A stretch of DNA of 64,000 nt from Clostridia bacterium (GTDB lineage: Bacteria > Bacillota > Clostridia > UMGS1883), in the NCBI GenBank assembly GCA_045545055.1, contig JAZQAB010000070.1, positions 131 through 64,130 on the forward strand, written 5' to 3'. The stretch's first letter is position 1. Each line of letters begins with the position of its first letter. Below, piece after piece: positions 1-64,000 of the stretch. The notes under the pieces are model-generated. The model was not told the origin of the DNA. It saw only the letters and a list, made by a program, of their open reading frames with translations, and did no database searches. Position numbers and translations under genes: made by a program.

Positions 1-92
1 AGGTTCCCTAAAGTTTTTGGGTAAGCAATAAGATATATAAATTGCGGAATACAGAGTGAAATCAAATCGTTCACCCTGATCTCGGAGGTTTT

Positions 93-1115
93 ATGAAAAT
101 TTACAAAAAAGCCACTTCCTGCTTATTAAGCGGAATTTTATGTATTTCTGCTCAGGCTCAGCCAATGGCAAACGCCATACGCACAAACACCGACATTACT
201 GAATTAAAAGGTTTTGAACTGCTTAACACAAGCTGTTATACGGTGCATAATTCATCGAAATCACCTCTTGACGGTCACAAAGCAGTCTATGATATGTATG
301 TGAAAGTCGATACAGAAGGTTTTTCATTAAAAGACACACCCTCTATCAAAACCCCTTCTGATGAAAAGGTTACAAACGTATCAGCCTATATAGACAACAA
401 CGACGGTTCATACATTTATGCGGATATTATTGACTTTACCCCTGCACAAATGGATTTCCTCAACGTTGCATTTCCCGTAAATGGTACGTATAAATTAGAT
501 GTACGCACTACCACGGGAGGCGATATGCTGTACCCTGTAGAAGTAACCGAAGCTTGCTTTCCCTACAATCAATCAGACAAAACACCTCCGCAGCTTAAAG
601 TTAACATCGCCCAGCCCGATGAATACATTACTATAAACGGCTTGACTGTTACTATAACTTCCGATGAAGTGTGCTATATGCGAATCAGCGGAATTGAATA
701 CAAATTAAGCAACAGCGCAAGCTGCAGAGTATTTAGCGACGGCGTATATCGAGTAACTGCAACCGATGTAAACGGAAACACTATAGAAATGCCTTTTACT
801 ATAGATGTTTTTAATAAACTTACAACCACAACTACCACCAAGACAACAACAACAACTACAACTACTACTACTGCAACCACTACTACAACCACACCGCCCG
901 AAAAAATACTTTACGGCGATGCAAATTGCGATGCTAAGGTTACAATTGCTGATGCCGCAGCTATATTACAGTTTCTTGCAAATCCGGATAAATACAAACT
1001 CAATGAAAAAGGCGTAAGAAATGCCGATTGTTTTGACCCGGGCAGCGGAGTTACAATCAACGATGCAATTTCTATTCAGCAGTTTGACGCTAAAATAAAA
1101 TTATCCCTTCCGTAA
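93..1115 (+). CDS. secreted dockerin-containing protein with poly-Thr linker
   Basis: ORF track. GGAGG lies just upstream of the ATG. N-terminal hydrophobic signal-like segment LLSGILCISAQA. Thr-rich linker. C-terminal duplicated dockerin segments GDANCDAKVTIADAAAILQFL and NADCFDPGSGVTINDAISIQQF. Confidence 0.8.
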   Translation: MKIYKKATSCLLSGILCISAQAQPMANAIRTNTDITELKGFELLNTSCYTVHNSSKSPLDGHKAVYDMYVKVDTEGFSLKDTPSIKTPSDEKVTNVSAYIDNNDGSYIYADIIDFTPAQMDFLNVAFPVNGTYKLDVRTTTGGDMLYPVEVTEACFPYNQSDKTPPQLKVNIAQPDEYITINGLTVTITSDEVCYMRISGIEYKLSNSASCRVFSDGVYRVTATDVNGNTIEMPFTIDVFNKLTTTTTTKTTTTTTTTTTATTTTTTPPEKILYGDANCDAKVTIADAAAILQFLANPDKYKLNEKGVRNADCFDPGSGVTINDAISIQQFDAKIKLSLP

Positions 1116-1156
1116 AAAACAACTAAAATTTTAATTGACAATTCATAATTTAATTG

Positions 1157-1185
1157 TTGACATATTCCGCAATAAATGGTATAAT
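1157..1185 (+). promoter_or_regulatory. sigma-A type promoter candidate
   Basis: TTGACA at 1157-1162, 17-nt spacer, extended -10 TGgTATAAT at 1177-1185. It sits about 195 nt upstream of the ATG at 1380. Confidence 0.5.
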
Positions 1186-1379
1186 TGATATGTAAATTTC
1201 AATTAATGCAGATATATCGTTATTATCGCAGTTGAATTCCGCAAAAAACGACTGATCGTATTTATTTTCTTCGATAATACTATTTGTATTAAATAATATC
1301 TGAAAAACTCGTATATTTTTTTTACAGTTAAGGGATTCTCTAACAGGATTCCCTGATGTAATACTTCAAGGAGGATACT

Positions 1380-3395
1380 ATGAGTATACTAAAAAAAGCA
1401 CTAAGCTTTATTCTGAGCGGAGCAATAGCAGCTTCCACTTCCGTTTCTACATTGTTTACAGGAAATGCAGCTTTTACTGTTTCCCCCGACACCACAGATT
1501 CAATTCTTAACAACAAAAAAGGGTATCACACGACAGCTTGTCTATTAAAAAACGCCTCGCTTTCATCATCATACAACTACCGCAAACTCGCCTACGATGT
1601 ATGGGCTAAAATTGATACAACAGGATATTCCTCAAGTACTACCGACTATGAAAGCGTTACCACCAAACTTGACGAGTACCTTACAGGTGTTACAGCGGAA
1701 TTTACTAATCCCGACGGCAGTATGGTCCAAGCTGAAGTTCTGGATTTCGAACAGAAACAAGTTGATAAATTTACCCTACTTTTCCCAAGAAATGGTACAT
1801 ATCAGTTTAATATCTATACAACAGATACTAATTTCGGTTACAGATTAGAAATTACAGATGTAAATGAAGCAGTTGACAGAAACGATAAAACTATTCCCGA
1901 ATTATCTATATTTATTCCTATGCCTACCCAATATAAGGGTCAGGAAATAAATATAACGACTAAAACAAATGAAATCTGTTCTATACAGATGGGTGACAAA
2001 GTTTATAGCAACTGTAACTATGCAACCTTTAATATTCCTTGTGACGGAACATACGAAGTAACCGCCACAGACCGCAACGGAAACTCCCGTACCAAATCGT
2101 TCAAGATAGATTATATGGACGAATATTTCAAAACATCCACAACTACAACTACTACCAAACCCACCACAACTACGACAACGACTACAAGTCCTCCCACAAC
2201 CACCACAACGACAACTACAACTGTTCAGCCTACCACGACAACCACAACAACTACGACGACAACGACAACGACGACTACCACAACAACGACGACGACTACC
2301 ACAACAACGACGACGACTACCACCACTACGACCACAGAACCAACAACTACCACTACCAAAGTCACAAATTGGTATCTGGCAATTAATCAGCCAATCAAAA
2401 ATGAATACGAATTCGGCGAAGCACTTGATTTGTCAAATATAACAGCTTCTATTTATTCAAACGAGAATTATTATAAAGTCAAGGATAAACCGATTACAAG
2501 CGATGATTTTATTGTTGACACCTCACGATATAACCCCAATAAAGAGGGCGGGTATCTAATATATGTCCATGACGCCGATGACAGCTCTGTAAATTCATCT
2601 TTTTATGTAAAAGTTAATGCTCCCGTCACCACAACTACAGAATCCACAACAACGACGACTACGACAACAACAACAACTACTACTACGACTACAACGACCA
2701 CCACTACGACAACTACTACCACTACAAAATCCACTACCACAACAACTGCCACGACTCCGTCATACCAGCTGATTACTCCCGATAAATCAGAGTTCTACGC
2801 AGGAAACAGCTTTAATATTGACGTGAAATCCCCCGAAGGAAAATCACTTCAGATATACTGGCTTGAATCCAGCGATTACAGCAAAGCAAGCGGCAACGGC
2901 AATAAGCTGTCACTTTACAATGAGGGAAATGTTACCATTACTGCCCATTGTCAGGACAACATCACCGTTAAATTAAACCTTTACATTGCTCCTAAACCCA
3001 CAGAAACAACTATTCAAACCACAACTACAACAGTGCCGCCAACTACCACCACCACTACAACGACTACCACCACCACAACAACTACTACTACGACAACTAC
3101 AACCACAGTTCCGCCAACAACCACTACCACAACGACAACTGCTCCGCCCGTTTCAACTGAACCGGCATACACCCTCGGCGATGTAAACGAGGACGGAAAG
3201 GTTGACTCATCAGATGCCTCATCAGTTCTCTTGGAATATGCGCTTTTGCAGACAGGCGGAAATTCATCTTTGACAGAAACAGGCAAAAAAGCAAGTGATG
3301 TCAACAAGGACGGAAAAATTGACTCCTCCGATGCTTCAAAAATCCTTGCTTATTATGCTATGATTTCCACAGGAAAAATTCCCACTTGGGATTAA
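1380..3395 (+). CDS. secreted dockerin-containing protein, paralog of 93..1115, three poly-Thr linkers
   Basis: AAGGAGG RBS and a signal-like N-terminus. The N-terminal domains align by eye with ORF 93..1115 (NGTYKLDV vs NGTYQFNI, VTATDVNGN vs VTATDRNGN). C-terminal dockerin GDVNEDGKVDSSDASSVLLEYA and DVNKDGKIDSSDASKILAYYA. Confidence 0.85.
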   Translation: MSILKKALSFILSGAIAASTSVSTLFTGNAAFTVSPDTTDSILNNKKGYHTTACLLKNASLSSSYNYRKLAYDVWAKIDTTGYSSSTTDYESVTTKLDEYLTGVTAEFTNPDGSMVQAEVLDFEQKQVDKFTLLFPRNGTYQFNIYTTDTNFGYRLEITDVNEAVDRNDKTIPELSIFIPMPTQYKGQEINITTKTNEICSIQMGDKVYSNCNYATFNIPCDGTYEVTATDRNGNSRTKSFKIDYMDEYFKTSTTTTTTKPTTTTTTTTSPPTTTTTTTTTVQPTTTTTTTTTTTTTTTTTTTTTTTTTTTTTTTTTTTEPTTTTTKVTNWYLAINQPIKNEYEFGEALDLSNITASIYSNENYYKVKDKPITSDDFIVDTSRYNPNKEGGYLIYVHDADDSSVNSSFYVKVNAPVTTTTESTTTTTTTTTTTTTTTTTTTTTTTTTTTKSTTTTTATTPSYQLITPDKSEFYAGNSFNIDVKSPEGKSLQIYWLESSDYSKASGNGNKLSLYNEGNVTITAHCQDNITVKLNLYIAPKPTETTIQTTTTTVPPTTTTTTTTTTTTTTTTTTTTTTVPPTTTTTTTTAPPVSTEPAYTLGDVNEDGKVDSSDASSVLLEYALLQTGGNSSLTETGKKASDVNKDGKIDSSDASKILAYYAMISTGKIPTWD

Positions 3396-3400
3396 TTCAA

Positions 3401-3428
3401 GGCGGCAGATTAATTCTGCCGCTTTTTT
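3401..3428 (+). terminator. rho-independent terminator
   Basis: GGCGGCAGA / TCTGCCGC stem followed by a T-run, 6 nt after the stop at 3395. Confidence 0.7.
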
Positions 3429-3449
3429 ATTTTCGGCTTATGAACTTTT

Positions 3450-3608
3450 ATACCAATCCCTAAAATGTTAGTAGACAAAGATGATGAGCAGAAATACTGT
3501 ATGTCAAGGCGGACGACAAAAGCATACCGCCGTACGGTGAAAAGGACAACGACGACATACGGCATTTATGCCATTAGATTTGTCTACTGTTGTTTTAGGG
3601 ATTAGTAT
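3450..3608. repeat. imperfect 30-bp inverted repeat pair flanking a 99-bp spacer (MITE-like or long hairpin)
   Basis: ATACCAATCCCTAAAATGTTAGTAGACAAA (3450-3479) is the near reverse complement of TTTGTCTACTGTTGTTTTAGGGATTAGTAT (3579-3608). Confidence 0.5.
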
Positions 3609-3643
3609 TAGTACGGTCAATTGTTAACATTCTTTAAACTTTA

Positions 3644-3672
3644 TTGACAAAACTATTTGACAGGTGTATAAT
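3644..3672 (+). promoter_or_regulatory. consensus sigma-A promoter
   Basis: TTGACA at 3644-3649, 17-nt spacer, TATAAT at 3667-3672. The track ORF starting at 3644 begins inside this -35 box. Confidence 0.6.
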
Positions 3673-3709
3673 GTTTATATGGATATTTCACATTGAAAGG
3701 ATGGTTTAT

Positions 3710-4459
3710 ATGACAAACATTAAAAAGAGTACTGTAATTGCTGCTGCCGTTTCTGTAATTGCATCATTCGCAATCCCCTTTTTTAATCCACAGCAAAATA
3801 TGCAGACATCAGCTGCATCTCTGTCAACTGAAATGAAAAAAGCCTACCCCGACAGCAAAGAAGTTTACAATACTTTAATGTCGTTTGAAAGCAAATATCC
3901 GCAAGGCACGCCTTGGGGAAACGATAAGTATTTCACTTGGAAAGGCGGCACTTATTCCACAGGTTACGGTTGTGCAGGTTTTGCCTTTATGCTGAGTGAT
4001 GCCGCTTTCGGCAATTTACCTGCAAAATTCCTGCGTACTTTTAACCCGTCAGCTGTTCAGGTTGGCGATATTCTCCACTATAACAACCATTTTATCGTAG
4101 TTCTTGAACGTGCCAACAACGGCTTTATCGTCGCTGAGGGCAATGTTAACCAACAGGTAATGTGGGGCCGTCTGATTACAGATGCTGAAATCAGAGCAAA
4201 TTTTGAGCATCATATTACCCGTTATCCCGAAGTAGTTTTAGGCGATGTAAACCTTGACGGCAAAATTGATTCCTCCGATTCATCAGTTGTTCTCGAAGAT
4301 TTCGCTCTCATTCAGACAGGAAACTCCTCTTTATTTAATGACAGCACAAAAAAAGCTGCCGATGTAAACAAAGACGGCAGAGCTGATTCTGTGGATGCAT
4401 CGAAAATTCTTGAATACTACGGTTTACTTTCCACAGGCAGAAATCCCTCTTGGAATTAA
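3710..4459 (+). CDS. secreted dockerin protein with putative papain-fold (NlpC/P60- or CHAP-like) domain
   Basis: ATG at 3710 after an AAAGGA RBS, then a signal/TM segment. Cys in GYGCAGFAF and His in NNHFIVVLE are spaced like a Cys-His hydrolase. C-terminal dockerin GDVNLDGKIDSSDSSVVLEDFA and DVNKDGRADSVDASKILEYY. Confidence 0.75.
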   Translation: MTNIKKSTVIAAAVSVIASFAIPFFNPQQNMQTSAASLSTEMKKAYPDSKEVYNTLMSFESKYPQGTPWGNDKYFTWKGGTYSTGYGCAGFAFMLSDAAFGNLPAKFLRTFNPSAVQVGDILHYNNHFIVVLERANNGFIVAEGNVNQQVMWGRLITDAEIRANFEHHITRYPEVVLGDVNLDGKIDSSDSSVVLEDFALIQTGNSSLFNDSTKKAADVNKDGRADSVDASKILEYYGLLSTGRNPSWN

Positions 4460-4664
4460 CTAAATGGAGCAGTCATATCAATCCCAGCTATTCTATGTAT
4501 CGAAATTGAAAACTTATCCATCATCTCCCCTACCAATCGCCGAAATCCTTCTCATCAAAAATTTTTAAATACTCCATACCTCCCTATTTTTCGCCATTTT
4601 TTAAAAAATCCACTTTATAATCCGCCTGTTTTATAGTTAAATATAAAAAATATCTCAAAACCCC

Positions 4665-4693
4665 TTGACAAAACTGAAATTCTTTGATATAAT
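4665..4693 (+). promoter_or_regulatory. consensus sigma-A promoter for tRNA-Trp
   Basis: TTGACA at 4665-4670, 17-nt spacer, TATAAT at 4688-4693. The tRNA starts 28 nt downstream. Confidence 0.6.
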
Positions 4694-4720
4694 ATTATTG
4701 TTGCTTACGGCAAATAATTT

Positions 4721-4796
4721 AGGGGTATAGCTCAGTTGGTAGAGCAGCGGTCTCCAAAACCGCGTGCCGAGGGTTCAAGTCCTTCTGCCCCTGCCA
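4721..4796 (+). tRNA. trnW: tRNA-Trp (anticodon CCA)
   Basis: 76 nt. Acceptor stem AGGGGTA/TGCCCCT. D arm GCTCAGTTGGTAGAGC. Anticodon loop CTCCAAA with CCA at 4754-4756. T arm GAGGGTTCAAGTCCTTC. Encoded 3' CCA. Confidence 0.93.
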
Positions 4797-4960
4797 TCTC
4801 TGTTATACAAAATAGATGACAGACCAAAAAAGTCCGATTTTTCGGGCTTTTTTGCGCATCTGGTGCCAAAAATTTTTAGTGTAAAACCGTAGATGACATT
4901 TTGCCTTTTCAAGTCTAAAACACGACTCGAACGGGCGTTTTTTGATTTTCAAGAGAATTG

Positions 4961-5002
4961 AGAGCAGATTTGGAAGAAAAATTCCAAAGTCTGCTCTTTT
5001 TT
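4961..5002 (+). terminator. strong hairpin plus T-run in the tRNA/ICE junction region
   Basis: AGAGCAGATTTGGA / TCCAAAGTCTGCTCT stem followed by TTTTTT. Confidence 0.6.
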
Positions 5003-5129
5003 ATTGCGAAAAACTTTCACAAAGTTTCAGACGGTTTCTTGTTCGTTATGCCGAATTGATTGAGAAGTAAATTCTCGATTGGTTCGGCATTTTTGTTTTC
5101 CCCTATACATTTATAAAGAAAGAGAGTTG

Positions 5130-6215
5130 ATGCTAATGAAAAAAATCACATTCAATGCTCTGCTCAATCACAAGGCTCATAACTATAAGCCGATGCAGAT
5201 TGAAGTGGAGAAAGTCATTCCCATCTACGGTAAGAGGTTCGAACAGATAAGAGAACATCCCCTGGATGACTGTCCTGAAATCATCGAGAACAGAGATCTG
5301 ATGTATATGAAAGGCAACACCGCACACTGTATCCTCTTCCTTGATGCCAACGGCAGCGATGGAATCCTTGTTGAAGCCGAGGGTGCTGACTACGCCCGCA
5401 AGTCACAGTTCATTCCGAATGCAAGAGCAATCGTTGAGGCGAATGACATTACTGCCGGAGAACATCAGCTCCACGCAGAGCTGAAAGCTATGGCAGATCG
5501 CATTGCAGAGCTTGCTCACACAGGTCAGAAGCACTTCATCTTTGAAGATATGCTCGGCGATGAAGATTTGCGAGTTCTGATGATTCGAACAGTAGCAGAA
5601 ATGCTTGGCAGACGTGAAGATCTTGCAGAGGTTCGTGATCACTACCTCGGAATTACAGGTCAGGCAGATTTCACGGTAACTGCAAAGCCTGCACAGGAAA
5701 TGAAACTCTATTGTCCCCTTGAAATTCAGGCTGAACCGCAGATCTACGAAACAGACTGGGATGCACCGTATGAAGATGACCTTGAGGTTATTCCATCAAG
5801 CTGTGCTTGTGGCTGTGAGGATGAAATCAATGCCGCCATTGAAAAATACTCCGAACCAGAGGAAAAACACCGTGGACTCATGATTTATTACAATGAGGAT
5901 TCACCAGTCAATGAAAAGGTTATCTCCGCATTCCCTTCAGTAGAGGTCAGAAACGGAGAGCTTGTTGGAGTCCTCACCTGCCAGATTACAGAACCACTTA
6001 CTGACAGCGAAATGGCTGAATTTCAGGATTGGTGGTCTGGACAAGCATCAGATGGCTGGGGCGAGGGTTTTGAGCAGAGAGAAATCAAGACTGACGCATT
6101 CGGTACAATTTACGTCAGCTTCTGGAATTCCTCTGACAGCTGGCAGATTGAAGTTGAGATGATGGATGAAACCAATGATATCGAGGAAGAAGAAAGCTTC
6201 GATATGTCGATGTAA
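5130..6215 (+). CDS. ICE-associated conserved hypothetical protein, acidic C-terminus ending DMSM
   Basis: ORF track with an internal ATG at 5130 or 5136 after AAAGAGAG. No family recognised with confidence. Highly acidic tail EEEESFDMSM. Confidence 0.65.
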   Translation: MLMKKITFNALLNHKAHNYKPMQIEVEKVIPIYGKRFEQIREHPLDDCPEIIENRDLMYMKGNTAHCILFLDANGSDGILVEAEGADYARKSQFIPNARAIVEANDITAGEHQLHAELKAMADRIAELAHTGQKHFIFEDMLGDEDLRVLMIRTVAEMLGRREDLAEVRDHYLGITGQADFTVTAKPAQEMKLYCPLEIQAEPQIYETDWDAPYEDDLEVIPSSCACGCEDEINAAIEKYSEPEEKHRGLMIYYNEDSPVNEKVISAFPSVEVRNGELVGVLTCQITEPLTDSEMAEFQDWWSGQASDGWGEGFEQREIKTDAFGTIYVSFWNSSDSWQIEVEMMDETNDIEEEESFDMSM

Positions 6216-6227
6216 AGGAAGAATTTT

Positions 6228-6746
6228 ATGAGTCAGTTTCCAAGTCCAAAAGAAGTAGAACGCATCAAAAAGATGTATCCAAAGGGTACAAGAATTCAGA
6301 TTGAGAGAATGAATGATCCGTATCATCCGATTGAACGTGGAACTAAAGGCACTGTTGACCATGTAGATGATGCAGGCACACTTCATTGCACTTTTGACAA
6401 TGGACGCACTCTGGGAGTCGTTACCGATGCAGATATTTTTCATGTCATTGACAGATTGAATGTTCCGGTTGCTGAACGTTACGCTTGTCTTCTCGGCTCT
6501 GCAATTGATGGCAACAAACGACTCCACAATGTTCAGGAGGTTGCCGAGTTTATCTGTAAGCATGGTCAGTACGGCGATGTACGAATCACAACTATGGAAG
6601 GCAAAGAACTTCTGGACACCTTTGGAATCTATATCAACAAGATTTCGGATATGGAATACCGTGAGGAACTTCTCAAGGTGCTGATTCCGATGCAGCATGA
6701 AGTAGAAAATGCCGCGTTCTCGGAAGATGTGGATATGACGATGTAA
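6228..6746 (+). CDS. DUF4314-like ICE protein, C-terminus DVDMTM
   Basis: The N-terminus SPKEVERIKKMYPKGTRIQIERMNDPYHPIERGTKGTVDHVDDAGTLHCTFDNGRTLGV matches my memory of the DUF4314 signature. It follows the previous gene tightly. Confidence 0.7.
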   Translation: MSQFPSPKEVERIKKMYPKGTRIQIERMNDPYHPIERGTKGTVDHVDDAGTLHCTFDNGRTLGVVTDADIFHVIDRLNVPVAERYACLLGSAIDGNKRLHNVQEVAEFICKHGQYGDVRITTMEGKELLDTFGIYINKISDMEYREELLKVLIPMQHEVENAAFSEDVDMTM

Positions 6747-6904
6747 CTATTAGTCGCAGATTTTCTGCGACTATACATACTTGCAGTAATATGCGAAAAG
6801 TGATATAATAAGAACAGAAATTTATAAAACTGTATGTCCACAATCATACACAATCACGCTTTTTTATGATATACTTTCTTTAGAATCTAAAGGGAGGCGC
6901 TCTT

Positions 6905-7267
6905 ATGAGCAAGGAAATAAAGAACTATTTTGAGGTCAAGGAAATTTGCAGAAAAGCCACGTCATATTTTATAGGTTCGTTTATCGAATATATAATAGAC
7001 AGGCGTGAAGAATGGGAAAACCCACAAACCAAGAAAATCTTTATCGCAAACTTTCACAAAGAGTTCTTTGATTGGGACAATGAATGTACATTTGAAAGAA
7101 CTCAGAATCGAGTTAATTGTGCTATCCGTCTTATTGAACATCATATGGTAGAAGAAGCTTTAGAATATGTCTTGAATTCAAATGACAAGAAGATGGATAT
7201 TCAAGAAGCGAAAATAAATGCACAAGAAACATTGGATCGTCTTAAATCTGGCGAATTGAAATACTAA
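6905..7267 (+). CDS. hypothetical protein (low-GC cassette gene)
   Basis: GGGAGG RBS upstream. Preceded by promoter TTGCAG-N17-TATAAT at 6781-6809. No family recognised. Confidence 0.55.
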   Translation: MSKEIKNYFEVKEICRKATSYFIGSFIEYIIDRREEWENPQTKKIFIANFHKEFFDWDNECTFERTQNRVNCAIRLIEHHMVEEALEYVLNSNDKKMDIQEAKINAQETLDRLKSGELKY

Positions 7268-7281
7268 GAGGTGAACAAAAA

Positions 7282-7548
7282 ATGAAAAATAGTTTTGAAG
7301 ATTTTCTGATTAAAAAAGGATATAGTCTCAGAACTCCAAGTGGAAATCCAAGCACAGTATACGATTATTTAAAACGTATTGATTTTGTTTGCAAGGTAGA
7401 AAAGACTGACTGGAATGGGTTAGCAAATAACATACAAAATATATTGACTGAATATGAAGAAGGTGGAACAAAAGAACAGTTGGGTGCAAAATCACATAAC
7501 GCTGTAAGATGTGCGTTGCGCTGTTTCAAGGAATTTATAGAAAAATAG
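7282..7548 (+). CDS. hypothetical protein (low-GC cassette gene)
   Basis: GAGGTG RBS, 14 nt after the previous stop. Followed by the terminator at 7563-7596. Confidence 0.55.
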   Translation: MKNSFEDFLIKKGYSLRTPSGNPSTVYDYLKRIDFVCKVEKTDWNGLANNIQNILTEYEEGGTKEQLGAKSHNAVRCALRCFKEFIEK

Positions 7549-7557
7549 GTTGATTAA

Positions 7558-7616
7558 TACATAGCCATTCGTGAGCAATCACGGATGGCTTTTTTATACC
7601 CAAAACAAGAAAGGAG
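7558..7616 (+). repeat. B-type junction element, degenerate copy (terminator hairpin plus RBS)
   Basis: ATAGCCATTCGTGAGCAATCACGGATGGCTTTTTT then CCCAAAACAAGAAAGGAG parallels the copies at 16191, 18160 and 28559. The downstream ATG is followed at once by a stop. Confidence 0.55.
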
Positions 7617-8070
7617 TTTTGAGAATGATATAATATACAAGACTTCTTGGTATTCCGAGTTTTTTACACATGGCGCTGATACTGTACTTATGTCTGCTTG
7701 CAAGAATTATTTTGACTTTCGTGCCATTATCAGCGCCGCTTGTTTTAAAATATCAGCCTCCATTTCGAGTTCCTTTACACGCTTCCTTAGCTCTATCAGC
7801 TCATTTTCCTCAGGCGTTCTGTTATCTTTGGCTCTGAATGAACCTGAATTATTGAAATCTCTCACCCACTTTGTTACACTTGATTTTGCTATTCCATATT
7901 CTTTTGCTACAGAATTTGAGGATTTTCCGCTTTTTACAAGCATTACTATCTGCCTTTTAAATTCGTCTGTATAATTTCTTGTTTTTCCTGACATTTTTAC
8001 CACCTTACCTTTTTTTACTTCTATTATATCATGGCTAAATGTTTTCTGTCCAATTTATTATAACCGATCC
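7617..8070 (-). mobile_element. IS3-family remnant (orfA intact, orfB cut after about 25 codons)
   Basis: After the orfA stop, the minus strand reads KYSISAMCKKLGIPRSLVYY, a typical start of IS3 orfB. It then runs into the B-type element. The upstream end near 8070 is approximate. Confidence 0.6.
7707..8003 (-). CDS. IS3-family transposase OrfA (HTH)
   Basis: MSGKTRNYTDEFKRQIVMLVKSGKSSNSVAKEYGIAKSSVTKWVRDF is a classic IS3/IS150 OrfA helix-turn-helix, followed by a leucine-zipper-like C-terminus. Confidence 0.8.
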   Translation of the reverse strand: MVKMSGKTRNYTDEFKRQIVMLVKSGKSSNSVAKEYGIAKSSVTKWVRDFNNSGSFRAKDNRTPEENELIELRKRVKELEMEADILKQAALIMARKSK

Positions 8071-8309
8071 AATACCTACCTCAAAGAGTTTCGGGAAATT
8101 GAGGAGCAGATCTATGCGATCTGGAAAATTGATATGTTTATCAGGTGGCTTGCTGTTCATGTGCCGAGTAGTGAATCGTAAAACTGCACCAGACAGGCTT
8201 TTGAAATTGCTGCGCCCTGCACAAGAATTATTACAATTCTTCCGATATGCTGGTCTCTGAAATCATTGTCGGCTATAATATAGTTACTATGAAATTGGAG
8301 GTATCAGCT

Positions 8310-8522
8310 ATGTCGAAAACACCTGAATTGGCAATGCCGAGATCACGCAAGGTCACTACCGTGTGCAACAGCAGGCGTGAGGTCTGGACCGACTACGAAG
8401 AAGCGAAAGCGTATTTCCTTGAACTTATGATGTCAACAGACGATGAGAAACATGACCAAGCAGAGTGCGTATATATTCAACTGCTTCACGGGCTGGACGA
8501 GTGCAGTGACGAGAACGAATAA
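8310..8522 (+). CDS. small acidic hypothetical protein
   Basis: ATG at 8310 after a GGAGG RBS. A hairpin terminator follows near 8528-8565. Confidence 0.5.
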   Translation: MSKTPELAMPRSRKVTTVCNSRREVWTDYEEAKAYFLELMMSTDDEKHDQAECVYIQLLHGLDECSDENE

Positions 8523-8775
8523 TGATAGCAGAGGGCTTTGCAGAAATGCAGAGCCTTTTGCTATGCCCTGCCGCGAACGGAAACGTCCCTCACAGCCGTC
8601 TGAGCCTGCGGAGCTGAAAACTAAACGCCGAAAAGAAACAGCCCTGAGAAATGCTTGTATTGCAAATCTCAGGGCTTGTCTGTTATTCAGTTCCACCAAT
8701 AGGGTTTCCGCTGATTTCGGTGCTCGCCATAATCATAATGCGGAACAGAAAGTGAGTCCGCCATTAGGCTATACT

Positions 8776-10851
8776 TTATTTATACAGCAGTTCTCGCTTC
8801 ATCAGACACAGATCAAATACATCTAATCGGTTATCCTTACATAAATTGGCAGCCTGCCATTGTGATAGGTGTGTATCAGGTACAGCAAGAAGCCACTTCT
8901 GTAATAATACAATATCGGCTATATCCAATACGCCGTCACCGTTCACATCGCCTTTAACATAAGTATATGGTTTCCACAAATCGCCAAGCCAATTTTTACG
9001 TTGATTGATGTATTTTCGGACAATATCAACTGAATCCATAAATGTTGCACCACTTGATGAACCGAATACACAGTAAGATGCGCCGCCGTAGGTATGCCAC
9101 CGAGCATTGCTCATCTCTGCCGAGGACTGGATGCTCTCAGCCATTTGCGTGAGATATGGTTTCTCACTTTCGGTCAGTGATTGCAGGAAAGGATCAAATC
9201 GTTCAAAATATATCTCAGCCACACGCTTTACAAAATCTTCATTCTTGTAAAGCTGTCCGATCCAACTGATACCAACAGTCGGGCGCCCGCTGCCCGATGA
9301 GGATGTTTTACCGCCGTCCTCATATCCGTGTATGGGGAAATAGGCGGCAAACAGATTATCAGGCTTGTAGGAATATCCACTATTACCATCTGAATTGATA
9401 CGCTGAGTAGGGAAATTGTTATAGCTGAGGTCAAAATCCCAAGCAGGGCTGAAATGCAGCTTGCCGTCACCGGTGAGGTCAGAATCCTTCCAAAGAAAGA
9501 AGCTGGAATATGTTGCATCAATATTCTCGCTGATCTCCTGCACAAGATAGGCTATGATAAACGAATCCTCGTCAAGATACTCAGTATAGTGCTTTCCTTT
9601 GGCGTTATATCCAGTATCAGAGTATATCGCATCTTCCATATCCTGACCGAAGGAACGGATATACTCGACCTGTTCCTTTGAAGCATATTCTGGTCCGTCT
9701 ATTCCGATTGCCTGTCCTCTTGAGGTTACAAATCCACTCTGACACTTGTGTCCGTATCTGTTCCATTGCTGAAACTGCAAAAGATAACCGCCTGTTATAT
9801 CACCGGGATTATTAGGTATATCATAGTATTTATAGCTGTTTTCCTTATATTCGCCCGCGCTGTCAGCACCAACGACCTTTTGTGCATACCCATCGAGATC
9901 ACGGCTGTTCAACTTCTCCGTCACTTCTTCAAGATCACGGATATTGATACGATTTTTCTGTATCTGTACCCGTTCATAGAGCTGATAAGTGCCACGATAA
10001 GAACCGTCAGCATAAAGATCAACAAAAACAGAATCCATAACACATTCCATTCCTGCTGCCTTGCACATTTCTTCTGTCAGTTTATTCCTAAGCATAGAGT
10101 GATCGAGATAATTCGCCAATAAAGTCCATTTCTTCGCCTTTCCCATACCATAAAGGTTTTCTTTTTGTGGGAGTTTCAGATTATATGGCTTCTTCTTGCT
10201 GTAATCCCATGATGAATTACCGTGAGCAGTAAGTTTCTCATAAGCTCCGCTATACTCAGTGCTACCGTCAGCATTCAGCATGATAGTTGTTCCTGTTTCG
10301 GTAATATTGCGGTTTTCATCAAGTGCATCTGTTCCGCCGTGTGAAGTTGAGAGATAGATACAGCCGATATTGGACTGCATTATTTTCAGTTTACCGCAGT
10401 CTTTATCTCCGACTGTAATCTGAAAGGTATCATCATCACCGAGCAAAGAAGTCGTTTCTCCCGATTTAACAGGCTGCCCGTTGAGATATATCGTATCATC
10501 GGCAGAATATGTGATAACAAGACTATCACGGTCAGCCGTTACGGGAAGAAATATATAGCGGCAATCGTCCCATTCGCTGTACCACCAATCCGTATAATCA
10601 AGGTCTGTCACTATATTGGGAGACAGATTGCTCACTTCAAAAGAAGAAACAGGAATATCGCTGTAATATAATGCATCTGCCTCTGAAAGCCCGTAGCTTT
10701 CCCCTTTTGCCCCGTCAAGTTCTATCAGGTCTTTTGATCTGTCGTATGGTTTATAATCATCAGCATAAGCGATGAAACTGCTATGTGAAAGCAGTCCTAA
10801 AATCGAAACAACCAATCCTGATGCAAGAAAAAATGACTTTATACGCTTCAT
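8776..10851 (-). CDS. secreted CotH-family (kinase-like) protein with C-terminal dockerin
   Basis: Signal peptide. CotH-like core (KKKPYNLKL, KKWTLLANYLDHSMLRNKL). C-terminal GDVNGDGVLDIADIVLLQKWLL ... NLCKDNRLDVFDLCLMKREL dockerin. Confidence 0.78.
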   Translation of the reverse strand: MKRIKSFFLASGLVVSILGLLSHSSFIAYADDYKPYDRSKDLIELDGAKGESYGLSEADALYYSDIPVSSFEVSNLSPNIVTDLDYTDWWYSEWDDCRYIFLPVTADRDSLVITYSADDTIYLNGQPVKSGETTSLLGDDDTFQITVGDKDCGKLKIMQSNIGCIYLSTSHGGTDALDENRNITETGTTIMLNADGSTEYSGAYEKLTAHGNSSWDYSKKKPYNLKLPQKENLYGMGKAKKWTLLANYLDHSMLRNKLTEEMCKAAGMECVMDSVFVDLYADGSYRGTYQLYERVQIQKNRINIRDLEEVTEKLNSRDLDGYAQKVVGADSAGEYKENSYKYYDIPNNPGDITGGYLLQFQQWNRYGHKCQSGFVTSRGQAIGIDGPEYASKEQVEYIRSFGQDMEDAIYSDTGYNAKGKHYTEYLDEDSFIIAYLVQEISENIDATYSSFFLWKDSDLTGDGKLHFSPAWDFDLSYNNFPTQRINSDGNSGYSYKPDNLFAAYFPIHGYEDGGKTSSSGSGRPTVGISWIGQLYKNEDFVKRVAEIYFERFDPFLQSLTESEKPYLTQMAESIQSSAEMSNARWHTYGGASYCVFGSSSGATFMDSVDIVRKYINQRKNWLGDLWKPYTYVKGDVNGDGVLDIADIVLLQKWLLAVPDTHLSQWQAANLCKDNRLDVFDLCLMKRELLYK

Positions 10852-11006
10852 TGTATCCCTCCGTCCTACTTTTATTATACTTTCTCTTGAATATTAAATC
10901 AATAGATTTTATATATCTTCCTATATTTGGAATATGTCAAACTACTTCTATATATTAGACGCATAATTTCTAACAAAACACTAAGTTGTCAACTGATTCG
11001 TATTGA

Positions 11007-11518
11007 TTAGTGTTTATATATTCCAACAATGACTTGACGCTGTGTCCCATCATCGGTGCAGGATATGACCGTAATCCTATTGTCTCCGAAGCCGTTCAGT
11101 ACCCATGTATCATTAGGCTCAACGGTTCTATACTCAGTAACAATATACAGATAACGTGTGCGATTATCATCTGTATCAACGAGATACATCTCATCGCCGA
11201 TCTGAATCTGGTCAAGGTCATTGAATATCTCAGCATATATCGTGCTGTATGTCCTGCAATACAATAGTTGCCCTTGCCGAGTGCGCCTGTTCCCTCAAAA
11301 TGTCCTGCTGATACTTGCAGAGCCTTTGCGTCCGTCCCCTCAAGCACAGGCACGTTGATATTCAAGCGAGGGATCTCGAAGTTTATGTTGCTGTTGAGCA
11401 GTTTACGAAGATATAGCTCTCTGTTGATCCTTTTGTATCCATAGAATGAAAGAATACCGATACCGCATACAATCATGAGAATGCCTATAATCCGAATTAT
11501 CTTTTGCTTCTTTTTCAT
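11007..11518 (-). pseudogene. small sortase, frameshifted (1-nt deletion near 11248)
   Basis: Two overlapping ORFs (11096..11518 and 11007..11264) together align with the intact paralog at 45224..45736. The paralog reads GGACATAACAGCACA where this copy reads GGACATACAGCACG, just after the catalytic His codon. Confidence 0.8.
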
Positions 11519-11572
11519 ATTTCTCCCGATATGAGTGAGAGCGTCACCCGATGAGCGACGCTCCCTTATTAT

Positions 11573-12589
11573 TTATTTGTCTTTCTTTTTGCTCTTAGCA
11601 ATCAATGCTGTACCTGTTACTGTCATAAGAGCTGCAAGTCCTGTAATCGCTTTGTGTATGTTGGAATAGCCTGTCTGCGGAAGGATTGAGTCATCGCTCT
11701 TATCAGGCGTTTCGCCAGTGCCTTCCATTACTAAAATCGTAATTTCATCAGCATCAATGCTCTTTTCGCTGATAAAATTCTTGAACATATCTTCCTGTTC
11801 AGGGTGAACATAGTAGTAAGATAAGATTACCTTGCCGGACGGCTCATCAGCACCCACGATTACATCAGCCAACTGTTTTTCTTTGATGAAGTCATTCAGC
11901 ATGGCAATGATAGTCTCATGATCGGTAATTAAGCTGTTTTCCTCCTTATCGGGAACTTCGGCAGCACCTTCCATTACTAAAATCGTAATTTCATCGGAAT
12001 CAATGTTCTTTTCGCTGATAAAGCTCTTGAATATATCTTCCTGTTCAGGGTGAACATAGTAGTAAGATAAGATTACCTTGCCGGACGGCTCATCATCACC
12101 CACGATCACATTAGCCAACTGATTTTCCTTGATGAAGTCATTCAGCATGGCGATGATAGTTTCATGATCGGTGATTAATTCAGTGTTTTCTTCATGGATT
12201 AGAATGAAGAAAACCAAATCAAGATTGATTCCATTATCAGAACAGTATGCTTTAGCTGCGTCTATGTCCTGCTGCTTTTCGCTTCCGAAGATAACAAGTT
12301 TCTCTCTTTTAGCAACATAAATGGTATCTGCATCCAGAATGTTATTTCGCAGGGCTTCACAGATTGCTTCAAGTTCTTCGTTGATAATATCTGTCGGCGC
12401 TGCGATTACATTTGGGATATTTGTATCCGTTTCGACACTTATTCCGTCAGGAATATACGCATCTGTAGTTCTAACTTCCTCGGATACATTATCTGCATCG
12501 GGTGAATATGCGGCCTCTGCAAATGCTGTGATTTGAGCCGGTGCTGCCAGCAAGAGCAAAGAGGCAATAAATGCGATAGTTTTCTTCAT
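11573..12589 (-). CDS. LPQTG cell-wall-anchored surface protein with internal 82-aa tandem duplication
   Basis: Signal peptide. C-terminal LPQTG, hydrophobic segment and KSKKKDK tail. A 246-bp direct repeat has copies offset 11891 vs 12137. Confidence 0.8.
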   Translation of the reverse strand: MKKTIAFIASLLLLAAPAQITAFAEAAYSPDADNVSEEVRTTDAYIPDGISVETDTNIPNVIAAPTDIINEELEAICEALRNNILDADTIYVAKREKLVIFGSEKQQDIDAAKAYCSDNGINLDLVFFILIHEENTELITDHETIIAMLNDFIKENQLANVIVGDDEPSGKVILSYYYVHPEQEDIFKSFISEKNIDSDEITILVMEGAAEVPDKEENSLITDHETIIAMLNDFIKEKQLADVIVGADEPSGKVILSYYYVHPEQEDMFKNFISEKSIDADEITILVMEGTGETPDKSDDSILPQTGYSNIHKAITGLAALMTVTGTALIAKSKKKDK

Positions 12590-12743
12590 AAGATCACCTT
12601 ACCTTTAATTATTTGGATTTATAATTACAGCCAACAAAGCTGAAATCGTTGAAATCATATCATTTTTCAGAATTATGTTGATATTTACAAACGTTTTTAA
12701 CTAATATATCATCTTGTTGGTCATGATACAGAACGTAAAACGC

Positions 12744-13901
12744 TCATTCTTCATAAATGACTTCTTCCGGATTGAAAATTTGTGGCGTAGTATCTCGTTC
12801 AATATTGTCAATTCCGAGCCTGTCAGCTATTTCTCTTGCTTTATCTTCACCGATATAGAATGTGTATGCCCATTCCATAATATTGGTCTTGATATAGCCG
12901 TCTTCAGTAACGGCAAACGATTTGTTACTGATGCCCAACATATCAACGTTTGTTGAAATACTGAACAATTTTCTATGAGTGTCGCTATCAAATCTGTTCT
13001 CGCAGTCCCGATACTTATTCAGAAGCTCTACAATAATAGCTCTATCATAATCTGTAACAAAAGTCCTGTCATCTTCAAGAGACAATGTGCCGAACGCAAT
13101 AGTGTTGTTCAAATCAAGAGCATCTACCAACTCGCCAAGCGTTGCAGGAGAATAGCATCTGTTGGTGTAGACATAGTAGCTGTCATATCCGTTGAATTTC
13201 ACAGCAACGGCACAATTAGTTGAAATACCATTGATGCTGAACACTTCTGCGTTAATGATATGGATTTTATCCTCATAAACATCCTGACCTTCCATTGTGA
13301 CAGTACCGAGGATACCACCGATATGATTGCCTTCGATACTATGTTCCCTTGTGCTGTATGCGATGCCATTAAGGTCAAATTCCATGAATTGAGTGGGAAG
13401 TGTTCTCTCGTCCCATTTTGGAATAGTTACTGCTTCAGTTCTACTTTCCGCCGTTTGCTGTTCTGAGGGTGCTGTATTGCTAATTGTCGGTTCTATGCCT
13501 GTTGTCTCTGCATTATCGTTCTCTGCCGGTGTAAGAGTCGTTTTTTCAGTTGAGTGAGTGCTGTTTTCAAGTTTCTCAGCAGATGTGCTTTCTTTTACGG
13601 CGTTTTCAGTGGATTCTGTCGGGTGCTCTGTACCAGTGCTATCGTTTGTGCTATTTTCTGTATCTGAGGTAGTTGTCGGAGTTTCAGTATTGATTATAGT
13701 ATTATTATCGATTGTAGGAATTCCGCCCTGAGACAATTTCAAATTTCTGACTGCAAGTATGACAGTGCAAAATACGAGCATAGATGAAGCACCTGCCGTT
13801 ACTCTTTTGATGTTGCGATTGCGAAGCATGAGCTTTTTCTGCTCTTCATCCCGTATTCTTAGTACGGTTGCAGCAATCTGCTCAGTATTCTTCATAAACA
13901 A
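12744..13901 (-). CDS. single-pass membrane protein, putative anti-sigma factor
   Basis: The start overlaps the sigma gene stop by 20 nt. Short cytoplasmic N-terminus, one TM (GASSMLVFCTVILAV), Thr/Glu-rich linker and a roughly 230-aa extracytoplasmic domain. Confidence 0.55.
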   Translation of the reverse strand: MFMKNTEQIAATVLRIRDEEQKKLMLRNRNIKRVTAGASSMLVFCTVILAVRNLKLSQGGIPTIDNNTIINTETPTTTSDTENSTNDSTGTEHPTESTENAVKESTSAEKLENSTHSTEKTTLTPAENDNAETTGIEPTISNTAPSEQQTAESRTEAVTIPKWDERTLPTQFMEFDLNGIAYSTREHSIEGNHIGGILGTVTMEGQDVYEDKIHIINAEVFSINGISTNCAVAVKFNGYDSYYVYTNRCYSPATLGELVDALDLNNTIAFGTLSLEDDRTFVTDYDRAIIVELLNKYRDCENRFDSDTHRKLFSISTNVDMLGISNKSFAVTEDGYIKTNIMEWAYTFYIGEDKAREIADRLGIDNIERDTTPQIFNPEEVIYEE

Positions 13902-14436
13902 AGCCCTCCTTTTCGAGTTCTGATTTTAACGTCTTTTTGGCTCGGTATAATAAGTCACCGATCTGTCTTTTTGACTTCTTCATAATCCTGGCAATTTCAG
14001 CAGTGTTAAAATCTTCAAAATACATCAAGTACAATACTTGTGCATATTCAGGTTTCAACCGTCTCATAGCTAGGTGCAGCTCAATTTTCTGTTCTTCTTT
14101 CAGATATTGTCGTTCAATGTCTTCCTCATCCGACATCTGAAAGGCTTCATCAATCGGAAAGTCAGCCATTTTTGAGCTTTTACGCAAGTAATCCAGCGCA
14201 CAATGCTTTGCAATGCTGTACAGCCATGTCTTAAAATAGATCTTACCGTTGAATCTGGGTTTCTTTACAGCTAATCTTACAAAAGTCTCCTGCATCAGTT
14301 CTTCGGCAACACATATATTATCAACAATACTGTTCAGGTACAAAGTCAGACCCTCATGGTATATATCAATGATCTCTATTATTCCATTGTCATCACCATC
14401 AAGGTAACGGCGGTAGCGATCCGCATCGTTCCCCAT
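13882..14436 (-). CDS. ECF-like sigma-70 family RNA polymerase sigma factor
   Basis: 184 aa. Region 2-like segment FKTWLYSIAKHCALDYLRK and region 4 HTH (FEDFNTAEIARIMKKSKRQIGDLLYRAKKTL). Confidence 0.85.
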   Translation of the reverse strand: MGNDADRYRRYLDGDDNGIIEIIDIYHEGLTLYLNSIVDNICVAEELMQETFVRLAVKKPRFNGKIYFKTWLYSIAKHCALDYLRKSSKMADFPIDEAFQMSDEEDIERQYLKEEQKIELHLAMRRLKPEYAQVLYLMYFEDFNTAEIARIMKKSKRQIGDLLYRAKKTLKSELEKEGFVYEEY

Positions 14437-14481
14437 TTGATTTCCTCCTTCTTGTGATGTGGCATATATGCTTTTTATATA

Positions 14482-14512
14482 TTAATCGCACGAACTCCTG
14501 ATTTTTCGCAGT
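14482..14512 (-). promoter_or_regulatory. candidate ECF-type promoter (ACTGCGA-N17-CGATTAA on the minus strand)
   Basis: The same bipartite motif occurs twice in the 42.7-42.9 kb divergent region of the paralogous module. Confidence 0.4.
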
Positions 14513-14699
14513 GATTTTCAAAAAATTTTCGATTTATGATAATTTACTTTATTATAGACGATTATAAGCCAAAAAGCAATAAAGGAGATGCTTCTACTAT
14601 GAAACATCTCCTTTTATACTGATATGTTATTATCGAATTTGATTCTGCTTGTTGCTTGGGGTTACTTAATGGTTATTTGACATTAGTGAAAGGTATCCT

Positions 14700-14984
14700 C
14701 TGTTGATTGGCTCTGCAAGTTGCGGAAATAAGCGACTTCATAACATTCAGGAGGTTGCAGAGTTTATCTGTGAACACGGTCGATATAATGATGTCTGTAT
14801 CAGAACGGAGGATGGTTTTGAGCTTCTGGGAACCTTTGGAATCTATATCAATAAAATCTCGGATATGGAGTACCGTGAGGAACTTCTCAAGGTGCTGATT
14901 CCGATGCAGCATGAAGTAGAAAATGCTGCGTTCTCAAATGATGAGGACATGGACGAAACCGAAGATGTGGATATGACGATGTAA
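14700..14984 (+). pseudogene. 5'-truncated duplicate of the 3' half of gene 6228..6746
   Basis: It aligns with 6489-6746 at the nucleotide and protein level (GNKRLHNIQEVAEFICEHG ... FGIYINKISDMEYREELLKVLIPMQHEVENAAFS ... DVDMTM). It lacks the N-terminal DUF4314-like half and any RBS. Confidence 0.7.
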
Positions 14985-15083
14985 GACGATTGAGGTTGCA
15001 GATTTCTTTTTGAGATCTGCGACCTCATTTCTATTGAAAAATGCGGTGGGATGTGGTATAATATAGGAGGTTGGACAGACCGA
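14964..15083 (+). repeat. A-type junction element copy 1 (gene 3' end, hairpin, promoter, conserved leader)
   Basis: About 93 percent identical by eye to 17401-17518. Hairpin GAGGTTGCAGAT/ATCTGCGACCTC. TTGAAA (15034-15039), N17, TGgTATAAT (15057-15062). Leader ATAGGAGGTTGGACAGACCG. Confidence 0.8.
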
Positions 15084-15109
15084 AAAATAAGAATTAAGGA
15101 GATAATATA

Positions 15110-16069
15110 ATGACTGATTCAAAGAAGAAAGTAATAAAGAAGAAAGTAAAAAAGATACTGCTGATATTTCTTGTTATAGTGACTGTATTCTTATTGTTCA
15201 CCTTTGTACGACACAGAATTATGCTTAAACAGGAGGAAGATTTAGTAAAACCTGTTGGGCAGATGGTCGATATGGACGGTCATAAAATGTGCGTATATAC
15301 CGAGGGTGAAGGCGATAAAACGCTAGTGTTCATGGCAGGTCACGGAACAATCACCCCGATACTTGATTTCAAAAGCATATATCCTCAGCTGACCGATAAA
15401 TACCGTATAGTGGTAGTAGAGAAATTCGGTTACGGATACAGTGAACACGTTAATAAACCGCACGATGTTGATTCGATTCTTGCGGATACGAGAACTGCGC
15501 TTGCGGGTGCGGGTTTGGAAGGACCTTATGTGCTTTGCCCACATTCCTACTCGGGATTAGAGGCATTGTATTGGGCGCAGACCTATCCTGACGAGGTAGA
15601 GGCTATCATCGGGTTGGATATGGCGCTTCCCGAATACTACAATTACACAACTGACGGTACACTTGCTGTGCCGTATTTCAGACTGTTACACGGATTGCTT
15701 GACTTAGGTATAGGCAGATACTTGCCCGATAGTACCTTTCTGCCCTCGGGCGATTTTCTCACGGAGGAAGAACGCAGAACGTGGATAGCGCTTGGCAACC
15801 GCAATTACGCCAACATATCCACCGCAAGAGAAGCCAATATGGCTAAGGATAATGCGGCAGTGGTAGCTTCGGGGGACAAGCCCGATGTCCCGATGCTTAT
15901 GTTTGTAGCCACAGGCATGGGAGATAAGTGGATGGAGGTCAGTTACCGTTTCGCCGAGAATATGCCAAATATAAAGACGATTGAGCTTGATTGTGACCAT
16001 TACATCTTTCACTATGAAGCCGATAAGATGACGGAGGAGATCGGTTTGTTCCTTGATGATCTCGAATAA
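15110..16069 (+). CDS. membrane-anchored alpha/beta hydrolase
   Basis: N-terminal TM. Hydrolase-fold landmarks: LVFMAGHG oxyanion region, nucleophile elbow variant HSYSG, C-terminal DCDHY His. Confidence 0.75.
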   Translation: MTDSKKKVIKKKVKKILLIFLVIVTVFLLFTFVRHRIMLKQEEDLVKPVGQMVDMDGHKMCVYTEGEGDKTLVFMAGHGTITPILDFKSIYPQLTDKYRIVVVEKFGYGYSEHVNKPHDVDSILADTRTALAGAGLEGPYVLCPHSYSGLEALYWAQTYPDEVEAIIGLDMALPEYYNYTTDGTLAVPYFRLLHGLLDLGIGRYLPDSTFLPSGDFLTEEERRTWIALGNRNYANISTAREANMAKDNAAVVASGDKPDVPMLMFVATGMGDKWMEVSYRFAENMPNIKTIELDCDHYIFHYEADKMTEEIGLFLDDLE

Positions 16070-16190
16070 GTACACACTCATATATACATATCACCACGGC
16101 AAGGAGAAACGCTCTCCCTGCCGTTATTTTTATATGACATACACAACGCAATGACAAGACCTATCAGTACCAAAGAAAAAGAAGTAACCA

Positions 16191-16282
16191 AATCCCAATA
16201 TATCGAACTGAATATTATTACATAGCCGTTTGTGACTAACAATCACAGACGGCTTTTTTCATATCCAAAAACGAGAAAGGAG
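16191..16282 (+). repeat. B-type junction element copy 1 (conserved box, terminator hairpin, RBS)
   Basis: AATCCCAATATATCGAACTGAATATTATTACAT, then hairpin AGCCGTTTGTGA/TCACAGACGGCT (16224-16254), T-run, then GAAAGGAG 8 nt before the ATG at 16291. Confidence 0.8.
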
Positions 16283-16290
16283 TTGGTCAG

Positions 16291-17412
16291 ATGATCCGAG
16301 TATTCGACGCTTTTTCGGGTATCGGAGGTTTCCGCAGTGCCTTTGAAAGAGTGGTCGGTTTCAAAACGGTGGGCTGGTGTGAGATTGACCGATTCGCACA
16401 GAAATCCTACCGAGCACTTTTCGACACGGGAGGTGAACAATTTTATGAGAATATCAGAGATATTGACACAGCAGGACTTGCAGATTTTGATCTCCTCGTT
16501 GGAGGTTTTCCTTGTCAGCCATTCTCGGTCGCAGGAAAAAGGCTTGGCACAGCCGATGAACGAGGCGATTTGTTCTTTGAGCTTGCCCGAATCCTTGAAG
16601 CCAAGCGGCCTCGCTATTTTATCTTTGAGAACGTACCCGGACTGCTGGGTATTGAAAAAGGGCAGACTTTCAAAGTCATCCTTGAAACGCTTTCAGAGCT
16701 GGGGTATTGCGTGGAATGGCTTGTGCATGACAGCGCCGGCTTCGGCGTCCCGCAGTCGAGAAAACGAGTGTACCTTGCAGGATGTCTTGGAGTCGATTGT
16801 TCCGGAAAAATACTGGCTTTCGGAAACAGCGACGAGGAAAATAGCCGGAAAGTTAAACAGCTGATCGGCGGTTCACAGGGACAACGAGTGTATGCTCCTG
16901 ACGGATTTGCAGTTACACAATGCAGCGGTTCAGGCGGTATGGGTGGAAAGACGGGATTGTATCTGATAGATATGAATTATCCGCCTACTCTCACGGAAAA
17001 AGCCCGATGTATTACGGCACGTCAGGACAGTGGCGTGAGTAAGCATAAGGGTGAGCATTCAGGAGTACTTGTTGAGGATGGACCGAGAGCCATCCTCAAT
17101 CCATTTAAGGAAGAAGTCTATCAGAACGGCAGGCGTGTGAAAGAACCCAATGAGCCGATGTTTACGCTGACAGTTGTAGACAGGCACGGCATCGTCCATC
17201 AGGGCAGAATCCGCAGACTCATGCCAATTGAGTGCTGGCGACTGCAGGGCTTTACAACTGAGCAGTTCCGTAAGGTAGAAGCCGCAGGACTTTCCGACGC
17301 ACAGCTATACAAGCAGGCTGGCAATGCCGTCACGGTGAATGTGGTCGAGGCACTTGCAAGGAATCTTTTGAAATTTGATGAGGGAATGGATAAACGGGAA
17401 ATGTGGATATGA
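16291..17412 (+). CDS. dcm: DNA (cytosine-5)-methyltransferase (orphan)
   Basis: Motifs FSGIGGF (I), GGFPCQPFS (IV), ENVPGL (VI), QSRKRVY (VIII) and GNAVTVNV (X). No adjacent endonuclease was recognised. Confidence 0.92.
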   Translation: MIRVFDAFSGIGGFRSAFERVVGFKTVGWCEIDRFAQKSYRALFDTGGEQFYENIRDIDTAGLADFDLLVGGFPCQPFSVAGKRLGTADERGDLFFELARILEAKRPRYFIFENVPGLLGIEKGQTFKVILETLSELGYCVEWLVHDSAGFGVPQSRKRVYLAGCLGVDCSGKILAFGNSDEENSRKVKQLIGGSQGQRVYAPDGFAVTQCSGSGGMGGKTGLYLIDMNYPPTLTEKARCITARQDSGVSKHKGEHSGVLVEDGPRAILNPFKEEVYQNGRRVKEPNEPMFTLTVVDRHGIVHQGRIRRLMPIECWRLQGFTTEQFRKVEAAGLSDAQLYKQAGNAVTVNVVEALARNLLKFDEGMDKREMWI

Positions 17413-17518
17413 CGATGTAAGAAAAAGAGGTTGCAGGTATCTTTTGAGATCTGCGACCTCTAATCTATTGAAAAATGCGGTGGGATGTGGTATAATATAG
17501 GAGGTTGGACAGACCGAT
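17401..17518 (+). repeat. A-type junction element copy 2
   Basis: It starts with ATGTGGATATGACGATGTAA, the 3' end of the DUF4314-like gene read in another frame, so dcm terminates inside the repeat. TTGAAA 17468-17473, TATAAT 17491-17496. Confidence 0.8.
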
Positions 17519-17582
17519 AAGAACTTTTAAAGCAGCCTGAAAAATATATTCAGAATGATTAAGTTAACAAAAGGAGAATATT

Positions 17583-18074
17583 ATGAATATTCCAATCAAT
17601 AGCTTAACAAATAAGATAAAAAAGCTTGTAGACTTATGTCAGAAAAACGAATCAGATTACGGTGAAGATTCTTCGTGGTTTAAAGAACCGACACCGAATG
17701 AAATCATTACAAAATGGGAAGATGAACACAATATTTTGATTCCTGAAACATACAAGGAATGGTTATGTTTCACAAATGAAGCACAAATAAGGAATACATT
17801 GGCACATTTTTATGGTCCAGATAAATTTGTTACGAACTCTATGGGTTTATCAGAAGATTTTGTTGTAATTGCAGATTTATCAGGAGATGGTGAGCAGTTA
17901 TGCTTTTCTAAGACAAACGGAAACTTTATTTGGATAGACCATGGCGAGATTGAAACAATATCCGATTTTAGCGATGTTTTAGATGAAATAATTAGAACGC
18001 TTAAGCCCGAAAGCTGTTTATCGCCCAAAATGGAAGAGCTATTAATTAAAATGGCTGAAAAATACAATAAGTAA
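17583..18074 (+). CDS. SMI1/KNR4 (SUKH-1) family protein, immunity-protein-like
   Basis: The pattern WEDEHNILIPETYKEWLCFTNEAQI ... VVIADLSGDGEQLCF resembles SUKH domains. Low-GC single-gene cassette. Confidence 0.55.
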   Translation: MNIPINSLTNKIKKLVDLCQKNESDYGEDSSWFKEPTPNEIITKWEDEHNILIPETYKEWLCFTNEAQIRNTLAHFYGPDKFVTNSMGLSEDFVVIADLSGDGEQLCFSKTNGNFIWIDHGEIETISDFSDVLDEIIRTLKPESCLSPKMEELLIKMAEKYNK

Positions 18075-18159
18075 ATAATGCTTTTGTTGTCGGTAAATTG
18101 TTTGTCAATGTCTTCAACAAAACACTATTTATGGATCAATAATTTTGACTAAATCGCCA

Positions 18160-18255
18160 AATTCCAATATATCGAACTGAATATGATTACATAGCCGTTT
18201 GTGACTAACAATCACAGACGGCTTTTTCTATGCCCAAAACAGAAAAAGAGGAGGT
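18160..18255 (+). repeat. B-type junction element copy 2
   Basis: AATTCCAATATATCGAACTGAATATGATTACAT, hairpin 18193-18223, T-run, then GAGGAGG RBS. Confidence 0.8.
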
Positions 18256-18264
18256 GACACCCGT

Positions 18265-18417
18265 ATGATGCATCTTTTCGTAGGAATGCTCCTCGGCATC
18301 CTTGTAGGACTTGCCGTAGGCAGTGCCTGTGCGTCCCTTGCATGGGCAAAGGCAGAAATCCGCAGACTCAAGCGTGAGCTTAGAAAGGAATATGGCTATG
18401 CAGACGAGCAGAAGTAA
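18265..18417 (+). CDS. 50-aa single-TM protein (below the ORF-track cutoff)
   Basis: GAGGAGG RBS 7 nt upstream. MMHLFVGMLLGILVGLAVGSACASLAWAKAEIRRLKRELRKEYGYADEQK, translated by hand. Confidence 0.45.
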   Translation: MMHLFVGMLLGILVGLAVGSACASLAWAKAEIRRLKRELRKEYGYADEQK

Positions 18418-18595
18418 GACGAAACCCCACTACACCTTCACCGACAGCAGCATTCCCGTGATGCTCCGCAGCACAAAGGCTCTGCTTTCCCATAAGCAGT
18501 ACAAGAACCTGTGCATTGCGGTCAACGAAGCCGAAGGCTATCACGAGAAGAAGAAAGTCATCTTCCGCTGCATCGAACCCGTCATCCGTAAATAA
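18392..18595 (+). CDS. small basic hypothetical protein
   Basis: Internal ATG of track ORF 18323..18595, after AGGAA. It overlaps the end of the previous small ORF. Confidence 0.4.
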   Translation: MAMQTSRSKTKPHYTFTDSSIPVMLRSTKALLSHKQYKNLCIAVNEAEGYHEKKKVIFRCIEPVIRK

Positions 18596-18701
18596 GTAAA
18601 GGTCGTTTTGCCAACAGCAGAAATTTTCTGTTGCTTGCAAAGCGACTTTTGTTGCCTGTACGCTCCTTCTGCTGTTGGTATAAACGGCAGAAAGGAAACG
18701 A

Positions 18702-19541
18702 ATGAACAGTTTTATGTCATGGGTAGGCGGCAAGAAGTCACTGCGTGATGCAGTGCTTGCAAGATTTCCTCCCTATTATGAACGATATATCGAAGTATTC
18801 GGCGGTGCAGGCTGGGTATTGTTCCATAAGCCGCCCGGCAACGACTTCGAGGTTTACAACGATTTTAACAGCAATCTGGTAAATCTGTACCGCTGTGTCA
18901 GAGATAACCCCAACAAGCTGAAATACAAGCTGAGATATGTCCTTGACTCCCGTCAGGACTTCGAATGGATTGCAAGCCTGCACAAGCGTGGGCTTTTCCC
19001 GAGATTTCGGGATTATGACAGAGCTGCGAAGTTTTATCAGCTTGTCAGATACAGCTATGCAAGCGGGCTTGACAGCTTCGGCAGTCAGCCACATTCTATC
19101 TGGTCGGACTTCCCTATGATAGATATGGCAGCTCGCAGATTGCAAAAGGTTGTGATTGAAAACAAAGACTTTGAAAAGCTCATAAGGCAGTATGACCGCC
19201 CTGTGAGCTTTTTTTATTGCGATCCGCCCTATTTTGCAACGGAGAACTATTACAAGGATGTAGGTTTCACGACGAAAGACCACATCAGACTGCGAGATAC
19301 CTTGCTCAGCATTTCGGGAAAGTTCCTTGTTTCCTACAATGATTGCCCCGAAATCCGTGAGCTGTGGGATAAACCCGGCATCTATATTGAGGAAATCAGC
19401 AGAATCAACAACCTTGCACAGCGATATGACGGCGGATGTCAGTATGCCGAGCTGTTAATTTCAAACTACGACACAAGTGAAAGAGCAAAGATGGCACGTC
19501 AGCTGTCTTTTTTTGATGAGAATGGAGGCTTGATAGAATGA
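18702..19541 (+). CDS. dam: DNA adenine (N6) methyltransferase, Dam/D12 class (orphan)
   Basis: N-terminal SWVGGKKSL. AdoMet motif EVFGGAGWV. Catalytic DPPY in FFYCDPPYFATENYY. Confidence 0.88.
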   Translation: MNSFMSWVGGKKSLRDAVLARFPPYYERYIEVFGGAGWVLFHKPPGNDFEVYNDFNSNLVNLYRCVRDNPNKLKYKLRYVLDSRQDFEWIASLHKRGLFPRFRDYDRAAKFYQLVRYSYASGLDSFGSQPHSIWSDFPMIDMAARRLQKVVIENKDFEKLIRQYDRPVSFFYCDPPYFATENYYKDVGFTTKDHIRLRDTLLSISGKFLVSYNDCPEIRELWDKPGIYIEEISRINNLAQRYDGGCQYAELLISNYDTSERAKMARQLSFFDENGGLIE

Positions 19542-19825
19542 ATGATACAAATATTGTGTACACCAAGGGCTTTGTCAATGACGATGGCTGCATTGAAATC
19601 CCCGGTGTGTTTCTTGAAGATGGTGCAGAGGTAGATCTCGCCATCAAAACAAAAGCAGGACGCTTTGAGATTGCGATGTTCCCGTCTGAGGATAATGAGG
19701 AATATCAGGAAATGCAGGACTGTGGTATTTCGGAGGAAGAAATCATGAGGGTGTGTTCCGCACACAATGACTGCTCTGAATGTCCGCTGAACGATTATTG
19801 TGGGGAGGAATTTGCTGATGAATAA
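19538..19825 (+). CDS. hypothetical acidic Cys-containing protein
   Basis: ATGA overlap with the dam stop. No family recognised. Confidence 0.5.
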   Translation: MNDTNIVYTKGFVNDDGCIEIPGVFLEDGAEVDLAIKTKAGRFEIAMFPSEDNEEYQEMQDCGISEEEIMRVCSAHNDCSECPLNDYCGEEFADE

Positions 19826-20081
19826 GATTTATCGCTTTCTCGGAAGAAATGGCAGAACTACAATTCCGATTCAGATTCGCCGTATGCTTAATATCGGCAG
19901 AGGCGACCTGATCGGATACAGCATTCAGGGCAATACCGTCGTTGTAACAAAGGAAAAGGTGTGCAACAACTGCAGAAAGGAACATGACTCTGTGCAGGAA
20001 ATGGCTGAACAGCTGACTCCGCAGGAACGCAGAGAAATGCTCTCCTATCTGATGAAGAAAGCAAGAAGGGAGAAATGCTGA
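19818..20081 (+). CDS. AbrB/MazE/SpoVT-fold DNA-binding protein
   Basis: ATG at 19818. GRNGRTTIPIQIRRMLNIGRGDLIGYSIQGNTVVVTKE fits the swapped-hairpin AbrB-type motif. Confidence 0.6.
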   Translation: MNKIYRFLGRNGRTTIPIQIRRMLNIGRGDLIGYSIQGNTVVVTKEKVCNNCRKEHDSVQEMAEQLTPQERREMLSYLMKKARREKC

Positions 20082-20800
20082 TGAAAATCCGAGTATTCCA
20101 GATTGATCACAAAAAGGACGAGAAGAACCTCGCCTTCCGTGATTACCGGACTGCCATTGCCAAGAACGGCAGAATCGATGAGTCCATCTATAAGCAGGTG
20201 TACGGCGGCGAAGTACCGTGCAGAACCCTTGAAGAAGTTTATGCCCTCTGCAATGGAGAGCATAAGCCTCTCGGATATATTGCAGAATCCATGTCGATCA
20301 GCAATGTGATTGAAGTCACCGATGATGTGAACCATTGCTGTTTTTATGTGGATTCTGTAGGCTTCCGCATGGTGGACTTTGACACATCAAAGGCTGACCA
20401 CAGTGATATGATGAGAATCCTCATTCTTGAAAACGAAAAAGTTCCATATGAAGCGGAAATCAGCCACGATATCCATGCAATGCAGAACGTGGTAGACGGT
20501 TCTATTGAGCCGATCTACTTCACACCCAAGGATGATGCTATCGTGTACTGCAACGACGAATTTCTCCTCCATGACTATGCACCAAACCGCTTTGTGGGAG
20601 AAATCCTTGTTCATGGCACGTTCTTTGTAGTCGGCAATACCAGAAACGACTATGGTGAATGGGAATCCTGTTCCCTTACTGAAGAACAGGTAGCGAAATA
20701 TATGCAGCAGTTCTGGGCATATCTCGTACCCATTGAGAAGCTCGAACAGCAGGAAGAAGAATGTGATGAGTCCGAGGATATCGGGCTTTCGCAGATATAA
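20075..20800 (+). CDS. YodL-like / DUF3846-like ICE protein
   Basis: N-terminal MKIRVFQIDHKKDEKNLAFRDY ... VYGGEV is YodL-like. The central MRILILENEKVPYEAEISHD ... VYCNDEF ... GTFFVVG is DUF3846-like. Both are from memory. Confidence 0.55.
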   Translation: MLMKIRVFQIDHKKDEKNLAFRDYRTAIAKNGRIDESIYKQVYGGEVPCRTLEEVYALCNGEHKPLGYIAESMSISNVIEVTDDVNHCCFYVDSVGFRMVDFDTSKADHSDMMRILILENEKVPYEAEISHDIHAMQNVVDGSIEPIYFTPKDDAIVYCNDEFLLHDYAPNRFVGEILVHGTFFVVGNTRNDYGEWESCSLTEEQVAKYMQQFWAYLVPIEKLEQQEEECDESEDIGLSQI

Positions 20801-20825
20801 CGAAAGAGAAAAGGAGTGAGGCCGA

Positions 20826-21188
20826 ATGAAAATCAGCGCAAGTATCAACAAGATGGTGGACAATCCCGATTCCGCAACCAAGGCGTATGCCAGTGTTACC
20901 CTTGACGGAATGTTCGCCGTACACGGTCTCAGAGTGATGGAGGGCGAAAAGGGCAGATTTGTCAATATGCCGTCCACTTCCTACAAGGACAGGGATGGCA
21001 ATACCCAGTACAATGACACCTTCCATGCCATTACCAAGTCCGCCCGTGAAGCTATTAATCAGGCTGTGCTGAACGCTTATGAATTCAAGCTTCAGCAGGT
21101 GCAGGCAACGGAGATTGATGTACAGCCTTCCGAGGATGATGAGTCCGAGGACATGGACGAGGAAGCTGAACCCGAAATGTCTATGTAA
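20826..21188 (+). CDS. SpoVG-family protein with acidic tail ending EMSM
   Basis: KAYASVTLDGMFAVHGLRVMEGEKGRFVNMPS ... FHAITKSAREAINQAVLNAY parallels the SpoVG core. Confidence 0.8.
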   Translation: MKISASINKMVDNPDSATKAYASVTLDGMFAVHGLRVMEGEKGRFVNMPSTSYKDRDGNTQYNDTFHAITKSAREAINQAVLNAYEFKLQQVQATEIDVQPSEDDESEDMDEEAEPEMSM

Positions 21189-21249
21189 TCTGCAAAAGAA
21201 AAGCTGTGTAACTTGGTACTAAGGTAGAAGTTTCGGAAAAAGACTGGAT

Positions 21250-21278
21250 TTGCAAAACTTCTTGTGATATGGTATAAT
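21250..21278 (+). promoter_or_regulatory. promoter of the surface/adhesin operon
   Basis: TTGCAA 21250-21255, N17, TGgTATAAT ending at 21278. Confidence 0.5.
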
Positions 21279-21304
21279 TAACCTAATACAAGGAGGACTT
21301 GCAT

Positions 21305-22195
21305 ATGAAAAAATCCTTACTGCTTCTGCTGTTGTGTGCAGGTATTCTGACCGGCTGTGGGAATGATAAATTGCCTGCAGAACCTACGGAAACCTCGACG
21401 GTTAGTCAGACAACTTCAGCCGTGCAGGCCGCAGAGCAAAGCACAACAACTACCACAACAAAAACCGAAGGGATACCCGAAGTCACTGAAACTTGTTCGG
21501 AAGTGATCTCATCGGTTACAACGGTCACAAAAACCAATACAGCGACGGAAGAAATTCCGAATGATACCGAAAGTACCACAACCACAGCTTCTGTGCAGGA
21601 GGAAGAAACGCCTGCTGTACAAAGTACAACCACCAATGCTGACGCTGATCCTATAGTGACCACCGGAATTACAACGACCACCAAGGCGATTGTGACAACC
21701 AAGGTAACTACGACAGCTAAGCTGACAACCACGACGAGAATTACTACTACAACGAAGCCAGCGACTACCACCAAGGTGACAACCACTGCTCCGATCCAAA
21801 CCACAACAACCACGACCACTACCGACGGCGATGAATACTATCGTGAAGTTGGAAGAAATCTGAGTCACGACGGTACGGATTACGGTAAGGCAAAGGCTGT
21901 ATATGACTGGATGCGAGCAAATGGTCATGGAACCTGTGTCAACTACTCCTACCAGACATATCTGGTCTGCGAAGGAATCGGACTGGACTGCTATTGCTGC
22001 TGGACGGATGCAGGAATCTATGGTCACACCGCAAATGTGGTAAAGGTCAATGGTGTGTGGTTTGTGCTGGATACGCAAGGCGGATATTTCCTGCGGTTTA
22101 ACTATGGATTCACCGAGATGGTGGATAAGTATGAGAACCATATTGCAGACGGCAGCATGATCAGCGATTACAGCTATGAAGAATTATACGGATAA
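21305..22195 (+). CDS. lipoprotein with Thr-rich linker and transglutaminase-like cysteine protease domain
   Basis: Lipobox LTGCGN. The C-terminal GHGTCVNYSYQTYLVCEGIGL ... GHTANVVKVNGVWFVLDT matches the Cys-His-Asp transglutaminase-core pattern. Confidence 0.7.
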   Translation: MKKSLLLLLLCAGILTGCGNDKLPAEPTETSTVSQTTSAVQAAEQSTTTTTTKTEGIPEVTETCSEVISSVTTVTKTNTATEEIPNDTESTTTTASVQEEETPAVQSTTTNADADPIVTTGITTTTKAIVTTKVTTTAKLTTTTRITTTTKPATTTKVTTTAPIQTTTTTTTTDGDEYYREVGRNLSHDGTDYGKAKAVYDWMRANGHGTCVNYSYQTYLVCEGIGLDCYCCWTDAGIYGHTANVVKVNGVWFVLDTQGGYFLRFNYGFTEMVDKYENHIADGSMISDYSYEELYG

Positions 22196-22257
22196 AGCGA
22201 AAGAGTCGAGAAATCGGCTCTTTTCTTTTACTCAAATAAAAAAGGAGTGATGCGTGA

Positions 22258-25200
22258 ATGTTCAAAAACAACAGAATCATCAAGAAGATCAGCGCAGGGT
22301 TTATGGCAGGACTCTGTGCTTTTTCTATGCTCGGAACGAATCTGAGCAGTACAATTCCTGCCAATGCCGCAAATGTTTCTACCACCGAAAATGCGGCATT
22401 TCCGTCCGCTAACAAGGTTATCGCTCAGGCGGCAACGCTGCTTGGCACACCGTATAACTTTGGTTTCAAGGGCTTTACAGGTGTCTACTATCAGGACAGT
22501 TACAAGGCTCTGGATCTGGATTTTGTCCGTAATCAGGGACTTGACTGTTCGGGACTTGTGTACTACACCCTTACCCACCTTGGCTACAAGACTTCCGGAT
22601 TCAGCTGGAATAATCCTGTTCCTGTTGATACGACGCATTGGCTTACAGTCAATGACAACTGTACCATCAGCTATGGCGGTGTAACATCCAAAATCGACGT
22701 GGAAAAGAAGAAAATCAGCACAGAAGAACGTCCCTATTGGGAATGTGCTGACGGATCGACTATTACTCCCGGTTCTGTTGTCGTAGCAGAAATGCCCGAC
22801 AGCATTGACCACGCATGGATCTATATGGGCGAATTTAATTCCAGAGCTGATGTGGTAACTTATCTTAAGAATATCGGTGTGGATGAATCACTCATTACAA
22901 GTGCAACGGTTGGTAGCGGCAGCGGTGACGGCGGCAGACATTGGCGTATCGAGTCCAATGGCTCTCAGGGTGTTGTGATCAACAACAATACGGACGGCAA
23001 GAAAGCATCTGTCATGAATATGTATGCTTACCGCATTACGCAGGCAGATGTGACCTTTGAGATTACAAAGGTTCTCAAGTCTGATAACAAGGTTGTTATC
23101 AACGGCACAAGCCCGATTGACGGAACAAAGGCGGTTTACGGTGTGTATACGGATAAGGCATGTACTGACAAGGTTGGCGAGATAACAATCGGTACGGACG
23201 GTGTCGGTTCTATCGAGCTTCCCAACCGCCAGTACTACGTCAAGGAAATCTCTGCTCCGACCGGATATAGCATTTCTGAAGAAGTATTCGCACTGAATGC
23301 CAATCAGAATGTGTTTGTAACGGAGGATATTACAAGTGGCAGCATTAAGATTAACAAGACTGCGGAAGATGGTATTCTTGCAGATCACGAATTCAAGCTG
23401 TCATGGGTGGAGGCTGGCAGAAACTGCGAAAAGACTGCTGTTACAGACAGTAATGGTGTTGCAGTGTTCAATGAACTGCCTGTGTATGATCTGATTGGAA
23501 AGAATGTTATTTCTTACACCATCAGCGAAATCAACGTCGAAACCCGTTACGAAACACCGAAGGCACAGAATGTTGTATTGACGGGTGGAAATGTGGATCT
23601 TACGGTTACAGCAAACTTCGTCAACGAGCTGAAAACAGGTTCTATCCGCATCAATAAACAGTCTGAGGACAATCAGAACGGCGACAGAACCTTTACAGTA
23701 ACCGGCAACGGTGAAACCTACACTATCACTACAGGTGCAGACGGTATCGCAATTCTTTCGTATATTCCTGTGTACAACAGCGAAAACGAAAAGATTGTAT
23801 ACACTATCTCCGAAAAGGATGTACCCATCCGCTATGTAGTGCCTGCTAATCAGACAGCAACACTCACAGCGGATGCAACTGTGGATGTGGAATTTGAAAA
23901 TGTCCTCAAGAAGTTCACAGTAGAAGTTGTGAAGAAGGACATCGAAAAAGGCACAGCACAGGGCGATGCAAGCCTTGCAGGTGCGGTTTACGGCATTTAC
24001 AACGGCGATGAACTCATCGACACTTACACCACAGACGAATACGGCAGCTTCACCACACACGAGTTTGAATGTGGCGATAGCTGGACAATCAAGGAACTTA
24101 CTCCCTCCGAGGGTTATCTCCTTGATTCTACTGTATATGAAGTAGGGGCAGCGGAAAAGAAATACACCATCGAAAACAACGCAATCGAAATGACAGTATA
24201 TGAAACACCTGTCAAGGGTAAGATCTCCATCATCAAGCACAGCGATGACGGCACAACAGGCATCGAAACTCCCGAAGTCGGTGCAGAGTTTGAGGTGTAT
24301 CTTAAGTCTGCTGGCAGTTATGCAGAAGCAAAGGAATCTGAAAGAGATTACCTTGTATGCGACGAAAACGGCTTTGCACAGACAAAAATGCTCCCTTATG
24401 GTGTGTATGTCGTACACCAGACAGTCGGCTGGGACAACACCGAATGGGTGGATGACTTCGAGGTCAATGTGTGTGAAAACGAAGAAGATTATTTCTATAT
24501 CATCAACGACGCAGTCCTCACATCCTATGTGAAGATTGTCAAGAAGGACGCTGAAACAGGCAATATCATTCCTGTGGCAGGTATCGGCTTCAAGGTGTGG
24601 AACTGTGATACCAAGAGTTATGTGGTACAGGAGATCAAGTATCCTGCTGTGACTGCACTCGACACATTCTATACTGACGAAACAGGTACACTTATGCTCC
24701 CGAATGAGCTTGTCTACGGCAATTACGAGCTTCACGAGGTACAGTCCGCAAACGGATATGTTCTCGACAGCAAGCCTGTACCGTTCACTATTGATGGTAC
24801 GGTGGATACTGTGACAGTCGAAAAGACAAACAAGCCTCAGAAGGGCAAAATCTCCGTACAGAAGTCCGGTGATGCATTCGCATCTGTAACGGTACTCGGC
24901 CCAGCAATTTGGGTAGATGAGTATGGTGTAACTCACACAGCAGGCTCAACCACCTATACTCCTGTATTCAAGGAAACAGGTCTTGCAGGTGCAGTATTTG
25001 AAATCACGGCTGCAGAGAATATTGTAACTGCTGACGGTACAATCCGTGCAAAGAAGGGTGACGTTGTTGCTACCCTTACAACCGATGATAACGGCTATGC
25101 AGAGAGTGATCTGCTCTATCTCGGCAAGTACGAGGTAAAGGAAATCAAGGCTCCTTACGGTTACGTTCAGAACGCTGTTTCCGAAACAGTTGAACTGACC

Positions 25201-26643
25201 TATGCAGGACAGGAAATCGAGGTGAGAGATACAGTGAATCAGGCATTTGTCAATGACTATCAGGAGGTAGAGATTACGCTCTCCAAGTTTATGGAGTACG
25301 ATGAGCAGTTTGCAATCGGAAACAACGGCGAGTATCTCTCTGTACGTTTTGGACTGTTTGCAGATGAAGTTATCACTGCAGCAGACGGCACATCCATTCC
25401 TGCTGACGGCATGATTGCAGAAGTATCTCTCAGTGAAGATATGACTGCAAAGTTCGATGCACAGCTTCCGTTTGGTCGCTACTATGTTCAGGAAATCGCA
25501 ACCGATGAACACTATATGCTTAACGGCGAGAAGTATCTCGTGAATTTTGAGTATATGGGACAGGAAATGACCACAGTCAATATCGACTGCGGTACTTTTG
25601 AAAACCACCTCAAGCGTGGTAATGCCAACGGCTACAAGGTGAACGAGGACGATGAACCCCTTGCCAATGCACTCTTCGGTCTTTTCGCTGTTGGTACAGA
25701 AACATTCAATGTGGATACAGCCATCAAGACTGCCATCTCCGATGAAACAGGCTATTTCGAGTTCACAGAAATCCCTTACGGTGAGTATGTGATCAGAGAA
25801 ATTGCAGCTCCCGACGGATATATTCTCTCGGATAAGCAGTATCCTGTAACAATCAATGAGGACGGCGATACCGTCGAAATCACCGCTGAAAACGAGGCGA
25901 TTACGGTAGAAATCAGCAAGCAGGACATCTACGGTTCAGAGCTTGCAGGTGCAGAGATGCAGCTTGTGGATGAGAACGGCGAAGTCATTGATGAATGGGT
26001 ATCCAATGGTACAAACCATGTCGTAACGGAACTTCCTGTGGGCAAGTACACGCTCAAGGAAACCGCAGCTCCTGACGGATATATCATCGCAACAAACATC
26101 AGCTTCGAAGTATTTGCAGACGGTTCTGTAATTGTTGAGAACGTGGATGCAACTGCAACTACCGAGGATGGACATCCTCTCATTGTAATGGTGGATGATA
26201 CAACCAAGGTGGAAATCAGCAAGCTGGACATCACCAATGATGAGGAACTTGTTGGTGCAACGCTTCAGATTATTGATGAAGATGGTGTCGTAGTGGAAGA
26301 ATGGGTGTCCTATGAGCATCCTCATTTTATTGAGGCACAGCTTATTGCAGGCAAGACCTATACGCTCAAGGAAACCATTGCTCCCGATGGTTATACTATC
26401 GCAAACTCCATTGATTTCACAGTCAATGAGGACGGCACAGTCAACACCGTTGTGATGTATGATGAGCCGATCCCCGATACTCCCGACACACCTACAGGCG
26501 ATACCACAAGCAGACTGCCCGGAATTTTGATGATTGCGGCAGGTCTTGTAATGGTTCTCATTGCAGGTATGGGCAGAAAGAAAAAGGACGATGCTGACGA
26601 ATATGCAGCACTCTGTCCCGACTTTATTGAAAGCGAGGAATAA
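22258..26643 (+). CDS. 1461-aa surface adhesin: NlpC/P60 domain plus many Cna-B/SpaA-type repeats and a C-terminal membrane anchor
   Basis: Signal peptide. NlpC/P60 Cys motif GLDCSGLVYY with downstream HAWIYMG. Repeated motif (A/T)P.GY...(Y/F).V. C-terminal hydrophobic segment plus RKKKDD tail. Confidence 0.85.
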   Translation: MFKNNRIIKKISAGFMAGLCAFSMLGTNLSSTIPANAANVSTTENAAFPSANKVIAQAATLLGTPYNFGFKGFTGVYYQDSYKALDLDFVRNQGLDCSGLVYYTLTHLGYKTSGFSWNNPVPVDTTHWLTVNDNCTISYGGVTSKIDVEKKKISTEERPYWECADGSTITPGSVVVAEMPDSIDHAWIYMGEFNSRADVVTYLKNIGVDESLITSATVGSGSGDGGRHWRIESNGSQGVVINNNTDGKKASVMNMYAYRITQADVTFEITKVLKSDNKVVINGTSPIDGTKAVYGVYTDKACTDKVGEITIGTDGVGSIELPNRQYYVKEISAPTGYSISEEVFALNANQNVFVTEDITSGSIKINKTAEDGILADHEFKLSWVEAGRNCEKTAVTDSNGVAVFNELPVYDLIGKNVISYTISEINVETRYETPKAQNVVLTGGNVDLTVTANFVNELKTGSIRINKQSEDNQNGDRTFTVTGNGETYTITTGADGIAILSYIPVYNSENEKIVYTISEKDVPIRYVVPANQTATLTADATVDVEFENVLKKFTVEVVKKDIEKGTAQGDASLAGAVYGIYNGDELIDTYTTDEYGSFTTHEFECGDSWTIKELTPSEGYLLDSTVYEVGAAEKKYTIENNAIEMTVYETPVKGKISIIKHSDDGTTGIETPEVGAEFEVYLKSAGSYAEAKESERDYLVCDENGFAQTKMLPYGVYVVHQTVGWDNTEWVDDFEVNVCENEEDYFYIINDAVLTSYVKIVKKDAETGNIIPVAGIGFKVWNCDTKSYVVQEIKYPAVTALDTFYTDETGTLMLPNELVYGNYELHEVQSANGYVLDSKPVPFTIDGTVDTVTVEKTNKPQKGKISVQKSGDAFASVTVLGPAIWVDEYGVTHTAGSTTYTPVFKETGLAGAVFEITAAENIVTADGTIRAKKGDVVATLTTDDNGYAESDLLYLGKYEVKEIKAPYGYVQNAVSETVELTYAGQEIEVRDTVNQAFVNDYQEVEITLSKFMEYDEQFAIGNNGEYLSVRFGLFADEVITAADGTSIPADGMIAEVSLSEDMTAKFDAQLPFGRYYVQEIATDEHYMLNGEKYLVNFEYMGQEMTTVNIDCGTFENHLKRGNANGYKVNEDDEPLANALFGLFAVGTETFNVDTAIKTAISDETGYFEFTEIPYGEYVIREIAAPDGYILSDKQYPVTINEDGDTVEITAENEAITVEISKQDIYGSELAGAEMQLVDENGEVIDEWVSNGTNHVVTELPVGKYTLKETAAPDGYIIATNISFEVFADGSVIVENVDATATTEDGHPLIVMVDDTTKVEISKLDITNDEELVGATLQIIDEDGVVVEEWVSYEHPHFIEAQLIAGKTYTLKETIAPDGYTIANSIDFTVNEDGTVNTVVMYDEPIPDTPDTPTGDTTSRLPGILMIAAGLVMVLIAGMGRKKKDDADEYAALCPDFIESEE

Positions 26644-26646
26644 CGC

Positions 26647-27513
26647 ATGAAAAAGAAAACCATTCGCATTCTGGCGGTTGCTGTGGCAGCCGCCCTCCTT
26701 TTTGGAGGTATATATCTGCTTACAAAGGACGATATTGCACAGAAAAAAGCTGAAGGAGATCTTGCACCCTTTATGCCGTCTGTAATTATGCAGGATGCTC
26801 TGGCATATGCACCGACAGAGTCTGTAACGACTACTACAGGTACAAGCACTTCTGAAACGACATCTGAGGAAGGCACAACAAGTTCCACAACATCGGAAAC
26901 TGTTCCAAGTGTGCAGGAAAATGTTCTGTCACCTGAAATTTGTGAAGAACTGAAAGAACAGGCACAGGAACTGCAGGAAACCTATCCCGATGCCATCGGC
27001 TGGATCTATATTCCCGATACAAGCATCAACTACCCGATTATGCAGGGAGAGGACAATGATTTCTATCTTACCCATGGTACGGACGGACACAGTCTGAAAT
27101 GCGGATGTATTGAACTGGATTTCCGCTGTGAAAACCGCTTTCAGAACAACTTCAACATCCTGTACGGCCACAACATGAAGAACGGCTCAATGTTCGCAAA
27201 CGTATGCAGATTCAAGGAAAGAAGCTATTATGACAGTCATCCCTACGGCTGGGTGTATACCTCCGATGCTGTGTACAGACTGGACTTTTTCTCTGTGGCT
27301 GTGACAGATTGGCATGATGAAATCTACAATGGTTTTCGCAGCCTTGACGAATGGACACCGCATCTGAAAGAGATTTCCCGAATCTATGAGGAAGTCGAGC
27401 TGACAGAACAGGACAGGCTTGTACTGCTTTCAACCTGTTCCTATGAATTTGACAATGCCAGAACTGTGCTGATAGGCAGGCTGGTGGAAATGGAGAGTGA
27501 TATGAATGCTTAA
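26647..27513 (+). CDS. srtB: class B sortase
   Basis: N-terminal TM. ILYGHNMKNGSMF His motif. LVLLSTCSY Cys motif. NARTVLIGR Arg. Confidence 0.85.
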   Translation: MKKKTIRILAVAVAAALLFGGIYLLTKDDIAQKKAEGDLAPFMPSVIMQDALAYAPTESVTTTTGTSTSETTSEEGTTSSTTSETVPSVQENVLSPEICEELKEQAQELQETYPDAIGWIYIPDTSINYPIMQGEDNDFYLTHGTDGHSLKCGCIELDFRCENRFQNNFNILYGHNMKNGSMFANVCRFKERSYYDSHPYGWVYTSDAVYRLDFFSVAVTDWHDEIYNGFRSLDEWTPHLKEISRIYEEVELTEQDRLVLLSTCSYEFDNARTVLIGRLVEMESDMNA

Positions 27514-27847
27514 AAAGACCAAAAAGAAAATTGCCGCAACCCTGGCAAGTGCCGTCGCATTCGCTAATATGTTGACGATGCAGGCATATGCGGCAGGCGA
27601 TGTTTCAGGAGCCATCCAGTCCACATGGAATGATGCAAAGTCCCAGATCAAGTCCATTGTGAACAACGTTGTGTTCCCCGTACTGGATGTCGTACTCGTA
27701 ATTCTGCTGTTCGTCAAGATTGGCACGCTCTATATGGAGTATCGCAAGCACGGACAGTTCGAGTGGACGCCGGTGGCAATCATCTTCGGATGTTTGCTGT
27801 TTACGCTGACAGCACCGCTGTATATCTGGAACGTCGTAAACATCTAA
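27506..27847 (+). CDS. Maff2-like small membrane protein (pilin/VirB2 position)
   Basis: Signal-like N-terminus and two TM segments. The position upstream of T4SS genes and the family name are from memory. Confidence 0.55.
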   Translation: MLKKTKKKIAATLASAVAFANMLTMQAYAAGDVSGAIQSTWNDAKSQIKSIVNNVVFPVLDVVLVILLFVKIGTLYMEYRKHGQFEWTPVAIIFGCLLFTLTAPLYIWNVVNI

Positions 27848-27851
27848 CCAC

Positions 27852-27905
27852 AAGCCCGGTTTCCGGGCTTTACATATTGAAGTTTAAAGGAATTTGTGGT
27901 ATAAT
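27852..27905 (+). promoter_or_regulatory. A-like junction: terminator hairpin plus promoter
   Basis: AAGCCCGG/CCGGGCTT hairpin at 27852-27871. TTGAAG 27877-27882, N17, TGgTATAAT ending at 27905. Confidence 0.55.
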
Positions 27906-27954
27906 GAATGAAGCGTTAATAGGCGTACAAATAAGAATTTATAGAGGTGACTAA

Positions 27955-28560
27955 ATGCTAGTTTTATGTTCAAATGGTTTATCAAGTGAAGAAATTTTGG
28001 CATATACAAGAGAAAAGGTAAAATATTGTAAAACGGCTGTATTAGTAGTTACAGCGGATAATGAATATAAGGAAAACAATTATCATGTAGCAAGATGTAT
28101 TTCTGAATTAGAATCATTAAATCTAAAAGTCGATATATTTGACTTGGATAAGCAACCTGCCGAGTTATTATTGGATTATGATGTAGTAGAATTTATTGGA
28201 GGGAATCCATATTACTTATTAAATTCTATCAGAGAACATAATGCAACAGAAGTGTTAAAGGATATTGCTAAAAATAAAGTATTGATTGGTTGGAGTGCGG
28301 CTGCATTCGTTTTTAGTCCTACACTTGAATTGGTAAATTGCTATTCTCCAGAAATGAATTTTTTGAGATTGACGGATTTAAGAGGTCTTTCATTAACACA
28401 AGTCCAAGTGTTGCCTCACTATAATAAATTTCTTTCAAAATTTGATAAGTTTGAAGAAAGATGTTGTGCATATGAAAAAGAGCATAGTGTTAATGTAATT
28501 CGTATAAATGATGGAGACGGAATTTTTATTGATTCGGAAGTTTATATTTGTAAAAATTAA
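27955..28560 (+). CDS. peptidase S51 (dipeptidase E)-like / class I glutamine amidotransferase-like protein
   Basis: FIGGGNPYYLL and the nucleophile-elbow-like LIGWSAAAF. Low-GC single-gene cassette. Confidence 0.55.
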   Translation: MLVLCSNGLSSEEILAYTREKVKYCKTAVLVVTADNEYKENNYHVARCISELESLNLKVDIFDLDKQPAELLLDYDVVEFIGGNPYYLLNSIREHNATEVLKDIAKNKVLIGWSAAAFVFSPTLELVNCYSPEMNFLRLTDLRGLSLTQVQVLPHYNKFLSKFDKFEERCCAYEKEHSVNVIRINDGDGIFIDSEVYICKN

Positions 28561-28645
28561 ATTCCAATTTGTCGAACTGAATATTATTACATAGTCGTCT
28601 GTGATTTCAAATCACAGACGGCTTTTTCTGTCCCCAAAGGAGGTG
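28559..28645 (+). repeat. B-type junction element copy 3
   Basis: AATTCCAATTTGTCGAACTGAATATTATTACAT, hairpin AGTCGTCTGTGAT/ATCACAGACGGCT (28593-28623), T-run, then AAAGGAGG 7 nt before the ATG at 28651. Confidence 0.8.
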
Positions 28646-28650
28646 AAACC

Positions 28651-30054
28651 ATGCCATATATCCCCTACACCGACGAGCAGAAACAGCTCGCCAACAGCGT
28701 AGACCTGACCACATTTCTGAGAATGCGAGGTGAGAAATTAGTCCCCGTGGGCAGAGAATTCAAGCTTGTCTATCATGACGGATACGGCAAGCACGACAGC
28801 ATCACTGTCAGTGGTTCGCAGTGGTATGACCACAAGAATCAGATTGGTGGCGGCCCGATCAAATTCATGCGTGAGCATTACGGGATGAACTTTCAGGAGG
28901 CAATGCAGGCTCTGCTCGGTCACTCAGCTCTGCCACTTCCCCATGTGGTTCAGCCTGTTATGGCAAAAGAGAAAAAGGAGTTCAGGCTCCCCGAAGCCAA
29001 CGACAATATGCACCGTGTCTATGCCTATCTCATCAAGCAGAGGTTCATTGCCCCGGAGGTCATCACCCACTTTGCAAAGCAAAAACTGCTCTACGAGGAC
29101 AAAAAACACCACAATGCCGTGTTCGTGGGCGTGGACGGCAATGGAGTCCCAAGGCAGGCTCACAAACGATCCACAACCACATTCGGAAACAGCTTCCGAC
29201 AGACCATTGAGGGTTCGGATACAAAGTACAGCTTTGCACACTTCGGAAAGAGCAATATGCTGTTCGTCTTTGAAGCCCCCATAGATATGATGTCATTCCT
29301 GACGCTATATCCAAATGACTGGCAGGACAGCTCATATATCGCCATGAATGGTGTGTATGAAAGTGCTGTGCTGACTGCTCTGGAAGAACATCCGAATATT
29401 GATTGGGTTATTATCTGTACCGACAACGATGAAGGAGGCATCGACGCAGCCGACAGGCTCGCAGATATCCTGTCAGAACGTGGATATGATATGTTGTCAC
29501 GGTATCCACCCAACAACAAAGACTGGAATGAGGACTTGAAGGAACTGCACGGTGTGCCGTTTTTGCCTGCTGTTCCACACAGAAGATTGGAGGAATATGA
29601 AAAACAGGCAGAAAGCTTGCAATATTACCCTTGCAGAATCGAAAAGCTGCGGTCACAGCTCAATGCTACATTCGAAAACGGACAATACAGATATCTCGCC
29701 GAGTATGCTCTTGCAGGCTCGGTTTTCTTTTCGCAAAAAACAGGCTCAAAGCAAGATGCCGATCGGGAGTTCAGACACTCTGCTGAAAGGTTGGCAGCAT
29801 TCTACCGCCCATATCACGATCGCTCCAAGTCAGTTAGTCTTCGGAGAGAATTGGGCGAAAAAGTCGCAGATGTATTGCAGGATCTGAAAAATTATGCAAG
29901 AACGGAGGAACAGACAAGAATCACAGCAGATAAGCTGTATGACCTTGCAGATTGCGCACTGCGAGTGTCTGTGGATGAAGCACTGAGGAATCAAGAACAG
30001 TCACAGGAAGAAGAAATCGAACCCGAACCGGATTTTGAATTGCAATTGGAATAG
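28651..30054 (+). CDS. DUF3991/Toprim domain protein (primase-like)
   Basis: Toprim acidic motifs FEAPIDMMS and ICTDNDEGGIDAA. The N-terminal zinc-less DUF3991-like region is called from memory. Confidence 0.72.
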   Translation: MPYIPYTDEQKQLANSVDLTTFLRMRGEKLVPVGREFKLVYHDGYGKHDSITVSGSQWYDHKNQIGGGPIKFMREHYGMNFQEAMQALLGHSALPLPHVVQPVMAKEKKEFRLPEANDNMHRVYAYLIKQRFIAPEVITHFAKQKLLYEDKKHHNAVFVGVDGNGVPRQAHKRSTTTFGNSFRQTIEGSDTKYSFAHFGKSNMLFVFEAPIDMMSFLTLYPNDWQDSSYIAMNGVYESAVLTALEEHPNIDWVIICTDNDEGGIDAADRLADILSERGYDMLSRYPPNNKDWNEDLKELHGVPFLPAVPHRRLEEYEKQAESLQYYPCRIEKLRSQLNATFENGQYRYLAEYALAGSVFFSQKTGSKQDADREFRHSAERLAAFYRPYHDRSKSVSLRRELGEKVADVLQDLKNYARTEEQTRITADKLYDLADCALRVSVDEALRNQEQSQEEEIEPEPDFELQLE

Positions 30055-30130
30055 CGGCTGTGTCATAGCGCAATACCTTGAAGGATTAACATGAAGAAGA
30101 TATAGTTATCTTCAGAAAGAAGAATAATAT

Positions 30131-31936
30131 ATGGGAGGAAGTGAGAATTTGGATGAAAGACAAATGGTGACAATCGGAATTATGATAGCGTTCCTTGCCT
30201 TGTTTTTGGTTCTTGTGAATGTCCTGGACAACAAGAGCATTAACGGAATCAAGGCAAAACAGGTTGGTGACGGTCAGCACGGCACAGCGAGGTGGGCGAC
30301 GAAACAGGAAATCCGTCGCTCTTTTTCCTCTCTGCCATTCGAGCCTGAACTGTGGCGACAGGGAAAGAATCTGCCAGAGATTGAGGGAACTGTGGTAGCC
30401 TGCAGAGGAACAACAAATACAACAGCACTCATTGACACAGGAGATGTCCACACATTGATGGTCGGTGCAGCGGGCGTGGGCAAGACGGCGTATTTCCTGT
30501 ATCCGAATATTGAATTTGCCTGTGCTTCGGGTATGAGCTTTCTCAGTACGGATACCAAGGGAGATGTGGCGCGAAACTACGGTGAAATCGCAAGCAAGTA
30601 TTACGGCTACCATGTTTCTGTACTTGACCTGCGTAATCCGACCAGATCGGATGAAAATAACATTCTGCACATGGTAAACAAGTATATGGACGAATACCTT
30701 GAGGACAGGACAAACCTTTCAGCAAAGGCAAAGGCCGAAAAGTATGCGAAAATCACAGCGAAAACAATCATCAACATCGGCGGTGGTGACGGAAACTACG
30801 GTCAGAACAGCTTCTTTTACGATGCAGCAGAGGGACTCCTCTCCTCCACCATACTGCTTGTAGCAGAGTTCGGTGACAAGAATGAAAGGCATATAGTTAC
30901 TGTGTTCAAGCTTATTCAGGACTTGATTGCAAAGAAGCCAGCCAAGACCGGTAAGGATAAAACACAGATGTATTTTGCGGAATTAATGGAAATGCTTCCC
31001 TCGGAACACAAAGCAAAATGGCTTGCAGGTGCGGCTCTTAATTCATCTGACCAAGCAATGCTTTCTGTTATGAGTACAGCACTGTCACGATTGAACAGCT
31101 TTCTGGATTCCGAGATGGAACAGATTCTGTGCTTCGGTACAGCCATTGACGCTGAAAAGTTCTGCAGTGAAAAGTGTGCTGTATTCGTAATTTTGCCGGA
31201 GGAAGATCAGTCAAAATACTTCATGGTCAGTCTGCTGATTCAGCAGTTATACCGTGAAATCCTGTCCATTGCCGATGAGAAAGGCGGTACACTGGATAAG
31301 AGGGTTATGTTCTATTGTGATGAGCTGGGAACCTTTCCGAAGATTGACGGACTTGAAGCAATGTTCTCCGCAGGACGTTCCAGAAAAATATCCATTGTAG
31401 CAATTATTCAATCCTTTGCACAGCTGGAACAGACCTACGGCAAACAAGGCATGGAAATCATCACAGACAACACACAGCTGACGGTGTTCGGTGGCTTTGC
31501 TCCAAATTCACAGTCAGCTGAAGTGCTTTCAAAAGCTCTTGGAGAGCAAACAGTCTTGTCTGGCTCTGTATCTCACGGACGAGAACAAAGCAAATCCCTG
31601 CAGATGATCGGCAAACCGCTGATGACGGTGGATGAGCTGAAGTCCATGCCAAAGGGACAGTTTATTGTCATGAAAACAGGAACGCATCCTATGATTTCAA
31701 AGCTCAAGCTGTACTTCAAGTGGGGTATCCAGTTTGAAAAGCCATATCTTCTCCCCGACAAGGGTGCAAGAGCTGTGCGGTATCTGGAACGTGACGAGCT
31801 GATGAGAGAGATTGCTGTGAAATATCCGCAGAAGAAAAAAGTGCTTCCGCCGCCCGAATCGGAGGTAGAAATCGTGAACGAATACGAGCCGGAGCCACAC
31901 AAGGCAAAGCTCGACGTGAAAACGGGAGGGAGATGA
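30131..31936 (+). CDS. VirD4/TraG-family type IV coupling protein
   Basis: N-terminal TM. Walker A MVGAAGVGKT. Walker B-like VMFYCDELG. Typical TraG/VirD4 length and context. Confidence 0.9.
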   Translation: MGGSENLDERQMVTIGIMIAFLALFLVLVNVLDNKSINGIKAKQVGDGQHGTARWATKQEIRRSFSSLPFEPELWRQGKNLPEIEGTVVACRGTTNTTALIDTGDVHTLMVGAAGVGKTAYFLYPNIEFACASGMSFLSTDTKGDVARNYGEIASKYYGYHVSVLDLRNPTRSDENNILHMVNKYMDEYLEDRTNLSAKAKAEKYAKITAKTIINIGGGDGNYGQNSFFYDAAEGLLSSTILLVAEFGDKNERHIVTVFKLIQDLIAKKPAKTGKDKTQMYFAELMEMLPSEHKAKWLAGAALNSSDQAMLSVMSTALSRLNSFLDSEMEQILCFGTAIDAEKFCSEKCAVFVILPEEDQSKYFMVSLLIQQLYREILSIADEKGGTLDKRVMFYCDELGTFPKIDGLEAMFSAGRSRKISIVAIIQSFAQLEQTYGKQGMEIITDNTQLTVFGGFAPNSQSAEVLSKALGEQTVLSGSVSHGREQSKSLQMIGKPLMTVDELKSMPKGQFIVMKTGTHPMISKLKLYFKWGIQFEKPYLLPDKGARAVRYLERDELMREIAVKYPQKKKVLPPPESEVEIVNEYEPEPHKAKLDVKTGGR

Positions 31937-31942
31937 TGTGAT

Positions 31943-32236
31943 TTGATACAACCCAGAAGAATCTATGACCTTGGACTGACACACAAGGCGGTAGCGGTGT
32001 ACTGTTATCTGTGTAACCGTGCAGATAAGAATGGCGAATGCTATCCGTCAGTCAGACTCATATCCAAGGACTTAAGTCTTTCAAAAAGTTCGGTGTTCAG
32101 AGCATTCAATGAACTGGAACGAAACGGACTGCTGCAAAGACTTCCGAGATACCATCCAAGCGGTGCAAGGCGAAGTACACTGTATCGCTTAAAGGGTGAG
32201 ATCACAAAGGTTGAAGGAGGTGAACGGAATGTTTGA
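31943..32236 (+). CDS. winged-helix DNA-binding protein
   Basis: TTG start. YPSVRLISKDLSLSKSSVFRAFNELERNGLL is an HTH motif. Confidence 0.5.
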   Translation: MIQPRRIYDLGLTHKAVAVYCYLCNRADKNGECYPSVRLISKDLSLSKSSVFRAFNELERNGLLQRLPRYHPSGARRSTLYRLKGEITKVEGGERNV

Positions 32237-33152
32237 TTGGATCGGCGACGCCATTGACTGGATTGGCGATGGCATTTCTTCATTGTGGGATAGTACGGTC
32301 GGTAATGCGACACAAGCCATTGGTGACTGGATATGGGAAACCATGTTCGAGTGGCTGTTTAATCTTATCTACGGGGGAATTGCAGACCTATTTGAATTCA
32401 TCAACAGCAGCACCTCAGATATCTTTACACTATCATGGGTGCAGGCATTCATTGCTCTGTTCCATAACCTTGCGTGGATGCTGTTTGCCTGCGGACTTAT
32501 TGTGGCAGTATTCGATACTGCCATTGCCTATGAATCAGGGCAGGCAAACATCAAGAATACCTGTCTGAATGTGCTGAAAGGCTTTATGGCTGCAAACCTT
32601 GTAACTGTTGTACCGCAGCGATTATATAGTTTTTGTACAAGTTTACAAGGCACATTTGCGACAGATCTGCTGGGTAACTTCATAGGCTCAACATCGGATA
32701 CAGTTGCAGGCTCTGCACTTTCTGTTATTGTAGCACTGGCATCGGATGTATCACTGTTCAGCTTATTCTTCATTATCCTCTTCGGATACTGTACCATCAA
32801 GGTTGTGTTTGCAAACATAAAGCGAGGCGGTATTCTTTTATGCCAGATTGCGGTGGGCAGTCTTTATCTGTTCTCTGTTCCAAGGGGATTCACAGACGGC
32901 TTCTACAGCTGGATGAAACAGGTCATCGCAACCTGTCTGACAGCATTTTTGCAGACAACGATTCTGTATATAGGGCTTCTGACCTACACACAGCACGCAT
33001 TGCTTGCGGTTGGAATCTGTCTGTCAGCAAATGAGGTACCGAGAATTGCCCAGATGTTCGGACTTGACACAAGCGTCAGGGTCAATATGATGAGTATCAA
33101 TAGTACTGTGAGCATGGGTGCAAAGGCTGCTAAGTTTATTGCGAAAAAGTAG
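32229..33152 (+). CDS. polytopic membrane protein, VirB6/TrbL-like
   Basis: ATG at 32229 after a GGAGG RBS. Five or more hydrophobic segments. Position between the T4CP and VirB4 genes. Confidence 0.6.
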   Translation: MFDWIGDAIDWIGDGISSLWDSTVGNATQAIGDWIWETMFEWLFNLIYGGIADLFEFINSSTSDIFTLSWVQAFIALFHNLAWMLFACGLIVAVFDTAIAYESGQANIKNTCLNVLKGFMAANLVTVVPQRLYSFCTSLQGTFATDLLGNFIGSTSDTVAGSALSVIVALASDVSLFSLFFIILFGYCTIKVVFANIKRGGILLCQIAVGSLYLFSVPRGFTDGFYSWMKQVIATCLTAFLQTTILYIGLLTYTQHALLAVGICLSANEVPRIAQMFGLDTSVRVNMMSINSTVSMGAKAAKFIAKK

Positions 33153-33223
33153 GAAAGGACTTGATTTTTCCATCTGTTGGGAGTATAATGAAAGCATATC
33201 TATTCTTTCTGACGGAGGATTTT

Positions 33224-33511
33224 ATGAAAGTAAAAATTGAAATTGTAAGAGTTATAGATAAATCCTACCCTGTATTTGTAGAAGCAAGACTGACAGATTG
33301 CAATGGAAATGCTCATTGTTTTCACGACAAGCTACCTGTTTTTACTTTGAACGAGCCAAAGAATATCCCGTGTGATGGCATCATTCGATGCACGCTGATA
33401 ACAGAAAATGCTGACACAGTTCTGATTGATACACTTACTCCTGATGATATTGAATCTCTGGATGGAGTAAGCAGATTTGAAATTTGCAAAGATCAGATTG
33501 TATACGAATAA
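33224..33511 (+). CDS. hypothetical protein (low-GC insert within the T4SS operon)
   Basis: ATG at 33224 after GGAGGA. No family recognised. Confidence 0.45.
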   Translation: MKVKIEIVRVIDKSYPVFVEARLTDCNGNAHCFHDKLPVFTLNEPKNIPCDGIIRCTLITENADTVLIDTLTPDDIESLDGVSRFEICKDQIVYE

Positions 33512-33578
33512 CACTATGATACAGTCAAGCCCACCGCTTGGCTGTATTTTTTATGCTCAAAGGAGGACTGATAACCCC

Positions 33579-33845
33579 ATGAAAACCTATATCTACCCCG
33601 AAAACCTGCGAGCCACAGTCAAGCTGTGGTTCTGGAACATCCGTGATTTCTGTATCATCTGTGCCGGCATAATCCTGTCGGCACTTTTGTTTGCAAAGCT
33701 GTATACCGTTGTACCGCTGTCCTTGACAGCTTGCTTTGCATTCCTGAGTCTGAGAGCAGATGATACCGCTATCATGGACTATATGTTCAACGCTGTGAAG
33801 TTCTTTCTGTTTTCACAGCAACAATTCCAATGGAGAAAGGACTGA
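33579..33845 (+). CDS. PrgI-like / VirB3-like two-TM protein
   Basis: ATG at 33579 after AGGAGG. Two TM segments. Located just upstream of the VirB4 region. Confidence 0.55.
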   Translation: MKTYIYPENLRATVKLWFWNIRDFCIICAGIILSALLFAKLYTVVPLSLTACFAFLSLRADDTAIMDYMFNAVKFFLFSQQQFQWRKD

Positions 33846-33850
33846 ACAAT

Positions 33851-34432
33851 ATGAGCAAAAAGAAGAAAAACAGCGTTCAGAAACTCATCGGCTTTGAACG
33901 CTTTACAAAATACGGAGTGCGTACCGACAAGGCAGAGTTTGCATTCTTCGCAGTCGAGCCGACCAACATTTCCGTTATGTCAGCCGCAAGCATCGACACC
34001 AAGGTGCATCACCTTATGATGCTTATGAGCATGGTTCCCGATCTGGAACTCATCGCCCTTGACAGCTGTGAGTGTTTTGACAGCAACAAGGAATATGTCC
34101 GCAGACGCTTGCAGAAAGAAAAGAACGAGGCTGTTCGCAAGCTTCTTGAAGCAGATTACAATTTCCTTGATGAAATCCAGACGGAGATGTCCTCGGCAAG
34201 ACAGTTTCTGTTTGCAGTCAGATTCAGAAAAGAAAAAGAAGAACAGGTATTCAACCTCATTAACAGAATCGACAAGACCATCAGCGACCACGGATTCTCA
34301 GCAAAGCGTATGAGCAAGACCGACATCAAGAGAATGCTGGCACTGTACTTCGGTACGAGCATCACCGGTGACGAAATCCCCGATGTAGAGGGAGAAAACT
34401 ACTTTGACAAGGAGGAATTCGATGAAGAATAA
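33851..34432 (+). CDS. conjugation-associated protein upstream of VirB4
   Basis: ATG at 33851. Its end overlaps the VirB4 start. No motif recognised. Confidence 0.45.
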   Translation: MSKKKKNSVQKLIGFERFTKYGVRTDKAEFAFFAVEPTNISVMSAASIDTKVHHLMMLMSMVPDLELIALDSCECFDSNKEYVRRRLQKEKNEAVRKLLEADYNFLDEIQTEMSSARQFLFAVRFRKEKEEQVFNLINRIDKTISDHGFSAKRMSKTDIKRMLALYFGTSITGDEIPDVEGENYFDKEEFDEE

Positions 34433-36254
34433 GCAGAAAAGAAAAAAGGAATACACCCCCGAACAGCAGGAACGCATCATCACAAAGGAATACTTCGACC
34501 GTATCGCTCCCGGCGTTGTGCGTTTTTACACCGACCACTATATCTGTGGCAATTTTTATAAGTCCTGCTGGGCTGTGACGGAGTACCCTCCCACCACAGA
34601 GGAAACCGCAATCCTTGCACACCTTGCAGACCGCAACGGCGTGACCTTGCGTATCTACAACCGCCTGGTCAACAGCATGGAACAGCGTAAGATTGTTCAG
34701 CAGGCAATGCGAAAGAATCACATGATGAGTACTACTAATGATGTGTCTGAATCCGTTAAGGCACAGGATAACATCAATGACGTGGTAGAGCTTCTCTCAG
34801 AGCTGAGAAGAAACAAGGAGCCTCTCCTGCACACGGCTGTGTTTATTGAGCTGAGAGCGACAACCGAGGATAAGCTCCGTGAGCTGCAGGCAGACATTCA
34901 GATGGAACTTACCAGATCGAAGATTTCTGTTGACAGACTGCTCCTTCGCCAGAAAGAGGGCTTCCTCGCTGTGCTTCCTTGCGGCAATAATGTATTCGCA
35001 AGTCAGTTTGAACGTGTATTGCCTGCAAGCTCTGTTGCGAATCTGTATCCGCTGAACTACTCAGGCAAGACGGATCAGCACGGTTTTTATATCGGCAGAG
35101 ATAAGTACGGCTCGAATGTGCTTGTTGACTTCGATAAGAGAACCGAGGACAAGACCAACTCCAATGTTCTCATCCTCGGCAACAGCGGTCAGGGTAAGTC
35201 GCATCTGTTGAAACTGCTCCTCTGCAATCATCGTGAGGCAGGTAAAAGTGTGTTGGTTCTCGATCCTGAATCGGAATATCAGGAACTGTGTGTAAACCTC
35301 GGCGGCACCTATATCGACATGATGTCGGGCGAATATATGATTAATCCGCTGGAACCTAAGGCTTGGGGTGAAGCGGAAAAGAATATCGACGCTCCCGAAG
35401 TGTTCAGAAAGGTCACAAGGCTGAGTCAGCACATCAGCTATCTGAAAGACTTTTTCAGAGCCTACAAGGACTTCACCGATGCAGAAATCGACACCATCGA
35501 AATCTTGCTCATGAAGCTCTACGGCAGATTCGGAATGGATGACGGCACCAACTTCGATCAGTTCACAGCCGAGGATTACCCGACCATGAGCGACCTCTAC
35601 GAGCTTATCGAAAAAGAATTCATGGCATTTGACAGTGAGAAAAAGCACCTGTACACCGAGGAAATGCTCCAGAATATCTGTCTCGGACTGAACTCTATGT
35701 GCAAGGGTGCGGAGGCAAAATACTTCGACGGGCATACCAATATCCGTGACGCAGAGTTTATCTGTTTCGGTGTGAAAGGTCTTATGGATACTAATAAGCG
35801 GCTGAAAGACACCTTGCTGTTCAACATTCTCAGCTATATGAGCAATCAGCTCCTGGGTAAGGGAAACACGGTGGCGGCCGTCGATGAGCTGTACCTCTTC
35901 CTCACAAACATGACCGCAATTGAATATATCCGCAACGGCATGAAGCGTGTGCGTAAAAAGGAGTCCTCGTTTATTCTGGCAAGTCAGAACATCGAGGACT
36001 TTTTGCTTCCCGAAATCAAGGAATTTACAAAGCCGCTGTTCAGTATCCCGTCCCACCACTTTCTGTTCAATGCAGGTCAGATCAATCCGCAGGAATATAT
36101 GGACGCACTGCAGCTTGAAGAATCCGAGTTCAGTCTTATCCGCTATCCGGAGAGAGGAACCTGTTTGTACCGCTGTGGTAATGAGAGGTATCTGCTTCAG
36201 GTGATCGCACCTGCGTACAAGGCGGCACTGTTTGGTGCGGCAGGAGGTCGATAA
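34422..36254 (+). CDS. VirB4-family conjugative ATPase
   Basis: ATG at 34422 after AAGGAGGAA. Walker A LGNSGQGKSHLLK. Walker B VLVLDPESE. Confidence 0.9.
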   Translation: MKNKQKRKKEYTPEQQERIITKEYFDRIAPGVVRFYTDHYICGNFYKSCWAVTEYPPTTEETAILAHLADRNGVTLRIYNRLVNSMEQRKIVQQAMRKNHMMSTTNDVSESVKAQDNINDVVELLSELRRNKEPLLHTAVFIELRATTEDKLRELQADIQMELTRSKISVDRLLLRQKEGFLAVLPCGNNVFASQFERVLPASSVANLYPLNYSGKTDQHGFYIGRDKYGSNVLVDFDKRTEDKTNSNVLILGNSGQGKSHLLKLLLCNHREAGKSVLVLDPESEYQELCVNLGGTYIDMMSGEYMINPLEPKAWGEAEKNIDAPEVFRKVTRLSQHISYLKDFFRAYKDFTDAEIDTIEILLMKLYGRFGMDDGTNFDQFTAEDYPTMSDLYELIEKEFMAFDSEKKHLYTEEMLQNICLGLNSMCKGAEAKYFDGHTNIRDAEFICFGVKGLMDTNKRLKDTLLFNILSYMSNQLLGKGNTVAAVDELYLFLTNMTAIEYIRNGMKRVRKKESSFILASQNIEDFLLPEIKEFTKPLFSIPSHHFLFNAGQINPQEYMDALQLEESEFSLIRYPERGTCLYRCGNERYLLQVIAPAYKAALFGAAGGR

Positions 36255-36256
36255 GG

Positions 36257-37309
36257 ATGAAAGAAATCCTCATCAAGCTCGCATTGGACATCCTCACTGA
36301 CAAGGAAGCCCGAGACAAGATCCTCATTGTGATTCTGAGTATCGTCGTGGGTGTCGTTCTTCTGCTCTTTGCACCTGTTGCGGTGCTGATGACAATGCAG
36401 GATATCGATCCGCCTGATGTATCGGGAAACTTCGATCAGGCAGCATGGATGCAGTCTCTTGAAAGCGAACAGCAGGACAAGATTGCACAGATGGAATCAG
36501 CCGGTCAGCAGATTGCTTCTGCAATGGAGTCGGTGGGTGTTCGTGAGCAGACCATCAAGGCACAGCTTATCTATATTTCCTGCTTTAAGGATGTGACGGT
36601 AGATGACTTCAATGCCTATGCGAATCTGTTCAGATATGCTCCGGACGATGCAACACTCATCAACAGCATCAATCAGAACTACGGGTTGGAAATTGTGTAC
36701 GAGGACTTCATGAGAAGCTATGCTCTCATCAGTCATGTAGTCATTAATCCGTATATGTTCACGGACGCACAGACGAAGAACTCAACTGACCTTGTGATAT
36801 GGGCAAGGCAGGCATACGAAAACGGCTGGGGTTATGTGTACGGAACCTATGGAAATATTCTGACCGAGGAACTCCTGCAGGACAGGGCTTCCATGTTCGG
36901 AGAACACGTCACAGGCTTTGAAGATTTCATCCGTGAGAACTGGATGCGAAGGAGAACGGCAGACTGCGTTGGTCTCATCAAAGGCTATGGCTGGTACAAT
37001 CCCGACAGCGGTGAAATTGTGGTAGGAACAAATGGCATGGCTGATGTCACTGCCAATGGAATGTTCGATGCGGCAACGCTCAAAGGAACGATTGATACCA
37101 TTCCCGAAACACCCGGACTTGCTGTGTGGCAGGACGGTCACATTGGAATCTATATCGGGAACGGTGAGGTCATCGAAGCCATGGGAACAGAGCAAGGCGT
37201 TGTGAAAACGACGCTCCCAAGTGGCTGGACGCACTGGCTTGAGATTCCGTATATCTCATATGCAGCACAGGAAGAACCGACAACAGAACCCACCGAGGAA
37301 GGAGTGTGA
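36257..37309 (+). CDS. T4SS-associated cell-wall hydrolase (NlpC/P60)
   Basis: N-terminal TM. C-terminal RRRTADCVGLIKGYGWY ... GHIGIYIGNGEVIEA is an NlpC/P60 Cys-His pattern. Confidence 0.78.
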   Translation: MKEILIKLALDILTDKEARDKILIVILSIVVGVVLLLFAPVAVLMTMQDIDPPDVSGNFDQAAWMQSLESEQQDKIAQMESAGQQIASAMESVGVREQTIKAQLIYISCFKDVTVDDFNAYANLFRYAPDDATLINSINQNYGLEIVYEDFMRSYALISHVVINPYMFTDAQTKNSTDLVIWARQAYENGWGYVYGTYGNILTEELLQDRASMFGEHVTGFEDFIRENWMRRRTADCVGLIKGYGWYNPDSGEIVVGTNGMADVTANGMFDAATLKGTIDTIPETPGLAVWQDGHIGIYIGNGEVIEAMGTEQGVVKTTLPSGWTHWLEIPYISYAAQEEPTTEPTEEGV

Positions 37310-37313
37310 GGAA

Positions 37314-37562
37314 ATGAAAAAGACAATCACAGTAAGCATCAATGAAGAAAAGCTCTCGGCGATTGAGATGTACCTCGGTCAGAAGGACACAACTCTTGCT
37401 GCAGAGCTTGATAAGTATGTGGAGCAGACCTACACGAAGGTCGTGCCGCAGAACGTCAGAGATTTCATTGACATGATGGCTGACAAGAAACCGGAAAGGC
37501 GGTCAGGACGCAAGGCAAAACCGACAGAAGAATACACGACGCTACAGCTGAACAAGGACTGA
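37314..37562 (+). CDS. small ICE hypothetical protein
   Basis: Internal ATG at 37314 after GGAGTG...GAGGAA. Confidence 0.5.
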   Translation: MKKTITVSINEEKLSAIEMYLGQKDTTLAAELDKYVEQTYTKVVPQNVRDFIDMMADKKPERRSGRKAKPTEEYTTLQLNKD

Positions 37563-37830
37563 AGTCCCACAGTTCGCTCCAGAATCGCTTGTGTGGCGGT
37601 TTGGGAGTCGCAGTCGGGAAAGGATACTCCACGAGCCGTCAAGCGAAATTTGAGGGCTTTGTGGGCAAGTCCGCAGGGGTCGGGATTTAACGACTTCTGC
37701 CCCGATTTGGGGTAGTTCTTTGGTTTGCTGGTTAAAGTCTGCGCGCCTTACGGCACACAGACAATCACATCGACGAGCAAAGCTCGTCGAGTTTGCGAGG
37801 ATTGTCACGAATAAACCCAAGGGTGCATGA
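37563..37830 (+). other. candidate oriT / structured non-coding region upstream of the mobilisation genes
   Basis: 268 bp with no credible ORF and GC-rich by eye. Nested inverted repeat GACAATC..CGACGAGC AAA GCTCGTCG..GATTGTC at about 37760-37806. Position immediately upstream of the MobC-like and relaxase genes. Confidence 0.35.
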
Positions 37831-37847
37831 AAGAGAGGTTTGGAGAA

Positions 37848-38324
37848 ATGCAGGTGCATGATAAGAAAAATACAACAAAAACAAACGATGTTTCGGAGAA
37901 TAATAGGGCTGCATCAAGTGAATCTAAGGTGAAAATCAGTCTGAAAATATTCCCCGAAACAATTAGCATCGCTGACACACTATATGAACATGATAACTGT
38001 GGATCTCGCTCAGAGTTTATCGAAAAGGCTGTACGCTTTTACTGCGGTTATCTTCTCAATAAGGAACACACCGCAACAGAATTCATTGCACCACAGCTTG
38101 CGGCAATCACCGAAGGTATCGTCAGAGGCAGTGAACAGAATCTGTCTCGTGCGATGTTCAAAATTGCTGTTGAGCTTGGTGCGCTGACGCATATGCTTGC
38201 GGCAATGAATGATGTTGATGATGCAACGCTGTACAAGCTTCGTCTGATGTGTAGTGACGAAGTCAAGCGTATCAATGGTATCATTAACTTTGAAAAGGCG
38301 GTTAGGTATCAGCGGTCAGAGTAA
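37848..38324 (+). CDS. relaxosome accessory protein (MobC/RHH-like)
   Basis: ATG at 37848. SRSEFIEKAVRFY is a ribbon-helix-helix-like motif. Located just upstream of the relaxase. Confidence 0.5.
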   Translation: MQVHDKKNTTKTNDVSENNRAASSESKVKISLKIFPETISIADTLYEHDNCGSRSEFIEKAVRFYCGYLLNKEHTATEFIAPQLAAITEGIVRGSEQNLSRAMFKIAVELGALTHMLAAMNDVDDATLYKLRLMCSDEVKRINGIINFEKAVRYQRSE

Positions 38325-38378
38325 CTATATGCCGTGTCATTGATGCGGCATACATAAGAAAAGGAAGGATGTGAAAAC

Positions 38379-40787
38379 ATGGCTCTATCTCAAATCATCG
38401 TCACAAGCCGTTATCTCAAAAGCGGTAGCGCAAGGAGTGTGACGAAACGCAAAAACTATACAAAGTATATCGCAACCCGTGAAACCGTGGAAAAGCGTGA
38501 GCAGAATCAACTTGCTCCAAACGCTGCTACCACGAAAACACAAAAGGAAATGCTATCCGAATTGCTCAGTGACTTTCCCGAAGCAAAACGCTATCTTGAA
38601 TATGAGGACTACACTGCAAATCCTACAGTGCAGAATGCAAGCGAACTGATCACAACAATCATTGAACGTCACGCAGATGTCATTGGCAACCGTCAGAATT
38701 TTGTCGGTTACATGGCAAAGCGTCCCGGTGCGGAACAGCGTGGTGCTCACGGATTATTCAATGACAGCGATGAACCAATTGTGCTGAATCAGGTTGCAGA
38801 TGAGGTTGCACATCACAAGGGAAATGTGTGGAGTCATGTTGTTTCGCTTCGCCGTGAGGATGCAATTCGTCTTGGCTATGATAACTCCGACCGCTGGCGT
38901 GAGCTTGTCAAGCGGCAGATTCCTGTCATTGCAGAGCAGTCACGAATTCCGATGAGCAATCTGAAATGGTATGCTGCGTTTCATGATACGACGCATCATC
39001 CGCACATTCATCTGATCGTTTATTCCACCAATCCCAAGCAAGGCTATCTGAGCAGAGAGGGCATTGATAAAATCCGTTCTGCGTTTGCAAATGATATCTT
39101 TCATGATGATCTGCAGAGCATCTATCAGGAACAGACGTTGAACCGTGACGAGCTGAAATCTATATCACAGGAACAGGTGCATCAGATAGTGATGCAGATT
39201 CAGAATAGCACTTTCAATAATCCACAGTTGGAAAAGTTGGTGAAAAAACTGCATGAACAATTGCAGACCGTCAGCGGTAAGAAAGTGTACGGCTATCTTC
39301 CGCAGGATGTAAAGAGTACTGTTGATGAAATCCTTGCAGAGCTTGCAAAGGATAAACAGGTATCACAGCTCTATGAAAAATGGTGTGAGTTGGAACGGCT
39401 GAAGTATAAGATCTATACGCAGAAAGAACCGGAACTCCCACCGCTTGCCGACAACAAGGTATTCAAGCCTGTGAAGAATATGGTTATCCGTGCAGTACTT
39501 GATATGAATATGCCAGAACCAAGCCCATACTCTGTTCCGCAGAATGATGACAGCGACGATACTGCTTTCAGTGACATTGATAATGATGTATTCACTTGGA
39601 ACGACGAGGATGCTGTTGAGGTTGAAGTTGAAAATTCTAATCTGCACATTCAATGGTCGAAGGATTATAAAAAAGCCTGCAAACTGTATTACAAAAAGGA
39701 TGCAACGGATGACAACAAGAAAGAAGCTGTTGCATTGCTTCACTCCGAAGCTGAGAAAGGAAACCTGCTTGCAATCCATGACCTTGGAAAAGTGTATGCT
39801 GATGACAAAGAAAAGTCCGATGCATATTACAAGCAGGCACTTGATGGTTTTCTTGAGCTTGAACCAATGTCGCAAAAACTGCAGCCGTATCTGCAATACC
39901 GTATCGGTAAGATGTACTGCTATGGCTCAGGAACTGAACAGAACTACGCAGAATCATTCGGATGGTTTCTGAAATCCGCATACGCAGGAAATAAGTTTGC
40001 GCAGTTTAGTCTTGCAAATCAGTATTACTATGGAAACGGATTTTATAAGGACAAAGGACAGGCTCTGCATTGGTATATGAAATCCGCAGAGCAAGAATTG
40101 CCATATGCAGCGTATGCCGTTGCACAGATGTATGCAAACGGTGACGCAGTCCTGCAGGATGAAGCTACAGCACAGCAATACTACGCACAAGCATTGGCAG
40201 GCTTTCTGAAACTTGAAGCAAGCGACCGTGCAGATGATAACCTGCTGTATAAGCTCGGCAGAATGTATCGATATGGACTTGGAACAGATGAGGATATTCC
40301 CCAAGCCTTGGAATACTTCTCACGTTCAGCAAAACATGGCAATAAAAATGCCAGACGCATGATTGCTATAGAACAACTATCAGGTGAATACATTCCTCAG
40401 GATGTGAATAAAGCTGTGGAAACGCTCACAGAGCTTGCAGAAAATGGAGATGCGGTATCTGCATATCGGCTCGGCAAACTGTATCTATTTGGTGCAGATG
40501 GTATTGAACGTGATGTGCCACAAGCAATACAATGGCTTACCCAGTCCGCAGAAGGTGGTAACGAGTATGCACAACAGCTTCTTGATAACATGGAGCAGAG
40601 GGAAAACGCTGAATTCGCATCAACTATCTTCGGGTTGTTTGTAAGCTTAAGCCATATGATTGAAGATGACTATAACAGGAGTCATAAGAAACTGCAATCC
40701 AAGGTTGACAGTAAGATTCAGCGTATAATTCGTAAGCATAAGCAGGAGCTTGGTATCCGTGATGAACATGATATGACAATGGCATGA
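38379..40787 (+). CDS. relaxase (MOBP-like His motif) fused to C-terminal Sel1/TPR repeats
   Basis: AAFHDTTHHPHIHLIVYS histidine cluster. N-terminal YIATRE Tyr region. The C-terminal half has repeated Sel1-like units (GKMYCYGSGTEQNYAESFGWFLKSA, LGRMYRYGLGTDEDIPQALEYFSRSA and others). Confidence 0.85.
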   Translation: MALSQIIVTSRYLKSGSARSVTKRKNYTKYIATRETVEKREQNQLAPNAATTKTQKEMLSELLSDFPEAKRYLEYEDYTANPTVQNASELITTIIERHADVIGNRQNFVGYMAKRPGAEQRGAHGLFNDSDEPIVLNQVADEVAHHKGNVWSHVVSLRREDAIRLGYDNSDRWRELVKRQIPVIAEQSRIPMSNLKWYAAFHDTTHHPHIHLIVYSTNPKQGYLSREGIDKIRSAFANDIFHDDLQSIYQEQTLNRDELKSISQEQVHQIVMQIQNSTFNNPQLEKLVKKLHEQLQTVSGKKVYGYLPQDVKSTVDEILAELAKDKQVSQLYEKWCELERLKYKIYTQKEPELPPLADNKVFKPVKNMVIRAVLDMNMPEPSPYSVPQNDDSDDTAFSDIDNDVFTWNDEDAVEVEVENSNLHIQWSKDYKKACKLYYKKDATDDNKKEAVALLHSEAEKGNLLAIHDLGKVYADDKEKSDAYYKQALDGFLELEPMSQKLQPYLQYRIGKMYCYGSGTEQNYAESFGWFLKSAYAGNKFAQFSLANQYYYGNGFYKDKGQALHWYMKSAEQELPYAAYAVAQMYANGDAVLQDEATAQQYYAQALAGFLKLEASDRADDNLLYKLGRMYRYGLGTDEDIPQALEYFSRSAKHGNKNARRMIAIEQLSGEYIPQDVNKAVETLTELAENGDAVSAYRLGKLYLFGADGIERDVPQAIQWLTQSAEGGNEYAQQLLDNMEQRENAEFASTIFGLFVSLSHMIEDDYNRSHKKLQSKVDSKIQRIIRKHKQELGIRDEHDMTMA

Positions 40788-40827
40788 TTTTTTACAGATT
40801 TTTTTCGTAGGCTCTAAGCTCATAGAA

Positions 40828-40855
40828 AACGCTCTGCACATCAATGCAGAGCGTT
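40828..40855. terminator. bidirectional terminator between convergent genes
   Basis: AACGCTCTGCA / TGCAGAGCGTT perfect 11-bp stem between the relaxase stop (40787) and the minus-strand stop (40863). Confidence 0.7.
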
Positions 40856-40862
40856 ACTGTTA

Positions 40863-42197
40863 TTAACCATAGTTGTATTTTTGAGCCTCTTCGCTTGTAT
40901 CTTCAAGATATGCAACACAATTCAGCTCGGTTCCGTTTGCGAATTCTTCCAGACCAAAGCCAGAAATACCGTAAAAGTCTCTTTTCTTACCATAGAAAAA
41001 TCTATAGTTCTCTGGCAGATTGGTAATTCTGATAGCATATGTAATATTACCGTTATAGCTGTCAGGGCTGTCAAAGGAATACTGAAGATTTTCTATGTAC
41101 AATTCCTCCGTCTCTGATGTGTTCCATGCTGCAACAACATCGCCAGTCTGAAGATTAAACAGTTCACACTCAAGATTGTGTATAGACACATTGCTGATAA
41201 TATCCAATACTTTTAATCTCAATGAGTATGTACCTTCCAATGGTATACTATTTACAGGTTCTTGTTCCTTAGATAACAGTATATCAATGTTTCTATCTCC
41301 TTCAAAATAGCCGGAGATATTGTATTCAATGAGATTTTGACCACTAAAACTATACTCAGATGGAAGTGTATCGACAACCACTATGTATCTGTATTCCGTT
41401 TCTTCCTTGATAAAACTTGCATAATATGAGGTGTGATCAGATGAATTCCATTCTGCAACTACTATACCATCACCAACATCTGCATATGTTACATCGTCTA
41501 TCCATTCAATCTTTTGTTGTATCAATCTGGCATTAATTGAATTTACAGCTTCGAAACTATTATCATCAAGAAAACTGATATGAAATCCATAGGAATTCGG
41601 ATCAGGTATGATTCCGGGATCTGTATTGCTTGTAGCAGTAGTAGTAGTTGGACGATCTGGAGGTGGATCTACAGTTGATGAAATCTTAGGTGGGGTAGTT
41701 TGTTTGGGTGCAGTTGTGGTAACCGGAGATACCGGAGTTACTACTGTTTCTGTAACAGACGGCAATGTTTCAGGCGATTCCGTCGTTACATTATTCTCAC
41801 CTGTTGTTACAGGCTGAGTGACAGGATTATTGGTTGCAGATTGATTTGTTGCTTCAGTTGTAACAGTAATTATATTATTGGTATCTGCATCTGTTGTGGT
41901 AACTTTAGGAACAGATGATGTATCATTCACATCTGCATCAGGAACATCTGTAGAGTCGATAATAACATTGTCGGGGGGCTGTACCAGCAGATCGCTGTTT
42001 AATACGTTTTTTAATTTATCATTATTCCATACCCCAAGGCAAACTATTATAGCAGCACACAACCCTGAAACGGTTAAGGAAACACGTTTTATGGTGGCTA
42101 TGCGTTTCATTTTTCTCTGTTCCTTTATTTCAACTTCTCTGGCAACTATCTCAGCCATTTTTTTATAGTCCATCATACGTATATCCCTCCTTTTCAA
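40863..42197 (-). CDS. single-pass membrane protein, putative anti-sigma factor whose ectodomain copies the adjacent adhesin
   Basis: The start overlaps the sigma stop by 35 nt. One TM (VSGLCAAIIVCLGVW) and a Thr/Pro linker. The ectodomain matches the first two domain types of ORF 43005..45167. The last 100 aa or so are about 90 percent identical to the adhesin repeats. Confidence 0.6.
   Translation of the reverse strand: MKRRDIRMMDYKKMAEIVAREVEIKEQRKMKRIATIKRVSLTVSGLCAAIIVCLGVWNNDKLKNVLNSDLLVQPPDNVIIDSTDVPDADVNDTSSVPKVTTTDADTNNIITVTTEATNQSATNNPVTQPVTTGENNVTTESPETLPSVTETVVTPVSPVTTTAPKQTTPPKISSTVDPPPDRPTTTTATSNTDPGIIPDPNSYGFHISFLDDNSFEAVNSINARLIQQKIEWIDDVTYADVGDGIVVAEWNSSDHTSYYASFIKEETEYRYIVVVDTLPSEYSFSGQNLIEYNISGYFEGDRNIDILLSKEQEPVNSIPLEGTYSLRLKVLDIISNVSIHNLECELFNLQTGDVVAAWNTSETEELYIENLQYSFDSPDSYNGNITYAIRITNLPENYRFFYGKKRDFYGISGFGLEEFANGTELNCVAYLEDTSEEAQKYNYG
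40866..41174. repeat. inverted copy of the adhesin repeat core (vs about 43521-43821, 44103-44403, 44682-44982)
   Basis: The reverse complement aligns by eye at roughly 85-90 percent nucleotide identity with the three direct copies. Confidence 0.75.
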
Positions 42198-42717
42198 TTT
42201 CCTTTTTTAGCGCAGCCTTGGCACGGTACAAAAGATCAATTATTTGCTTGTTCGATTTGCCCATAATTTCAGCAGTCTCGCTGGTATTGAAGTCTTCAAA
42301 GAATATAAGATACAAAACTTGGCTATATTCAGGTTTCAGTTTTTTGATAGTTTGCCGCAGTCTGATTCGCTCTTTGTTTTTTATGTATTCACGTTCCAGG
42401 TTTTCTCCATCAGAGATATCAAGTGCGTCATCGATAGAAATTTCGGTTACTCGCTTGTTTTTCCTTATATAGTCAAGGGCAGTATATCTTCCAATAGAAA
42501 AAAGCCATGTTTTAAAAGAACACTTTCCTTTGAAATTTGGTTTCTCATAAAACAACTTAACAAAGGTATCTATCGTAAGTTCTTCTGCATGATGAATATC
42601 TCCGACTATATTGTTTAGGTAAAAAACAAGTCCGTCCTTGTAATCTCGGATTATTTCCTCAATCGCATCTTTATCTCCTGAGAGAAAACGGCTATAACAA
42701 TTGGCACCGTTATCCAT
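42163..42717 (-). CDS. ECF-like sigma-70 family sigma factor (paralog of 13882..14436)
   Basis: 184 aa and about half identical to the other copy. FKTWLFSIGRYTALDYIRK and FEDFNTSETAEIMGKSNKQIIDLLYRAKAAL. Confidence 0.85.
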   Translation of the reverse strand: MDNGANCYSRFLSGDKDAIEEIIRDYKDGLVFYLNNIVGDIHHAEELTIDTFVKLFYEKPNFKGKCSFKTWLFSIGRYTALDYIRKNKRVTEISIDDALDISDGENLEREYIKNKERIRLRQTIKKLKPEYSQVLYLIFFEDFNTSETAEIMGKSNKQIIDLLYRAKAALKKEIEKEGYTYDGL

Positions 42718-42772
42718 TTTTCTCTCCTTTCAAATTCGATGAGTAAAAACTCAAAAATCATCTCTCATATAT

Positions 42773-42804
42773 TTAGTCGAAAAAATAAGTGTCAGAATCG
42801 CAGT
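42773..42804 (-). promoter_or_regulatory. candidate ECF-type promoter for the sigma/anti-sigma operon
   Basis: The minus strand reads ACTGCGATTCT-N14-CGACTAA. Confidence 0.45.
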
Positions 42805-42887
42805 CATTTGAGAAGAAAAAACGATTTTTTCATCTACAACTATATTATAGCACATTTTCGGATTTTCTTCAAAATTTTTTTTAAAAA

Positions 42888-42919
42888 ACTGCGATTCTCG
42901 ATGATAAAAATACGACTAA
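42888..42919 (+). promoter_or_regulatory. candidate ECF-type promoter for the adhesin/sortase operon
   Basis: The plus strand reads ACTGCGATTCT-N14-CGACTAA. Boxes and spacing are identical to the divergent copy 84 bp away. Confidence 0.45.
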
Positions 42920-43004
42920 TGAGTGAAGGGTTAAAGCGAGCTCCCCCTTGTAGTTCCGGAATCATCTCTCAAAACTATACCTGAATGAAAAAGGAGGAAT
43001 ATTC

Positions 43005-45167
43005 ATGAAAAAATCCAGAATACTGAGTTTATTGCTCTCCGCAGCAATCTCACTAACACCATTATGCAGTATTTCTGCATCAGCCGAGGAATCTTCTTAT
43101 TCCTTTAACATCTGTTTTATTGCGGAAGAATCAGAGGAATACGTTGAAAATGTAAATGCCAAACTGATTCAGCAAGCGATTGAATGGACAGATGATGAAC
43201 ATTTTGTATATGTCGGAGATGAAATTATTGTTTCCGAGTGGAACACTAATAACGCAAACCCATTCATTACAGAGTCCTTCACTGACAACTGGCACGATTA
43301 TGCATATCGTGTAGTAGTGGACGAATTGCCTGACGGCTACATTTTCAATTCAAGCAAACGTGTCGAAAGTGGAATTTCCGGTTATCTTGATGGAGAAGTC
43401 AAAGTGTCAATCAAACTCGCTGAAGGCGAAATTACCGAAAACACTACTCCTCTGGAAGGTACATATTCATTAAAGCTTAACGTCATGGATATTGTCAGAA
43501 ATGAAAAGATAGCAGGTTTAGACTGCGAACTTTTCAACATTCAGACCGGTGATGTCGTTGCTGCATGGAACACATCTGAAACAGAGGGAATGTATATTGA
43601 AAATCTTCAGTATTCATTTGACAGAGCAGACAGCTACAACGGCAACATTACATATGCCATCAGAATTACAAATCTGCCTGAAAATTATCGTTTCTTCTAT
43701 GGTAAAACCAGAGATCAATACGGAGTATCCGGATTTAGTTTAGAGGAATTCGTCAACGGAACAAATCTGTCGTGTACAGTTTATCTTGAAGATACAAGCG
43801 AAGATGCTCCGAAATACACTTATGTGTCTACTCCTCAGGCTAATATCACAACAGTTACAACCACTACAACAATAGCTGAACCGTCACCACTAACTACCAC
43901 AATTACAGATGAAAACGGAAATTTCATTGACGAGAACGGCAATATTGTTACAACAAGTGAAACATCTAAAACAGAGCCGCAGACAATAATAACAACAACT
44001 ACTTCTGGTCCGGTTGACCTGAACGACATCCCTCTGGAAGGAACATATTCACTGAAACTCAGTGTTATGGATATCGTCAGAAATGAGAAGATCGCAGGAT
44101 TGAACTGTGAACTATTCAATCTCCAGAGTGGTGATGTTGTTGCTGCATGGAACACATCAGAAACTGAAGAAATGTATATTGAAAATCTTCAGTATTCCTT
44201 TGACAGACCTGACAGCTATAACGGCAACATTACATATGCCATCAGAATTACAAATCTGCCAGAGAATTATAGATTTTTCTATGGAAAGAGCAGAGACTTT
44301 TACGGAATTTCCGGCTTTGGTCTGGAAGAATTTGCAAACGGCACTGAACTGAAATGTGTTGCTTATCTTGAAGATACGAGCGAAGAAGCTCCAAAGTACA
44401 CTTACATATCAACTCCGCAGGGTAACACTACAACAGTTACAACTACTACAACAATAGCTGAATCTGCATCATCAACTACCACAGTTACAGATGAACACGG
44501 AAATTACATCGACGAGAATGGTAATATTATTACAACAAGCGATACTTCTAAGACAGAAACTCAGACAACGACAACTACCACATCTGCTTCTTTTGACTTG
44601 AATGACATCCCTCTGGAAGGAACATATTCACTGAAACTCAGTGTTATGGATATCGTCAGAAATGAGAAGATTGCAGGCTTGAACTGCGAATTATTCAACA
44701 TCCAGACTGGTGATGTCGTTGCTGCATGGAACACATCAGAAACTGAAGAAATGTATATTGAAAATCTTCAGTATTCCTTTGACAGACCTGACAGCTATAA
44801 CGGTAACATTACATATGCCATCAGAATTACCAATCTTCCTGAGAATTACAGATTTTTCTACGGTAAAAGCAGAGAGTTTTACGAAATTTCCGGCTTTGCT
44901 CTGGAAGAATTCGCAAATGGCACTGAGCTGAACTGTGTTGCTTATCTTGAAGATACAAGCGATGATGCTCCGAAGTACACTTATGTTACTACTCCACAGG
45001 ATAGCACAACAACAACTACTACAACTACAGCTCAGACTGAGAATAACGAAGAAACACTTCCTCAGACAGGTTACTCTTCCATCTATAAAGTTGTTGCAGG
45101 GCTTGCATCTCTTATGACATTAAGTGGAGCTGCAATTCTTGTTAAGACAAGAAAAAAAGATGAATAA
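43005..45167 (+). CDS. LPQTG-anchored surface protein with three 193-aa repeats
   Basis: Signal peptide. Domain order A-B-linker-B-linker-B. C-terminal LPQTG, hydrophobic segment and KTRKKDE tail. Confidence 0.85.
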   Translation: MKKSRILSLLLSAAISLTPLCSISASAEESSYSFNICFIAEESEEYVENVNAKLIQQAIEWTDDEHFVYVGDEIIVSEWNTNNANPFITESFTDNWHDYAYRVVVDELPDGYIFNSSKRVESGISGYLDGEVKVSIKLAEGEITENTTPLEGTYSLKLNVMDIVRNEKIAGLDCELFNIQTGDVVAAWNTSETEGMYIENLQYSFDRADSYNGNITYAIRITNLPENYRFFYGKTRDQYGVSGFSLEEFVNGTNLSCTVYLEDTSEDAPKYTYVSTPQANITTVTTTTTIAEPSPLTTTITDENGNFIDENGNIVTTSETSKTEPQTIITTTTSGPVDLNDIPLEGTYSLKLSVMDIVRNEKIAGLNCELFNLQSGDVVAAWNTSETEEMYIENLQYSFDRPDSYNGNITYAIRITNLPENYRFFYGKSRDFYGISGFGLEEFANGTELKCVAYLEDTSEEAPKYTYISTPQGNTTTVTTTTTIAESASSTTTVTDEHGNYIDENGNIITTSDTSKTETQTTTTTTSASFDLNDIPLEGTYSLKLSVMDIVRNEKIAGLNCELFNIQTGDVVAAWNTSETEEMYIENLQYSFDRPDSYNGNITYAIRITNLPENYRFFYGKSREFYEISGFALEEFANGTELNCVAYLEDTSDDAPKYTYVTTPQDSTTTTTTTTAQTENNEETLPQTGYSSIYKVVAGLASLMTLSGAAILVKTRKKDE
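43449..45000 (+). repeat. tandem coding repeat, period 579-582 bp, about 2.7 copies
   Basis: CCTCTGGAAGG(A/T)ACATATTCA recurs at 43449, 44031 and 44610. Copies 2 and 3 are nearly identical. Confidence 0.85.
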
Positions 45168-45178
45168 TTGATAAAATG

Positions 45179-45210
45179 AGAGCGCTACTCTCGATAGTAG
45201 CGCTCTTTTC
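45179..45210 (+). terminator. hairpin/attenuator between the adhesin and sortase genes
   Basis: AGAGCGCTACT / AGTAGCGCTCT stem then TTTT. It lies just upstream of the sortase ATG. Confidence 0.55.
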
Positions 45211-45223
45211 GCTATTGAAGGAT

Positions 45224-45736
45224 ATGAAAAGAAGAACAGTACGAATTATCGGCGTTATTATGATTACTTGCGGTGCTTTGATATTGTCTGTTTTCGCATA
45301 TAAACGAATCAGTCGAGAACTATATTTGCAAAAGCTTTTGGAAGAAAATGTGATATTTGAAATCCCAAGTTTAAATATCAGAGTTCCCGTCCTTGAGGGA
45401 ACTGATTCGAAAGCACTTCAAGTATCAGCCGGACATTTTGAGGGAACGGGTTCACCCGGTCATGATAATTACTGCATTGCAGGACATAACAGCACAATAT
45501 ATGCTGAAATTTTCAATGATCTTGATAACATCCAGATTGGTGATGAAATGCATCTGATTGATACAGATGATAAAAGAACCAACTATATCTATATTGTTAC
45601 GGAGTATACTATCGTTGATCCCCACAATGTTAGTGTTCTTAACGATTATGGCGATGACAGACTGACTGTTATATCGTGTACCGACGATGGAGAGTACCGA
45701 CAGGTAGTTGTCGGAATCCTCAAAGAAAATAAATGA
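45224..45736 (+). CDS. small sortase (intact paralog of pseudogene 11007..11518)
   Basis: ATG at 45224. N-terminal TM. CIAGHN His motif. LTVISCTD Cys motif. YRQVVVG Arg. Confidence 0.85.
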   Translation: MKRRTVRIIGVIMITCGALILSVFAYKRISRELYLQKLLEENVIFEIPSLNIRVPVLEGTDSKALQVSAGHFEGTGSPGHDNYCIAGHNSTIYAEIFNDLDNIQIGDEMHLIDTDDKRTNYIYIVTEYTIVDPHNVSVLNDYGDDRLTVISCTDDGEYRQVVVGILKENK

Positions 45737-45756
45737 TATATCGAAAGGAGCTTATT

Positions 45757-47070
45757 ATGAAATTTACAATGATGTTTAACAAATTTTTAGCAGGAGTTAT
45801 TTCCTTAACAAGTGTAATTGGTTTCGGCAGCTTTCCACATAACGTAGCCGAAGATGCTGTGTTTGAGGTTCAAGCAGCTGAAAGCAATAAAGAAATATTT
45901 GATGCTGAATGTTTTTTTGTTTATACAGGAACATATGGCGAGAAGCAATTACCGATCTTTGAGTACTATTACCCATCAAACGACATTTCAGGAACAAATT
46001 ATAAACATCGTAAAAGTTACTTTAAAGGGGATGTTCCGAATGATCTGGAATATGGAGATATTTTTGTAACTGCCGGCGATGTTGTTACAACCTTAGATGA
46101 AAACACAAGAAATACTTACGAACTTGATCAAAGCACTGAATTACAAATCGTTGGCAATTGCTCTGAACTAATGGAAACTCAATCTTTGCAGGTTGTTGAC
46201 AAAACCTATAGTGGAATGACGATGCCACCTGTTTATGCTGTTTTCACATTTCATCTGAGTGATGAGAACGAAAACAAGTATTATTATTCATTTGATAGCT
46301 TTGGAAGTACTCTTGGAATGAACATATCAGGAGCAACCGAGGGAGATACACTGTCTTTTGCTGTATATAATGATAGCGTGATTATCCCTGTAACGCCCAA
46401 GCAGAACGCAGATACAGCAACAGGCGATGTGAATGATGATGGCGAATTTACTATATCGGATGTGGTATTGCTTCAGAAGTGGTTGCTAGCTGTTCCTGAG
46501 ACTCATCTTGCCAATTGGAGAGCTGCAAATTTTTGTGTCGATGAAAGACTCGATGCTTTCGATTTGTGTCTGATGAAAAGACAACTAATAGAAAAACTCA
46601 ACGAAAATGTCAAGTCATCTTTCGAATTGCAAAGTGTTTACAATACACAAACCAATGTCGACAGTCATAATGAATGGCAAGGATATATTGCACATTCTGA
46701 AAACGAATTAAATGAAATAATACAAGAAAACGAAGGATTAAACGGACAGGAGATTTTATTAGAAGGCATTGACAAGAATTGCTTTGAAGATAAATCCATA
46801 ATTATTATTTACAGCCCGTTCTGTCCAAGTAATCAATACTCAATAATTGATGATATTCTTGTTGCAAATGAAACCCTTAACGTTTCTACCACAACAAAAA
46901 AGCCTGATATGCCACGACTTGATATGTGCTACAGAAGGTATCTTTATATCGTAGATAAGAATGAAGTTGCTGATGCAAGTAATATCACTTTTAATGATAC
47001 ATCTTCACGCTATGGAGATATTGATGAAAAAGATGTAGTAAATTGGTTCAACGCATGGTGTGAAGCTTAA
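45757..47070 (+). CDS. secreted protein with an internal dockerin module
   Basis: ATG at 45757 after GAAAGGAG, then a signal peptide. GDVNDDGEFTISDVVLLQKWLL ... NFCVDERLDAFDLCLMKRQL is the same dockerin subtype as in the CotH protein. The roughly 170-aa C-terminal domain is unrecognised. Confidence 0.7.
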   Translation: MKFTMMFNKFLAGVISLTSVIGFGSFPHNVAEDAVFEVQAAESNKEIFDAECFFVYTGTYGEKQLPIFEYYYPSNDISGTNYKHRKSYFKGDVPNDLEYGDIFVTAGDVVTTLDENTRNTYELDQSTELQIVGNCSELMETQSLQVVDKTYSGMTMPPVYAVFTFHLSDENENKYYYSFDSFGSTLGMNISGATEGDTLSFAVYNDSVIIPVTPKQNADTATGDVNDDGEFTISDVVLLQKWLLAVPETHLANWRAANFCVDERLDAFDLCLMKRQLIEKLNENVKSSFELQSVYNTQTNVDSHNEWQGYIAHSENELNEIIQENEGLNGQEILLEGIDKNCFEDKSIIIIYSPFCPSNQYSIIDDILVANETLNVSTTTKKPDMPRLDMCYRRYLYIVDKNEVADASNITFNDTSSRYGDIDEKDVVNWFNAWCEA

Positions 47071-47199
47071 TATAATTAAATACACTCTCTATCTTGAATA
47101 CATGATATACCTTTGCGGCCTCCAGATTTTCTTGGAGGTCGTTTTTTTAATGTTTTTAAAATTTTTTGATTGTTGTCGGTCAACACCGCCAACAAACTA

Positions 47200-47228
47200 T
47201 TTACATTTCAGGAAAAATATGTTATAAT
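47200..47228 (+). promoter_or_regulatory. promoter of the WYL regulator
   Basis: TTTACA 47200-47205, N17, TATAAT 47223-47228. Preceded by the palindromic TTGTTGTCGGTCAACACCGCCAACAA. Confidence 0.45.
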
Positions 47229-47261
47229 ATACTAAGCATATCTTGTTATCGGAGGTGTCAC

Positions 47262-48242
47262 ATGGAAAGAGATAAAAACAGGAAACTCAAGCTGCTGAAA
47301 CTACTGGAAATCCTGCAGAGAGAAACAGATGAACAGCATCCTATGAAAACAACTGACATCTGTCGTCGGATGGAAGATATGGACATCTCCTGTGACCGAA
47401 GAATACTTGCTTCGGAAATTCAGACCTTGCGTGAGCAGGGATATGAGATACAGCAATGTCAGGTTGGCAGAGCAAAAGGCTACTTTATTGCGGATCGTGC
47501 GTTTAAAGTGCCGGAACTTCGCATGCTACTGGATGCTGTAGAGGCCTCGCAGCTTCTCACAGAAAAAAAGACGCAGGAGCTGAAAGATAAAATTGTCAGT
47601 CTGAGCAGTGACAAACAGGCTGAAATATTGAAAAGTACTGTTGTGCGCTTCAATTCTGCAAAATCCACAAATGAACGGATCTACCATACTATCGGGACAT
47701 TGGAAGAAGCAATACGCAAAAAGAAAAAAGTCACGATTCGGTATTTTCATCTGAATGAGCAGCGTGAAAAGGTGTATCGTTCTGAAAACGGAATTCATAC
47801 AGTAGAACCGATTGCTCTTGTTTATAACAACGACAAGTACTATCTTACCTGCTACAATCCTGTTGCTGACAAGAATTACAATTACAGACTTGACCGTATT
47901 GAGTGGGTAGAAATTCTCAAAGAAAAGATAAGCAAAAACGCAGTTATCCGCAGTCGGTCAGTTGCAAAATACACCGCACAGGTTTTCAAAATGTATGGCG
48001 GTGAAACTGTAAATGTAACATTGGCATTCGATGCACACATGATTGATTACATATATGAAAAATTCGGTATGGAAACTAAGATTTTCCCTCTTGACAATGA
48101 GGAATTCACAACAAATGTCGATGTGCAGCTTAGTCCTACATTTTGGGGATGGTTGTTTCAATTCACTGGAAAGATGAGAATTACTGCACCAGAAAGTGCA
48201 TATGAAGAATACGAAGAAATGCTAAAAAGGGCATTAGAATAA
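47262..48242 (+). CDS. HTH-WYL domain transcriptional regulator (BrxR/CapW-like position upstream of a defence locus)
   Basis: ATG at 47262 after GGAGGTG. N-terminal wHTH (KLLEILQRETDEQHPMKTTDICRRM). Central WYL-like segment (VTIRYFHLNEQREKVYRSENGIHTVEPIALVYNNDKYYLTCY). Confidence 0.72.
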   Translation: MERDKNRKLKLLKLLEILQRETDEQHPMKTTDICRRMEDMDISCDRRILASEIQTLREQGYEIQQCQVGRAKGYFIADRAFKVPELRMLLDAVEASQLLTEKKTQELKDKIVSLSSDKQAEILKSTVVRFNSAKSTNERIYHTIGTLEEAIRKKKKVTIRYFHLNEQREKVYRSENGIHTVEPIALVYNNDKYYLTCYNPVADKNYNYRLDRIEWVEILKEKISKNAVIRSRSVAKYTAQVFKMYGGETVNVTLAFDAHMIDYIYEKFGMETKIFPLDNEEFTTNVDVQLSPTFWGWLFQFTGKMRITAPESAYEEYEEMLKRALE

Positions 48243-48293
48243 TCAATATATTTATTCGAATGAAAAAGTAGAAAAAATAAGATTTGTGGAGGT

Positions 48294-50639
48294 GTGAAAA
48301 ATATGACGATATTGACAAAAAAGCAAATGTCCGAGGAGGATATCAAGCTCCAATATATTACCCCTGCCATTCTTGCAAAATGGGACAAGAGCAGAATTAC
48401 AATGGAAACCAAGATTACAGACGGTAAGATCTGTTTGAACGGCAACTTTGTGCATCGTGATAAGAAAAGTGCAAAGTATGCGGATTATGTCCTTTACTAT
48501 AACAGCAGCTTCCCAATTGCGATTGTAGAAGCAAAGGACAATAAGCACAGCGTTTCTTTTGGTTTGCAGCAGGCAATTACATATGCACAGATGATGGACG
48601 TGCCGTTTGTTTACAGCTCCAATGGTGACGCATTTTATGAACATGATATGCTCACAGGTATGGAACGAGAAATAGCTCTTTCTGATTTCCCCTCGCCGGA
48701 TGAGCTAATGGAACGATACAAAGCTGAAGCAAACGGAGGAAACGGTCTGTCAGTTAACGAGTTGACAGCCATGAGTCAGCCTTATTACTCAAGCCAAAAT
48801 ACTTATGAACCGAGATACTATCAGAGAGTTGCTGTCAACAGAACAGTGGACGCGGTTGCACGTGGTGATAACAGATTACTGCTTGTCATGGCAACTGGTA
48901 CAGGTAAGACTTATACGGCTTTCCAGATTGTGTTCCGTCTGCTTAAAAGCGGTATGAAACGGAAGATTTTGTATCTTGCTGACAGAAATATTCTTGTGGA
49001 TCAGTCGATTTCACAGGACTTTGCACCGCTTGAGAAAGTTATTCACAAAATCAATGTGTCCAAGGATGATAAGACTACAATCACATCTCATCAGGTGTAT
49101 TTCTCTTTGTATCAGCAGCTTGTCGGAGATGATGACAAGGAACATTTCTCAGAGCTGTTCGACAAAGACTTCTTTGATCTGATTATTGTAGACGAGTGTC
49201 ATCGTGGCAGTGCAAAAGAAGATAGCCGTTGGCGCAGAATACTGGAATACTTTTCTTCTGCCACACAGATCGGCATGACTGCTACTCCAAAGGAAACGAC
49301 TTACACATCGAATATTACATATTTCGGAGAACCTGTCTACACCTATTCCCTCAAAAACGGAATTGAAGATGGATTCCTTGCCCCTTTCAAGGTAATTAGT
49401 ATTACTACAGACATTAGCGATGGCTGGCGACCGCTGAAAGGACAAAGAGATTATTATGGTAATGAGATTGAGGACAGAATATACAACAACACCGACTATG
49501 ACTACAATATCATTATTGCAGACCGCATCAACCAAGTAGCTCTTGAAATCACCAATTATCTGATCAACACTGACAGAATGCAGAAAACCATTGTGTTCTG
49601 TGCAACAGAGGATGCAGCAGAGCGAATGAGAGTTGCACTCGTTAAGCTGAATGCTGACATGGTTGCAAAAAATCCTGATTATATTGTTCGAATCACTGGT
49701 TCAGATACATATGGAAAAGAAAAACTTGATTACTTTATTTCAGTTTCTTCTCCATATCCCGTTATTGCAACGACCTCCAAGCTCCTCTCTACAGGAGCAG
49801 ACTGTAAGATGACTAAACTCATAGTTCTGGATGAGAATATCGGCTCAATGACGGAATTCAAGCAGATCATCGGCAGAGGTACAAGACTCCGTGAAAAGGA
49901 TGGAAAAACACATTTCGTGGTAATGGATTTCCGTAACATTTCAAGACTGTTCTATGATCCCGATTGGGACGGACCGGTTGAGGTTGATCCGAATTATCAT
50001 CCTCCCAAGCCAAAAGTTGGCCCGGATATTCCTGTAGATCCGCCCGAACCTCCGACAGATCCACAAGAAAAGCCCTATGTGGATGTGGATGGTTGTACAG
50101 TGCGAATCATCAACAAAGTTGTTTCTGTCTATGATGCGGACGGCAAGCTTCTGCGTCATGAAAATATCATAGATTACACCCGTACCAATATCTTGGGTGA
50201 ATATGCAGATCTGCAGCACTTCATCAGAAGCTGGAACAGTGAAGAGAAGAAAAAGACCATTCTGGAACTGTTCAAAGAGCATGGTATTGACCTGATGGCG
50301 TTGAAGGAATCGCAAGGAATGGAAGATGTGGATGTATTCGACTTTATCGTTCATGTTGCCTTCGACAAGAAACCGCTGACAAGAAAAGAACGTGCAAACG
50401 ATGTGAAAAAACGTGATTTCATCAGCAAATACAGCGGTATGGCACGAGAGGTTGTAGAAGCTCTGCTGGAAATGTACTGCAATGAGGGCATTGCACAGAT
50501 TGAAGATACACAGGTATTGAAACTTGATCCGTTCATCCGTATGGGTAAGCCCTCTGCCATTGTCAAGCTGTTTGGCGGTAAGGAAGGATATATGCAGGCC
50601 ATTCGTGAACTGGAAGAAGAAATTTACAAGGTGGTATAA
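48294..50639 (+). CDS. hsdR: Type I restriction enzyme R subunit
   Basis: N-terminal nuclease-type region (IAIVEAKD). Walker A MATGTGKT. DEAD-box IIVDECHRG. Helicase C motifs. Confidence 0.9.
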   Translation: MKNMTILTKKQMSEEDIKLQYITPAILAKWDKSRITMETKITDGKICLNGNFVHRDKKSAKYADYVLYYNSSFPIAIVEAKDNKHSVSFGLQQAITYAQMMDVPFVYSSNGDAFYEHDMLTGMEREIALSDFPSPDELMERYKAEANGGNGLSVNELTAMSQPYYSSQNTYEPRYYQRVAVNRTVDAVARGDNRLLLVMATGTGKTYTAFQIVFRLLKSGMKRKILYLADRNILVDQSISQDFAPLEKVIHKINVSKDDKTTITSHQVYFSLYQQLVGDDDKEHFSELFDKDFFDLIIVDECHRGSAKEDSRWRRILEYFSSATQIGMTATPKETTYTSNITYFGEPVYTYSLKNGIEDGFLAPFKVISITTDISDGWRPLKGQRDYYGNEIEDRIYNNTDYDYNIIIADRINQVALEITNYLINTDRMQKTIVFCATEDAAERMRVALVKLNADMVAKNPDYIVRITGSDTYGKEKLDYFISVSSPYPVIATTSKLLSTGADCKMTKLIVLDENIGSMTEFKQIIGRGTRLREKDGKTHFVVMDFRNISRLFYDPDWDGPVEVDPNYHPPKPKVGPDIPVDPPEPPTDPQEKPYVDVDGCTVRIINKVVSVYDADGKLLRHENIIDYTRTNILGEYADLQHFIRSWNSEEKKKTILELFKEHGIDLMALKESQGMEDVDVFDFIVHVAFDKKPLTRKERANDVKKRDFISKYSGMAREVVEALLEMYCNEGIAQIEDTQVLKLDPFIRMGKPSAIVKLFGGKEGYMQAIRELEEEIYKVV

Positions 50640-50642
50640 CAT

Positions 50643-52157
50643 ATGAGCAGTTTGGGTAATTTCGTAAAGAGATTACGGGATATTATGAGAAATGACGCTG
50701 GTATCAACGGTGATGCACAGCGTATTGAGCAGATTGCGTGGCTCTTGTTTTTGAAAATATACGATACAAAGGAAAATGATTGGGAAGTCGATGATGATAA
50801 CTATGAATCCATCATTCCAGAGGAATGTCGTTGGAGAAACTGGGCTGGTGTAGAAGATGAAAATAACAAAGGACATATTATAAATGAGAGTATGCTCATA
50901 ACGGGTGATGATTTACTTGAATTTGTTAATAACAAACTATTTCCTACATTGAAATCTATTGAAGTTACGAAATCTACACCAGTTCATAAAGCAATTGTTA
51001 AAACGACATTCGAAGATGCTAATAACTATATGAAAGACGGTGTTCTGTTACGGCAAGTTATCAATGTAATCGTACTATTAAGATTGGACAATTATGCCGA
51101 AAGCCACGCTTTCGGAGAAATCTACGAATCCATTCTGAAAGAACTGCAAAGTGCAGGTTCTGCAGGTGAATTCTATACGCCAAGAGCTGTGACGGATTTC
51201 ATGGCACAGATCATTAAGCCGAGAATTGGTGAGAAAATGGCGGACTTTGCCTGCGGTACAGGCGGATTTATTACAAGCTGGCTGAAAGCACTTGAACCGC
51301 AGAGAAAGACGGTCGAGGATATTGAAGCCTTTGATACTTCTGTTTATGGCATTGAGAAGAAGCAGTTCCCGTATATGCTGTGTGTGACAAATCTGCTTCT
51401 GCATAACATTGATACACCGAGAATCTACCATGATAATTCGCTCCTGTACGATGTACTGGACTATACGGAAGAAGATCAGTTTGATGTGGTGCTGATGAAT
51501 CCTCCCTACGGCGGCAGTGAAAAGGCGGAGGTCAAGAATCATTTCCCGACTGACCTTGCAAGCAGTGAAACTGCGGATCTGTTCATGTCCGTGATCATGT
51601 ATCGCTTGAAGCAGAACGGCAGAGCTGCAGTCATTCTCCCCGATGGTTTCTTGTTTGGCACAGATAATGCCAAAGTTGCGATCAAGAAGAAGCTGTTGGG
51701 TGAATTTAATCTGCACACGGTCATTCGTATGCCGCACAGCGTCTTTGCACCGTACACTTCCATTACAACAAATATCCTGTTCTTTGACAAGACAGGACCT
51801 ACCAAGGAAACATGGTTCTATCGTCTGGATATGCCTGATGGCTACAAGAACTTCTCAAAGACAAAGCCAATGAAGCTGGAACATTTTGCACCTGTCATGG
51901 AATGGTGGAATCAACGTGAGGAGATCACGGTGGACGGCTTCGACAAGGCAAAGAAATATACCGCTGCCGAGCTTGTAGAGCGTGGATATAATATTGACCT
52001 CTGTGATTTTCCGCATGAGGAGGAAGAAATTCTCCCGCCGAAGGAACTGATTCAGCAGTATCAGGAAAAGCGTGCAAGTCTGAATGCGGATATTGATCGG
52101 ATTCTGGCACAGATTACAGATATTCTTGGAATTTCGGATACGGAGGACTTGACATGA
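50643..52157 (+). CDS. hsdM: Type I R-M N6-adenine methyltransferase M subunit
   Basis: AdoMet motif DFACGTGGF. Catalytic NPPYGG. Confidence 0.92.
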   Translation: MSSLGNFVKRLRDIMRNDAGINGDAQRIEQIAWLLFLKIYDTKENDWEVDDDNYESIIPEECRWRNWAGVEDENNKGHIINESMLITGDDLLEFVNNKLFPTLKSIEVTKSTPVHKAIVKTTFEDANNYMKDGVLLRQVINVIVLLRLDNYAESHAFGEIYESILKELQSAGSAGEFYTPRAVTDFMAQIIKPRIGEKMADFACGTGGFITSWLKALEPQRKTVEDIEAFDTSVYGIEKKQFPYMLCVTNLLLHNIDTPRIYHDNSLLYDVLDYTEEDQFDVVLMNPPYGGSEKAEVKNHFPTDLASSETADLFMSVIMYRLKQNGRAAVILPDGFLFGTDNAKVAIKKKLLGEFNLHTVIRMPHSVFAPYTSITTNILFFDKTGPTKETWFYRLDMPDGYKNFSKTKPMKLEHFAPVMEWWNQREEITVDGFDKAKKYTAAELVERGYNIDLCDFPHEEEEILPPKELIQQYQEKRASLNADIDRILAQITDILGISDTEDLT

Positions 52158-53758
52158 CCGCACAGCAGTTAAAAAACTCTATCCTCCAGATGGCGGTACA
52201 GGGAAAACTCGTTCCGCAGGATCCAAATGACGAACCTGCCTCCGTCCTGCTTGAACGCATCAAGGCAGAAAAGCAGGAGCTGATTAAGGCTGGCAAGATC
52301 AAAAAGGACAAGAAAACTTCTGAAATTTTCCGTGGGGCTTCCCGTAATCTCCCTTATGCCTTTTGTGAGCAGGTAGGCAAGGAAATACGTGATATTTCGG
52401 ATGAAGTGCCGTTTGAGATTCCTGATTCGTGGGAGTGGGTAAGGTTAGGGAGCATTGTTTATAATCGAGGACAAATGAAACCTACTTCTGATTTCTGCTA
52501 TGTTGATATTGGCTCTATTGATAACAAAAATCAAAAATTAGGAAATATAGATAATATCATAACTCCTGATAAAGCCCCCTCACGAGCAAGGAAAATCATC
52601 GACATTGGTGACATTATTTATTCGACAGTTAGACCCTATCTTCATAATATGTGTATTATAGATAGGCAGTTTTCATTACAGCCAATTGCAAGTACTGGAT
52701 TTGCTGCAATGACTTGTTATGAGGGAATTTTCAATAAGTTCTTGTTTTATTATCTACTTGCCCCAGACTTCGATAATTACGCTAATGATACTGAAAATTC
52801 AAAAGGAGTTGCCTATCCTGCTATCAATGACGATAGGCTATATAAGGCACTTATCCCTATCCCACCTCTCCCCGAACAACACCGTATCGTCGCCAAAATA
52901 GAAGAACTTATTCCTTACATCGAAAAATACGCTCAAGTCGAAACGCAGCTCACCGCCCTCAACACTTCATTCCCAGAAGCCTTGAAAAAATCCATTCTGC
53001 AGGAAGCGGTACAGGGCAGACTTGTTCCGCAGGATCCCAATGATGAACCTGCATCCGTTCTGCTTGAACGTATCCGAGCCGAGAAACAGGCACTTGTCAA
53101 GGCAGGTAAGATCAAAAAAGACAAGCACGAATCGTTCATCGTGACTAGGGATAAAATTCCTTATGAGATCATCGACGGAAAAGAATGCTGTATAGCCGAT
53201 GAAGTGCCGTTTGAGATTCCGAAGGGGTGGTGTTGGTGTAGACTTGGTTCTATATCGTGGTATTTTGATGCAGGTAAAAGTCCAAATTGTATCAAACAGT
53301 CTGTAACTGGCGATGAATATGGTGTAATCACTACTACATCAATACAAATCGGCTACTTTCACGAAAAGCAAAACAAAGTATTACCGCCGAACTTTGAAGT
53401 CAACGAAGATATGAAAGTGAATAAAGGTGATATTCTTATCACCCGTGCCGGACCTATGAACAGGACAGGTGTTGCTTGCGTAGTAAAAAATATTCATTAC
53501 AACCTTATTCTTTCTGATAAGACAATAAGGATCAATATGTCGGACGAGTTATTTGATAAAGACTATATCGTTACCGTTCTCAACTCTCCAAATATCAGAG
53601 AGCAAATCATTGGATTGATGTCCGGTATGGATAAACAGCAAGTGAATATCTCGCAAGATAAGTATAAAACAGTATTTATCCCTCTTCCACCTCTTGCCGA
53701 GCAGAAGCGAATAGTCGAAAAGATAGAAGAACTTATGCAGTATTGTGACAAGCTATAA
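52154..53758 (+). CDS. hsdS: Type I R-M specificity subunit (expressed copy)
   Basis: ATGA overlap with hsdM. Two variable TRDs separated by conserved coiled-coil regions (AVQG(K/R)LVPQDPNDEPASVLLERI(K/R)AEKQ). Confidence 0.9.
   Translation: MTAQQLKNSILQMAVQGKLVPQDPNDEPASVLLERIKAEKQELIKAGKIKKDKKTSEIFRGASRNLPYAFCEQVGKEIRDISDEVPFEIPDSWEWVRLGSIVYNRGQMKPTSDFCYVDIGSIDNKNQKLGNIDNIITPDKAPSRARKIIDIGDIIYSTVRPYLHNMCIIDRQFSLQPIASTGFAAMTCYEGIFNKFLFYYLLAPDFDNYANDTENSKGVAYPAINDDRLYKALIPIPPLPEQHRIVAKIEELIPYIEKYAQVETQLTALNTSFPEALKKSILQEAVQGRLVPQDPNDEPASVLLERIRAEKQALVKAGKIKKDKHESFIVTRDKIPYEIIDGKECCIADEVPFEIPKGWCWCRLGSISWYFDAGKSPNCIKQSVTGDEYGVITTTSIQIGYFHEKQNKVLPPNFEVNEDMKVNKGDILITRAGPMNRTGVACVVKNIHYNLILSDKTIRINMSDELFDKDYIVTVLNSPNIREQIIGLMSGMDKQQVNISQDKYKTVFIPLPPLAEQKRIVEKIEELMQYCDKL
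52337..52440. repeat. hsdS inverted repeat 1, left copy (partner 55932-56035)
   Basis: 104 nt, with one mismatch to the reverse complement of the partner by direct comparison. Confidence 0.9.
52928..53247. repeat. hsdS inverted repeat 2, left copy (partner 55119-55438)
   Basis: About 320 nt. An imperfect reverse-complement match that encodes the central conserved region of both hsdS genes. Confidence 0.85.
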
Positions 53759-53798
53759 AAATCGGGCATACTCTCAAATCGAGGGTATGCCCTTTTCT

Positions 53799-54602
53799 TT
53801 ACCAGTCAATCACTGTATCCACGATTTCACGCTGTTCCGTAGCTGTCTTACGCAAATAGATGCGTGTGGTTTCAATGCTTTCATGCCCCATCAGATCGGC
53901 AAGAAACGCAATGTCATTGCAGCGTTCCAGAAAGCTCTTTGCAAAGCGATGGCGGAATGAATGTGGATAAACCACTTTCGGATCAATGCCATACTTGATT
54001 GCATACTTCTTCAGCTCTCCGGAAATTCCCCTTGTCGTGATACGCTGTCCACGCTGATTCAAGAAGATAAAACCGCTGTCCTGCTTCTTTTCAGCAAGCC
54101 ACGCAAGGGCTTCTGCCTGCAAAGACTTCGGAATGTAGATGCGGCGGAGCTTACCGCCCTTAGAGTACAAGTCAAGATAACCGAGCCTGACATGTTCCAC
54201 CTTGATCTGAATCAGCTCACTTACTCTTGCACCTGTAGCAGCAAGAAAGCGGATCACAAAGTACCAGAACAGTTCGTCATCTTCTTTCAGACGCTGCTTG
54301 AAGTACAAGTAATCCGCTTCACTGATCACATTTTCGAGGAATGGTTTCTGCTGCACCTTGACAAATGAGAGCTTCCACTTCTCCTTGCCTACACTTTCCA
54401 GATAGCAGTTCATACCACGCAGGCGAAGATTCACAGTCTGCGGTCTGAAATTGTCCACCAGCCACACCTTGTACTGATTCAGATTCTTCTTTGTGACTGT
54501 GCGGTACCGTTCTGTGAACTGCCTGAAAGCAAACAGGTACGCAGATTTTGAGTTTTCGGACAGATTTGTCTTGTCCAGATAAGTCTTAAATTCGTCAATC
54601 AT
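53799..54602 (-). CDS. tyrosine site-specific recombinase (hsdS shuffling invertase candidate)
   Basis: ATGARVSEL (Arg), HSFRHRFA (His-x-x-Arg) and GHESIETTRIYL (catalytic Tyr). It sits between the two inverted hsdS genes. Confidence 0.88.
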   Translation of the reverse strand: MIDEFKTYLDKTNLSENSKSAYLFAFRQFTERYRTVTKKNLNQYKVWLVDNFRPQTVNLRLRGMNCYLESVGKEKWKLSFVKVQQKPFLENVISEADYLYFKQRLKEDDELFWYFVIRFLAATGARVSELIQIKVEHVRLGYLDLYSKGGKLRRIYIPKSLQAEALAWLAEKKQDSGFIFLNQRGQRITTRGISGELKKYAIKYGIDPKVVYPHSFRHRFAKSFLERCNDIAFLADLMGHESIETTRIYLRKTATEQREIVDTVIDW

Positions 54603-54637
54603 ATCGAAAGACCTCCTTTCGATATGATTGTAACATA

Positions 54638-55966
54638 TTACTTTGAAATCTGGTTGATGATGGGGAGGAGTTCTTCGATTTTGGCGGCGATGCGTTTTTG
54701 CTCAGAAAGTGGCGGAAGTGGCATGAATAACTGATCAATGGCATTTGATGATAGACCTTGTATACCAATTCCCTTACCGCCTATCAATCCTGCTCTTTTA
54801 TACAGATAAAACACATAATAGTAGAAGTAAACCTCGACTGGAGCATAAGAGCGTAATCGATGTATATGATTCTGAATACGCATAGGACAATCATAATTCC
54901 AGATTGCTGCTCTGCCTATATCTCCGCCCTCACAGACAAGCAAATCACCTTTAGTGACGGTGCATTTTTCAACTTCACTGTCCGTGAATAGCATTTCTTT
55001 GAGCTTATCCAATTCAAATCTATCCCAATACAGATTTGAGGTTGTAATATACTGCATTTTCGTTCCTTGATGATTTGAGGAATTAAGAGCCTTGCCCGTA
55101 TTATGCTGAAATATCGTTCCAAGCCTACACCAACACCACCCCTCCGGAATCTCAAACGGCACTTCATCGGCAATACAGCGTTCTTTTCCGTCTATGATCT
55201 CATAAGGAATTTTATCCCTAGTCACGATGACAGATTCATGCTTGTCCTTCTTGATCTTGCCAGCTTTGACAAGTGCCTGTTTCTCGGCTCGGATGCGTTC
55301 AAGCAGAACGGATGCAGGTTCATCGTTGGGATCTTGTGGAACAAGTCTGCCTTGTACAGCTTCCTGCAGGATGGATTTTTTCAAGGCTTCGGGGAAGGAT
55401 GTGTTAAGGGCGGTGAGTTGTGTTTCGGCTTGGAAGTATGATTTTACACATGGCTCTAACTCTGTGATTTTCTTTACAATACGCACCTGTTCGAAAATTG
55501 GTGGCAAAGGTATTAGCAAGTTACTTAGACTATCAGAATTGAGAGTAGCACCCTTGATAGCTGTTTTAGTATCTCCGTTTTGAGCAATTAAAGGCAAAAT
55601 CTTAAATAGATACGATGTAATAGCTTTATTATCATCAGCAAATGGAAAAATTGATATTATCGCTTCGTTATGATATGCTTCGATACCTAATATTGAGACT
55701 TTGCCAACGGTTAACTTGAAGCTCATAATAAGTGTTCCAATAGGGCTTATACCGTTTTTGAAAGTATTATCGGCTGCGTATTGATTTACTTTTTCTTTTG
55801 TAGACAGTATCATACCGTCAGAGTGCATATCTGCAATAGAAACCCACGGATAAATCGCATTTTCCCAATATTCAAGTTCTTTTCGTGGTGGAGTTTTGCC
55901 CATAGAAAAATTTACAAGATTAGAAAAACGCACCCACTCCCACGAATCAGGAATTTCAAACGGCAC
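54638..55966 (-). CDS. hsdS: silent/alternative hsdS copy lacking the 5' conserved leader
   Basis: It begins inside inverted repeat 1 (MPFEIPDSWEWV). It carries two TRDs different from those of the expressed copy and shares the central conserved region. Confidence 0.85.
   Translation of the reverse strand: MPFEIPDSWEWVRFSNLVNFSMGKTPPRKELEYWENAIYPWVSIADMHSDGMILSTKEKVNQYAADNTFKNGISPIGTLIMSFKLTVGKVSILGIEAYHNEAIISIFPFADDNKAITSYLFKILPLIAQNGDTKTAIKGATLNSDSLSNLLIPLPPIFEQVRIVKKITELEPCVKSYFQAETQLTALNTSFPEALKKSILQEAVQGRLVPQDPNDEPASVLLERIRAEKQALVKAGKIKKDKHESVIVTRDKIPYEIIDGKERCIADEVPFEIPEGWCWCRLGTIFQHNTGKALNSSNHQGTKMQYITTSNLYWDRFELDKLKEMLFTDSEVEKCTVTKGDLLVCEGGDIGRAAIWNYDCPMRIQNHIHRLRSYAPVEVYFYYYVFYLYKRAGLIGGKGIGIQGLSSNAIDQLFMPLPPLSEQKRIAAKIEELLPIINQISK
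55119..55438. repeat. hsdS inverted repeat 2, right copy
   Basis: See 52928-53247. Confidence 0.85.
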
Positions 55967-56035
55967 TTCATCCGAAATATCACGTATTTCCTTGCCTACC
56001 TGCTCACAAAAGGCATAAGGGAGATTACGGGAAGC
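55932..56035. repeat. hsdS inverted repeat 1, right copy
   Basis: See 52337-52440. It extends 69 nt beyond the annotated ORF start. Confidence 0.9.
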
Positions 56036-56053
56036 TGAAATTGGTTCATAATG

Positions 56054-56082
56054 ATTGAAATGTATTGGATTTTATGCTATAA
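56054..56082 (+). promoter_or_regulatory. consensus-like promoter
   Basis: TTGAAA 56054-56059, N17, TATAAT 56077-56082. Confidence 0.5.
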
Positions 56083-56121
56083 TTAATCATAAGGTAAACA
56101 CGTCCAAAGGAGAGGTGCAAT

Positions 56122-56346
56122 ATGGAACAAAAAATGCTCGACAGAGCTACATACAAGAAAATCAAAGGCATGACTCGTGAGGAAATGCAGAATTTCCTCA
56201 CGAATTATTACAACAACGTCATGGATGACGCACCAGCACTTGATCTTAATGAGCTGAGAAAAGAAATCGGCAGTATTAAAGGTGTCGGCGAAAAGCGGCT
56301 GGATGAGATTATGGCGGTAATTGAGAGGCATTTAGAGATAGATTAA
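56122..56346 (+). CDS. small hypothetical protein with a helix-hairpin-helix-like C-terminus
   Basis: GGAGAGG RBS. IKGVGEKRLDEIM resembles an HhH motif. Confidence 0.5.
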   Translation: MEQKMLDRATYKKIKGMTREEMQNFLTNYYNNVMDDAPALDLNELRKEIGSIKGVGEKRLDEIMAVIERHLEID

Positions 56347-56408
56347 ATCGACTAAGATAGCGATCAAGTTATCGACCAAGATAAATTTATCAAAAAAGAG
56401 GGTATTGT

Positions 56409-57218
56409 ATGAAACGTTCCGAAATACGAGAATTATTCGATCAGGCGAAGAACGCTTACAATAGCATATTAGGAACGGATTTTGATGATAAAAATCTCCT
56501 GCTTGAATTTTGCACTGATAAAACTGCTCCAAGGGTTTTTGAAGCGCTCTGTACAGAGCATTTCCCACATTATCTGAAATCCAATCCATATACAGATGCA
56601 GACTTTTTCAAGAACACAAAAGGAATGGCATTTGTTGAAGGCAATATGAATGGTATCATGTACATAACAGATGTCTATGTACCCAAAATCAACAGCGAGT
56701 GGCAAGGAGATGCTTTGTCTGTATTACTACATGAAATAGGTCATATTGTCTGTTTGAGAGCCAAGTTTTCGGATACAAAAACAATTCCAAATATGGAGGG
56801 AAAGTATATTCCAGCTATTTTTCATAATGGAAAAGGTGCATTTGGTTATCGTGTATGGAGAGAACTGATTACAGATATGCTTGGAAATCATATTCATACC
56901 AAAATGACAGGGCGATACCGTGAACAGCTAAACAGAGAACGTCTTGCTGAACTTTTTTATGAAGCGAAATATCGCAAATTCACTACAGAAGCTCTTGCAC
57001 GAGTTGTTTCAGAAATGCTTACGATTAAAGCTGTTGTGAATAGCAACTCATGGGATGAAGCATATAAAGCACTTCAAAATCAGACATATGGACTTGGTTT
57101 TGCAGACAAACTTTTCCCATTCTGCCAAATTGCCTATGATCAGATGAAAGAGAATGGTATCTTTCTCAATAAAGAATTTCTTTGTAAATTCGAAGATGAG
57201 TGTTTGACACTTATGTGA
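56409..57218 (+). CDS. putative zinc metalloprotease (HEIGH motif), family unassigned
   Basis: LLHEIGHIV is an HExxH motif in a 269-aa soluble protein immediately upstream of a LexA-like repressor gene. Confidence 0.5.
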   Translation: MKRSEIRELFDQAKNAYNSILGTDFDDKNLLLEFCTDKTAPRVFEALCTEHFPHYLKSNPYTDADFFKNTKGMAFVEGNMNGIMYITDVYVPKINSEWQGDALSVLLHEIGHIVCLRAKFSDTKTIPNMEGKYIPAIFHNGKGAFGYRVWRELITDMLGNHIHTKMTGRYREQLNRERLAELFYEAKYRKFTTEALARVVSEMLTIKAVVNSNSWDEAYKALQNQTYGLGFADKLFPFCQIAYDQMKENGIFLNKEFLCKFEDECLTLM

Positions 57219-57307
57219 TAATGCATAAAACTATATTCTGCATTTTGTGCAAGTATACAAAATCGTCGTAACCTGTCGGTGTACTCCGACAACAACGAAA
57301 ACCCCTA

Positions 57308-57360
57308 TTGACATTAAAGTTGATAGGGGTTATAATTGTATATAGAACATAGTTCCATTT
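57308..57360 (+). promoter_or_regulatory. lexA-like gene promoter with an operator-like inverted repeat
   Basis: TTGACA-N17-TATAAT embedded in CCCCTAT...ATAGGGG, followed by AGAACATAGTTCC (GAAC-N3-GTTC). Confidence 0.45.
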
Positions 57361-57378
57361 ACAGAAAGGAGCATACAT

Positions 57379-57993
57379 ATGCAGCATCAGAACACAGAAT
57401 ATTATAAATACATACTCAATTTCATTGAAGATTATAAAAGCAAGTTCGGAGAGTCTCCCTCATCACGAGAGATAGGAGAAGCATTGGGGATGCCAAAATC
57501 CACTCTTTCCAGGTATCTTGCCACAATGCGTAAAAACGGAATGCTTGAAATTGCGAATGCCCGTAACATCACTTTAAGCAAGAATAAACCACAGCAGGAA
57601 ATTGTCAATGCCCCGTTAGTTGGCAAGGTTGTATGTGGATTGCCTCAATATGCAGAAGAAAATGTACAGGAGCTTATCCCCTTTCCTGCTGCATATCTTG
57701 GTAAAGGCACATTCTTCGTACTTGAAGCTGATGGTGAATCAATGATTGAGGCAGGGATCGAACCCGGAGATTTGATTGTTGTACGTCAGCAAGCCACCGC
57801 AAATCCCGGAGATATCGTTGTAGCGTTAACAAGCACAACTGATTCTACTGCAACATTGAAACGCTATTATCCGGAACCAAAGATAAAGAAAATTCGATTG
57901 CACCCCGAAAACAGTGAAATGGAAGATCAGTATTATGATGATGTTATCATTCAGGGTGTTGCAATAAGGGTTTTGAAAAATGTAGAACAATAA
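57379..57993 (+). CDS. lexA: LexA-family self-cleaving repressor (S24 peptidase)
   Basis: N-terminal LexA wHTH (SSREIGEALGMPKSTLSRYLATMRKNGML). Cleavage-site region GKVVCGLP (Cys-Gly). Ser motif DGESMIEAGI. Lys motif ATLKRYY. Confidence 0.85.
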   Translation: MQHQNTEYYKYILNFIEDYKSKFGESPSSREIGEALGMPKSTLSRYLATMRKNGMLEIANARNITLSKNKPQQEIVNAPLVGKVVCGLPQYAEENVQELIPFPAAYLGKGTFFVLEADGESMIEAGIEPGDLIVVRQQATANPGDIVVALTSTTDSTATLKRYYPEPKIKKIRLHPENSEMEDQYYDDVIIQGVAIRVLKNVEQ

Positions 57994-58034
57994 GAAAAGA
58001 GGCTTCCATATTATATATTCAGGAGGTCAGGAGC

Positions 58035-58268
58035 ATGAAAAAGAAATTTCAGGAAAGAGAAGAAAAGATTCAGGCTGTTTATGCTATGATTAAAGATGCA
58101 TACGTTCAGCGTCGATATCCACCGTCTATCAGAGAAATCTGTCAGGAGCTTGGCATCAACTCGACCAGTACAATACATGCATATCTTACAGAACTTGAAA
58201 ACAGAGGGTTGATTATTGTACATCGTGGCGTAAACAGAGGCCTTATACTTGCTAAAAATGCAGTATAA
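58035..58268 (+). CDS. LexA DNA-binding-domain-only protein (77 aa)
   Basis: PPSIREICQELGINSTSTIHAYLTELENRGLI is a LexA-type wHTH. There is no S24 domain. Confidence 0.68.
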   Translation: MKKKFQEREEKIQAVYAMIKDAYVQRRYPPSIREICQELGINSTSTIHAYLTELENRGLIIVHRGVNRGLILAKNAV

Positions 58269-58302
58269 CCAAGAAATATTGAAAATGACAGGAGTGAAAT
58301 AG

Positions 58303-59037
58303 ATGAATAAACGAGTCCCACGTTTTCGCAATGTAGAAATTGATGAAATCTGCGAATGTCTTATCCGACAGCATAAGGGGAAGGCTTATGACACCCAACC
58401 CGTAGATATTGTAGACTTTGCAATTAATTACTTCAAGCTGAAGCTGATGTATGTTTCAATTGCAGAAAATGATCCGAATAAGCTCTCTTTTCTTGGCGAT
58501 GGTGTTACAGCAATCAAAGTATACTATCAGGGGAAAATTCAGTCTGTTTTGATTCCCGAAAAGACAATACTGCTGGATAAAGTTCTGAAATATCCGCATG
58601 AACGCAGTAGAAGATACTTCTGTATCGCCCATGAGGTCTTTCATTACATCGAATCTATTCTTACGAATTCACCTGTTGTTTCTGCTTATCACAGGGAGTT
58701 TGACAATAAGATGGAATATCCGTTGAAAGACCTTTCGGAAATGATGAGTTTCAGAGAATGTCAAGCTGACAGGGGTGCGGCAGCATTGCTGATGCCCTCA
58801 GCCCTTGTAAGAAATACCTGCCTGCAGTTTACCGACGGACGAAGTATATGCGTCTTCGGTGAAAATGTCTTTACATCGAAAGATAAAGAAATCCTACAGG
58901 ATATGGCAGAATATCTTGGTGTATCATACACCGCACTTACCATACGAATGAAACAGCTGAAGCTGCTTGAAAGGCATAGACTCGACGAATATATATCCAA
59001 CGAGCTTCATCTGAATAATGGGAAAGCTGGTGGATAA
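58303..59037 (+). CDS. ImmA/IrrE-family (M78-like) metallopeptidase
   Basis: FCIAHEVFHYI is an HExxH motif with a downstream ECQADRGAAALLMP segment typical of DUF955/ImmA. Confidence 0.78.
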   Translation: MNKRVPRFRNVEIDEICECLIRQHKGKAYDTQPVDIVDFAINYFKLKLMYVSIAENDPNKLSFLGDGVTAIKVYYQGKIQSVLIPEKTILLDKVLKYPHERSRRYFCIAHEVFHYIESILTNSPVVSAYHREFDNKMEYPLKDLSEMMSFRECQADRGAAALLMPSALVRNTCLQFTDGRSICVFGENVFTSKDKEILQDMAEYLGVSYTALTIRMKQLKLLERHRLDEYISNELHLNNGKAGG

Positions 59038-59294
59038 TGATCGAATCAATGAATGATGAGATTTTTGAAAAACTGGAAATCTCAAAAGCAGAGGTCGCAA
59101 CGCTGACCAAAAGAGATATACTTTGTCCGAATTGTAATTTCCGTATTTCTACTGTATTTGCAGATGCACGTGGACATATGCAGGTAAAGTGTAAAAAATG
59201 CAAGAATGAATATATTCTTAATTTTGCCTATTTCCGCACATTTGGACACAGCAGAGATCAGGACTTTACAGTATATCTTACTAAAATTGAATAA
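59037..59294 (+). CDS. zinc-ribbon protein (Com-like)
   Basis: ATGA overlap with the previous gene. CPNC-N21-CKKC four-Cys ribbon. Confidence 0.55.
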   Translation: MIESMNDEIFEKLEISKAEVATLTKRDILCPNCNFRISTVFADARGHMQVKCKKCKNEYILNFAYFRTFGHSRDQDFTVYLTKIE

Positions 59295-59590
59295 TAACTA
59301 TTACGATTTTTAATCGTGCAAGCGGAGAAGATTCATTAGAATCAGGCTGCCAAGCGCCGTACGAAACCGGATAGACAAGTTATAGTTACGCTATAGCTAT
59401 GTCTGTTTGTTTCTGCGGCGTTTTTTATTTGCACGATGGTTTCGTATAGCGTTAAAAGTCCTTTCTTCGTTTGACGAGGAAAGGACTTTTTTATGTTATT
59501 CACCTACCCTTGGCTGTGCATGACAGCAAAATATCCATAAGCCTTCGTTTTGATTCAACCAACAACAAGAAATCAAAACGGAGGTATAAC

Positions 59591-60109
59591 ATGAGCGTTA
59601 AGTATTTTGAATACAACACAAATCCAAACGGCGAAAAATACATGGAAGTAACCATGGAAGAATTCCAGAGAGATGTTATGGAAACCGAAGGAAGGTATTA
59701 CATTTCGTTTGGCACTTCTGTATTGGAATGCAGCTACGAGGATTATAAAAAAAATGATAAAGAAAAGAATCATTCTGACTATATCAGCAAAGATGCAAGT
59801 GGAAAGAAACCTGTGGTCATTTCCTTTGAGCAATACCGACTTGAAAAAGGTCAGGATATAACAGAAGTGATTGAGGACACAAACGTCAACGTCGAAAGCG
59901 AGTGTTATGAAAAATACCAATATGAGTTGCTTTACAAAGCACTTGCACAGCTTGATGAAGATGAACTTGAACTTGTGAAATCACTTTATTGGAATATGCT
60001 TTCACAACGTGAAGTAGGAGAATACAGTGGTGAAACTCAACAAAGTATCAGTAAGAAAAACAAAGCAATTTTGGAGAAACTCACAAACTTGATAAATTTC
60101 AAAAAATAG
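59591..60109 (+). CDS. sigma-70 region-4-like HTH protein (ICE regulatory)
   Basis: ATG at 59591 after GGAGG. C-terminal LSQREVGEYSGETQQSISKKNKAILEKL is a region-4-type HTH. Confidence 0.55.
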   Translation: MSVKYFEYNTNPNGEKYMEVTMEEFQRDVMETEGRYYISFGTSVLECSYEDYKKNDKEKNHSDYISKDASGKKPVVISFEQYRLEKGQDITEVIEDTNVNVESECYEKYQYELLYKALAQLDEDELELVKSLYWNMLSQREVGEYSGETQQSISKKNKAILEKLTNLINFKK

Positions 60110-60119
60110 TTGGTTGTGA

Positions 60120-60600
60120 AAACTCAATTTCATTGCTAGAGAAATATAGAGGGGCATGAACGAGATGCTCTTCTGAGAACCTTGAAAATTGAATATCAAC
60201 ACTTCGGTACGTCGTACTCCGATGATGGATGCGTTTCCGTCAGCTGAGATCTCCATACGCCATGACCTTGAAAGAGCGAGCGAGAAAATATGCGAAGATC
60301 AGCAAAGCAGTGCCAGCTTTGTAAGGCAATGAAAGTTGGGGTAAGGTACTTCCGTAAAAAGCGGCTTGGATGTTGTAGTCCAAGAGGCCCAGATCTATGT
60401 GATTGGTAAGGACGCCAATCAGCCGAAGTTGTTCCTTTTGCCGGCGGGGGCAGGAGCAATCCTGTCAGAGAATTTCCGGCACCTTCGATTTGAAGGAAAG
60501 TGTTGCTGCGTGTAGCAGCAGTGAAGTCACCCGGATGGGGTGGCATAAAGGTAAAACGACCTATAGCCGCCGTGTATAAAGCGGCGGCTGTTACATAGAA
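60120..60600 (+). ncRNA. candidate large structured RNA / leader upstream of mazF (class unknown)
   Basis: About 480 nt with no RBS-preceded plus-strand ORF and higher GC than its flanks by eye. At least 8 local hairpins, e.g. 60151-60171, 60365-60384, 60401-60420, 60440-60480 (enclosing 60451-60464), 60482-60496, 60504-60520 and 60565-60589. Confidence 0.4.
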
Positions 60601-60610
60601 AGGATTTACT

Positions 60611-60958
60611 ATGTATAGAAAACCAAGACGAGGTGATGTGTACTTTGCCAATATGAATGGAGCATCAGGCTCTGAGCAAAGCGGTATCCGACCTGTCGTC
60701 ATCATACAGAACGATAAAGGCAACTATTATTCGGATACCACAATCGTAGCAATGGTCACATCGAAACAAAAGAAAACAACCGCAGTCCATGTAACTCTGC
60801 ACAGCAAGGATATATTCAGCAGAAAGTCCTATGTACTGACAGAACAGCTCAGAACAATTACTATCAGCAGACTTGGTAAATTTATAGGGTTACTCAGCGG
60901 AAGTGATATGCGAAAAATTGATAAGGCTCTGAAAAAAAGCCTTGGACTAAATGAATGA
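60611..60958 (+). CDS. mazF: MazF/PemK-family endoribonuclease toxin
   Basis: RRGDVYFANMNGASGSEQSGIRPVVIIQND is the classic PemK/MazF N-terminal signature. AAAGGA RBS. Confidence 0.88.
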   Translation: MYRKPRRGDVYFANMNGASGSEQSGIRPVVIIQNDKGNYYSDTTIVAMVTSKQKKTTAVHVTLHSKDIFSRKSYVLTEQLRTITISRLGKFIGLLSGSDMRKIDKALKKSLGLNE

Positions 60959-62906
60959 AATGAGGAATGAAAATATGATACACTTGATAAAATATCCCCT
61001 TGATGAAACAGTAAAACGCTTCTTCAACGAATCCGCTGCAAAGGGATTTGAAATGCGTGAAGGACAAATGGAAATGGCAAACGAAATCTGTAATGCCATT
61101 ACTGAAAAAAGACCGCTTGCAGTAGAAGCGGAAGTAGGTATCGGTAAATCCTTTGCGTATCTTGTGCCTGCATTGATTCAGTTCTTCAGAGAACGCAGGC
61201 AGGTAATCATTGCAACATCTACAATTGCTTTGCAGGAGCAGTTATACCACGACGCACAGTCTGTTCTGAAAATGCTTGGTGTTCATGCAAATATAATTCT
61301 TGCAAAAGGCATGAAGAATTATGCCTGCATGAAACGAGTACATAGCTTGTACAGCCGTCATAAGGATGATATCTACTATGGTCGCTTGTGGCAGACCGTA
61401 AGAAACGGACAGCAGGATAAGGCTGAGATTACTATGAATATTTCTGATATGGAGTGGGCTAAGATCAGTATTTCCAATTTTGGAAAGGATCAGTGCAAAA
61501 GCTGTCCCTATACACGAAACTGTCAGTACCACAAAATGCGTTCTGCTCTTGTCTATGAAAGTGCAATAGTTATTTGCAATCAGAATATGCTGGTATCGCA
61601 TCTTATGAATCAGCAGAGAGGAAAAGGCTTGTTCAGCCCATCAGTCAATACTTTCATCATTGATGAAGCACATAACATCGAGAGTAAATTCAGAAGTGCA
61701 TATACCACAGCATACAGTAAATCAGACATCGTCAATGTAATAACCGATTCTGTAAAGAATACCCGAAATCCAATTTTAAAATCAAATGCCGAAGAAATCA
61801 TAATGGAACTGGAAGAATTGTTCCGTATGTTTAGAATACAGGTACAAAAGCAGGAATCCGAATCTGAGGGAGATGTGACCTCATTCTTTCTGGAAATGAA
61901 TAAGGATATCAGTGAACAGATTATTCTTATCAGAAGAAATCTTGCAACGCTGAATGCAAGGACGGAAAAGGACGCAGGAAAAATACTGCAGTTTCTGCGA
62001 GAAGTCTCCACCTATGCAAATGATAATCTTGTATGGCTTGAGAAAGATAAAAGGCTCAGACTATGCGTATGTCAGAAAGACATCCGCAAAGATATCTCAA
62101 AACTGCTCTTTTCACAAGGAAGATGTACCATTCTGACATCGGCAACGATTTCGGACAAGCAGACAGGAATGCCGAGAGAGAAGTGCAGTTATTATCTGAA
62201 CAGTATCGGATATCCTGTAATCGGAATGGTATCAGAACCGAAGAAATCCCCTTTTGATTACGATAATCACACAATGCTGTACTGTTCAAAAGGAATGCCA
62301 TATCCGAGCATTGAACACAGAAAACAATACAGGGCAGCTTCCATAGCAGAAATAGTCAAGCTCCTTGAAGTAACAAACGGCAAGACGCTGATTCTGTTCA
62401 CCTCAAAAGAAGATATGGAATATGTATACAAGAAGCTGAGTAATATGCAGCTGCCGTACAAGATACTGATGCAGAGCAAGACTTCATCGCAGGCATATCA
62501 GCTTGAGAAATTCAAGTCAGATACCAATTCCGTAATCCTCGGAACAGGAACCTATTGGGAGGGCATTAATGTAGAGGGCGAAAGCTTGTCACAGGTGATA
62601 ATATATAAACTCCCCTTCCCCGTGCCTGAACCAATTATTGACTATAAAATGTCGCTGACAGAGAACCCGATTGATGAGGTAGCAGTTCCCGAAATGGTAA
62701 TACAGCTCAAACAAGGCGTAGGCAGACTGATACGCTCCGCAAGTGATACAGGTATCGTAACAATACTTGATCCGAGAGTAAGCCTGCGAAAGGCAAAATA
62801 TGCAGATGTTGCACTTGATGCACTCTCTGTAAAAAACAGAGCTGACAGCATTGAAGAACTGCATACATTCTGGGATAAAATAACAAATGAAGGGAGTCAG
62901 AGATAA
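60951..62906 (+). CDS. DinG/XPD-like Fe-S superfamily 2 DNA helicase
   Basis: Walker A EAEVGIGKSFAY. Four-Cys cluster (C-x..-CKSCPYTRNC). DEAH box FIIDEAHN. C-terminal YWEGINV and QGVGRLIRS motifs. The start (60951, or 60975 after GAGGA) overlaps or abuts the mazF stop. Confidence 0.85.
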   Translation: MNEMRNENMIHLIKYPLDETVKRFFNESAAKGFEMREGQMEMANEICNAITEKRPLAVEAEVGIGKSFAYLVPALIQFFRERRQVIIATSTIALQEQLYHDAQSVLKMLGVHANIILAKGMKNYACMKRVHSLYSRHKDDIYYGRLWQTVRNGQQDKAEITMNISDMEWAKISISNFGKDQCKSCPYTRNCQYHKMRSALVYESAIVICNQNMLVSHLMNQQRGKGLFSPSVNTFIIDEAHNIESKFRSAYTTAYSKSDIVNVITDSVKNTRNPILKSNAEEIIMELEELFRMFRIQVQKQESESEGDVTSFFLEMNKDISEQIILIRRNLATLNARTEKDAGKILQFLREVSTYANDNLVWLEKDKRLRLCVCQKDIRKDISKLLFSQGRCTILTSATISDKQTGMPREKCSYYLNSIGYPVIGMVSEPKKSPFDYDNHTMLYCSKGMPYPSIEHRKQYRAASIAEIVKLLEVTNGKTLILFTSKEDMEYVYKKLSNMQLPYKILMQSKTSSQAYQLEKFKSDTNSVILGTGTYWEGINVEGESLSQVIIYKLPFPVPEPIIDYKMSLTENPIDEVAVPEMVIQLKQGVGRLIRSASDTGIVTILDPRVSLRKAKYADVALDALSVKNRADSIEELHTFWDKITNEGSQR

Positions 62907-63070
62907 TGAAAAAATATGGGCAAGCAGAGCTGATGTACGCACTGGTGCAGGTGTTCCTTGAAAACGAGGAACATCTTACCGAGCAGCAGAAAGCAGAGGT
63001 TGCAAAGAAAACAGCCACAGAAGTATTTGCAGAGTTTCCTTCTGCGCGAGATATGGAGGTTGCAGCATGA
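62906..63070 (+). CDS. 54-aa hypothetical protein (below the ORF-track cutoff)
   Basis: The ATG overlaps the helicase stop (TAATG). Translated by hand: MKKYGQAELMYALVQVFLENEEHLTEQQKAEV... Confidence 0.4.
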   Translation: MKKYGQAELMYALVQVFLENEEHLTEQQKAEVAKKTATEVFAEFPSARDMEVAA

Positions 63071-63186
63071 TTGGATTTATTATTGGGTGCATTGTAGGCG
63101 GTACGATTGGAGTAGTTGCCATGTGTTGCTGTATAGCAGGCAAAGAAGCGGACAAGCATATAGATTACACAGATTCCGACGAGTAA
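63067..63186 (+). CDS. 39-aa single-TM protein (DUF3789-like by memory)
   Basis: ATGA overlap with the previous ORF. MIGFIIGCIVGGTIGVVAMCCCIAGKEADKHIDYTDSDE. Confidence 0.45.
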   Translation: MIGFIIGCIVGGTIGVVAMCCCIAGKEADKHIDYTDSDE

Positions 63187-63264
63187 ATTTGTCCGGTTTG
63201 GTGATTCCAATTCACAGAGAAATGTGGTATTGTTGTAAGTAAAAAAGGAAAGGCAGGAGTAAGC

Positions 63265-64000
63265 ATGGCAACGATAACCGTGATACAACCGAGTATTATG
63301 ACCGAAACAGTGAAACGGCGAGTTGCCGCTTACTGCCGAGTCAGCTCAAGCAGCGAGGATCAGCTAAATTCTTATCAGGCACAGCTGACCTACTACAGCC
63401 ACAAGTTTGAGGATTCGGTCACAGAAGAACTTGTAGACCTGTATGCCGATGAAGGCATCACCGGTACCCGTGACGATAAGCGTGACGAGTTCCAAAGGCT
63501 CATGAAGGATTGCAGACGAGGAAAGATCGACAGAATCTACACCAAGTCCATCAGCCGATTCGCACGAAATACAAAGGACTGTCTTAAGAATATCAGAGAA
63601 CTGAAAGCTCTTGGGATTACAGTATTTTTCGAGAAAGAGAACATTGACACATCAAATATGACCGATGAAATAATGATTACAATCCTAGGTGGTTTGGCAC
63701 AAGAAGAATCGACTTCAATTTCAGCAAATATGAAATGGTCTTATCAAAAACAAATGGAAGAAGGTACTATCAACCATCATTCTGCTCCATATGGATATCA
63801 AATAAAAAATGGTGTTCTCGAAATCGTGCAGGAAGAAGCAGAAGTTGTAAGAAAAATATATGCCTTGTTTCTGAGTGGTTACGGATACATGGCTATTTGT
63901 CGGGAACTTAATAAAAGTTGTCAACCAAAAGATAAAAAAGGACATTGTTGGGCTGTTCCCGGAATTCAATACATCCTTACAAATGAAAGATACATTGGAG
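63265..64000 (+). CDS. large serine recombinase (partial, continues beyond the window)
   Basis: AAGGAAAGG RBS. RVAAYCRVSSSSEDQ catalytic Ser motif. Resolvase-domain motifs IDRIYTKSISRFARN and the E-helix. A recombinase-domain start follows (YGYQIKNGVLEIVQEEAEVVRKIY). Confidence 0.9.
   Translation, partial: MATITVIQPSIMTETVKRRVAAYCRVSSSSEDQLNSYQAQLTYYSHKFEDSVTEELVDLYADEGITGTRDDKRDEFQRLMKDCRRGKIDRIYTKSISRFARNTKDCLKNIRELKALGITVFFEKENIDTSNMTDEIMITILGGLAQEESTSISANMKWSYQKQMEEGTINHHSAPYGYQIKNGVLEIVQEEAEVVRKIYALFLSGYGYMAICRELNKSCQPKDKKGHCWAVPGIQYILTNERYIG

Follow-up and report, generated by a model that had tools for sequence, protein, structure and literature searches.

Single-gene cassettes framed by a conserved promoter and terminator spacer in an ICE and in tRNA-linked chromosomal arrays of gut Ruminococcus/Oscillospiraceae

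An ICE in the window (the whole stretch analysed, 64,000 nucleotides of Clostridia bacterium contig JAZQAB010000070.1) shares a cassette format with the chromosomes of herbivore-gut Ruminococcus/Oscillospiraceae. In each cassette a strong promoter of the sigma-A type, with extended -10, leads into a conserved 5'UTR beginning with GGAGG; an RBS of the cassette's own, one unrelated ORF, a conserved 3' box and an intrinsic terminator follow. In this ICE lineage the cassettes are single and intergenic, always placed between one terminator hairpin and the next; in the chromosomes they form head-to-tail arrays directly behind tRNA genes. The promoter module (A) and the box-plus-hairpin module (B) that frame the cargo are the two halves, upstream and downstream, of a single conserved spacer, about 170-190 nt long, that lies between cassettes. 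The cassettes are probably portable, self-expressed units swapped by recombination at the spacer modules, with the ICE backbone genes expressed by read-through, and the wrapper looks like an undescribed, integrase-less form of gene swapping between chromosomes and mobile elements.

All of these modules lie on the plus strand of the window. Module B occurs three times (16190-16260, 18159-18228 and 28559-28628), each time as a box of 33-38 nt followed by a 12-14-bp hairpin and a T-run. The box motif AATTCCAATATATCGAACTGAATATTATTACAT is matched at 16191, 18160 and 28560 with one or two mismatches each, and by none of 100 shuffles; taken as 92-nt repeats, positions 16188-16279, 18157-18248 and 28557-28648 are 100, 90 and 75% identical. 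B copy 1 (16190-16290) comprises the box (16190-16227), the terminator hairpin (16224-16254), the T-run and the conserved dcm leader with its RBS, and meets its cargo at a joint at 16189/16190. Copy 2 (18159-18264) has its box at 18159-18196 and hairpin at 18193-18223, then a T-run and the RBS of the small ORF heading the dam operon, while copy 3 (28559-28650) has its box at 28559-28596, hairpin at 28593-28623, a T-run and the RBS of the primase gene. The RBS and ATG of dcm (16291), the small ORF (18265) and the primase gene (28651) lie 28-40 nt downstream of the stem. On the plus strand 98% of the hairpin cells are paired, with two compensatory and three G-U changes. The preliminary description had typed this hairpin with two perfectly matching arms, a sequence that is absent: the true left arms are AGCCGTTTGTGA or AGTCGTCTGTGA and so give G-U pairs. 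A fourth right edge (7559-7616) retains only ..ATACATAG (ACATAG), a hairpin (7563-7590) with compensated stem changes, a T-run and an RBS, and lacks the box; where its downstream gene stood, there is now a minus-strand IS3 remnant. The suggested search for further B copies in this genome returned none beyond the three and this hairpin-only relic (7559-7595).

Module A is present in two clear copies (15008-15086 and 17442-17520), which are 95% identical, carry TTGAAA-17-TATAAT with a TG extension (11/12 matches) and both have the final 20-30 nt of the DUF4314 gene in front of them. Copy 1, at its full extent (14961-15095), holds the last 24 nt of a truncated DUF4314 duplicate, a hairpin (14991-15027), TTGAAA (15034) 17 nt from TATAAT (15062) and the 5'UTR ATAGGAGGTTGGACAGACCGAAAAATAAGAAT, and ends at the left cassette joint, 15095/15096. 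Copy 2 (17397-17520) holds the DUF4314-tail repeat (17397-17421), a hairpin, TTGAAA (17468), again 17 nt from TATAAT (17496), and the conserved 5'UTR. Because the DUF4314 tail precedes the A copy, dcm terminates inside the repeat in another frame (TGA at 17410-17412), as had been read initially. The third left edge is a variant (27853-27954) with a hairpin (27853-27869), TTGAAG (27877) 17 nt from TATAAT (27905) with TG, and a 5'UTR reduced to ..AAATAAGAATTT (27929-27940); its part at 27853-27905 is a diverged homologue of a variant in L018. At the fourth left edge (6751-6809), a hairpin (6751-6773) is followed by TTGCAG (6781-6786), 17 nt and TATAAT (6804-6809) with a TG extension. Its -35 has only 3/6 matches, under the threshold of the promoter scanner, and the conserved GGAGGTYGGACAGAC 5'UTR is missing, which makes it a layout analogue and not a clear A copy. 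The four identically framed cassettes first described thus come down to three box and hairpin copies and two promoter modules (95% identical), whereas the fourth right edge is a relic and the fourth left edge agrees in layout only.

The cargo is as originally listed: two small ORFs of 120 and 88 aa that match no Pfam family (6905-7548), an alpha/beta hydrolase of 319 aa (15110-16069) with its own terminator-like hairpin at ~16095-16123, an SMI1/KNR4 (SUKH-1) protein of 163 aa (17583-18074) and an S51 peptidase-like protein of 201 aa (27955-28560), whose TAA stop overlaps the box start. The backbone gene dcm (C5 cytosine methyltransferase, 16291-17412) has its last codons within the repeated DUF4314 tail. 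The GC content of the three small cassettes is low, at 0.34-0.38 against about 0.46-0.50 in the backbone, but the hydrolase cassette, also described as low-GC, is not clearly so (0.41-0.46).

A census of the window and about 35 loci gives 42 promoter/UTR modules and 41 boxes. The spacer runs from the 3' box through an optional 34-nt extension, a GC hairpin with T-run and a TTGCAA/TTGAAA-17-TGnTATAAT promoter to the 5'UTR ATAGGAGGTYGGACAGACCGAWAAATAAGAATTTG. Cargo joins the box at the same nucleotide (±1) in 39 of the 41 boxes and the 5'UTR at ..AAGAATTTG in 36 of the 42 modules; the box often supplies the TAA stop of the cassette, and it completes the stop codon in 10 of the 30 boxes scored. 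In Ruminococcus/Oscillospiraceae MAGs, tandem arrays of single, mutually unrelated genes have this spacer between one gene and the next. MAGs are the source of most loci, and many of the arrays reach a contig end; each of the six visible array starts comes immediately after a tRNA gene, at its CCA end, and four different tRNA species are involved. Modules are dispersed over many contigs per genome, and at least five unrelated hairpins follow the box, at distances of 0-45 nt, also in chromosomal arrays without an ICE. With the three cassettes that L016 and L035 share as one array set apart, only five related cargo pairs (E<1e-10) occur among the cassettes recovered. The Pfam spectrum of the cargo includes GNAT (six), AAC(3) (three), glyoxalase, methyltransferases, NUDIX, S51 and many unknowns, and some of it is resistance-type.

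Closely related ICEs with different cargo and breakpoints at the module edges support cassette exchange, in line with the initial proposal. Unrelated cargo occupies the junctions at dcm, the dam operon and the primase gene in eleven related elements, and homology breaks at 15095-15101 and 16189-16190, or at 28552-28558. The alignment of related ICEs proposed as a check shows such junction polymorphism: the window and L026 are 96.6% identical up to 15095 and 95.1% identical from 16189, with unrelated DNA between, a pattern repeated in L014, L005, L029, L030, L018, L008, L025, L031, L009 and L069. Metagenome contigs branch at 15095, 16188-16190, 16230 and 16257. The modules that bound cargo in the ICEs also build the chromosomal arrays, which takes the exchange beyond what was first proposed. 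The S51 cassette has a counterpart in L017 as the first cassette behind tRNA-Pro, where the ORF is 75% and the box 100% identical; the higher conservation of the box than of the adjacent coding sequence points to some function of the box itself. An AAC(3) block common to an ICE and a chromosomal array is 97.6% identical over 1228 nt and ends at the 3' end of the box (..CATAGCC). An orthologous chromosomal locus, running from tRNA-Gln to GNAT, contains four cassettes in one genome and two different ones in another. Alternative joints comprise mid-box joints in L009, L069 and L018 and a case in which the dcm 5' end is fused to a promoter at a microhomology, and mosaic identity within a cargo gene fits homologous exchange.

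The closest described analogue is the promoter-early stem-loop (PeSL) regulatory cassettes of T4-type phages (Arbiol et al. 2010, PMC2839356; Comeau et al. 2014, PMC4122927). In both systems, small non-essential genes alternate with a repeated composite of terminator stem-loop and strong sigma-70-type promoter, which bounds insertions, deletions and replacements between close relatives and makes each gene an insulated transcription unit. PeSL motifs are found in phage hyperplastic regions, whereas the cassettes described here occupy an ICE and bacterial chromosomes behind tRNA genes; their spacer is longer, adding the conserved 5'UTR and the 38-nt 3' box, and the cargo joint is nucleotide-exact. 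With PeSL as a model, the spacers would be stretches of portable homology: exchange within the box and on the 5'UTR side would swap, duplicate or delete cargo while leaving the neighbours intact, and would also move cassettes from chromosomal arrays to ICEs or back. Homologous recombination can account for the shuffling of cassettes that already exist but leaves the exact-nucleotide joining of dozens of unrelated ORFs to the box unexplained; the box, at only 38 nt, is short for RecA-dependent exchange, and its conservation above that of the adjacent coding sequence also speaks against this reading.

Site-specific gene capture resembling that of integrons is a rather unlikely alternative. A recombinase encoded elsewhere, by the host or the ICE, would act on the palindromic box start (CAAATT-CC-AATTTG), and perhaps on the similar TAAATAAGAATTTG with which the 5'UTR ends, inserting and excising units of RBS and ORF; a cut within YAAATTCCAATTTG would be expected, and the platforms would be tRNA 3' ends and sites close to terminators. 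The single-nucleotide joint whatever the cargo, the stop codons completed by the box, the excess of box over ORF conservation, the anchoring of arrays at CCA ends of four tRNA species and the switch between ICE-type and array-type contexts exactly at ..CATAGCC all speak for it. As in integrons/CALINs (IntI, attI, attC cassettes), the cassettes are compact, hold one ORF each and all point the same way in the stack, the site is fixed while its cargo is hypervariable, stop codons frequently overlap the 3' site, and the repertoire (GNAT, aminoglycoside acetyltransferase, glyoxalase, many unknowns) is typical of integron cassettes. However, no recombinase lies beside any array, where the neighbours are housekeeping genes; the only tyrosine recombinase of the window ICE belongs to an hsdS shufflon, and the serine recombinase is located where the element ends. 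Neither IntI nor an attC-like single-strand fold or folded palindrome was found in the cassettes, and no empty sites were found among the loci. Unlike in integrons, the 3' site is highly conserved in sequence, each cassette has its own promoter and terminator, and arrays begin at tRNA genes. The alternative joints and the mosaic identity within one cargo gene also count against site-specific capture, and the likeness of the two flanking motifs is not significant given the number of registers searched.

In the ICE, cargo would be transcribed from its own promoter up to the B hairpin. As first stated, no promoter fits between the B hairpins and the backbone start codons. A hairpin with T-run also stands 20-35 nt 5' of dcm in 13 of 15 distinct cassette-free ICE relatives, with at least six different stems and no box; since these relatives keep it, the terminator upstream of promoterless dcm is ancestral, and the B hairpin would be the backbone's own inter-cistronic terminator. 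Promoterless backbone genes would then be reached only by polymerases reading through from the main promoter of the element, with processive antitermination across the whole operon as the most plausible means. Gram-positive conjugation operons have an established read-through of internal terminators, by conAn in pLS20 (PMC8191782, PMC8955417) and canT in Tn916 (PMC11658703), where canonical intrinsic terminators likewise lie 5' of promoterless conjugation and DNA-processing genes. In pLS20, transcripts from a constitutive internal promoter end at the next internal terminator, giving differential expression (PMC8191782, PMC8955417), and the cargo cassettes would by analogy behave alike. In contrast with pLS20 and Tn916, neither a homologue of ConAn1 nor an RNA resembling canT, nor any other antitermination factor, was found in this case, and those two systems do not include the repeated box; a profile search for the antitermination factor PF17362 gave no match, nor did it in control genomes.

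The preliminary description went further and took box and hairpin together as a conditional terminator or antitermination site, which would put dcm, the dam operon and the primase/T4CP operon under the control of ICE regulators. Three copies 28-40 nt 5' of three promoterless backbone units, the canonical form of the B terminators, and the sigma-r4-like protein and LexA-like repressor encoded by the ICE agree with such a role, which is nevertheless very improbable. The hairpin occurs without the box in the cassette-free relatives, and the box travels with the cassettes and stands next to unrelated hairpins in chromosomal arrays with no ICE gene nearby. In folding, the box alone is unstructured, with neither a stable nor an alternative fold, no alternative pairing between it and the terminator arm was found, and it matched no Rfam family. 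Known antitermination in such elements acts from the operon start and not terminator by terminator (PMC8955417, PMC11658703).

It is equally hard to credit that the units are mobile insertion cassettes lacking a transposase (MIC/MITE-like), which a hairpin-targeting IS transposase such as that of the IS1182 family would mobilise in trans: a terminator hairpin abuts both sides of every unit, the locus-end hairpin of L038 is repeated 3' of cassettes 1 and 2, and modules spread across many contigs, yet no unit is bounded by terminal inverted repeats or shows a target duplication (the two hairpins flanking a unit are not alike in sequence, and no second copy of the tRNA tail occurs), and every unit has the orientation of the tRNA gene upstream or of the ICE operon.

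Two further systems resemble the cassettes in part. SXT/R391 ICE hotspots also hold cargo at fixed intergenic backbone positions with sharp boundaries common to relatives; to our knowledge, they have no repeated promoter and terminator wrapper and their inserts are multi-gene, unlike the cassettes here. The recombinase-associated immunity-gene arrays of Bacteroidales (rAID-1; Ross et al., bioRxiv 10.1101/471110) are likewise low in GC and found in gut bacteria, with small genes in one orientation and repetitive intergenic sequence between them, and one cargo gene of the window is of the SUKH/SMI1 immunity type. In contrast with rAID-1, no XerD-like recombinase heads the present arrays, the hosts are Firmicutes, the cargo consists mostly of small-molecule-modifying enzymes and not of immunity genes, and the modules are also used inside an ICE.

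Single genes in the window and at related loci are carried as units of one anatomy: the cargo is hypervariable, the joints are common, the units are present both in arrays anchored at tRNA genes and in integrative and conjugative elements (ICEs), and breakpoints between relatives fall at the module edges. In the case of the window, the units lie in a Firmicutes ICE that adjoins a tRNA gene (4721-4793). This ICE encodes DUF6329 and DUF4314 proteins, the backbone orphan C5 methyltransferase dcm (16291-17412), a D12 adenine methyltransferase (18702-19541), a YodL/DUF3846 protein, a SpaA-repeat adhesin with its sortase, a DUF3852 protein, a Toprim primase (28651), a T4 coupling protein (30131), TrbL, a VirB4-like ATPase, a MobL relaxase, a LexA-like S24 repressor (57379-57993) with a MazF/PemK toxin (60611-60958), a sigma-r4-like protein and, at its far end, a serine recombinase.

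The preliminary description placed each cargo gene between a left-edge module, A (hairpin and promoter), and a right-edge module, B (conserved box, hairpin, T-run and RBS). The 33-nt box is indeed present three times in the window with 1-2 mismatches, and shuffled sequences contain no match. Box, hairpin, T-run and leader make up a family of 92-nt repeats (16188-16279, 18157-18248 and 28557-28648), and a genome-wide search found no further B copy elsewhere in the 2.43 Mb. A degenerate fourth B (7559-7616) retains the last box bases, hairpin, T-run and RBS and nothing else; two stem positions of its hairpin are altered, both with compensation. The B hairpin does not occur in exactly the form first written down. 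Its pairing is seen in 98% of cells, with two compensatory and three G-C/G-U changes, and the latter fit only RNA of the plus strand, so the hairpin has been maintained. On the left, two copies of the promoter module (15008-15086 and 17442-17520) are 95% identical, each reading TTGAAA-17-TATAAT with a TG extension. Both A copies are accompanied by the last 20-30 nt of the DUF4314 gene, and because they bring this tail along, the end of dcm lies inside the repeat. Two further left edges had been proposed: the one at 27853-27905 is a diverged A relative (TTGAAG-17-TATAAT), whereas the one at 6751-6809 is alike in layout only. The cargo identities (two small unknowns, an alpha/beta hydrolase, a SUKH/SMI1-like protein and an S51 peptidase-like protein) are confirmed; the low GC ascribed to the cargo is not clear for the hydrolase cassette.

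A further terminator-like hairpin (16093-16125; ACGGCAAGGAG..CTCCCTGCCGT and a T-run) belongs to the hydrolase cassette itself and lies ∼65 nt before the box, so this cargo brought extra 3' sequence with it, unlike most cassettes. A promoter-like signal on the minus strand is also seen inside B modules (28583-28610 and 16214-16242), with an extended -10 (TGTAATAAT) in the box and a -35, TTGAAA or TTGTTA, in the hairpin loop (10/12 and 9/12 matches). Such a signal would give RNA antisense to the cargo; its conservation among box variants is incomplete.

When one genome per species was scanned, the box turned up on 28 contigs. They belong to MAGs of Ruminococcus, Oscillospiraceae and a few further Clostridia, for the most part from ruminant guts. 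The left border of the box is razor-sharp (YAAATYCCAAT), and the sequence upstream differs at every locus. Beyond the 3' end of the box, ..ATTACATAGCC, there are two kinds of context: (i) the window's own arrangement, with the hairpin and then the RBS of dcm, the primase gene or the dam-operon leader, all of them ICE backbone genes, and (ii) a conserved 34-nt extension (ATTTTAATGTCATCTATTCTGAGCAAGACAGACA), a variable GC hairpin with T-run, and a promoter and 5'UTR which are the A module itself. The two modules are thus halves of a single spacer of ∼170-190 nt, which begins at one gene's stop codon and stops just short of the following gene's RBS. Its order is box, optional extension, terminator, TTGCAA/TTGAAA-17-TGnTATAAT and ATAGGAGGTYGGACAGACCGAWAAATAAGAATTTG, and the promoter precedes each listed cassette; in a shorter box variant, AAATTCCAATTTATCCAACTAAACA, the hairpin follows directly.

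The joints of the cassettes are the start of the box on the 3' side and ..AAGAATTTG, at the end of the 5'UTR, on the other. Of 41 boxes, 39 resemble the consensus from position 0 or 1 onwards, and 36 of 42 modules extend to ..AAGAATT(TG), after which the RBS is specific to the cassette. The first two A's of the box complete the TAA stop of the cargo in 10 of the 30 boxes scored. The box is combined with at least five unrelated hairpins, at distances of 0-45 nt, including on chromosomes without nearby ICE genes. Spacer similarity within a locus is only 0.65 against 0.60, too small a difference to speak for concerted evolution or against it. A minimal spacer is found in one locus (L027, minus strand, ∼2352-2400), where 20 nt from the start of the box run straight into the final 21 nt of the 5'UTR (..GAAC followed by AGTTAGGAAAATAAGAATTTG), which leaves the next gene without a promoter of its own.

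In chromosomes, the units form tandem arrays of two to five (loci L016/L035, L013, L037, L038 and L039) flanked by housekeeping genes: SpoIVA, SipL, a ClpB-type ATPase, GH43, a DegT aminotransferase, an aldo-keto reductase, a DAG kinase and a glycosyltransferase, with tRNAs and a GNAT also among the neighbours. All six arrays that start inside their contig have the first unit directly after the CCA end of a tRNA (Gln-CTG and Gln-TTG twice each, Tyr and Pro); these arrays, L038 (5600-8020, minus strand), L037, L039, L033, L034 and L017, carry no integrase. L038 and L039 are one chromosomal locus in two genomes, with flanks 94.6% and 86.6% identical; the former holds four cassettes and the latter two, and the likeness between them is confined to the spacers. 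In one genome, G001, modules lie on at least twelve contigs; of 301 genomes sampled from its family, 10 have them. Among 64 genomes of the window's own family, the ICE dcm occurs in the window's genome only, and modules are absent apart from this ICE.

Exchange of cassettes at the modules, as had been proposed, is supported by near ICE relatives, which hold different cargo at the same backbone junctions; the same cargo without junction polymorphism is clearly not the pattern found. Upstream of dcm lie an alpha/beta hydrolase (window), a GNAT (L005, L018), a deaminase-like protein (L030) or unknowns (L014, L029), and upstream of the primase gene an S51 peptidase (window), an AAC(3) (L008), an AAA_33 kinase-like protein (L025) or a SAM methyltransferase (L031). 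Aligned to L026, the window shows 96.6% identity as far as 15095 and 95.1% from 16189 onwards; the DNA between is unrelated. In the other relatives homology breaks off at 15095-15101 and 16189-16190, or at 28552-28558. L009 and L069 have a mid-box right joint at the dam-operon site, and L018 has a similar one at a truncated-dcm site. The branch points of contigs from metagenome runs, of DNA and of RNA, coincide with these breakpoints; the metatranscriptome runs are assembly contigs, which break at repeat borders and carry no 5'/3' end information.

Two cassettes occur in ICE and array contexts alike. The window's S51 gene recurs in L017, where it heads the array behind tRNA-Pro (ORF 75%, box 100% identical), and the AAC(3)-type aminoglycoside N-acetyltransferase that precedes the ICE primase gene in L008 (278-1096) recurs in an array-type context in L015 (638-1474, minus strand). 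The block is 97.6% identical over 1228 nt, and its similarity stops at the 3' end of the box, ..CATAGCC. The GNAT cassette common to L019 and L036 is ∼80% identical in its 5' part and ∼100% in its 3' 300 nt, a mosaic of the kind produced by homologous exchange. In a separate rearrangement, a promoter of A type has been joined at the microhomology TTTCGGGC to 29 nt from the start of dcm. It is seen in L018 (minus strand, ∼7140-7290), in L030 and in one contig of a DNA metagenome run, where window position 16319 is joined to 17485; the truncated dcm start is thereby now part of a spacer variant.

The box and hairpin had also been suggested to act as a conditional terminator or antitermination site. 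This idea is not supported, since the hairpin predates the cassette and the box also occurs with other hairpins. Among 80 metagenome loci encoding dcm relatives (43-86% identity), modules are found only in the closest, L069. In relatives that lack the cassette, a hairpin of 10-14 bp and a T-run of 6-8 come after the DUF4314 stop, and the dcm ATG stands ∼20-35 nt beyond. The hairpin and T-run layout holds in 13 of 15 distinct cassette-free spacers, with at least six unrelated stems, and the remaining two have a hairpin without T-run. The leader after the hairpin (..ATCCAAAAAGAAAGGAATGGTCAGATG) is homologous in these relatives to the leader after the window's B hairpin. A terminator ahead of the promoterless dcm is therefore an ancestral feature of the backbone, and the promoter-to-box cassette was inserted in front of it. 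No alternative (antiterminator) pairing was found: MFE and centroid structures retain the terminator and leave the box unpaired or weakly paired. The box has no stable fold, and an Rfam search with it returned no family.

A hairpin with T-run precedes dcm, the dam-operon leader ORF and the primase gene, at a position conserved across relatives and with stems that differ. Gram-positive conjugation operons have many internal terminators (conAn of pLS20, PMC8191782, PMC8955417; canT of Tn916, PMC11658703). Polymerases that have undergone a single modification, where the operon begins, pass through these terminators, which also halt transcripts of internal constitutive promoters (same sources). 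The ICE has the same trait of multiple intrinsic terminators in its conjugation/DNA-processing operon, and antitermination at the operon start would fit this arrangement better than a switch at each site. A profile search for ConAn1 (PF17362), which conAn-type systems encode at the head of the operon, gave no match in the genome, and control genomes were likewise silent.

The spacers may provide portable homology for exchange, as do the PeSL motifs that serve gene exchange in T4-type phages (PMC2839356, PMC4122927). The A promoter would drive the cargo constitutively, and the terminators would insulate it. In PeSL systems a repeated terminator stem-loop and a sigma-70-type promoter lie between small accessory genes, as they do here, and in both, where close relatives differ by a gene replacement or an indel, the motif marks its borders. 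PeSL-type cassettes also give rise to circular molecules when neighbouring motifs recombine. The cassette system appears to work like PeSL cassettes, and its population behaviour also resembles that of integron and rAID-1 arrays (bioRxiv 10.1101/471110). The cassettes lack defining properties of integrons, rAID-1, MICs and tRNA-integrating islands, and a full-text literature search found no description of such cassettes for Ruminococcus or ICEs.

A broader reading, which we regard as doubtful, is that gut Ruminococcus/Oscillospiraceae possess a gene-capture platform of their own, equivalent in function to the integron, made of different parts and sampled by ICEs. Self-promoted and self-terminated cassettes would be joined at a ∼38-nt site with the palindromic core CAAATT-CC-AATTTG, and a recombinase encoded away from the array would stack them behind tRNA genes. 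ICEs would sample array cassettes, including aminoglycoside-acetyltransferase-type genes, and ferry them between species. The site-specific, integron-like mechanism itself is unlikely; it stays alive because unrelated ORFs are joined to the box at one exact nucleotide, the box is conserved more than the neighbouring coding sequence and the arrays begin at tRNA 3' ends. However, no recombinase gene was seen in the array flanks examined, empty slots (promoter/UTR directly onto box) were found neither in any locus nor in the genome, and an attC-like fold and terminal repeats were likewise not found. Integrons have an IntI-type tyrosine recombinase, with attI and Pc, at the array, whereas the sole tyrosine recombinase of the ICE (53799-54602, minus strand) lies beside hsdS; they also have attC, an imperfect palindrome at the 3' end of every cassette that folds as a single strand and is lacking here, and promoterless cassettes behind a common promoter, whereas each listed cassette here has its own. 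Compact single-gene cassettes and variable content at one locus are common to both. In rAID-1 a XerD-like recombinase gene stands at the 5' end of the array, whereas the arrays here start at tRNA genes. tRNA-integrating islands have an integrase and a distal direct repeat of the tRNA 3' end; the arrays have neither, and a search of six loci turned up no repeat of the final 16-24 nt of the tRNA at the far end. A MITE/MIC model, with terminal inverted repeats and target-site duplication, is rejected: no such repeats bound the units, the flanking hairpins differ and the tRNA tail is not repeated.

Several other identities of the box were considered, and most of them set aside. As an attC-like element, box plus extension folds as DNA no better than shuffles (z = +0.4 and +0.5 for the two strands), and the only folding in the box/extension/terminator region is the GC terminator stem; the long palindrome of the short-box variant is just the A-tract and T-tract of a bidirectional terminator. 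Box plus extension is not tRNA-like (z -1.9 to 2.1 against adjacent tRNAs) and has not even a weak Rfam tRNA match; as the tRNA tail has no distal repeat either, a decayed tRNA or tRNA-tail att site is rejected. Xer/dif modules of pdif type have a 28-bp dif-like XerC/XerD site at their borders; the box agrees with B. subtilis dif at 13 of 28 positions, the chance level, and no host dif site was identified for comparison. In the candidate ECF-sigma promoter GAAC-N18-CGT, the CGT falls in the hairpin arm and is missing wherever the 34-nt extension follows; it is rejected as a conserved feature. A Spo0A box (TGTCGAA) is rejected too, with key positions that vary among copies (TATCGAA, TATAAAA, TACCGAA, TGCCGGA). 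The consensus box holds TAA, TGA and TAG in three frames; the first is lost from 15 of the 41 copies, those starting with C, so a three-frame stop is not a conserved property. UACAU, the B. subtilis MazF cleavage motif, is present in the box of an ICE encoding MazF, and may well be a chance match.

Only five pairs of related cargo were found among the recovered cassettes, besides three common to L016 and L035, which are the same array. A scan of 41 cargo ORFs gave six GNAT acetyltransferases, three AAC(3)-type aminoglycoside acetyltransferases, two S51 peptidases and proteins of glyoxalase/bleomycin-resistance type, methyltransferase, NUDIX, FMN reductase, TfoX_N and HTH families; many of the ORFs have no family. 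Classical integrons are rare in gut Firmicutes. Exchange through spacer homology, if true, would give single accessory genes a simple and general way of being equipped with standard expression signals, so that GNAT, AAC(3)-type and other drug-modifying-type enzymes could be traded between chromosomal arrays and conjugative elements of gut Firmicutes. It would also offer a concrete example on which to test the long-standing question of how exact-boundary cassettes originate. With a promoter ahead and a terminator after, constitutive cargo could be held in a tightly controlled ICE operon without disturbing it. The spacer is also a handy annotation marker for hypervariable loci in these genomes.

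Elsewhere in the ICE, type I R-M specificity genes adjoining the tyrosine recombinase contain repeated segments (52169/52982, 52851/53676 and 55136/55940), and the region (52169-55980) resembles an hsdS shufflon. The DUF4314 gene has its 3' half in two copies (6495-6737 and 14709-14951, 81% identity), and between them lies an 8-kb block on the opposite strand with an IS3 remnant, CotH-dockerin and LPXTG proteins, a sortase and an ECF sigma factor; this block is a second, different cargo-loading route at the same spot.

What the first reader, a model, noticed from the sequence alone, without database searches (positions are those of the whole stretch)
8776..47070. Five-gene surface module present twice on the ICE, once co-linear and once with the regulator pair inverted
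Seen: block 1 is all on the minus strand. It comprises sigma 13882..14436, anti-sigma candidate 12744..13901, LPQTG protein 11573..12589, sortase 11007..11518 and dockerin protein 8776..10851. Block 2 holds the same five gene classes (42163..42717, 40863..42197, 43005..45167, 45224..45736, 45757..47070), but its sigma/anti-sigma pair is inverted relative to the rest. The sigmas and sortases are clear paralogs. The anchored proteins and dockerin proteins are unrelated apart from LPQTG and the shared dockerin subtype. Inference: the recurrence suggests a functional unit, in which a regulated sortase-anchored protein is paired with a dockerin-bearing partner. This may be a mobile way to decorate the cell surface or cellulosome. 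I do not recognise this as a described system.
Basis: partly seen in the sequence, partly recalled or inferred. Interest (0 to 1): 0.62.

Follow-up and report, generated by a model that had tools for sequence, protein, structure and literature searches.

The report
Sigma-controlled surface-protein cassettes on an ICE
A conjugative element in a gut Ruminococcus-like bacterium carries two related gene cassettes, each with its own sigma/anti-sigma switch, a wall-anchored protein, a sortase and a dockerin-tagged protein; they belong to a large, apparently undescribed family of regulator-plus-surface-protein cassettes that mostly control dockerin proteins.

Summary
Both blocks contain the five gene classes at the stated coordinates, and block 2 has its regulator pair inverted. 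One correction: the block 1 sortase is a pseudogene here, through a 1-bp deletion just after the catalytic His.

The blocks are functional units. A bipartite motif, ACTGCGA-N17/18-CGAYTAA, occurs three times in the 2.43-Mb genome: upstream of sigma 1, sigma 2 and the block 2 adhesin operon. Diverged relatives keep it. RNA-derived contigs from public metatranscriptomes cover all five block 2 genes and leave a gap between the two divergent motifs.

The same five classes recur on other mobile elements, once with the CotH-dockerin gene moved upstream of sigma.

The five-gene set is not a fixed system. About 1,900 relatives of the sigma exist. In the contexts sampled, almost all sit beside dockerin-protein genes and few beside a sortase (2 of 80 metagenome loci).

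Structure models show CnaB/pilin-like domains (block 2) and small alpha/beta repeats (block 1), not cohesins. The proposed direct pairing of anchored and dockerin proteins is therefore unsupported.

Best reading: mobile ECF sigma/anti-sigma-controlled surface-display cassettes. This is a new variant of a known kind.

The parts
14482..14512 (-). Candidate sigma-dependent promoter of block 1 (ACTGCGA-N17-CGATTAA), upstream of sigma 1
   Evidence: It is one of only 3 exact matches in the window and in the 2.43-Mb genome; 0 are expected in shuffles. Lineage variants lie upstream of sigma and of CotH-dockerin in L085, L084 and L086.
14581..14614 (-). Terminator-like hairpin just upstream of the block 1 promoter, which would insulate it from read-through
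   Evidence: 14-bp stem followed by a T-run.
13882..14436 (-). ECF-type sigma factor 1 (184 aa)
   Evidence: Pfam Sigma70_r2 plus r4_2. NCBIfam TIGR02937 is over its cut-off. It is 54% identical to sigma 2.
12744..13901 (-). Anti-sigma candidate 1 (likely start ATG at 13895): ~31-aa cytoplasmic N-terminus, TM at aa 32-49, Thr/Ser-rich linker, ectodomain of unknown fold
   Evidence: The start overlaps the sigma stop by 14 nt. The N-terminus plus TM are conserved across the family. There are no Pfam, NCBIfam or PDB hits. It has no similarity to the block 1 cargo.
11573..12589 (-). LPQTG-anchored protein 1 (338 aa): signal peptide and three small alpha-beta-beta-alpha-beta units, of which two are 91%-identical 234-nt repeats
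   Evidence: Pfam Gram_pos_anchor. Direct repeat D1. AF2 model, mean pLDDT 68. Foldseek finds PrgH-type ring-building and BON-like folds, with no cohesin among the 50 listed hits. The domain is rare: 12 proteins in 5.8 billion, either LPQTG-anchored or dockerin-bearing.
11007..11518 (-). Sortase 1, a pseudogene in this genome (1-bp deletion at about 11247-11249, just after the catalytic His)
   Evidence: The two halves hit PF04203 in different frames. The alignment with intact L035 shows CATAAC changed to CATAC, and L060 has the same deletion. Run X41 carries the intact allele.
8776..10851 (-). Secreted CotH kinase-like protein with a C-terminal type I dockerin (691 aa)
   Evidence: Pfam CotH at 113 bits and Dockerin_1 at 31.4 bits. 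Orthologues at 78-80% keep company with the sigma 1 lineage in L084-L086.
6495..6737 (+). Left copy of the 243-nt direct repeat (3' half of the DUF4314 gene) that brackets the block 1 cargo segment
   Evidence: 81% identical to 14709-14951. The protein fragments are 76% identical.
14709..14951 (+). Right copy of the bracketing direct repeat (a truncated DUF4314-like ORF)
40863..42197 (-). Anti-sigma candidate 2 (likely start ATG at 42176): short N-terminus, TM, Thr/Pro-rich linker, and an ectodomain made of A and B domains copied from the adhesin
   Evidence: aa 205-443 are 60-85% identical to units of the LPQTG protein. This paralogy is kept in L004, L077 and L078. The start overlaps the sigma 2 stop by 14 nt.
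42163..42717 (-). ECF-type sigma factor 2 (184 aa)
   Evidence: Pfam and NCBIfam hits. A single ~1.9-kb RNA contig spans sigma 2 plus anti-sigma 2 in 3 of 4 metatranscriptome runs (X25-X27); X28 covers it in three pieces.
42773..42804 (-). Candidate sigma-dependent promoter of the sigma 2/anti-sigma 2 operon
   Evidence: Exact motif. RNA contigs end at 42756-42783, just downstream of it. It is conserved with a different spacer in L004.
42888..42919 (+). Candidate sigma-dependent promoter of the adhesin-sortase-dockerin operon
   Evidence: Exact motif. In X25-X27 the RNA contigs begin at 42944, and none of the four runs covers 42784-42943. It is conserved in L004.
43005..45167 (+). LPQTG-anchored adhesin-like protein 2 (720 aa), with domain order A-B-B-B
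   Evidence: Pfam Gram_pos_anchor. The AF2 model of A-B has pLDDT 77.6. Foldseek top hits are the B. anthracis TIE protein, SpaA pilin, Cna and SdrD B repeats, at E down to 4e-8, with no cohesin among the 50 listed hits.
45179..45206 (.). Palindromic 11-bp-stem hairpin between the adhesin and sortase genes (possible attenuator or processing site)
   Evidence: RNA contig depth is lower downstream of it, but this is a poor measure.
45224..45736 (+). Sortase 2 (170 aa from the ATG that aligns with the sortase 1 start), intact, with His/Cys/Arg present
   Evidence: PF04203 at 84 bits. TIGR01076 is over its cut-off, but no class model is. It is the only intact sortase of this type in the genome.
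45757..47070 (+). Dockerin protein 2: a unique N-domain, a dockerin (aa 231-285 of the 445-aa ORF that starts at 45733) and a ~150-aa C-terminal 'X' domain
   Evidence: Pfam Dockerin_1. About 100 of the 120 listed homologues, nearly all dockerin-bearing, match only a C-terminal part of the query; in the one aligned (P0169) this is the whole dockerin-X dyad, 55% identical over 223 aa.
47115..47142 (+). Intrinsic terminator at the end of the block 2 cargo operon
   Evidence: 11-bp stem followed by a T-run.

Best explanation
Each block is a self-contained surface-display cassette carried as cargo on a mobile element and controlled by a sigma/anti-sigma pair.

Proposed mechanism:
1. An ECF-type sigma factor is held at the membrane by a single-pass anti-sigma. 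The anti-sigma has a ~31-aa cytoplasmic N-terminus, one TM, a Thr/Pro-rich stalk and a variable ectodomain.
2. An extracytoplasmic cue acting on the ectodomain releases the sigma.
3. The sigma transcribes its own operon and the cargo genes from promoters of the type TGCGA(A/T)-N-CGAYTAA.

The cargo is one protein anchored covalently to the wall through LPQTG by a cassette-encoded sortase, and one secreted protein carrying a type I dockerin. The dockerin protein would plug into cohesins encoded elsewhere in the host genome.

In block 2 the sigma operon and the cargo operon are divergent, each with its own promoter copy. In block 1 a single promoter precedes the co-linear array.

The two blocks are two members of a large Ruminococcus-lineage family of such sigma/anti-sigma cassettes. 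In that family the cargo is freely exchanged. It is usually dockerin proteins, and only sometimes an LPQTG protein plus sortase.

What is shown and what is inferred:
- Shown: gene classes, paralogy, promoter motifs and their conservation, transcript presence for block 2, recurrence on other elements.
- Inferred: the anti-sigma function, the nature of the signal, sortase specificity, docking to host cohesins.
For: Promoter motif:
- It occurs exactly 3 times in the window and in the whole 2.43-Mb genome, each time in front of a sigma or cargo operon.
- Both divergent copies are kept, with different spacers, in diverged L004.
- Lineage-specific variants precede both the sigma gene and the CotH-dockerin gene in L085, L084 and L086. 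They face both directions in L082 and L083.

RNA, four metatranscriptome runs:
- In three runs one contig spans sigma 2 plus anti-sigma 2 (40869 to 42756-42783); in the fourth, three pieces cover it.
- In three runs a contig starts at 42944 and runs into the adhesin gene; the fourth covers the adhesin from 43170.
- Fragments cover the sortase (one run) and the dockerin gene (all four).
- No run covers 42784-42943, the stretch between the two motifs.

Anti-sigma architecture:
- The N-terminus and TM are conserved, and the start overlaps the sigma stop by 14 nt in both blocks and in most called loci (11 nt in L071).
- 69 of 77 coupled downstream ORFs in metagenome loci have the TM.

Recurrence of the gene sets:
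- L001, L002, L004, L077-L079 (block 2 type) and L035, L060 (block 1 type).
- L085 has the block 1 set in permuted order: CotH 80%, sigma 74%, anti-sigma 36%, LPQTG protein 52-65%, sortase about 83% identical.
- L094 shows another order.

Support for docking to host cohesins:
- The host has cohesin modules on C107 and C122.
- Several proteins encoded on other contigs carry the same dockerin subtype.

The sigma belongs to the ECF superfamily.
Against: - The anti-sigma has no recognisable anti-sigma domain, and its cytoplasmic part is only ~31 aa. Its role rests on synteny and architecture.
- No promoter motif lies in front of lpq1. Upstream of the window's CotH gene only a -10-like part is seen, so block 1 operon structure is inferred.
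- The RNA evidence comes from assembled contigs of a related strain in a digester community. Depth is not quantitative and DNA carry-over cannot be excluded. RNA evidence for block 1 is weak.
- The block 1 sortase is broken here.
- Both the sigma tree and the neighbourhood counts show that the sortase/LPQTG part is gained or lost repeatedly. 'Five genes' is therefore a configuration, not a defined system.
Confidence: 0.62

Rival explanations
1. Miniature scaffold-and-client pair. The LPQTG protein is the wall-anchored receptor for the co-encoded dockerin protein, like ScaE, which is anchored by sortase and binds dockerins through its cohesin.
For: - The two gene classes stay together on different elements.
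- Ruminococcal cohesins are often too divergent for sequence detection (PMC11557425).
- Both dockerins are of one subtype.
Against: - Neither LPQTG protein gave a Pfam Cohesin hit at E <= 0.01.
- The AF2 model of adhesin 2 A-B matches CnaB/pilin folds, with no cohesin among the 50 listed hits.
- Anchored protein 1 is made of small alpha/beta units, not a beta-sandwich.
- The two anchored proteins are unrelated, yet the dockerins are 71% identical, which argues against a co-evolved receptor.
- Relatives of anchored protein 1 themselves carry a dockerin in place of LPQTG.
- The same dockerin subtype sits on proteins encoded on other contigs of the host genome.
Confidence: 0.07
2. Mating adhesins. 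The anchored proteins and sortases serve conjugation by promoting donor-recipient contact, like the LPXTG aggregation substances of enterococcal plasmids. The dockerin genes are bystanders.
For: - The cassettes are consistently found on mobile elements, often next to relaxase genes.
- Adhesin 2 has a CnaB/pilin-like fold typical of adhesins.
Against: - The ICE already has a dedicated SpaA-repeat adhesin with a class B sortase inside the transfer region.
- The same cassettes sit on small mobilisable elements that lack a T4SS.
- Related sigma/anti-sigma cassettes are chromosomal in R. flavefaciens and control dockerin proteins.
- The CotH-dockerin gene has its own copy of the promoter motif in L085 and L084.
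Confidence: 0.13
3. Coincidental cargo. The two blocks look alike because sortase-substrate pairs, ECF sigma pairs and dockerin genes are all abundant in these genomes and accumulate in ICE cargo regions, without functional coupling among all five genes.
For: - The sortase family is mostly found without the sigma (58 of 63 loci).
- The sigma family is mostly found without a sortase (78 of 80 loci).
- At least 3 gains or losses are needed on the sigma tree.
- Block 1 looks like an accretion bracketed by a duplicated gene fragment.
Against: - The promoter motif links sigma and cargo operons.
- Transcripts of all five block 2 genes are present together.
- The set is retained across 52-85% protein divergence and across a change of gene order.
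- The anti-sigma ectodomain is a paralogue of the adhesin in every block 2-type locus.
Confidence: 0.15

Closest known systems
SigI/RsgI sigma/anti-sigma pairs of Clostridium (Acetivibrio) thermocellum and relatives
   Same: - Multiple paralogous pairs of an alternative sigma and a membrane anti-sigma sit beside genes for dockerin-bearing or cell-surface proteins.
- The anti-sigma ectodomain resembles a module of the regulated machinery. From my own knowledge (not checked here), the CBM3 of RsgI mirrors the CBM3 of the scaffoldin. Here the CnaB-like A-B domains mirror the adhesin, and relatives carry a dockerin.
- The sigma genes are autoregulated.
   Different: - The sigma here is a 184-aa two-domain ECF-type protein, not sigma-I.
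- The anti-sigma gave no Pfam hit at all, so no RsgI-type domain was detected. Its cytoplasmic part is only ~31 aa.
- The cassettes are carried on mobile elements, and some include a private sortase.
- RsgI homologues were reported absent from R. bromii (PMC12663171).
Classical Firmicutes ECF sigma/anti-sigma pairs (SigM, SigV, SigW, SigX with their membrane anti-sigmas)
   Same: - Two-domain sigma; the best NCBIfam hits are the SigM, BldN and SigX models, all below their cut-offs.
- A co-transcribed single-pass anti-sigma.
- A promoter copy in front of the sigma gene itself.
   Different: - No zinc-binding or other recognisable anti-sigma domain.
- The regulon appears to be a small adjacent set of surface-protein genes rather than an envelope-stress regulon.
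- The -35/-10 elements (TGCGA / CGAYTAA) are specific to this family.
Sortase-anchored cohesin proteins of Ruminococcus (ScaE of R. flavefaciens; Sca2 and Sca5 of R. bromii)
   Same: Surface display combines LPXTG/sortase anchoring with dockerin-cohesin tethering in the same organism group (PMC2930009, PMC12663171).
   Different: - The anchored proteins here have no cohesin. Their folds are CnaB/pilin-like or small alpha/beta repeats.
- The cassette brings its own sortase and its own regulator.
Dedicated sortase-substrate gene pairs and pilus islands of Gram-positive bacteria
   Same: - A substrate gene with a matching sorting signal lies immediately upstream of a small membrane-anchored sortase.
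- This LPQTG-protein-then-sortase pair is common across Ruminococcus loci.
   Different: - The sortase fits no curated class model.
- Pilin polymerisation motifs were not looked for.
- Control by an adjacent ECF sigma pair and linkage to a dockerin protein are not features of those systems.
CotH-dockerin proteins of cellulosomes
   Same: The block 1 dockerin protein is a CotH kinase-like domain fused to a type I dockerin. This architecture has been reported in bacterial and fungal cellulosomes, and its role is unclear (PMC12484212).
   Different: Here, and in L071 and L084-L086, the CotH-dockerin gene is linked to a sigma/anti-sigma pair. In L084-L086 a copy of the family's promoter motif precedes it, which places it in a defined regulon.

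Membership tests
ECF (group 4) sigma-70 factors | Only regions 2 and 4 are present, and the protein is small (~180 aa) | tested here: met
   Pfam Sigma70_r2 plus r4_2 in both proteins. TIGR02937 at 91 bits against a cut-off of 42.9. No equivalog model reaches its cut-off.
ECF (group 4) sigma-70 factors | Co-transcribed cognate anti-sigma factor | tested here: inconclusive
   The downstream gene overlaps the sigma stop by 14 nt. Its N-terminus plus TM are conserved across the family. One RNA contig spans both genes. No known anti-sigma domain is detected, and binding was not tested.
ECF (group 4) sigma-70 factors | Autoregulation from a family-specific promoter in front of the sigma gene | tested here: met
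   The motif lies upstream of both sigma genes and is unique in the genome. It is conserved in relatives. RNA contig ends lie just downstream of it. Dependence on the sigma itself is inferred.
Zinc-binding (class I) anti-sigma factors | An ~80-90-aa cytoplasmic anti-sigma domain, often with HxxxCxxC | tested here: not met
   The cytoplasmic part is ~31 aa and has no His or Cys. No Pfam hit.
SigI/RsgI system | A sigma-I type sigma and an RsgI N-terminal anti-sigma domain | tested here: not met
   Neither anti-sigma candidate gave any Pfam or NCBIfam hit, so no RsgI-type domain was detected. The sigmas hit only ECF-type models.
Sortase (PF04203) transpeptidases | A sortase domain with the catalytic His, Cys and Arg in one reading frame | tested here: met
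   Met for sortase 2: 84 bits, with AGH, ISC and YRQ present. Not met for sortase 1 in this genome, because the frameshift separates the His from the Cys and Arg.
Curated sortase classes A-F | Score over the cut-off of a class model | tested here: not met
   The best class models (E, D, C) score 62-66 bits against cut-offs of 140-165. Only the generic TIGR01076 passes.
LPXTG cell-wall sorting signal | LPXTG followed by a hydrophobic stretch and a basic tail at the C-terminus | tested here: met
   LPQTG plus hydrophobic segment plus KSKKKDK or KTRKKDE. PF00746 is over its cut-off in both proteins.
Type I dockerin | A duplicated calcium-binding loop-helix module (PF00404) | tested here: met
   31.4 and 25.4 bits against a cut-off of 22.9.
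Cohesin-bearing anchoring scaffoldin (ScaE-like) | A cohesin module in the sortase-anchored protein | tested here: not met
   Neither LPQTG protein gave a Pfam Cohesin (PF00963) hit at E <= 0.01, and the whole-genome PF00963 search found no match on the window's contig C70. The AF2 models give CnaB/pilin-like and alpha/beta repeat folds, with no cohesin among the 50 listed Foldseek hits of either model. The model of protein 1 has only moderate confidence (pLDDT 68).
CotH kinase family | The PF08757 domain | tested here: met
   113 bits, spanning the whole profile. Catalytic residues were not examined.
Integrative conjugative element | Relaxase, coupling protein and T4SS ATPase | tested here: met
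   MobL relaxase, T4SS-DNA_transf/TraG-D_C, TrbL and a VirB4-like P-loop protein.
Integrative conjugative element | Integrase and defined ends | tested here: inconclusive
   The only recombinase found is the small tyrosine recombinase inside the type I R-M locus. The ends of the element were not mapped.

The most novel reading that the evidence does not exclude
The Ruminococcus lineage has its own, so far undescribed, counterpart of the clostridial SigI/RsgI system. It would be a large family of ECF sigma/short anti-sigma pairs whose ectodomains copy a module of the cargo they control. Examples are the CnaB-like adhesin domains in block 2, a domain of the divergent dockerin protein in L082, and a dockerin itself in 14 of 77 relatives. 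The cell would then sense the engagement or occupancy of its own surface machinery, for example free cohesin sites or adhesin ligand, and tune production of that component. Because each pair travels with its cargo, and sometimes with a private sortase, on ICEs, mobilisable elements and plasmids, whole regulated surface functions would be exchanged between gut Ruminococcaceae as plug-and-play cassettes.
Probability: 0.3. Interest if true: 0.8.

Novelty: new variant of a known kind. Interest (0 to 1): 0.55.

Why it matters
How ruminococci regulate their cellulosome and amylosome components is an open question. RsgI-type sensors were reported absent from R. bromii, and its regulator was called 'yet to be characterized' (PMC12663171).

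This locus offers a concrete, testable candidate: a defined sigma, a defined promoter motif, a small adjacent regulon and transcript evidence. It also shows that regulated surface proteins, complete with their anchoring enzyme, move between strains on conjugative and mobilisable elements. That bears on how fibre- and starch-degrading gut bacteria diversify their cell surfaces.

The sensor-copies-cargo design, including anti-sigma factors that carry a dockerin, would be a new sensing logic if confirmed.

Tried and rejected
- PDB sequence searches with both LPQTG proteins and anti-sigma 1 gave nothing useful; dockerin protein 2 matched only through its dockerin.
- BLASTP of anti-sigma 1 against the block 1 anchored protein gave nothing, and tblastn of anti-sigma 1 against the whole genome hit only itself. 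The 'sensor copies cargo' feature of block 2 is therefore not shown for block 1.
- I searched the 64 genomes of the host's taxonomic family for the sigma. There are no close relatives, only E of about 1e-22. The cassette is foreign to that family as sampled, and this route gave no neighbourhoods.
- The sortase tree is too poorly resolved to say whether the cassette sortases have one origin.
- I looked for a promoter motif in front of lpq1 and in front of the window's CotH gene. There is none before lpq1. Before CotH only the -10-like CGTCTAATATATAG is present, without the -35 at the right spacing.
- I looked for RNA evidence for block 1. Only short fragments at 90-95% identity were found in one bovine run.
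The site is CAT-A-CAG with no CGG, and intact alleles differ by one extra A, so it is an ordinary deletion.
- I considered L002, where three genes (a LytR fragment, DUF2079 and GT2) lie between the adhesin and the sortase. This could be an insertion or a mis-assembly and was not resolved.

Full report
**Observation**

The ten genes exist as described.
- Pfam assigns Sigma70_r2 plus r4_2 to 13882-14436 and 42163-42717.
- It assigns the LPXTG anchor to 11573-12589 and 43005-45167.
- It assigns the sortase domain to 45176/45224-45736 and to both halves of 11007-11518.
- It assigns CotH plus a C-terminal dockerin to 8776-10851.
- It finds an internal dockerin in 45733/45757-47070.

The paralogy is as stated.
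- The sigmas are 54% identical (E 9e-72).
- The sortases are about 73% identical.
- The sorting signals are 50% identical over 42 aa.
- The dockerins are 71% identical over 58 aa.
- Outside those modules the cargo proteins are unrelated.

Three corrections apply.
- The block 1 sortase is split by a frameshift. A 1-bp deletion at about 11247-11249 changes CATAAC to CATAC just after the catalytic His. An independent MAG (L060) shares it. L035 and run X41 do not.
- The element carries a third sortase, class B, with a nine-SpaA-domain adhesin inside the transfer region.
- No ICE integrase lies in the window.

**Regulation**

ACTGCGA-N17/18-CGAYTAA has exactly three matches in the window, against none in 100 shuffles. 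It also has exactly three matches in the whole 2.43-Mb assembly. They lie at 14482-14512 (minus strand, upstream of sigma 1), 42773-42804 (minus strand, upstream of sigma 2) and 42888-42919 (plus strand, upstream of the adhesin operon).

In the diverged relative L004, both divergent copies keep TGCGATT...ACGACTAA while the spacers differ.

The sigma 1 lineage uses the variant TGCGAAAAAA-N-CCGTTTAA. In L085, L084 and L086 this variant precedes both the sigma gene and the CotH-dockerin gene. In L082 and L083 the motif faces both ways in the divergent region.

Terminator-like hairpins bound the units:
- 14581-14614, just upstream of the block 1 promoter;
- 40828-40855, between the relaxase gene and anti-sigma 2;
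- 47115-47142, after the block 2 dockerin gene;
- a palindromic hairpin at 45179-45206, between the adhesin and sortase 2.

**Transcripts**

Four metatranscriptome runs from one anaerobic-digester study hold RNA-derived contigs of a close relative of block 2.
- In X25-X27 one contig of about 1.9 kb covers anti-sigma 2 plus sigma 2, from 40869 to 42756-42783. In X28 three pieces cover the same span up to 42759.
- In X25-X27 a contig begins at 42944 and runs into the adhesin gene. X28 covers the adhesin from 43170.
- Shorter contigs cover the sortase (45270-45424, one run) and the dockerin gene (45776-47045, all four runs).
- No run covers 42784-42943, the stretch between the two predicted promoters.

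This is what divergent transcripts starting just downstream of each -10 element would give. It also argues that the contigs derive from RNA rather than from carried-over DNA. Contig depth is not quantitative, so I claim only that the transcripts are present together. Evidence for block 1 is limited to short fragments at 90-95% identity.

**The anti-sigma candidates**

Both start 14 nt before the sigma stop codon. They have about 31 cytoplasmic residues, a TM at 32-50, a Thr/Pro/Ser-rich stalk and a variable ectodomain. This N-terminal architecture is conserved across relatives. It is present in 69 of 77 coupled downstream ORFs in a metagenome sample. No known anti-sigma domain is detected, so the function is inferred.

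The ectodomain of anti-sigma 2 (aa 205-443) is 60-85% identical to the A and B units of the adhesin. The same paralogy holds in L004, L077 and L078. A weaker case links the L082 anti-sigma to its divergent dockerin protein (32% over 200 aa). In the alignment, adhesin-type and anti-sigma-type A domains group by type across loci, so the duplication predates their divergence. Anti-sigma 1 has no detectable similarity to its cargo.

**Are the anchored proteins cohesin scaffolds?**

- The AF2 model of adhesin 2 A-B (pLDDT 77.6) is two all-beta domains. Foldseek matches them to the B. anthracis TIE protein, SpaA shaft pilin, Cna and SdrD B repeats (E down to 4e-8). No cohesin is among the 50 listed hits.
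- Anchored protein 1 (pLDDT 68) consists of three small alpha-beta-beta-alpha-beta units that resemble PrgH-type ring-building and BON domains.
- That domain is rare: 12 proteins among 5.8 billion. In relatives it is attached either by LPQTG or by a dockerin.

The proposed direct pairing of anchored and dockerin proteins therefore has no support. Instead, the host has cohesins on C107 and C122. Several proteins encoded on other contigs (they look like a heparinase-like protein, a beta-helix enzyme and a D-Ala-D-Ala carboxypeptidase, judged by eye from the sequences) carry the same dockerin subtype at 55-70% identity. The cassette dockerin proteins can therefore plausibly use the host's own scaffold.

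In dockerin protein 2, about 100 of the 120 listed homologues, nearly all dockerin-bearing, match only a C-terminal part of the query. In the one aligned (P0169) the match is the whole dockerin-X dyad, 55% identical over 223 aa.

**Recurrence elsewhere**

From the sortase side, 63 genome loci were examined.
- The small sortase is widespread in Ruminococcus, commonly just downstream of an LPQTG protein.
- Only five loci have all five classes: L001, L002 and L004 (block 2 type), and L035 and L060 (block 1 type).

From the sigma side, the family has 1,887 hits.
- Members at 84-85% identity to sigma 2 sit in complete block 2-type sets on a different element, with a tyrosine integrase, NikA, AAA_25 and Mob_Pre (L077-L079).
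- Members at 64-68% sit divergent from dockerin, trypsin-like or unknown secreted proteins on a Rep3/MobA plasmid-like contig (L080, L081) and on contigs with further dockerin or ICE-type accessory genes (L082, L083), without a sortase.
- Members at 57-65% are in chromosomal-scale contigs. In R. flavefaciens and Ruminococcus sp. XPD3002 they lie beside dockerin proteins, including a CotH-dockerin in L071. A third, unnamed contig (L073) has glycosyltransferase neighbours and no dockerin gene.

From the side of anchored protein 1:
- L085 has CotH-dockerin (80%), then sigma (74%), anti-sigma (36%), LPQTG protein (52-65%) and sortase (about 83%), next to a different relaxase. This is the same five classes in a different order.
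- L084 and L086 keep CotH-dockerin, sigma and anti-sigma. The repeat protein there carries a dockerin instead of LPQTG, and there is no sortase.

In 80 metagenome loci:
- 21 of 23 loci with adequate flanks have a dockerin gene within two genes of the sigma.
- Only 2 of 80 have a sortase. One is L094, with the order sigma, anti-sigma, dockerin protein, one unrelated gene, LPQTG protein, sortase.
- L087 and L088 have sigmas 95-98% identical to sigma 1 but a 721-aa dockerin protein as cargo.

On the sigma tree the five-gene state needs at least three changes.

**Synthesis**

The two blocks are real, regulated units and are evolutionarily related. They are two configurations within a large family of sigma/anti-sigma cassettes with exchangeable surface-protein cargo, not a fixed five-gene system.

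The most likely mechanism is release of the ECF sigma from its membrane anti-sigma on an extracytoplasmic cue. The sigma then transcribes its own operon and the adjacent cargo. The cargo is displayed by the cassette's own sortase (LPQTG) and by docking to host cohesins.

Carrying a private sortase makes sense here. Every sortase domain found in this 93%-complete assembly lies on this contig. Because the two sorting signals are so alike and sortase 2 is intact, sortase 2 could plausibly serve the block 1 protein despite the sortase 1 frameshift. This is an inference.

Block 1 with a few small ORFs is bracketed by an 81%-identical 243-nt direct repeat of the 3' half of a DUF4314 gene. That pattern suggests acquisition by recombination between related elements.

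**Comparison with known systems and novelty**

The closest functional analogue is the SigI/RsgI system of cellulosomal clostridia, but membership fails on both defining proteins. The sigma is a generic ECF member. The anti-sigma fits no known class.

I found no description of ECF sigma, dockerin and sortase cassettes in Ruminococcus in the searchable literature. That library omits most subscription journals.

I rate this a new variant of a known kind, of moderate to good interest. The interest lies mainly in giving a testable handle on surface and cellulosome regulation in ruminococci and on its horizontal spread.

Noticed in passing
L097:8542-10869, L099:11652-14216, L128:2769-4952 (and 14 of 77 coupled ORFs in L087-L166): Many anti-sigma candidates of this family in R. 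flavefaciens-type contigs themselves carry a type I dockerin, confirmed by Pfam over its cut-off. A membrane sensor that can dock to a cohesin suggests sensing of scaffold occupancy. I found no description of this in the searchable literature.
   Followed up: partly
whole genome; window 11007-11518, 26647-27513, 45224-45736: All sortase-domain hits in this 93%-complete assembly lie on the ICE contig. Giant LPSTG and LPETG proteins are encoded on C21, C119 and C126 with no sortase gene found outside this contig. Either the housekeeping sortase is in the missing 7%, or the host depends on element-borne sortases.
   Followed up: partly
window 6495-6737 and 14709-14951: A 243-nt direct repeat, 81% identical, made from the 3' half of the DUF4314 gene brackets block 1 plus several small ORFs. 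It looks like a recombination scar from cargo accretion.
   Followed up: partly
L002:6403-9960: In one block 2-type relative, three genes (a LytR_cpsA_psr fragment, a DUF2079 membrane protein and a GT2 glycosyltransferase) sit between the adhesin and the sortase. Whether this is an insertion or a MAG mis-assembly was not resolved.
   Followed up: no
window 11699-12178; P0121-P0125: The repeat number of anchored protein 1 varies between strains: 1, 2 or 3 copies of the ITDHET...VMEG unit. The same domain is attached by a dockerin instead of LPQTG in other proteins.
   Followed up: partly
window 45757-47070: The dockerin plus a ~150-aa C-terminal domain of dockerin protein 2 looks like a conserved dyad. 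Most listed homologues, whose other regions carry LRR, Big_2 or SH3 domains, match only a C-terminal part of it, and P0169 matches the whole dyad. This recalls the X-dockerin dyads of R. flavefaciens, but with X after the dockerin.
   Followed up: partly
window 40869 and 40757 (loose ends in runs X25 and X27): In the digester metatranscriptomes the block 2 relative is joined to different sequence just beyond the anti-sigma stop codon. The cassette therefore sits in another context there.
   Followed up: no
L071:5158-11109; L084-L086: CotH-dockerin genes repeatedly sit next to sigma/anti-sigma pairs of this family, including in an R. flavefaciens chromosome. This places the enigmatic cellulosomal CotH proteins in a defined regulon.
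   Followed up: partly
window 47166-55966: A WYL/WCX regulator, a type I R-M system (hsdR, hsdM, hsdS), a small tyrosine recombinase and a second inverted hsdS follow block 2. I did not examine it further.
   Followed up: no
window 1380-4459: Two further dockerin proteins (671 and 271 aa) with a different dockerin subtype lie to the left of the presumed element.
   Followed up: no

Follow-up and report, generated by a model that had tools for sequence, protein, structure and literature searches.

The window analysed here, a stretch of 64,000 nucleotides from a Clostridia bacterium, contains two divergent operons. A minus-strand gene (42163..42717) encodes an ECF-type sigma factor of 184 amino acids, which matched Pfam Sigma70_r2 (44 bits), Sigma70_r4_2 (34 bits) and TIGR02937 sigma70-ECF (90.8 bits against a cut-off of 42.9). 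It is followed by a gene for an anti-sigma-like membrane protein, the sensor. Divergently transcribed on the plus strand is a gene (43005..45167) for an LPQTG-anchored surface protein of 720 amino acids, the adhesin (Pfam Gram_pos_anchor 27.5 bits, cut-off 20), consisting of a signal peptide, domain A, three copies of domain B (B1 43437-43823, B2 44019-44405, B3 44598-44984) and the LPQTG motif (45057-45071). These three genes lie where the first-pass annotation had put them. A sortase gene (45176..45736, plus strand; Pfam Sortase 84 bits) runs in the same direction as the adhesin gene, and the last gene of the operon encodes a dockerin-bearing protein (45733..47070, plus strand; Pfam Dockerin_1), after which there is a terminator-like hairpin at 47115-47142. 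A hairpin with an 11-bp stem between the convergent relaxase and sensor genes (40828..40855) is likely to be a bidirectional terminator.

The sensor reading frame had been given as 40863..42197. Its overlap with the sigma gene was confirmed, but its start codon was not: 50 or more orthologues all open with MMDYK, and GGAGG lies 9 nt upstream of the ATG at 42176, which is therefore the real start. The corrected gene (40863..42176, minus strand) encodes 437 amino acids and overlaps the sigma stop codon by 14 nt. The protein comprises a cytoplasmic helix of 31 amino acids, a transmembrane segment, a Thr/Pro-rich linker of 141 amino acids, domain A and domain B. The transmembrane segment (amino acids 32-50; 42027..42083, minus strand) is the only hydrophobic segment detected by the Kyte-Doolittle method (2.2 in a 19-residue window). 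Searches of Pfam and NCBIfam gave no match to the sensor and no recognisable anti-sigma domain. The linker contains a PPPDR motif (41652..41666, minus strand), in which P171, D174 and T177 show little or no variation among 12 diverged orthologues, within surroundings that are hypervariable. The motif is also present in P0057, a protein with the same linker-A-B ectodomain on an unrelated N-terminus, and may be a processing or recognition site.

The ectodomain of the sensor is homologous to the divergently encoded adhesin. BLASTP matched sensor residues 199-443 to residues 28-273 of the adhesin (59% identity across 246 amino acids, E=8e-99), bearing out the same domain order, A-B in the sensor and A-B-B-B in the adhesin. 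Domain A of the sensor (amino acids 192-307; 41256..41603, minus strand) is 40-46% identical to that of the adhesin, and the whole of domain B shares 85% identity with B2 and 82% with B3. The first 27 codons of domain B, the head (41175..41255, minus strand), are type-specific, with just 56-59% protein and 59-65% nucleotide identity to the adhesin. The last 102 codons, the tail (40869..41174, minus strand), are 92, 88 and 82% identical to B2, B3 and B1 in protein and 87, 84 and 78% in nucleotide sequence. The earlier estimate of about 90% identity to repeats 2 and 3 over the last 100 or so residues, with more diverged sequence upstream, agrees with these values. Low-complexity similarity was rejected as the cause of the match, as the matching regions are folded beta domains and exclude the Thr-rich linkers. 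The roughly 300-bp inverted repeat facing three direct copies was also found. Its left arm, in the sensor tail (40868-41171), faces plus-strand arms in B1 (43521..43824; 304 nt, 78% complementary), B2 (44106..44400; 295 nt, 89%, longest exact run 26 nt) and B3 (44685..44985; 301 nt, 85%), and the adhesin copies form three direct repeats of 300 nt, 582 and 579 nt apart.

A two-domain AlphaFold model of A-B had a pLDDT of 87 and a pTM of 0.51, the latter uninformative on B-B contacts, and sensor domain A was predicted to be all-beta with a pLDDT of about 90. The top PDB matches of the model were shaft pilins (SpaA, GBS52 and SpaD) and the Cna B repeat (best E 3e-8), which puts A and B in a CnaB/shaft-pilin-like fold class; Pfam CnaB/SpaA matches were not found in either domain. 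The adhesin resembles SpaA, GBS52, SpaD, BcpA and the Cna B repeats in its tandem CnaB-like beta-sandwich domains, LPXTG motif and adjoining sortase gene. Unlike these, it shows neither an evident pilin motif nor an isopeptide lysine that is conserved, the K/R position being variable; its domains are split by Thr-rich linkers, and each B domain instead has two invariant cysteines. The regulators of pilus loci are, to our knowledge, RofA-like or of the AraC type, and not ECF sigma factors. CnaB-type domains are mostly stalks and seldom bind ligands, and the terms 'adhesin' and 'ligand' are therefore assumptions.

The bipartite motif TGCGATTnT-N14-CGACTAA has exactly two exact copies in the window, both in the sigma-adhesin intergenic region and divergently oriented, where 0.2 matches would be expected even with two mismatches allowed. 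One (TGCGATTCT-N14-CGACTAA; 42773..42802, minus strand) points toward the sigma/sensor operon. The other (42890..42919, plus strand) points toward the adhesin operon and coincides with the promoter proposed for it in the first-pass annotation at 42888-42919. Both copies are present in the window and in each of 13 related loci, 14 sequences in all, and they change in parallel within a locus: GTTACTAA occurs twice in Ruminococcus flavefaciens FD-1 (L005) and in L008, TTCGATT occurs twice in L017, and L018 has TGAGAT and TGAGAC. A paralogous sigma gene at 13882-14436 has a similar motif upstream. This comparative evidence strongly supports a regulatory link from the sigma factor to the adhesin, and both promoters are probably sigma-dependent, although their -35 element (TGCGATT) differs from the textbook ECF sequence GAAC. 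A sigma-70-type promoter (TTGAAG-17-TGnTATAAT; 42844..42872, minus strand), matching 10 of 12 consensus positions and having an extended -10, was seen on the sigma side only. Its ATTATA block is invariant in an alignment of 10 loci, and it is a candidate for basal transcription of the sigma and sensor genes.

The cassette is found in at least seven Ruminococcus/Oscillospiraceae lineages, R. flavefaciens FD-1 among them, at loci with differing flanks (L001, L002, L004, L005, L017, L018, L019, L021 and L024). The partner at these loci always bears A-B and is either LPXTG-anchored, with one to three B copies, or dockerin-fused, as in L018, where the counterpart of the window's dockerin protein is joined to an A-B module (P0060). 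A sortase gene is kept beside the LPXTG-type partner in L001, L002, L004, L017, L021 and L024. In L003 and L026 the sensor is retained without an adjacent intact partner. In three paralogous cassettes, one in this window (8776-14436) and two in L019, the ectodomain is unlike the neighbouring proteins, and the mirror design is therefore no general rule.

Sequence exchange between the two genes was examined by permutation of sensor-adhesin pairings. For the B tail, the true pairing gave the highest identity of 5040 pairings among seven clades (P=0.0002), whether all sites or third codon positions were compared; no own-locus excess was found in the B head (P ~0.2) and no own-locus signal with the adhesin in domain A (P=0.5). 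In L019 a one-codon deletion is common to its two genes only, among 103 B domains. Six diagnostic positions in the head separate sensor from adhesin copies, and the sensor head of L024 is of adhesin type; in the clade of this window, the C-terminal half of adhesin B2 and B3 is of sensor type. Sixteen protein positions distinguish two tail haplotypes; adhesin B2/B3 agree with the window's haplotype at 12 of them and with the other at 2, and many mosaic alleles exist. Every orthologue has a conserved B tail, and the uneven identity between sensor and adhesin largely reflects uneven purifying selection, on top of which the data support repeated, bidirectional exchange. Short-tract, non-reciprocal exchange between nearby coding segments also gives rise to mosaic alleles in Neisseria pilE/pilS and in streptococcal surface-protein repeats. 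The locus resembles pilE/pilS in this respect but differs in that exchange involves a surface-protein gene and a presumed sensor gene, in inverted orientation and in both directions.

Differences counted in 100-nt bins placed an allelic recombination breakpoint in the sensor gene at 41170..41190. Between 41187 and 43450 the window hardly differs from L001/L007. Further left, as far as at least 40799, it differs from them at 11-20 positions per 100 nt within the sensor gene, and at 35-40 per 100 in bin 40799-40886, which covers the last 24 nt of the gene and intergenic positions 40799-40862. Compared with L021, the same region has 0-1 differences per 100 nt within the gene and 7 in that bin. 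The sensor tail is 99.6% identical to the L021 allele and 87% identical to the resident adhesin, with third-position identities of 68% (last 102 codons) and 69.5% (codons 28-122), and a recent copy of the resident adhesin was rejected as its source. The identity step near 41,180 stems from allelic recombination, which brought in a tail that already resembled the adhesin. Of the recent gene conversion earlier proposed from uneven identity, repeated exchange is thus retained; the unevenness itself is put down largely to purifying selection and its boundary to allelic recombination.

The explanation we favour, and consider moderately probable as a whole, is that the cassette, cargo of a conjugative element in a Ruminococcus-like bacterium, is a self-contained surface-signalling unit whose sensor has an outer domain copied from the very surface protein whose gene the sigma factor appears to activate. 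Basal sigma factor would be made from the sigma-70-type promoter and would transcribe the two divergent promoters with the common motif, one driving its own operon by autoregulation and the other the operon for the surface protein, sortase and dockerin protein. The translationally coupled downstream membrane protein would act as anti-sigma factor, holding the sigma factor through its cytoplasmic helix. The transmembrane segment and linker would carry A-B through the cell wall, level with the A-B-B-B modules of the wall-anchored product. Since both proteins display the same module, whatever engages that of the product, be it a ligand from outside, a protease or the product itself, would engage the sensor too. 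This would free the sigma factor and place the surface protein under feed-forward or feedback control. The B tails would be kept alike by strong purifying selection and by repeated two-way gene conversion across the inverted orientation, with allelic recombination spreading converted tails. Against this explanation stand the retention of the sensor in L003 and L026, the paralogous cassettes without mirror design, and the possibility that conversion limited to the most conserved stretch is a neutral by-product of similarity and proximity.

On architecture and context, the membrane protein is most likely an anti-sigma factor, as had been proposed, although it contains no recognisable anti-sigma domain and its cytoplasmic part of about 31 residues is shorter than classical ones. 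These two features would suit a membrane-anchored adhesin paralogue co-transcribed with the sigma gene by chance, its identity peaks arising from neutral conversion between neighbours; that conversion is confined to the stretch of highest background conservation, where recombination is easiest, would fit as well. However, the overlap with the sigma gene is kept at every locus examined, paralogous sigma genes precede proteins of the same short-N-terminus, transmembrane and linker plan with unrelated ectodomains, and in P0057 the same ectodomain lies behind an unrelated ECF sigma factor. The last two patterns are typical of modular anti-sigma sensors, and the excess of protein over nucleotide identity in the B tail indicates selection, so that we regard a mere paralogue as quite improbable. 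As for the signal, same-ligand or homotypic sensing is made more plausible by the partner keeping its A-B module through changes of anchor. Sensor B might contact adhesin B, the surface density of the product then setting sigma activity by negative feedback and gene conversion keeping the interacting faces matched. Such contacts would be compatible with the proposed wiring, and concerted evolution that is bidirectional and confined to one domain segment, together with a linker long enough to bring sensor A-B level with the wall-anchored modules, is what they would predict. We nevertheless hold them doubtful: the sensor is also retained at loci whose neighbouring partner is degraded or missing, the A-B model does not inform on them, and we know of no CnaB domains that act as homophilic binders.

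The inverted repeats share one reading frame, and inversion of 41.17-43.52 kb would swap the gene tails in frame. The products would be an A-B protein secreted without an anchor and a sensor ending in B-B-LPXTG, so that surface display and signalling would be phase-variable. The metagenomic contig L025 (P0059), from sample ERZ1767614, matches the predicted chimeric product exactly: the sigma gene is divergent from, in order, a signal peptide, adhesin A, adhesin B head, sensor tail, stop codon and sensor-downstream flank, with 98% identity to L004 on both sides and a crossover within an 8-nt window. No stretch of more than 20 nt is common to its parents, and this speaks against a k-mer assembly chimera. 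However, this is a single contig, covered just 2.4x and perhaps an artefact; none of 85 homologues represents the reciprocal product, and every other locus has the standard orientation. The cassette has no invertase gene, and the arms in this window are just 78-89% identical, with exact matches of at most 26 nt. The inversion suggested in the first-pass annotation is thus matched by one structure and lacks its counterpart, and we consider a recombination switch unlikely. In shufflons and phase-variable hsdS genes, in-frame inverted repeats within coding regions swap C-terminal modules by inversion. The repeats here could do likewise, but they are diverged, have no dedicated recombinase and are accompanied by one candidate inverted contig.

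The favoured arrangement resembles that of SigW/RsiW, SigV/RsiV, SigM/YhdL and SigX/RsiX, in which a small sigma factor with regions 2 and 4 is followed by an overlapping single-pass membrane partner. Firmicute operons of the SigW/RsiW type are autoregulated through a bipartite promoter whose -10 contains CG, and they have a further promoter for sigma-A; both features have equivalents here. The sensor differs in its short cytoplasmic part without an ASD/ZAS motif, in the TGCGATT -35 element and in an ectodomain that is a paralogue of the regulated product. In the RsgI/SigI systems of Clostridium (Acetivibrio) thermocellum and relatives, a membrane anti-sigma factor carries a modular extracellular sensor (PMC12484212, PMC11557425, PMC10328401). 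These papers, and Kahel-Raifer 2010 and Nataf 2010 as cited in them, describe sensor domains of the type also found as modules in the sigma-activated extracellular proteins, multiple paralogous pairs per genome with differing sensors, and an autoregulated operon. The cassette has the same logic, with a sensor matching the modules of its target, several paralogous pairs and an autoregulated operon, and appears to be modular anti-sigma sensing on RsgI-like lines. The comparison drawn earlier holds in logic but not in family membership, because the sigma factor is ECF-type (regions 2 and 4) and not sigma-I, and the sensor has neither RsgI_N nor the conserved periplasmic autoproteolysis domain. 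In place of the CBM, PA14 or GH module of RsgI, the sensor carries CnaB/pilin-like domains, and sensor and target genes are here adjacent and divergent, have a common promoter motif and exchange sequence by gene conversion.

The sigma and sensor genes belong to a cassette of two divergent units. One, on the minus strand, consists of the ECF sigma gene (42163-42717) and the membrane sensor gene (40863-42176); in the other, on the plus strand, the LPQTG surface protein, or adhesin (43005-45167), is followed by a sortase (45176-45736) and a dockerin protein (45733-47070). The neighbouring genes place the cassette on a conjugative element. They include a SpaA-repeat surface protein of 1461 amino acids (22258-26643), a Toprim protein, a VirD4/TraG-type coupling protein (30131-31936), a VirB4-like ATPase (34404-36254) and, immediately before the cassette, a MobP3 relaxase with Sel1 repeats (38379-40787); a WYL regulator and then a type I restriction-modification system come after it. 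Close relatives carry the annotation Ruminococcus sp. or Oscillospiraceae MAG, and R. flavefaciens FD-1 has a copy with 47% identity. Between the convergent relaxase and sensor genes lies a perfect 11-bp hairpin (40828-40855), likely a bidirectional terminator. The related locus L021 has no relaxase gene and keeps about 70 nt (L021 9300-9443) homologous to the 3′ end of the window relaxase (40716-40787); this remnant suggests that the L021 cassette descended from an element resembling that of the window.

The sigma protein (184 amino acids) matched PF04542 and PF08281, and scored 90.8 bits against TIGR02937 (cut-off 42.9). ECF (group IV) sigma-70 factors contain only sigma regions 2 and 4 and are about 180-200 amino acids long, and the protein has this size and these regions alone. 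The sensor gene is present where the first-pass annotation had placed it, with a different start: the ATG at 42176 rather than 42197, as every orthologue begins with MMDYK and a GGAGG stands 9 nt upstream. The sensor is therefore 437 amino acids long; its gene and the sigma gene share 14 nt, at the start of the one and the stop codon of the other. The protein comprises 31 cytoplasmic residues, one hydrophobic transmembrane segment (amino acids 32-50) with the basic stretch KMKRIATIKR before it, a linker of 141 residues in which Thr, Pro and Val are abundant, and the two domains A (192-307) and B (308-436).

Genes for membrane anti-sigma factors, as a functional class, overlap or directly follow the sigma gene and encode single-pass proteins with the N-terminus inside. 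The sensor has this position and topology, and the gene overlap is kept in every locus examined, which counts for an anti-sigma role. So do the proteins encoded downstream of paralogous sigma genes in the window and in locus L019, which share the plan of short N-terminus, transmembrane segment and linker and carry unrelated ectodomains. A homologous protein, P0057, also counts for it: its linker-A-B ectodomain is the same, its N-terminus differs, and the ECF sigma gene in front of it is unrelated. Such modularity is known from sensor anti-sigma factors, and P0057 is evidence for domain shuffling among anti-sigma-like proteins. Counting against the role, an anti-sigma domain is undetectable and the cytoplasmic part is very short. 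Class I ASD/ZAS anti-sigma factors have an N-terminal domain of about 80-90 amino acids, often with HxxxCxxC; the sensor has 31 cytoplasmic residues and no His/Cys motif. Searches of Pfam and NCBIfam, even at E<=10, gave no match for the whole sensor, its N-terminus, or A or B separately. Taking both sides together, the sensor probably acts as an anti-sigma factor.

Every sensor orthologue, P0057 among them, keeps a PPPDR(T/P)T motif (41652-41666, minus strand in the window) in a Thr-rich linker that is hypervariable elsewhere. The motif is absent from the adhesin linkers and is a candidate site of processing (cleavage) or recognition. P0057 itself (L026/L027) has a linker-A-B ectodomain with 43% identity and lies among chromosomal housekeeping genes (decarboxylase, RlmL, PBP), without an A-B partner in the vicinity.

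The intergenic region between the sigma and adhesin genes was aligned from ten loci, and contained two conserved blocks, one the reverse complement of the other. The motif TGCGATTnT-N14-CGACTAA had exactly two matches in the 64-kb window, at 42890-42919 (plus strand) and 42773-42802 (minus strand), where 0.2 matches would be expected by chance even with two mismatches allowed. Both copies were found in the window and in all 13 related loci, 14 sequences in total, and deviations were parallel in the two copies of a locus: GTTACTAA occurs twice in FD-1 (L005, locus ACOK01000102) and in L008, TTCGATT in both copies of L017, and the copies of L018 read TGAGAT and TGAGAC. A related motif lies upstream of the paralogous sigma gene at 13882-14436 (54% identical). 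The pattern is that expected of an ECF system, a putative bipartite promoter that is conserved at the sigma operon and recurs at the predicted target gene. A sigma-70-type promoter with an extended -10 was found on the sigma side only (42872-42844, minus strand), inside an invariant alignment block. In the simplest reading, which is comparative, the housekeeping sigma factor would transcribe sigma and sensor at a basal level, the sigma operon would be under positive autoregulation, and the adhesin operon would depend on the ECF sigma alone. We hold this predicted wiring with fair confidence.

A 9-mer, CATCTCTCA, kept in nearly all loci, occurs at about 42757-42765 and about 42965-42973 (plus strand). 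The first copy directly follows the -10 box on the sigma side and would appear in the sigma mRNA as UGAGAGAUG; the second lies in the adhesin 5′ UTR, about 45 nt from its start, so that the sigma and adhesin transcripts would be complementary there. RNAalifold returned no consensus structure for the adhesin 5′ UTR, and an Rfam search of 40500-47500 returned nothing above noise.

The adhesin has a signal peptide, a PF00746 match (27.5 bits, cut-off 20) and LPQTG at amino acids 685-689 followed by a hydrophobic stretch and KTRKKDE, as in LPXTG sortase-anchored proteins. Its likeness to the sensor ectodomain, noticed in the first-pass annotation, was borne out by BLASTP (sensor 199-443 against adhesin 28-273, 59% identity, E=8e-99), with the sensor B domain 85% identical to adhesin repeat B2 and 82% to B3. 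The last 100 or so residues had been put at about 90% identity; in exact register, the last 102 (the B tail) are 92, 88 and 82% identical to B2, B3 and B1, and the same codons 87, 84 and 78% identical at the nucleotide level. Upstream parts are indeed more diverged, at 56-59% protein identity for the first 27 codons of B (the B head) and about 42% for domain A. The arrangement of roughly 300-bp inverted repeats facing three direct copies was likewise recovered: the inverted pairs number three, are 295-304 nt long and are 89, 85 and 78% complementary, and the direct copies also number three.

An AlphaFold model of A-B (pLDDT 87) consists of two all-beta domains. The best PDB match in Foldseek was SpaA (5f44, E=2.9e-8, probability 1.0), and GBS52, SpaD, BcpA and Cna B1 (1d2o) were also matched; the whole-model TM reaches only about 0.3, owing to a different angle between the two domains. 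A PDB sequence search with the sensor ectodomain gave noise only, and only 48 cluster representatives, among 1.84 billion proteins, matched domain B at E<=1e-3. Given the fold matches to shaft pilins and Cna B and the absence of family models, A and B are, as modelled, CnaB-type modules of an uncatalogued family. Shaft pilins and CnaB domains have a pilin motif lysine, an E-box and intramolecular isopeptide residues. In the first strands here no lysine is invariant, a K/R position being variable, and there was no Pfam CnaB/SpaA match. Every B domain, whether of a sensor or of an adhesin, keeps two invariant cysteines (in LDCELF and L.C.AYLE; for example sensor C337 and C420), which may form a disulfide replacing the isopeptide bond that is typical of CnaB domains. 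The name adhesin is an assumption; structurally, the LPQTG protein is a series of stalk-type domains strung on Thr-rich linkers.

The uneven identity between sensor and adhesin, at first attributed to recent gene conversion, has three layers: constraint, sensor-adhesin exchange and allelic recombination. The B tail is the most conserved part across sensor orthologues, even those 46-53% identical overall. When sensor and adhesin come from unrelated pairs, their third positions agree at the background level (about 46%) in head and tail alike, and the general contrast between head and tail is therefore due to protein-level selection.

Exchange was examined in a permutation test of seven independent clades, each sensor being paired with the adhesin of its own locus. 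For the B tail, the true pairing gave the highest identity of all 5040 possible pairings (P=0.0002); own-locus and cross-locus identities were 76.7% versus 71.7% at all sites, and 56.6% versus 46.5% at third positions. No own-locus excess was found for the B head (P about 0.2) or domain A (P=0.5) in the same test, which rules out a codon-usage artefact. Of 103 B domains, just two lack one codon in SYNGN; both come from L019, one from its sensor and one from its adhesin. An own-locus excess at third positions, a delimited tract and a unique shared indel are thus found together, as in concerted evolution. Exchange has been bidirectional, since the L024 sensor has an adhesin-type B head and, in the window clade, adhesin B2 and B3 have a sensor-type C-terminal half (YGISGFGLEEFANGTELNCVAYLE), where YGVSGF.LEEF.NGT..SCTVYLE stands in B1 and in adhesins from other clades. 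Neighbour-joining trees of short B segments gave the expected mixing of sensors and adhesins with low bootstrap at deep nodes, and the permutation test, the indel and haplotype painting were therefore used instead.

Compared with L001 and L007, the window sensor gene has 0-4 differences per 100 nt from 41187 rightwards, 11-20 leftwards to its 3′ end, and 35-40 in the last bin (40799-40886), which is mostly intergenic beyond the gene. A crossover in the window sensor gene lies at the edge of the conserved tract. In the population there are two tail haplotypes, an ancestral sensor-like one (YCIQTKEVVAS...) and an adhesin-like one (FNLQTGDVVAA...), with several mosaics. The window carries the adhesin-like tail: at the 16 protein positions that distinguish the haplotypes, its type agrees with adhesin B2/B3 at 12 and the other type at two. 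Recent conversion from the resident adhesin was rejected as the source of this tail, which is 99.6% identical to the L021 sensor allele and only 87% identical to B2, with third-position identity to B2 of 68% over the last 102 codons and 69.5% over codons 28-122. The adhesin-like tail is thus an older conversion product, which was then imported into the window allele by homologous recombination. Of the original claim, the exchange stands, on the permutation test and the shared indel, and its recency does not.

The inverted repeats had also suggested a possible inversion. As they are in frame, inversion would fuse the 5′ part of the adhesin gene to the sensor tail, and the reverse. One contig, L025 (protein P0059; sample ERZ1767614), has the structure of the first of these products: sigma divergent from a signal peptide, adhesin A, an adhesin B head, a sensor-type tail, a stop and the usual downstream flank of the sensor. 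It is 98% identical to locus L004 on both sides, with the crossover within an 8-nt window, and a de Bruijn chimera is unlikely because the parental repeats of L004 share no run of more than 20 nt. L025 is the single such contig, at 2.4x coverage, and the reciprocal product was not found among the homologues searched; the odds that L025 is a real rearrangement are roughly even. The orientation is standard in every locus except L025, no invertase is present, and the repeat arms in the window have at most 26 nt of exact identity. Inversion as a regular switch is unlikely.

We favour an ECF sigma/anti-sigma system in which the putative anti-sigma factor mimics the product it regulates. By analogy with RsgI, the signal would most likely be an external ligand shared by sensor and product; it might instead be the product itself, or a surface insult, such as a protease, to which both are susceptible. 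A joint reading, which we put forward as doubtful, is that the product itself is what the sensor recognises, or that both undergo the same kind of attack or engagement; by way of this molecular copy the cell would read the state of its own surface protein. Conversion between the inverted repeats would lock the specificities of sensor and target together as the surface protein diversifies, and an occasional inversion would swap the anchors in frame to give a secreted A-B and a wall-tethered sensor. If true, this would be a self-matching sensor-effector pair upheld by concerted evolution.

Modular anti-sigma sensors, RsgI among them, are known to borrow binding modules from the proteins that they regulate. 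The comparison with RsgI/SigI drawn in the first-pass annotation holds for this logic, since the extracellular sensor module is of the same type as the modules in the putatively regulated protein (A-B and A-B-B-B, 59-92% identity), and fails for the family, since the sigma-I-type sigma and RsgI_N (PF12791) of that system (PMC12484212, PMC11557425) are both absent and the sigma here matches ECF models. Searches of open-access text found no account of an ECF anti-sigma factor whose ectodomain is CnaB-type and a paralogue of its target, and none of concerted evolution between a sensor and the gene it regulates; nor was RsgI-type regulation found, in the literature searched, for surface and cellulosome-attached proteins of rumen or gut Ruminococcus. 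Three additions, none of them found described in the literature searched, are the borrowed-module design in an ordinary ECF system with predicted control of a sortase- or dockerin-displayed CnaB-type surface protein, the compact mobile cassette with wiring legible from a duplicated, co-varying promoter, and the statistical and discrete-character evidence for concerted evolution of a sensor domain and its target by DNA exchange. If confirmed, the system would be a simple model of a sensor keeping pace with a diversifying surface protein, and a lead on how surface and cellulosome-attached proteins are regulated in rumen and gut Ruminococcus. It is experimentally tractable, as the cultured, genome-sequenced R. 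flavefaciens FD-1 has the module.

The cassette is conserved among loci, and its partner always bears A-B: A-B-B-B-LPXTG in the window, L001, L002, L004 and L024, A-B-B-LPXTG in L017 and L021, A-B-LPXTG in L019, and A-B plus dockerin in the FD-1 type (P0061/P0065). In L018 (P0060), A-B is fused directly to a homologue of the window dockerin protein, and there is no sortase; anchoring thus alternates between the cell wall and the cellulosome from one lineage to another. In L003 the divergent partner is degraded to a signal peptide and a domain A fragment followed by a stop (642-836, minus strand), and the sigma/sensor pair and both promoter motifs are intact despite this. The flanks contain a MobP3 relaxase, a serine recombinase, or a tyrosine integrase with Mob_Pre, depending on the locus, and the cassette therefore moves as a unit. 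Homologues of the dockerin protein are all unannotated Ruminococcus dockerin proteins, and its N-terminal domain occurs in more than 1000 unannotated Ruminococcus proteins. Its structural model (pLDDT 67) gave weak OB-fold-like matches only, and no function was assigned.

A second, paralogous cassette lies on the minus strand at 8776-14436. It contains the paralogous sigma gene (13882-14436), a sensor-like protein of 385 amino acids (12744-13901), an LPQTG protein with two internal repeats (11573-12589), a truncated sortase (11096-11518) and a CotH-dockerin protein (8776-10851). A sensor ectodomain that mirrors its neighbour is not a general rule, as the ectodomains in this cassette and in two sigma/sensor pairs of L019 are unlike their neighbours. 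In L019 and L020, three sigma/sensor-like pairs stand in tandem, each adjoining a dockerin or LPXTG protein, and a fourth sigma-like gene follows with a membrane protein of 487 amino acids, which suggests that the cassette family has expanded in Ruminococcus.
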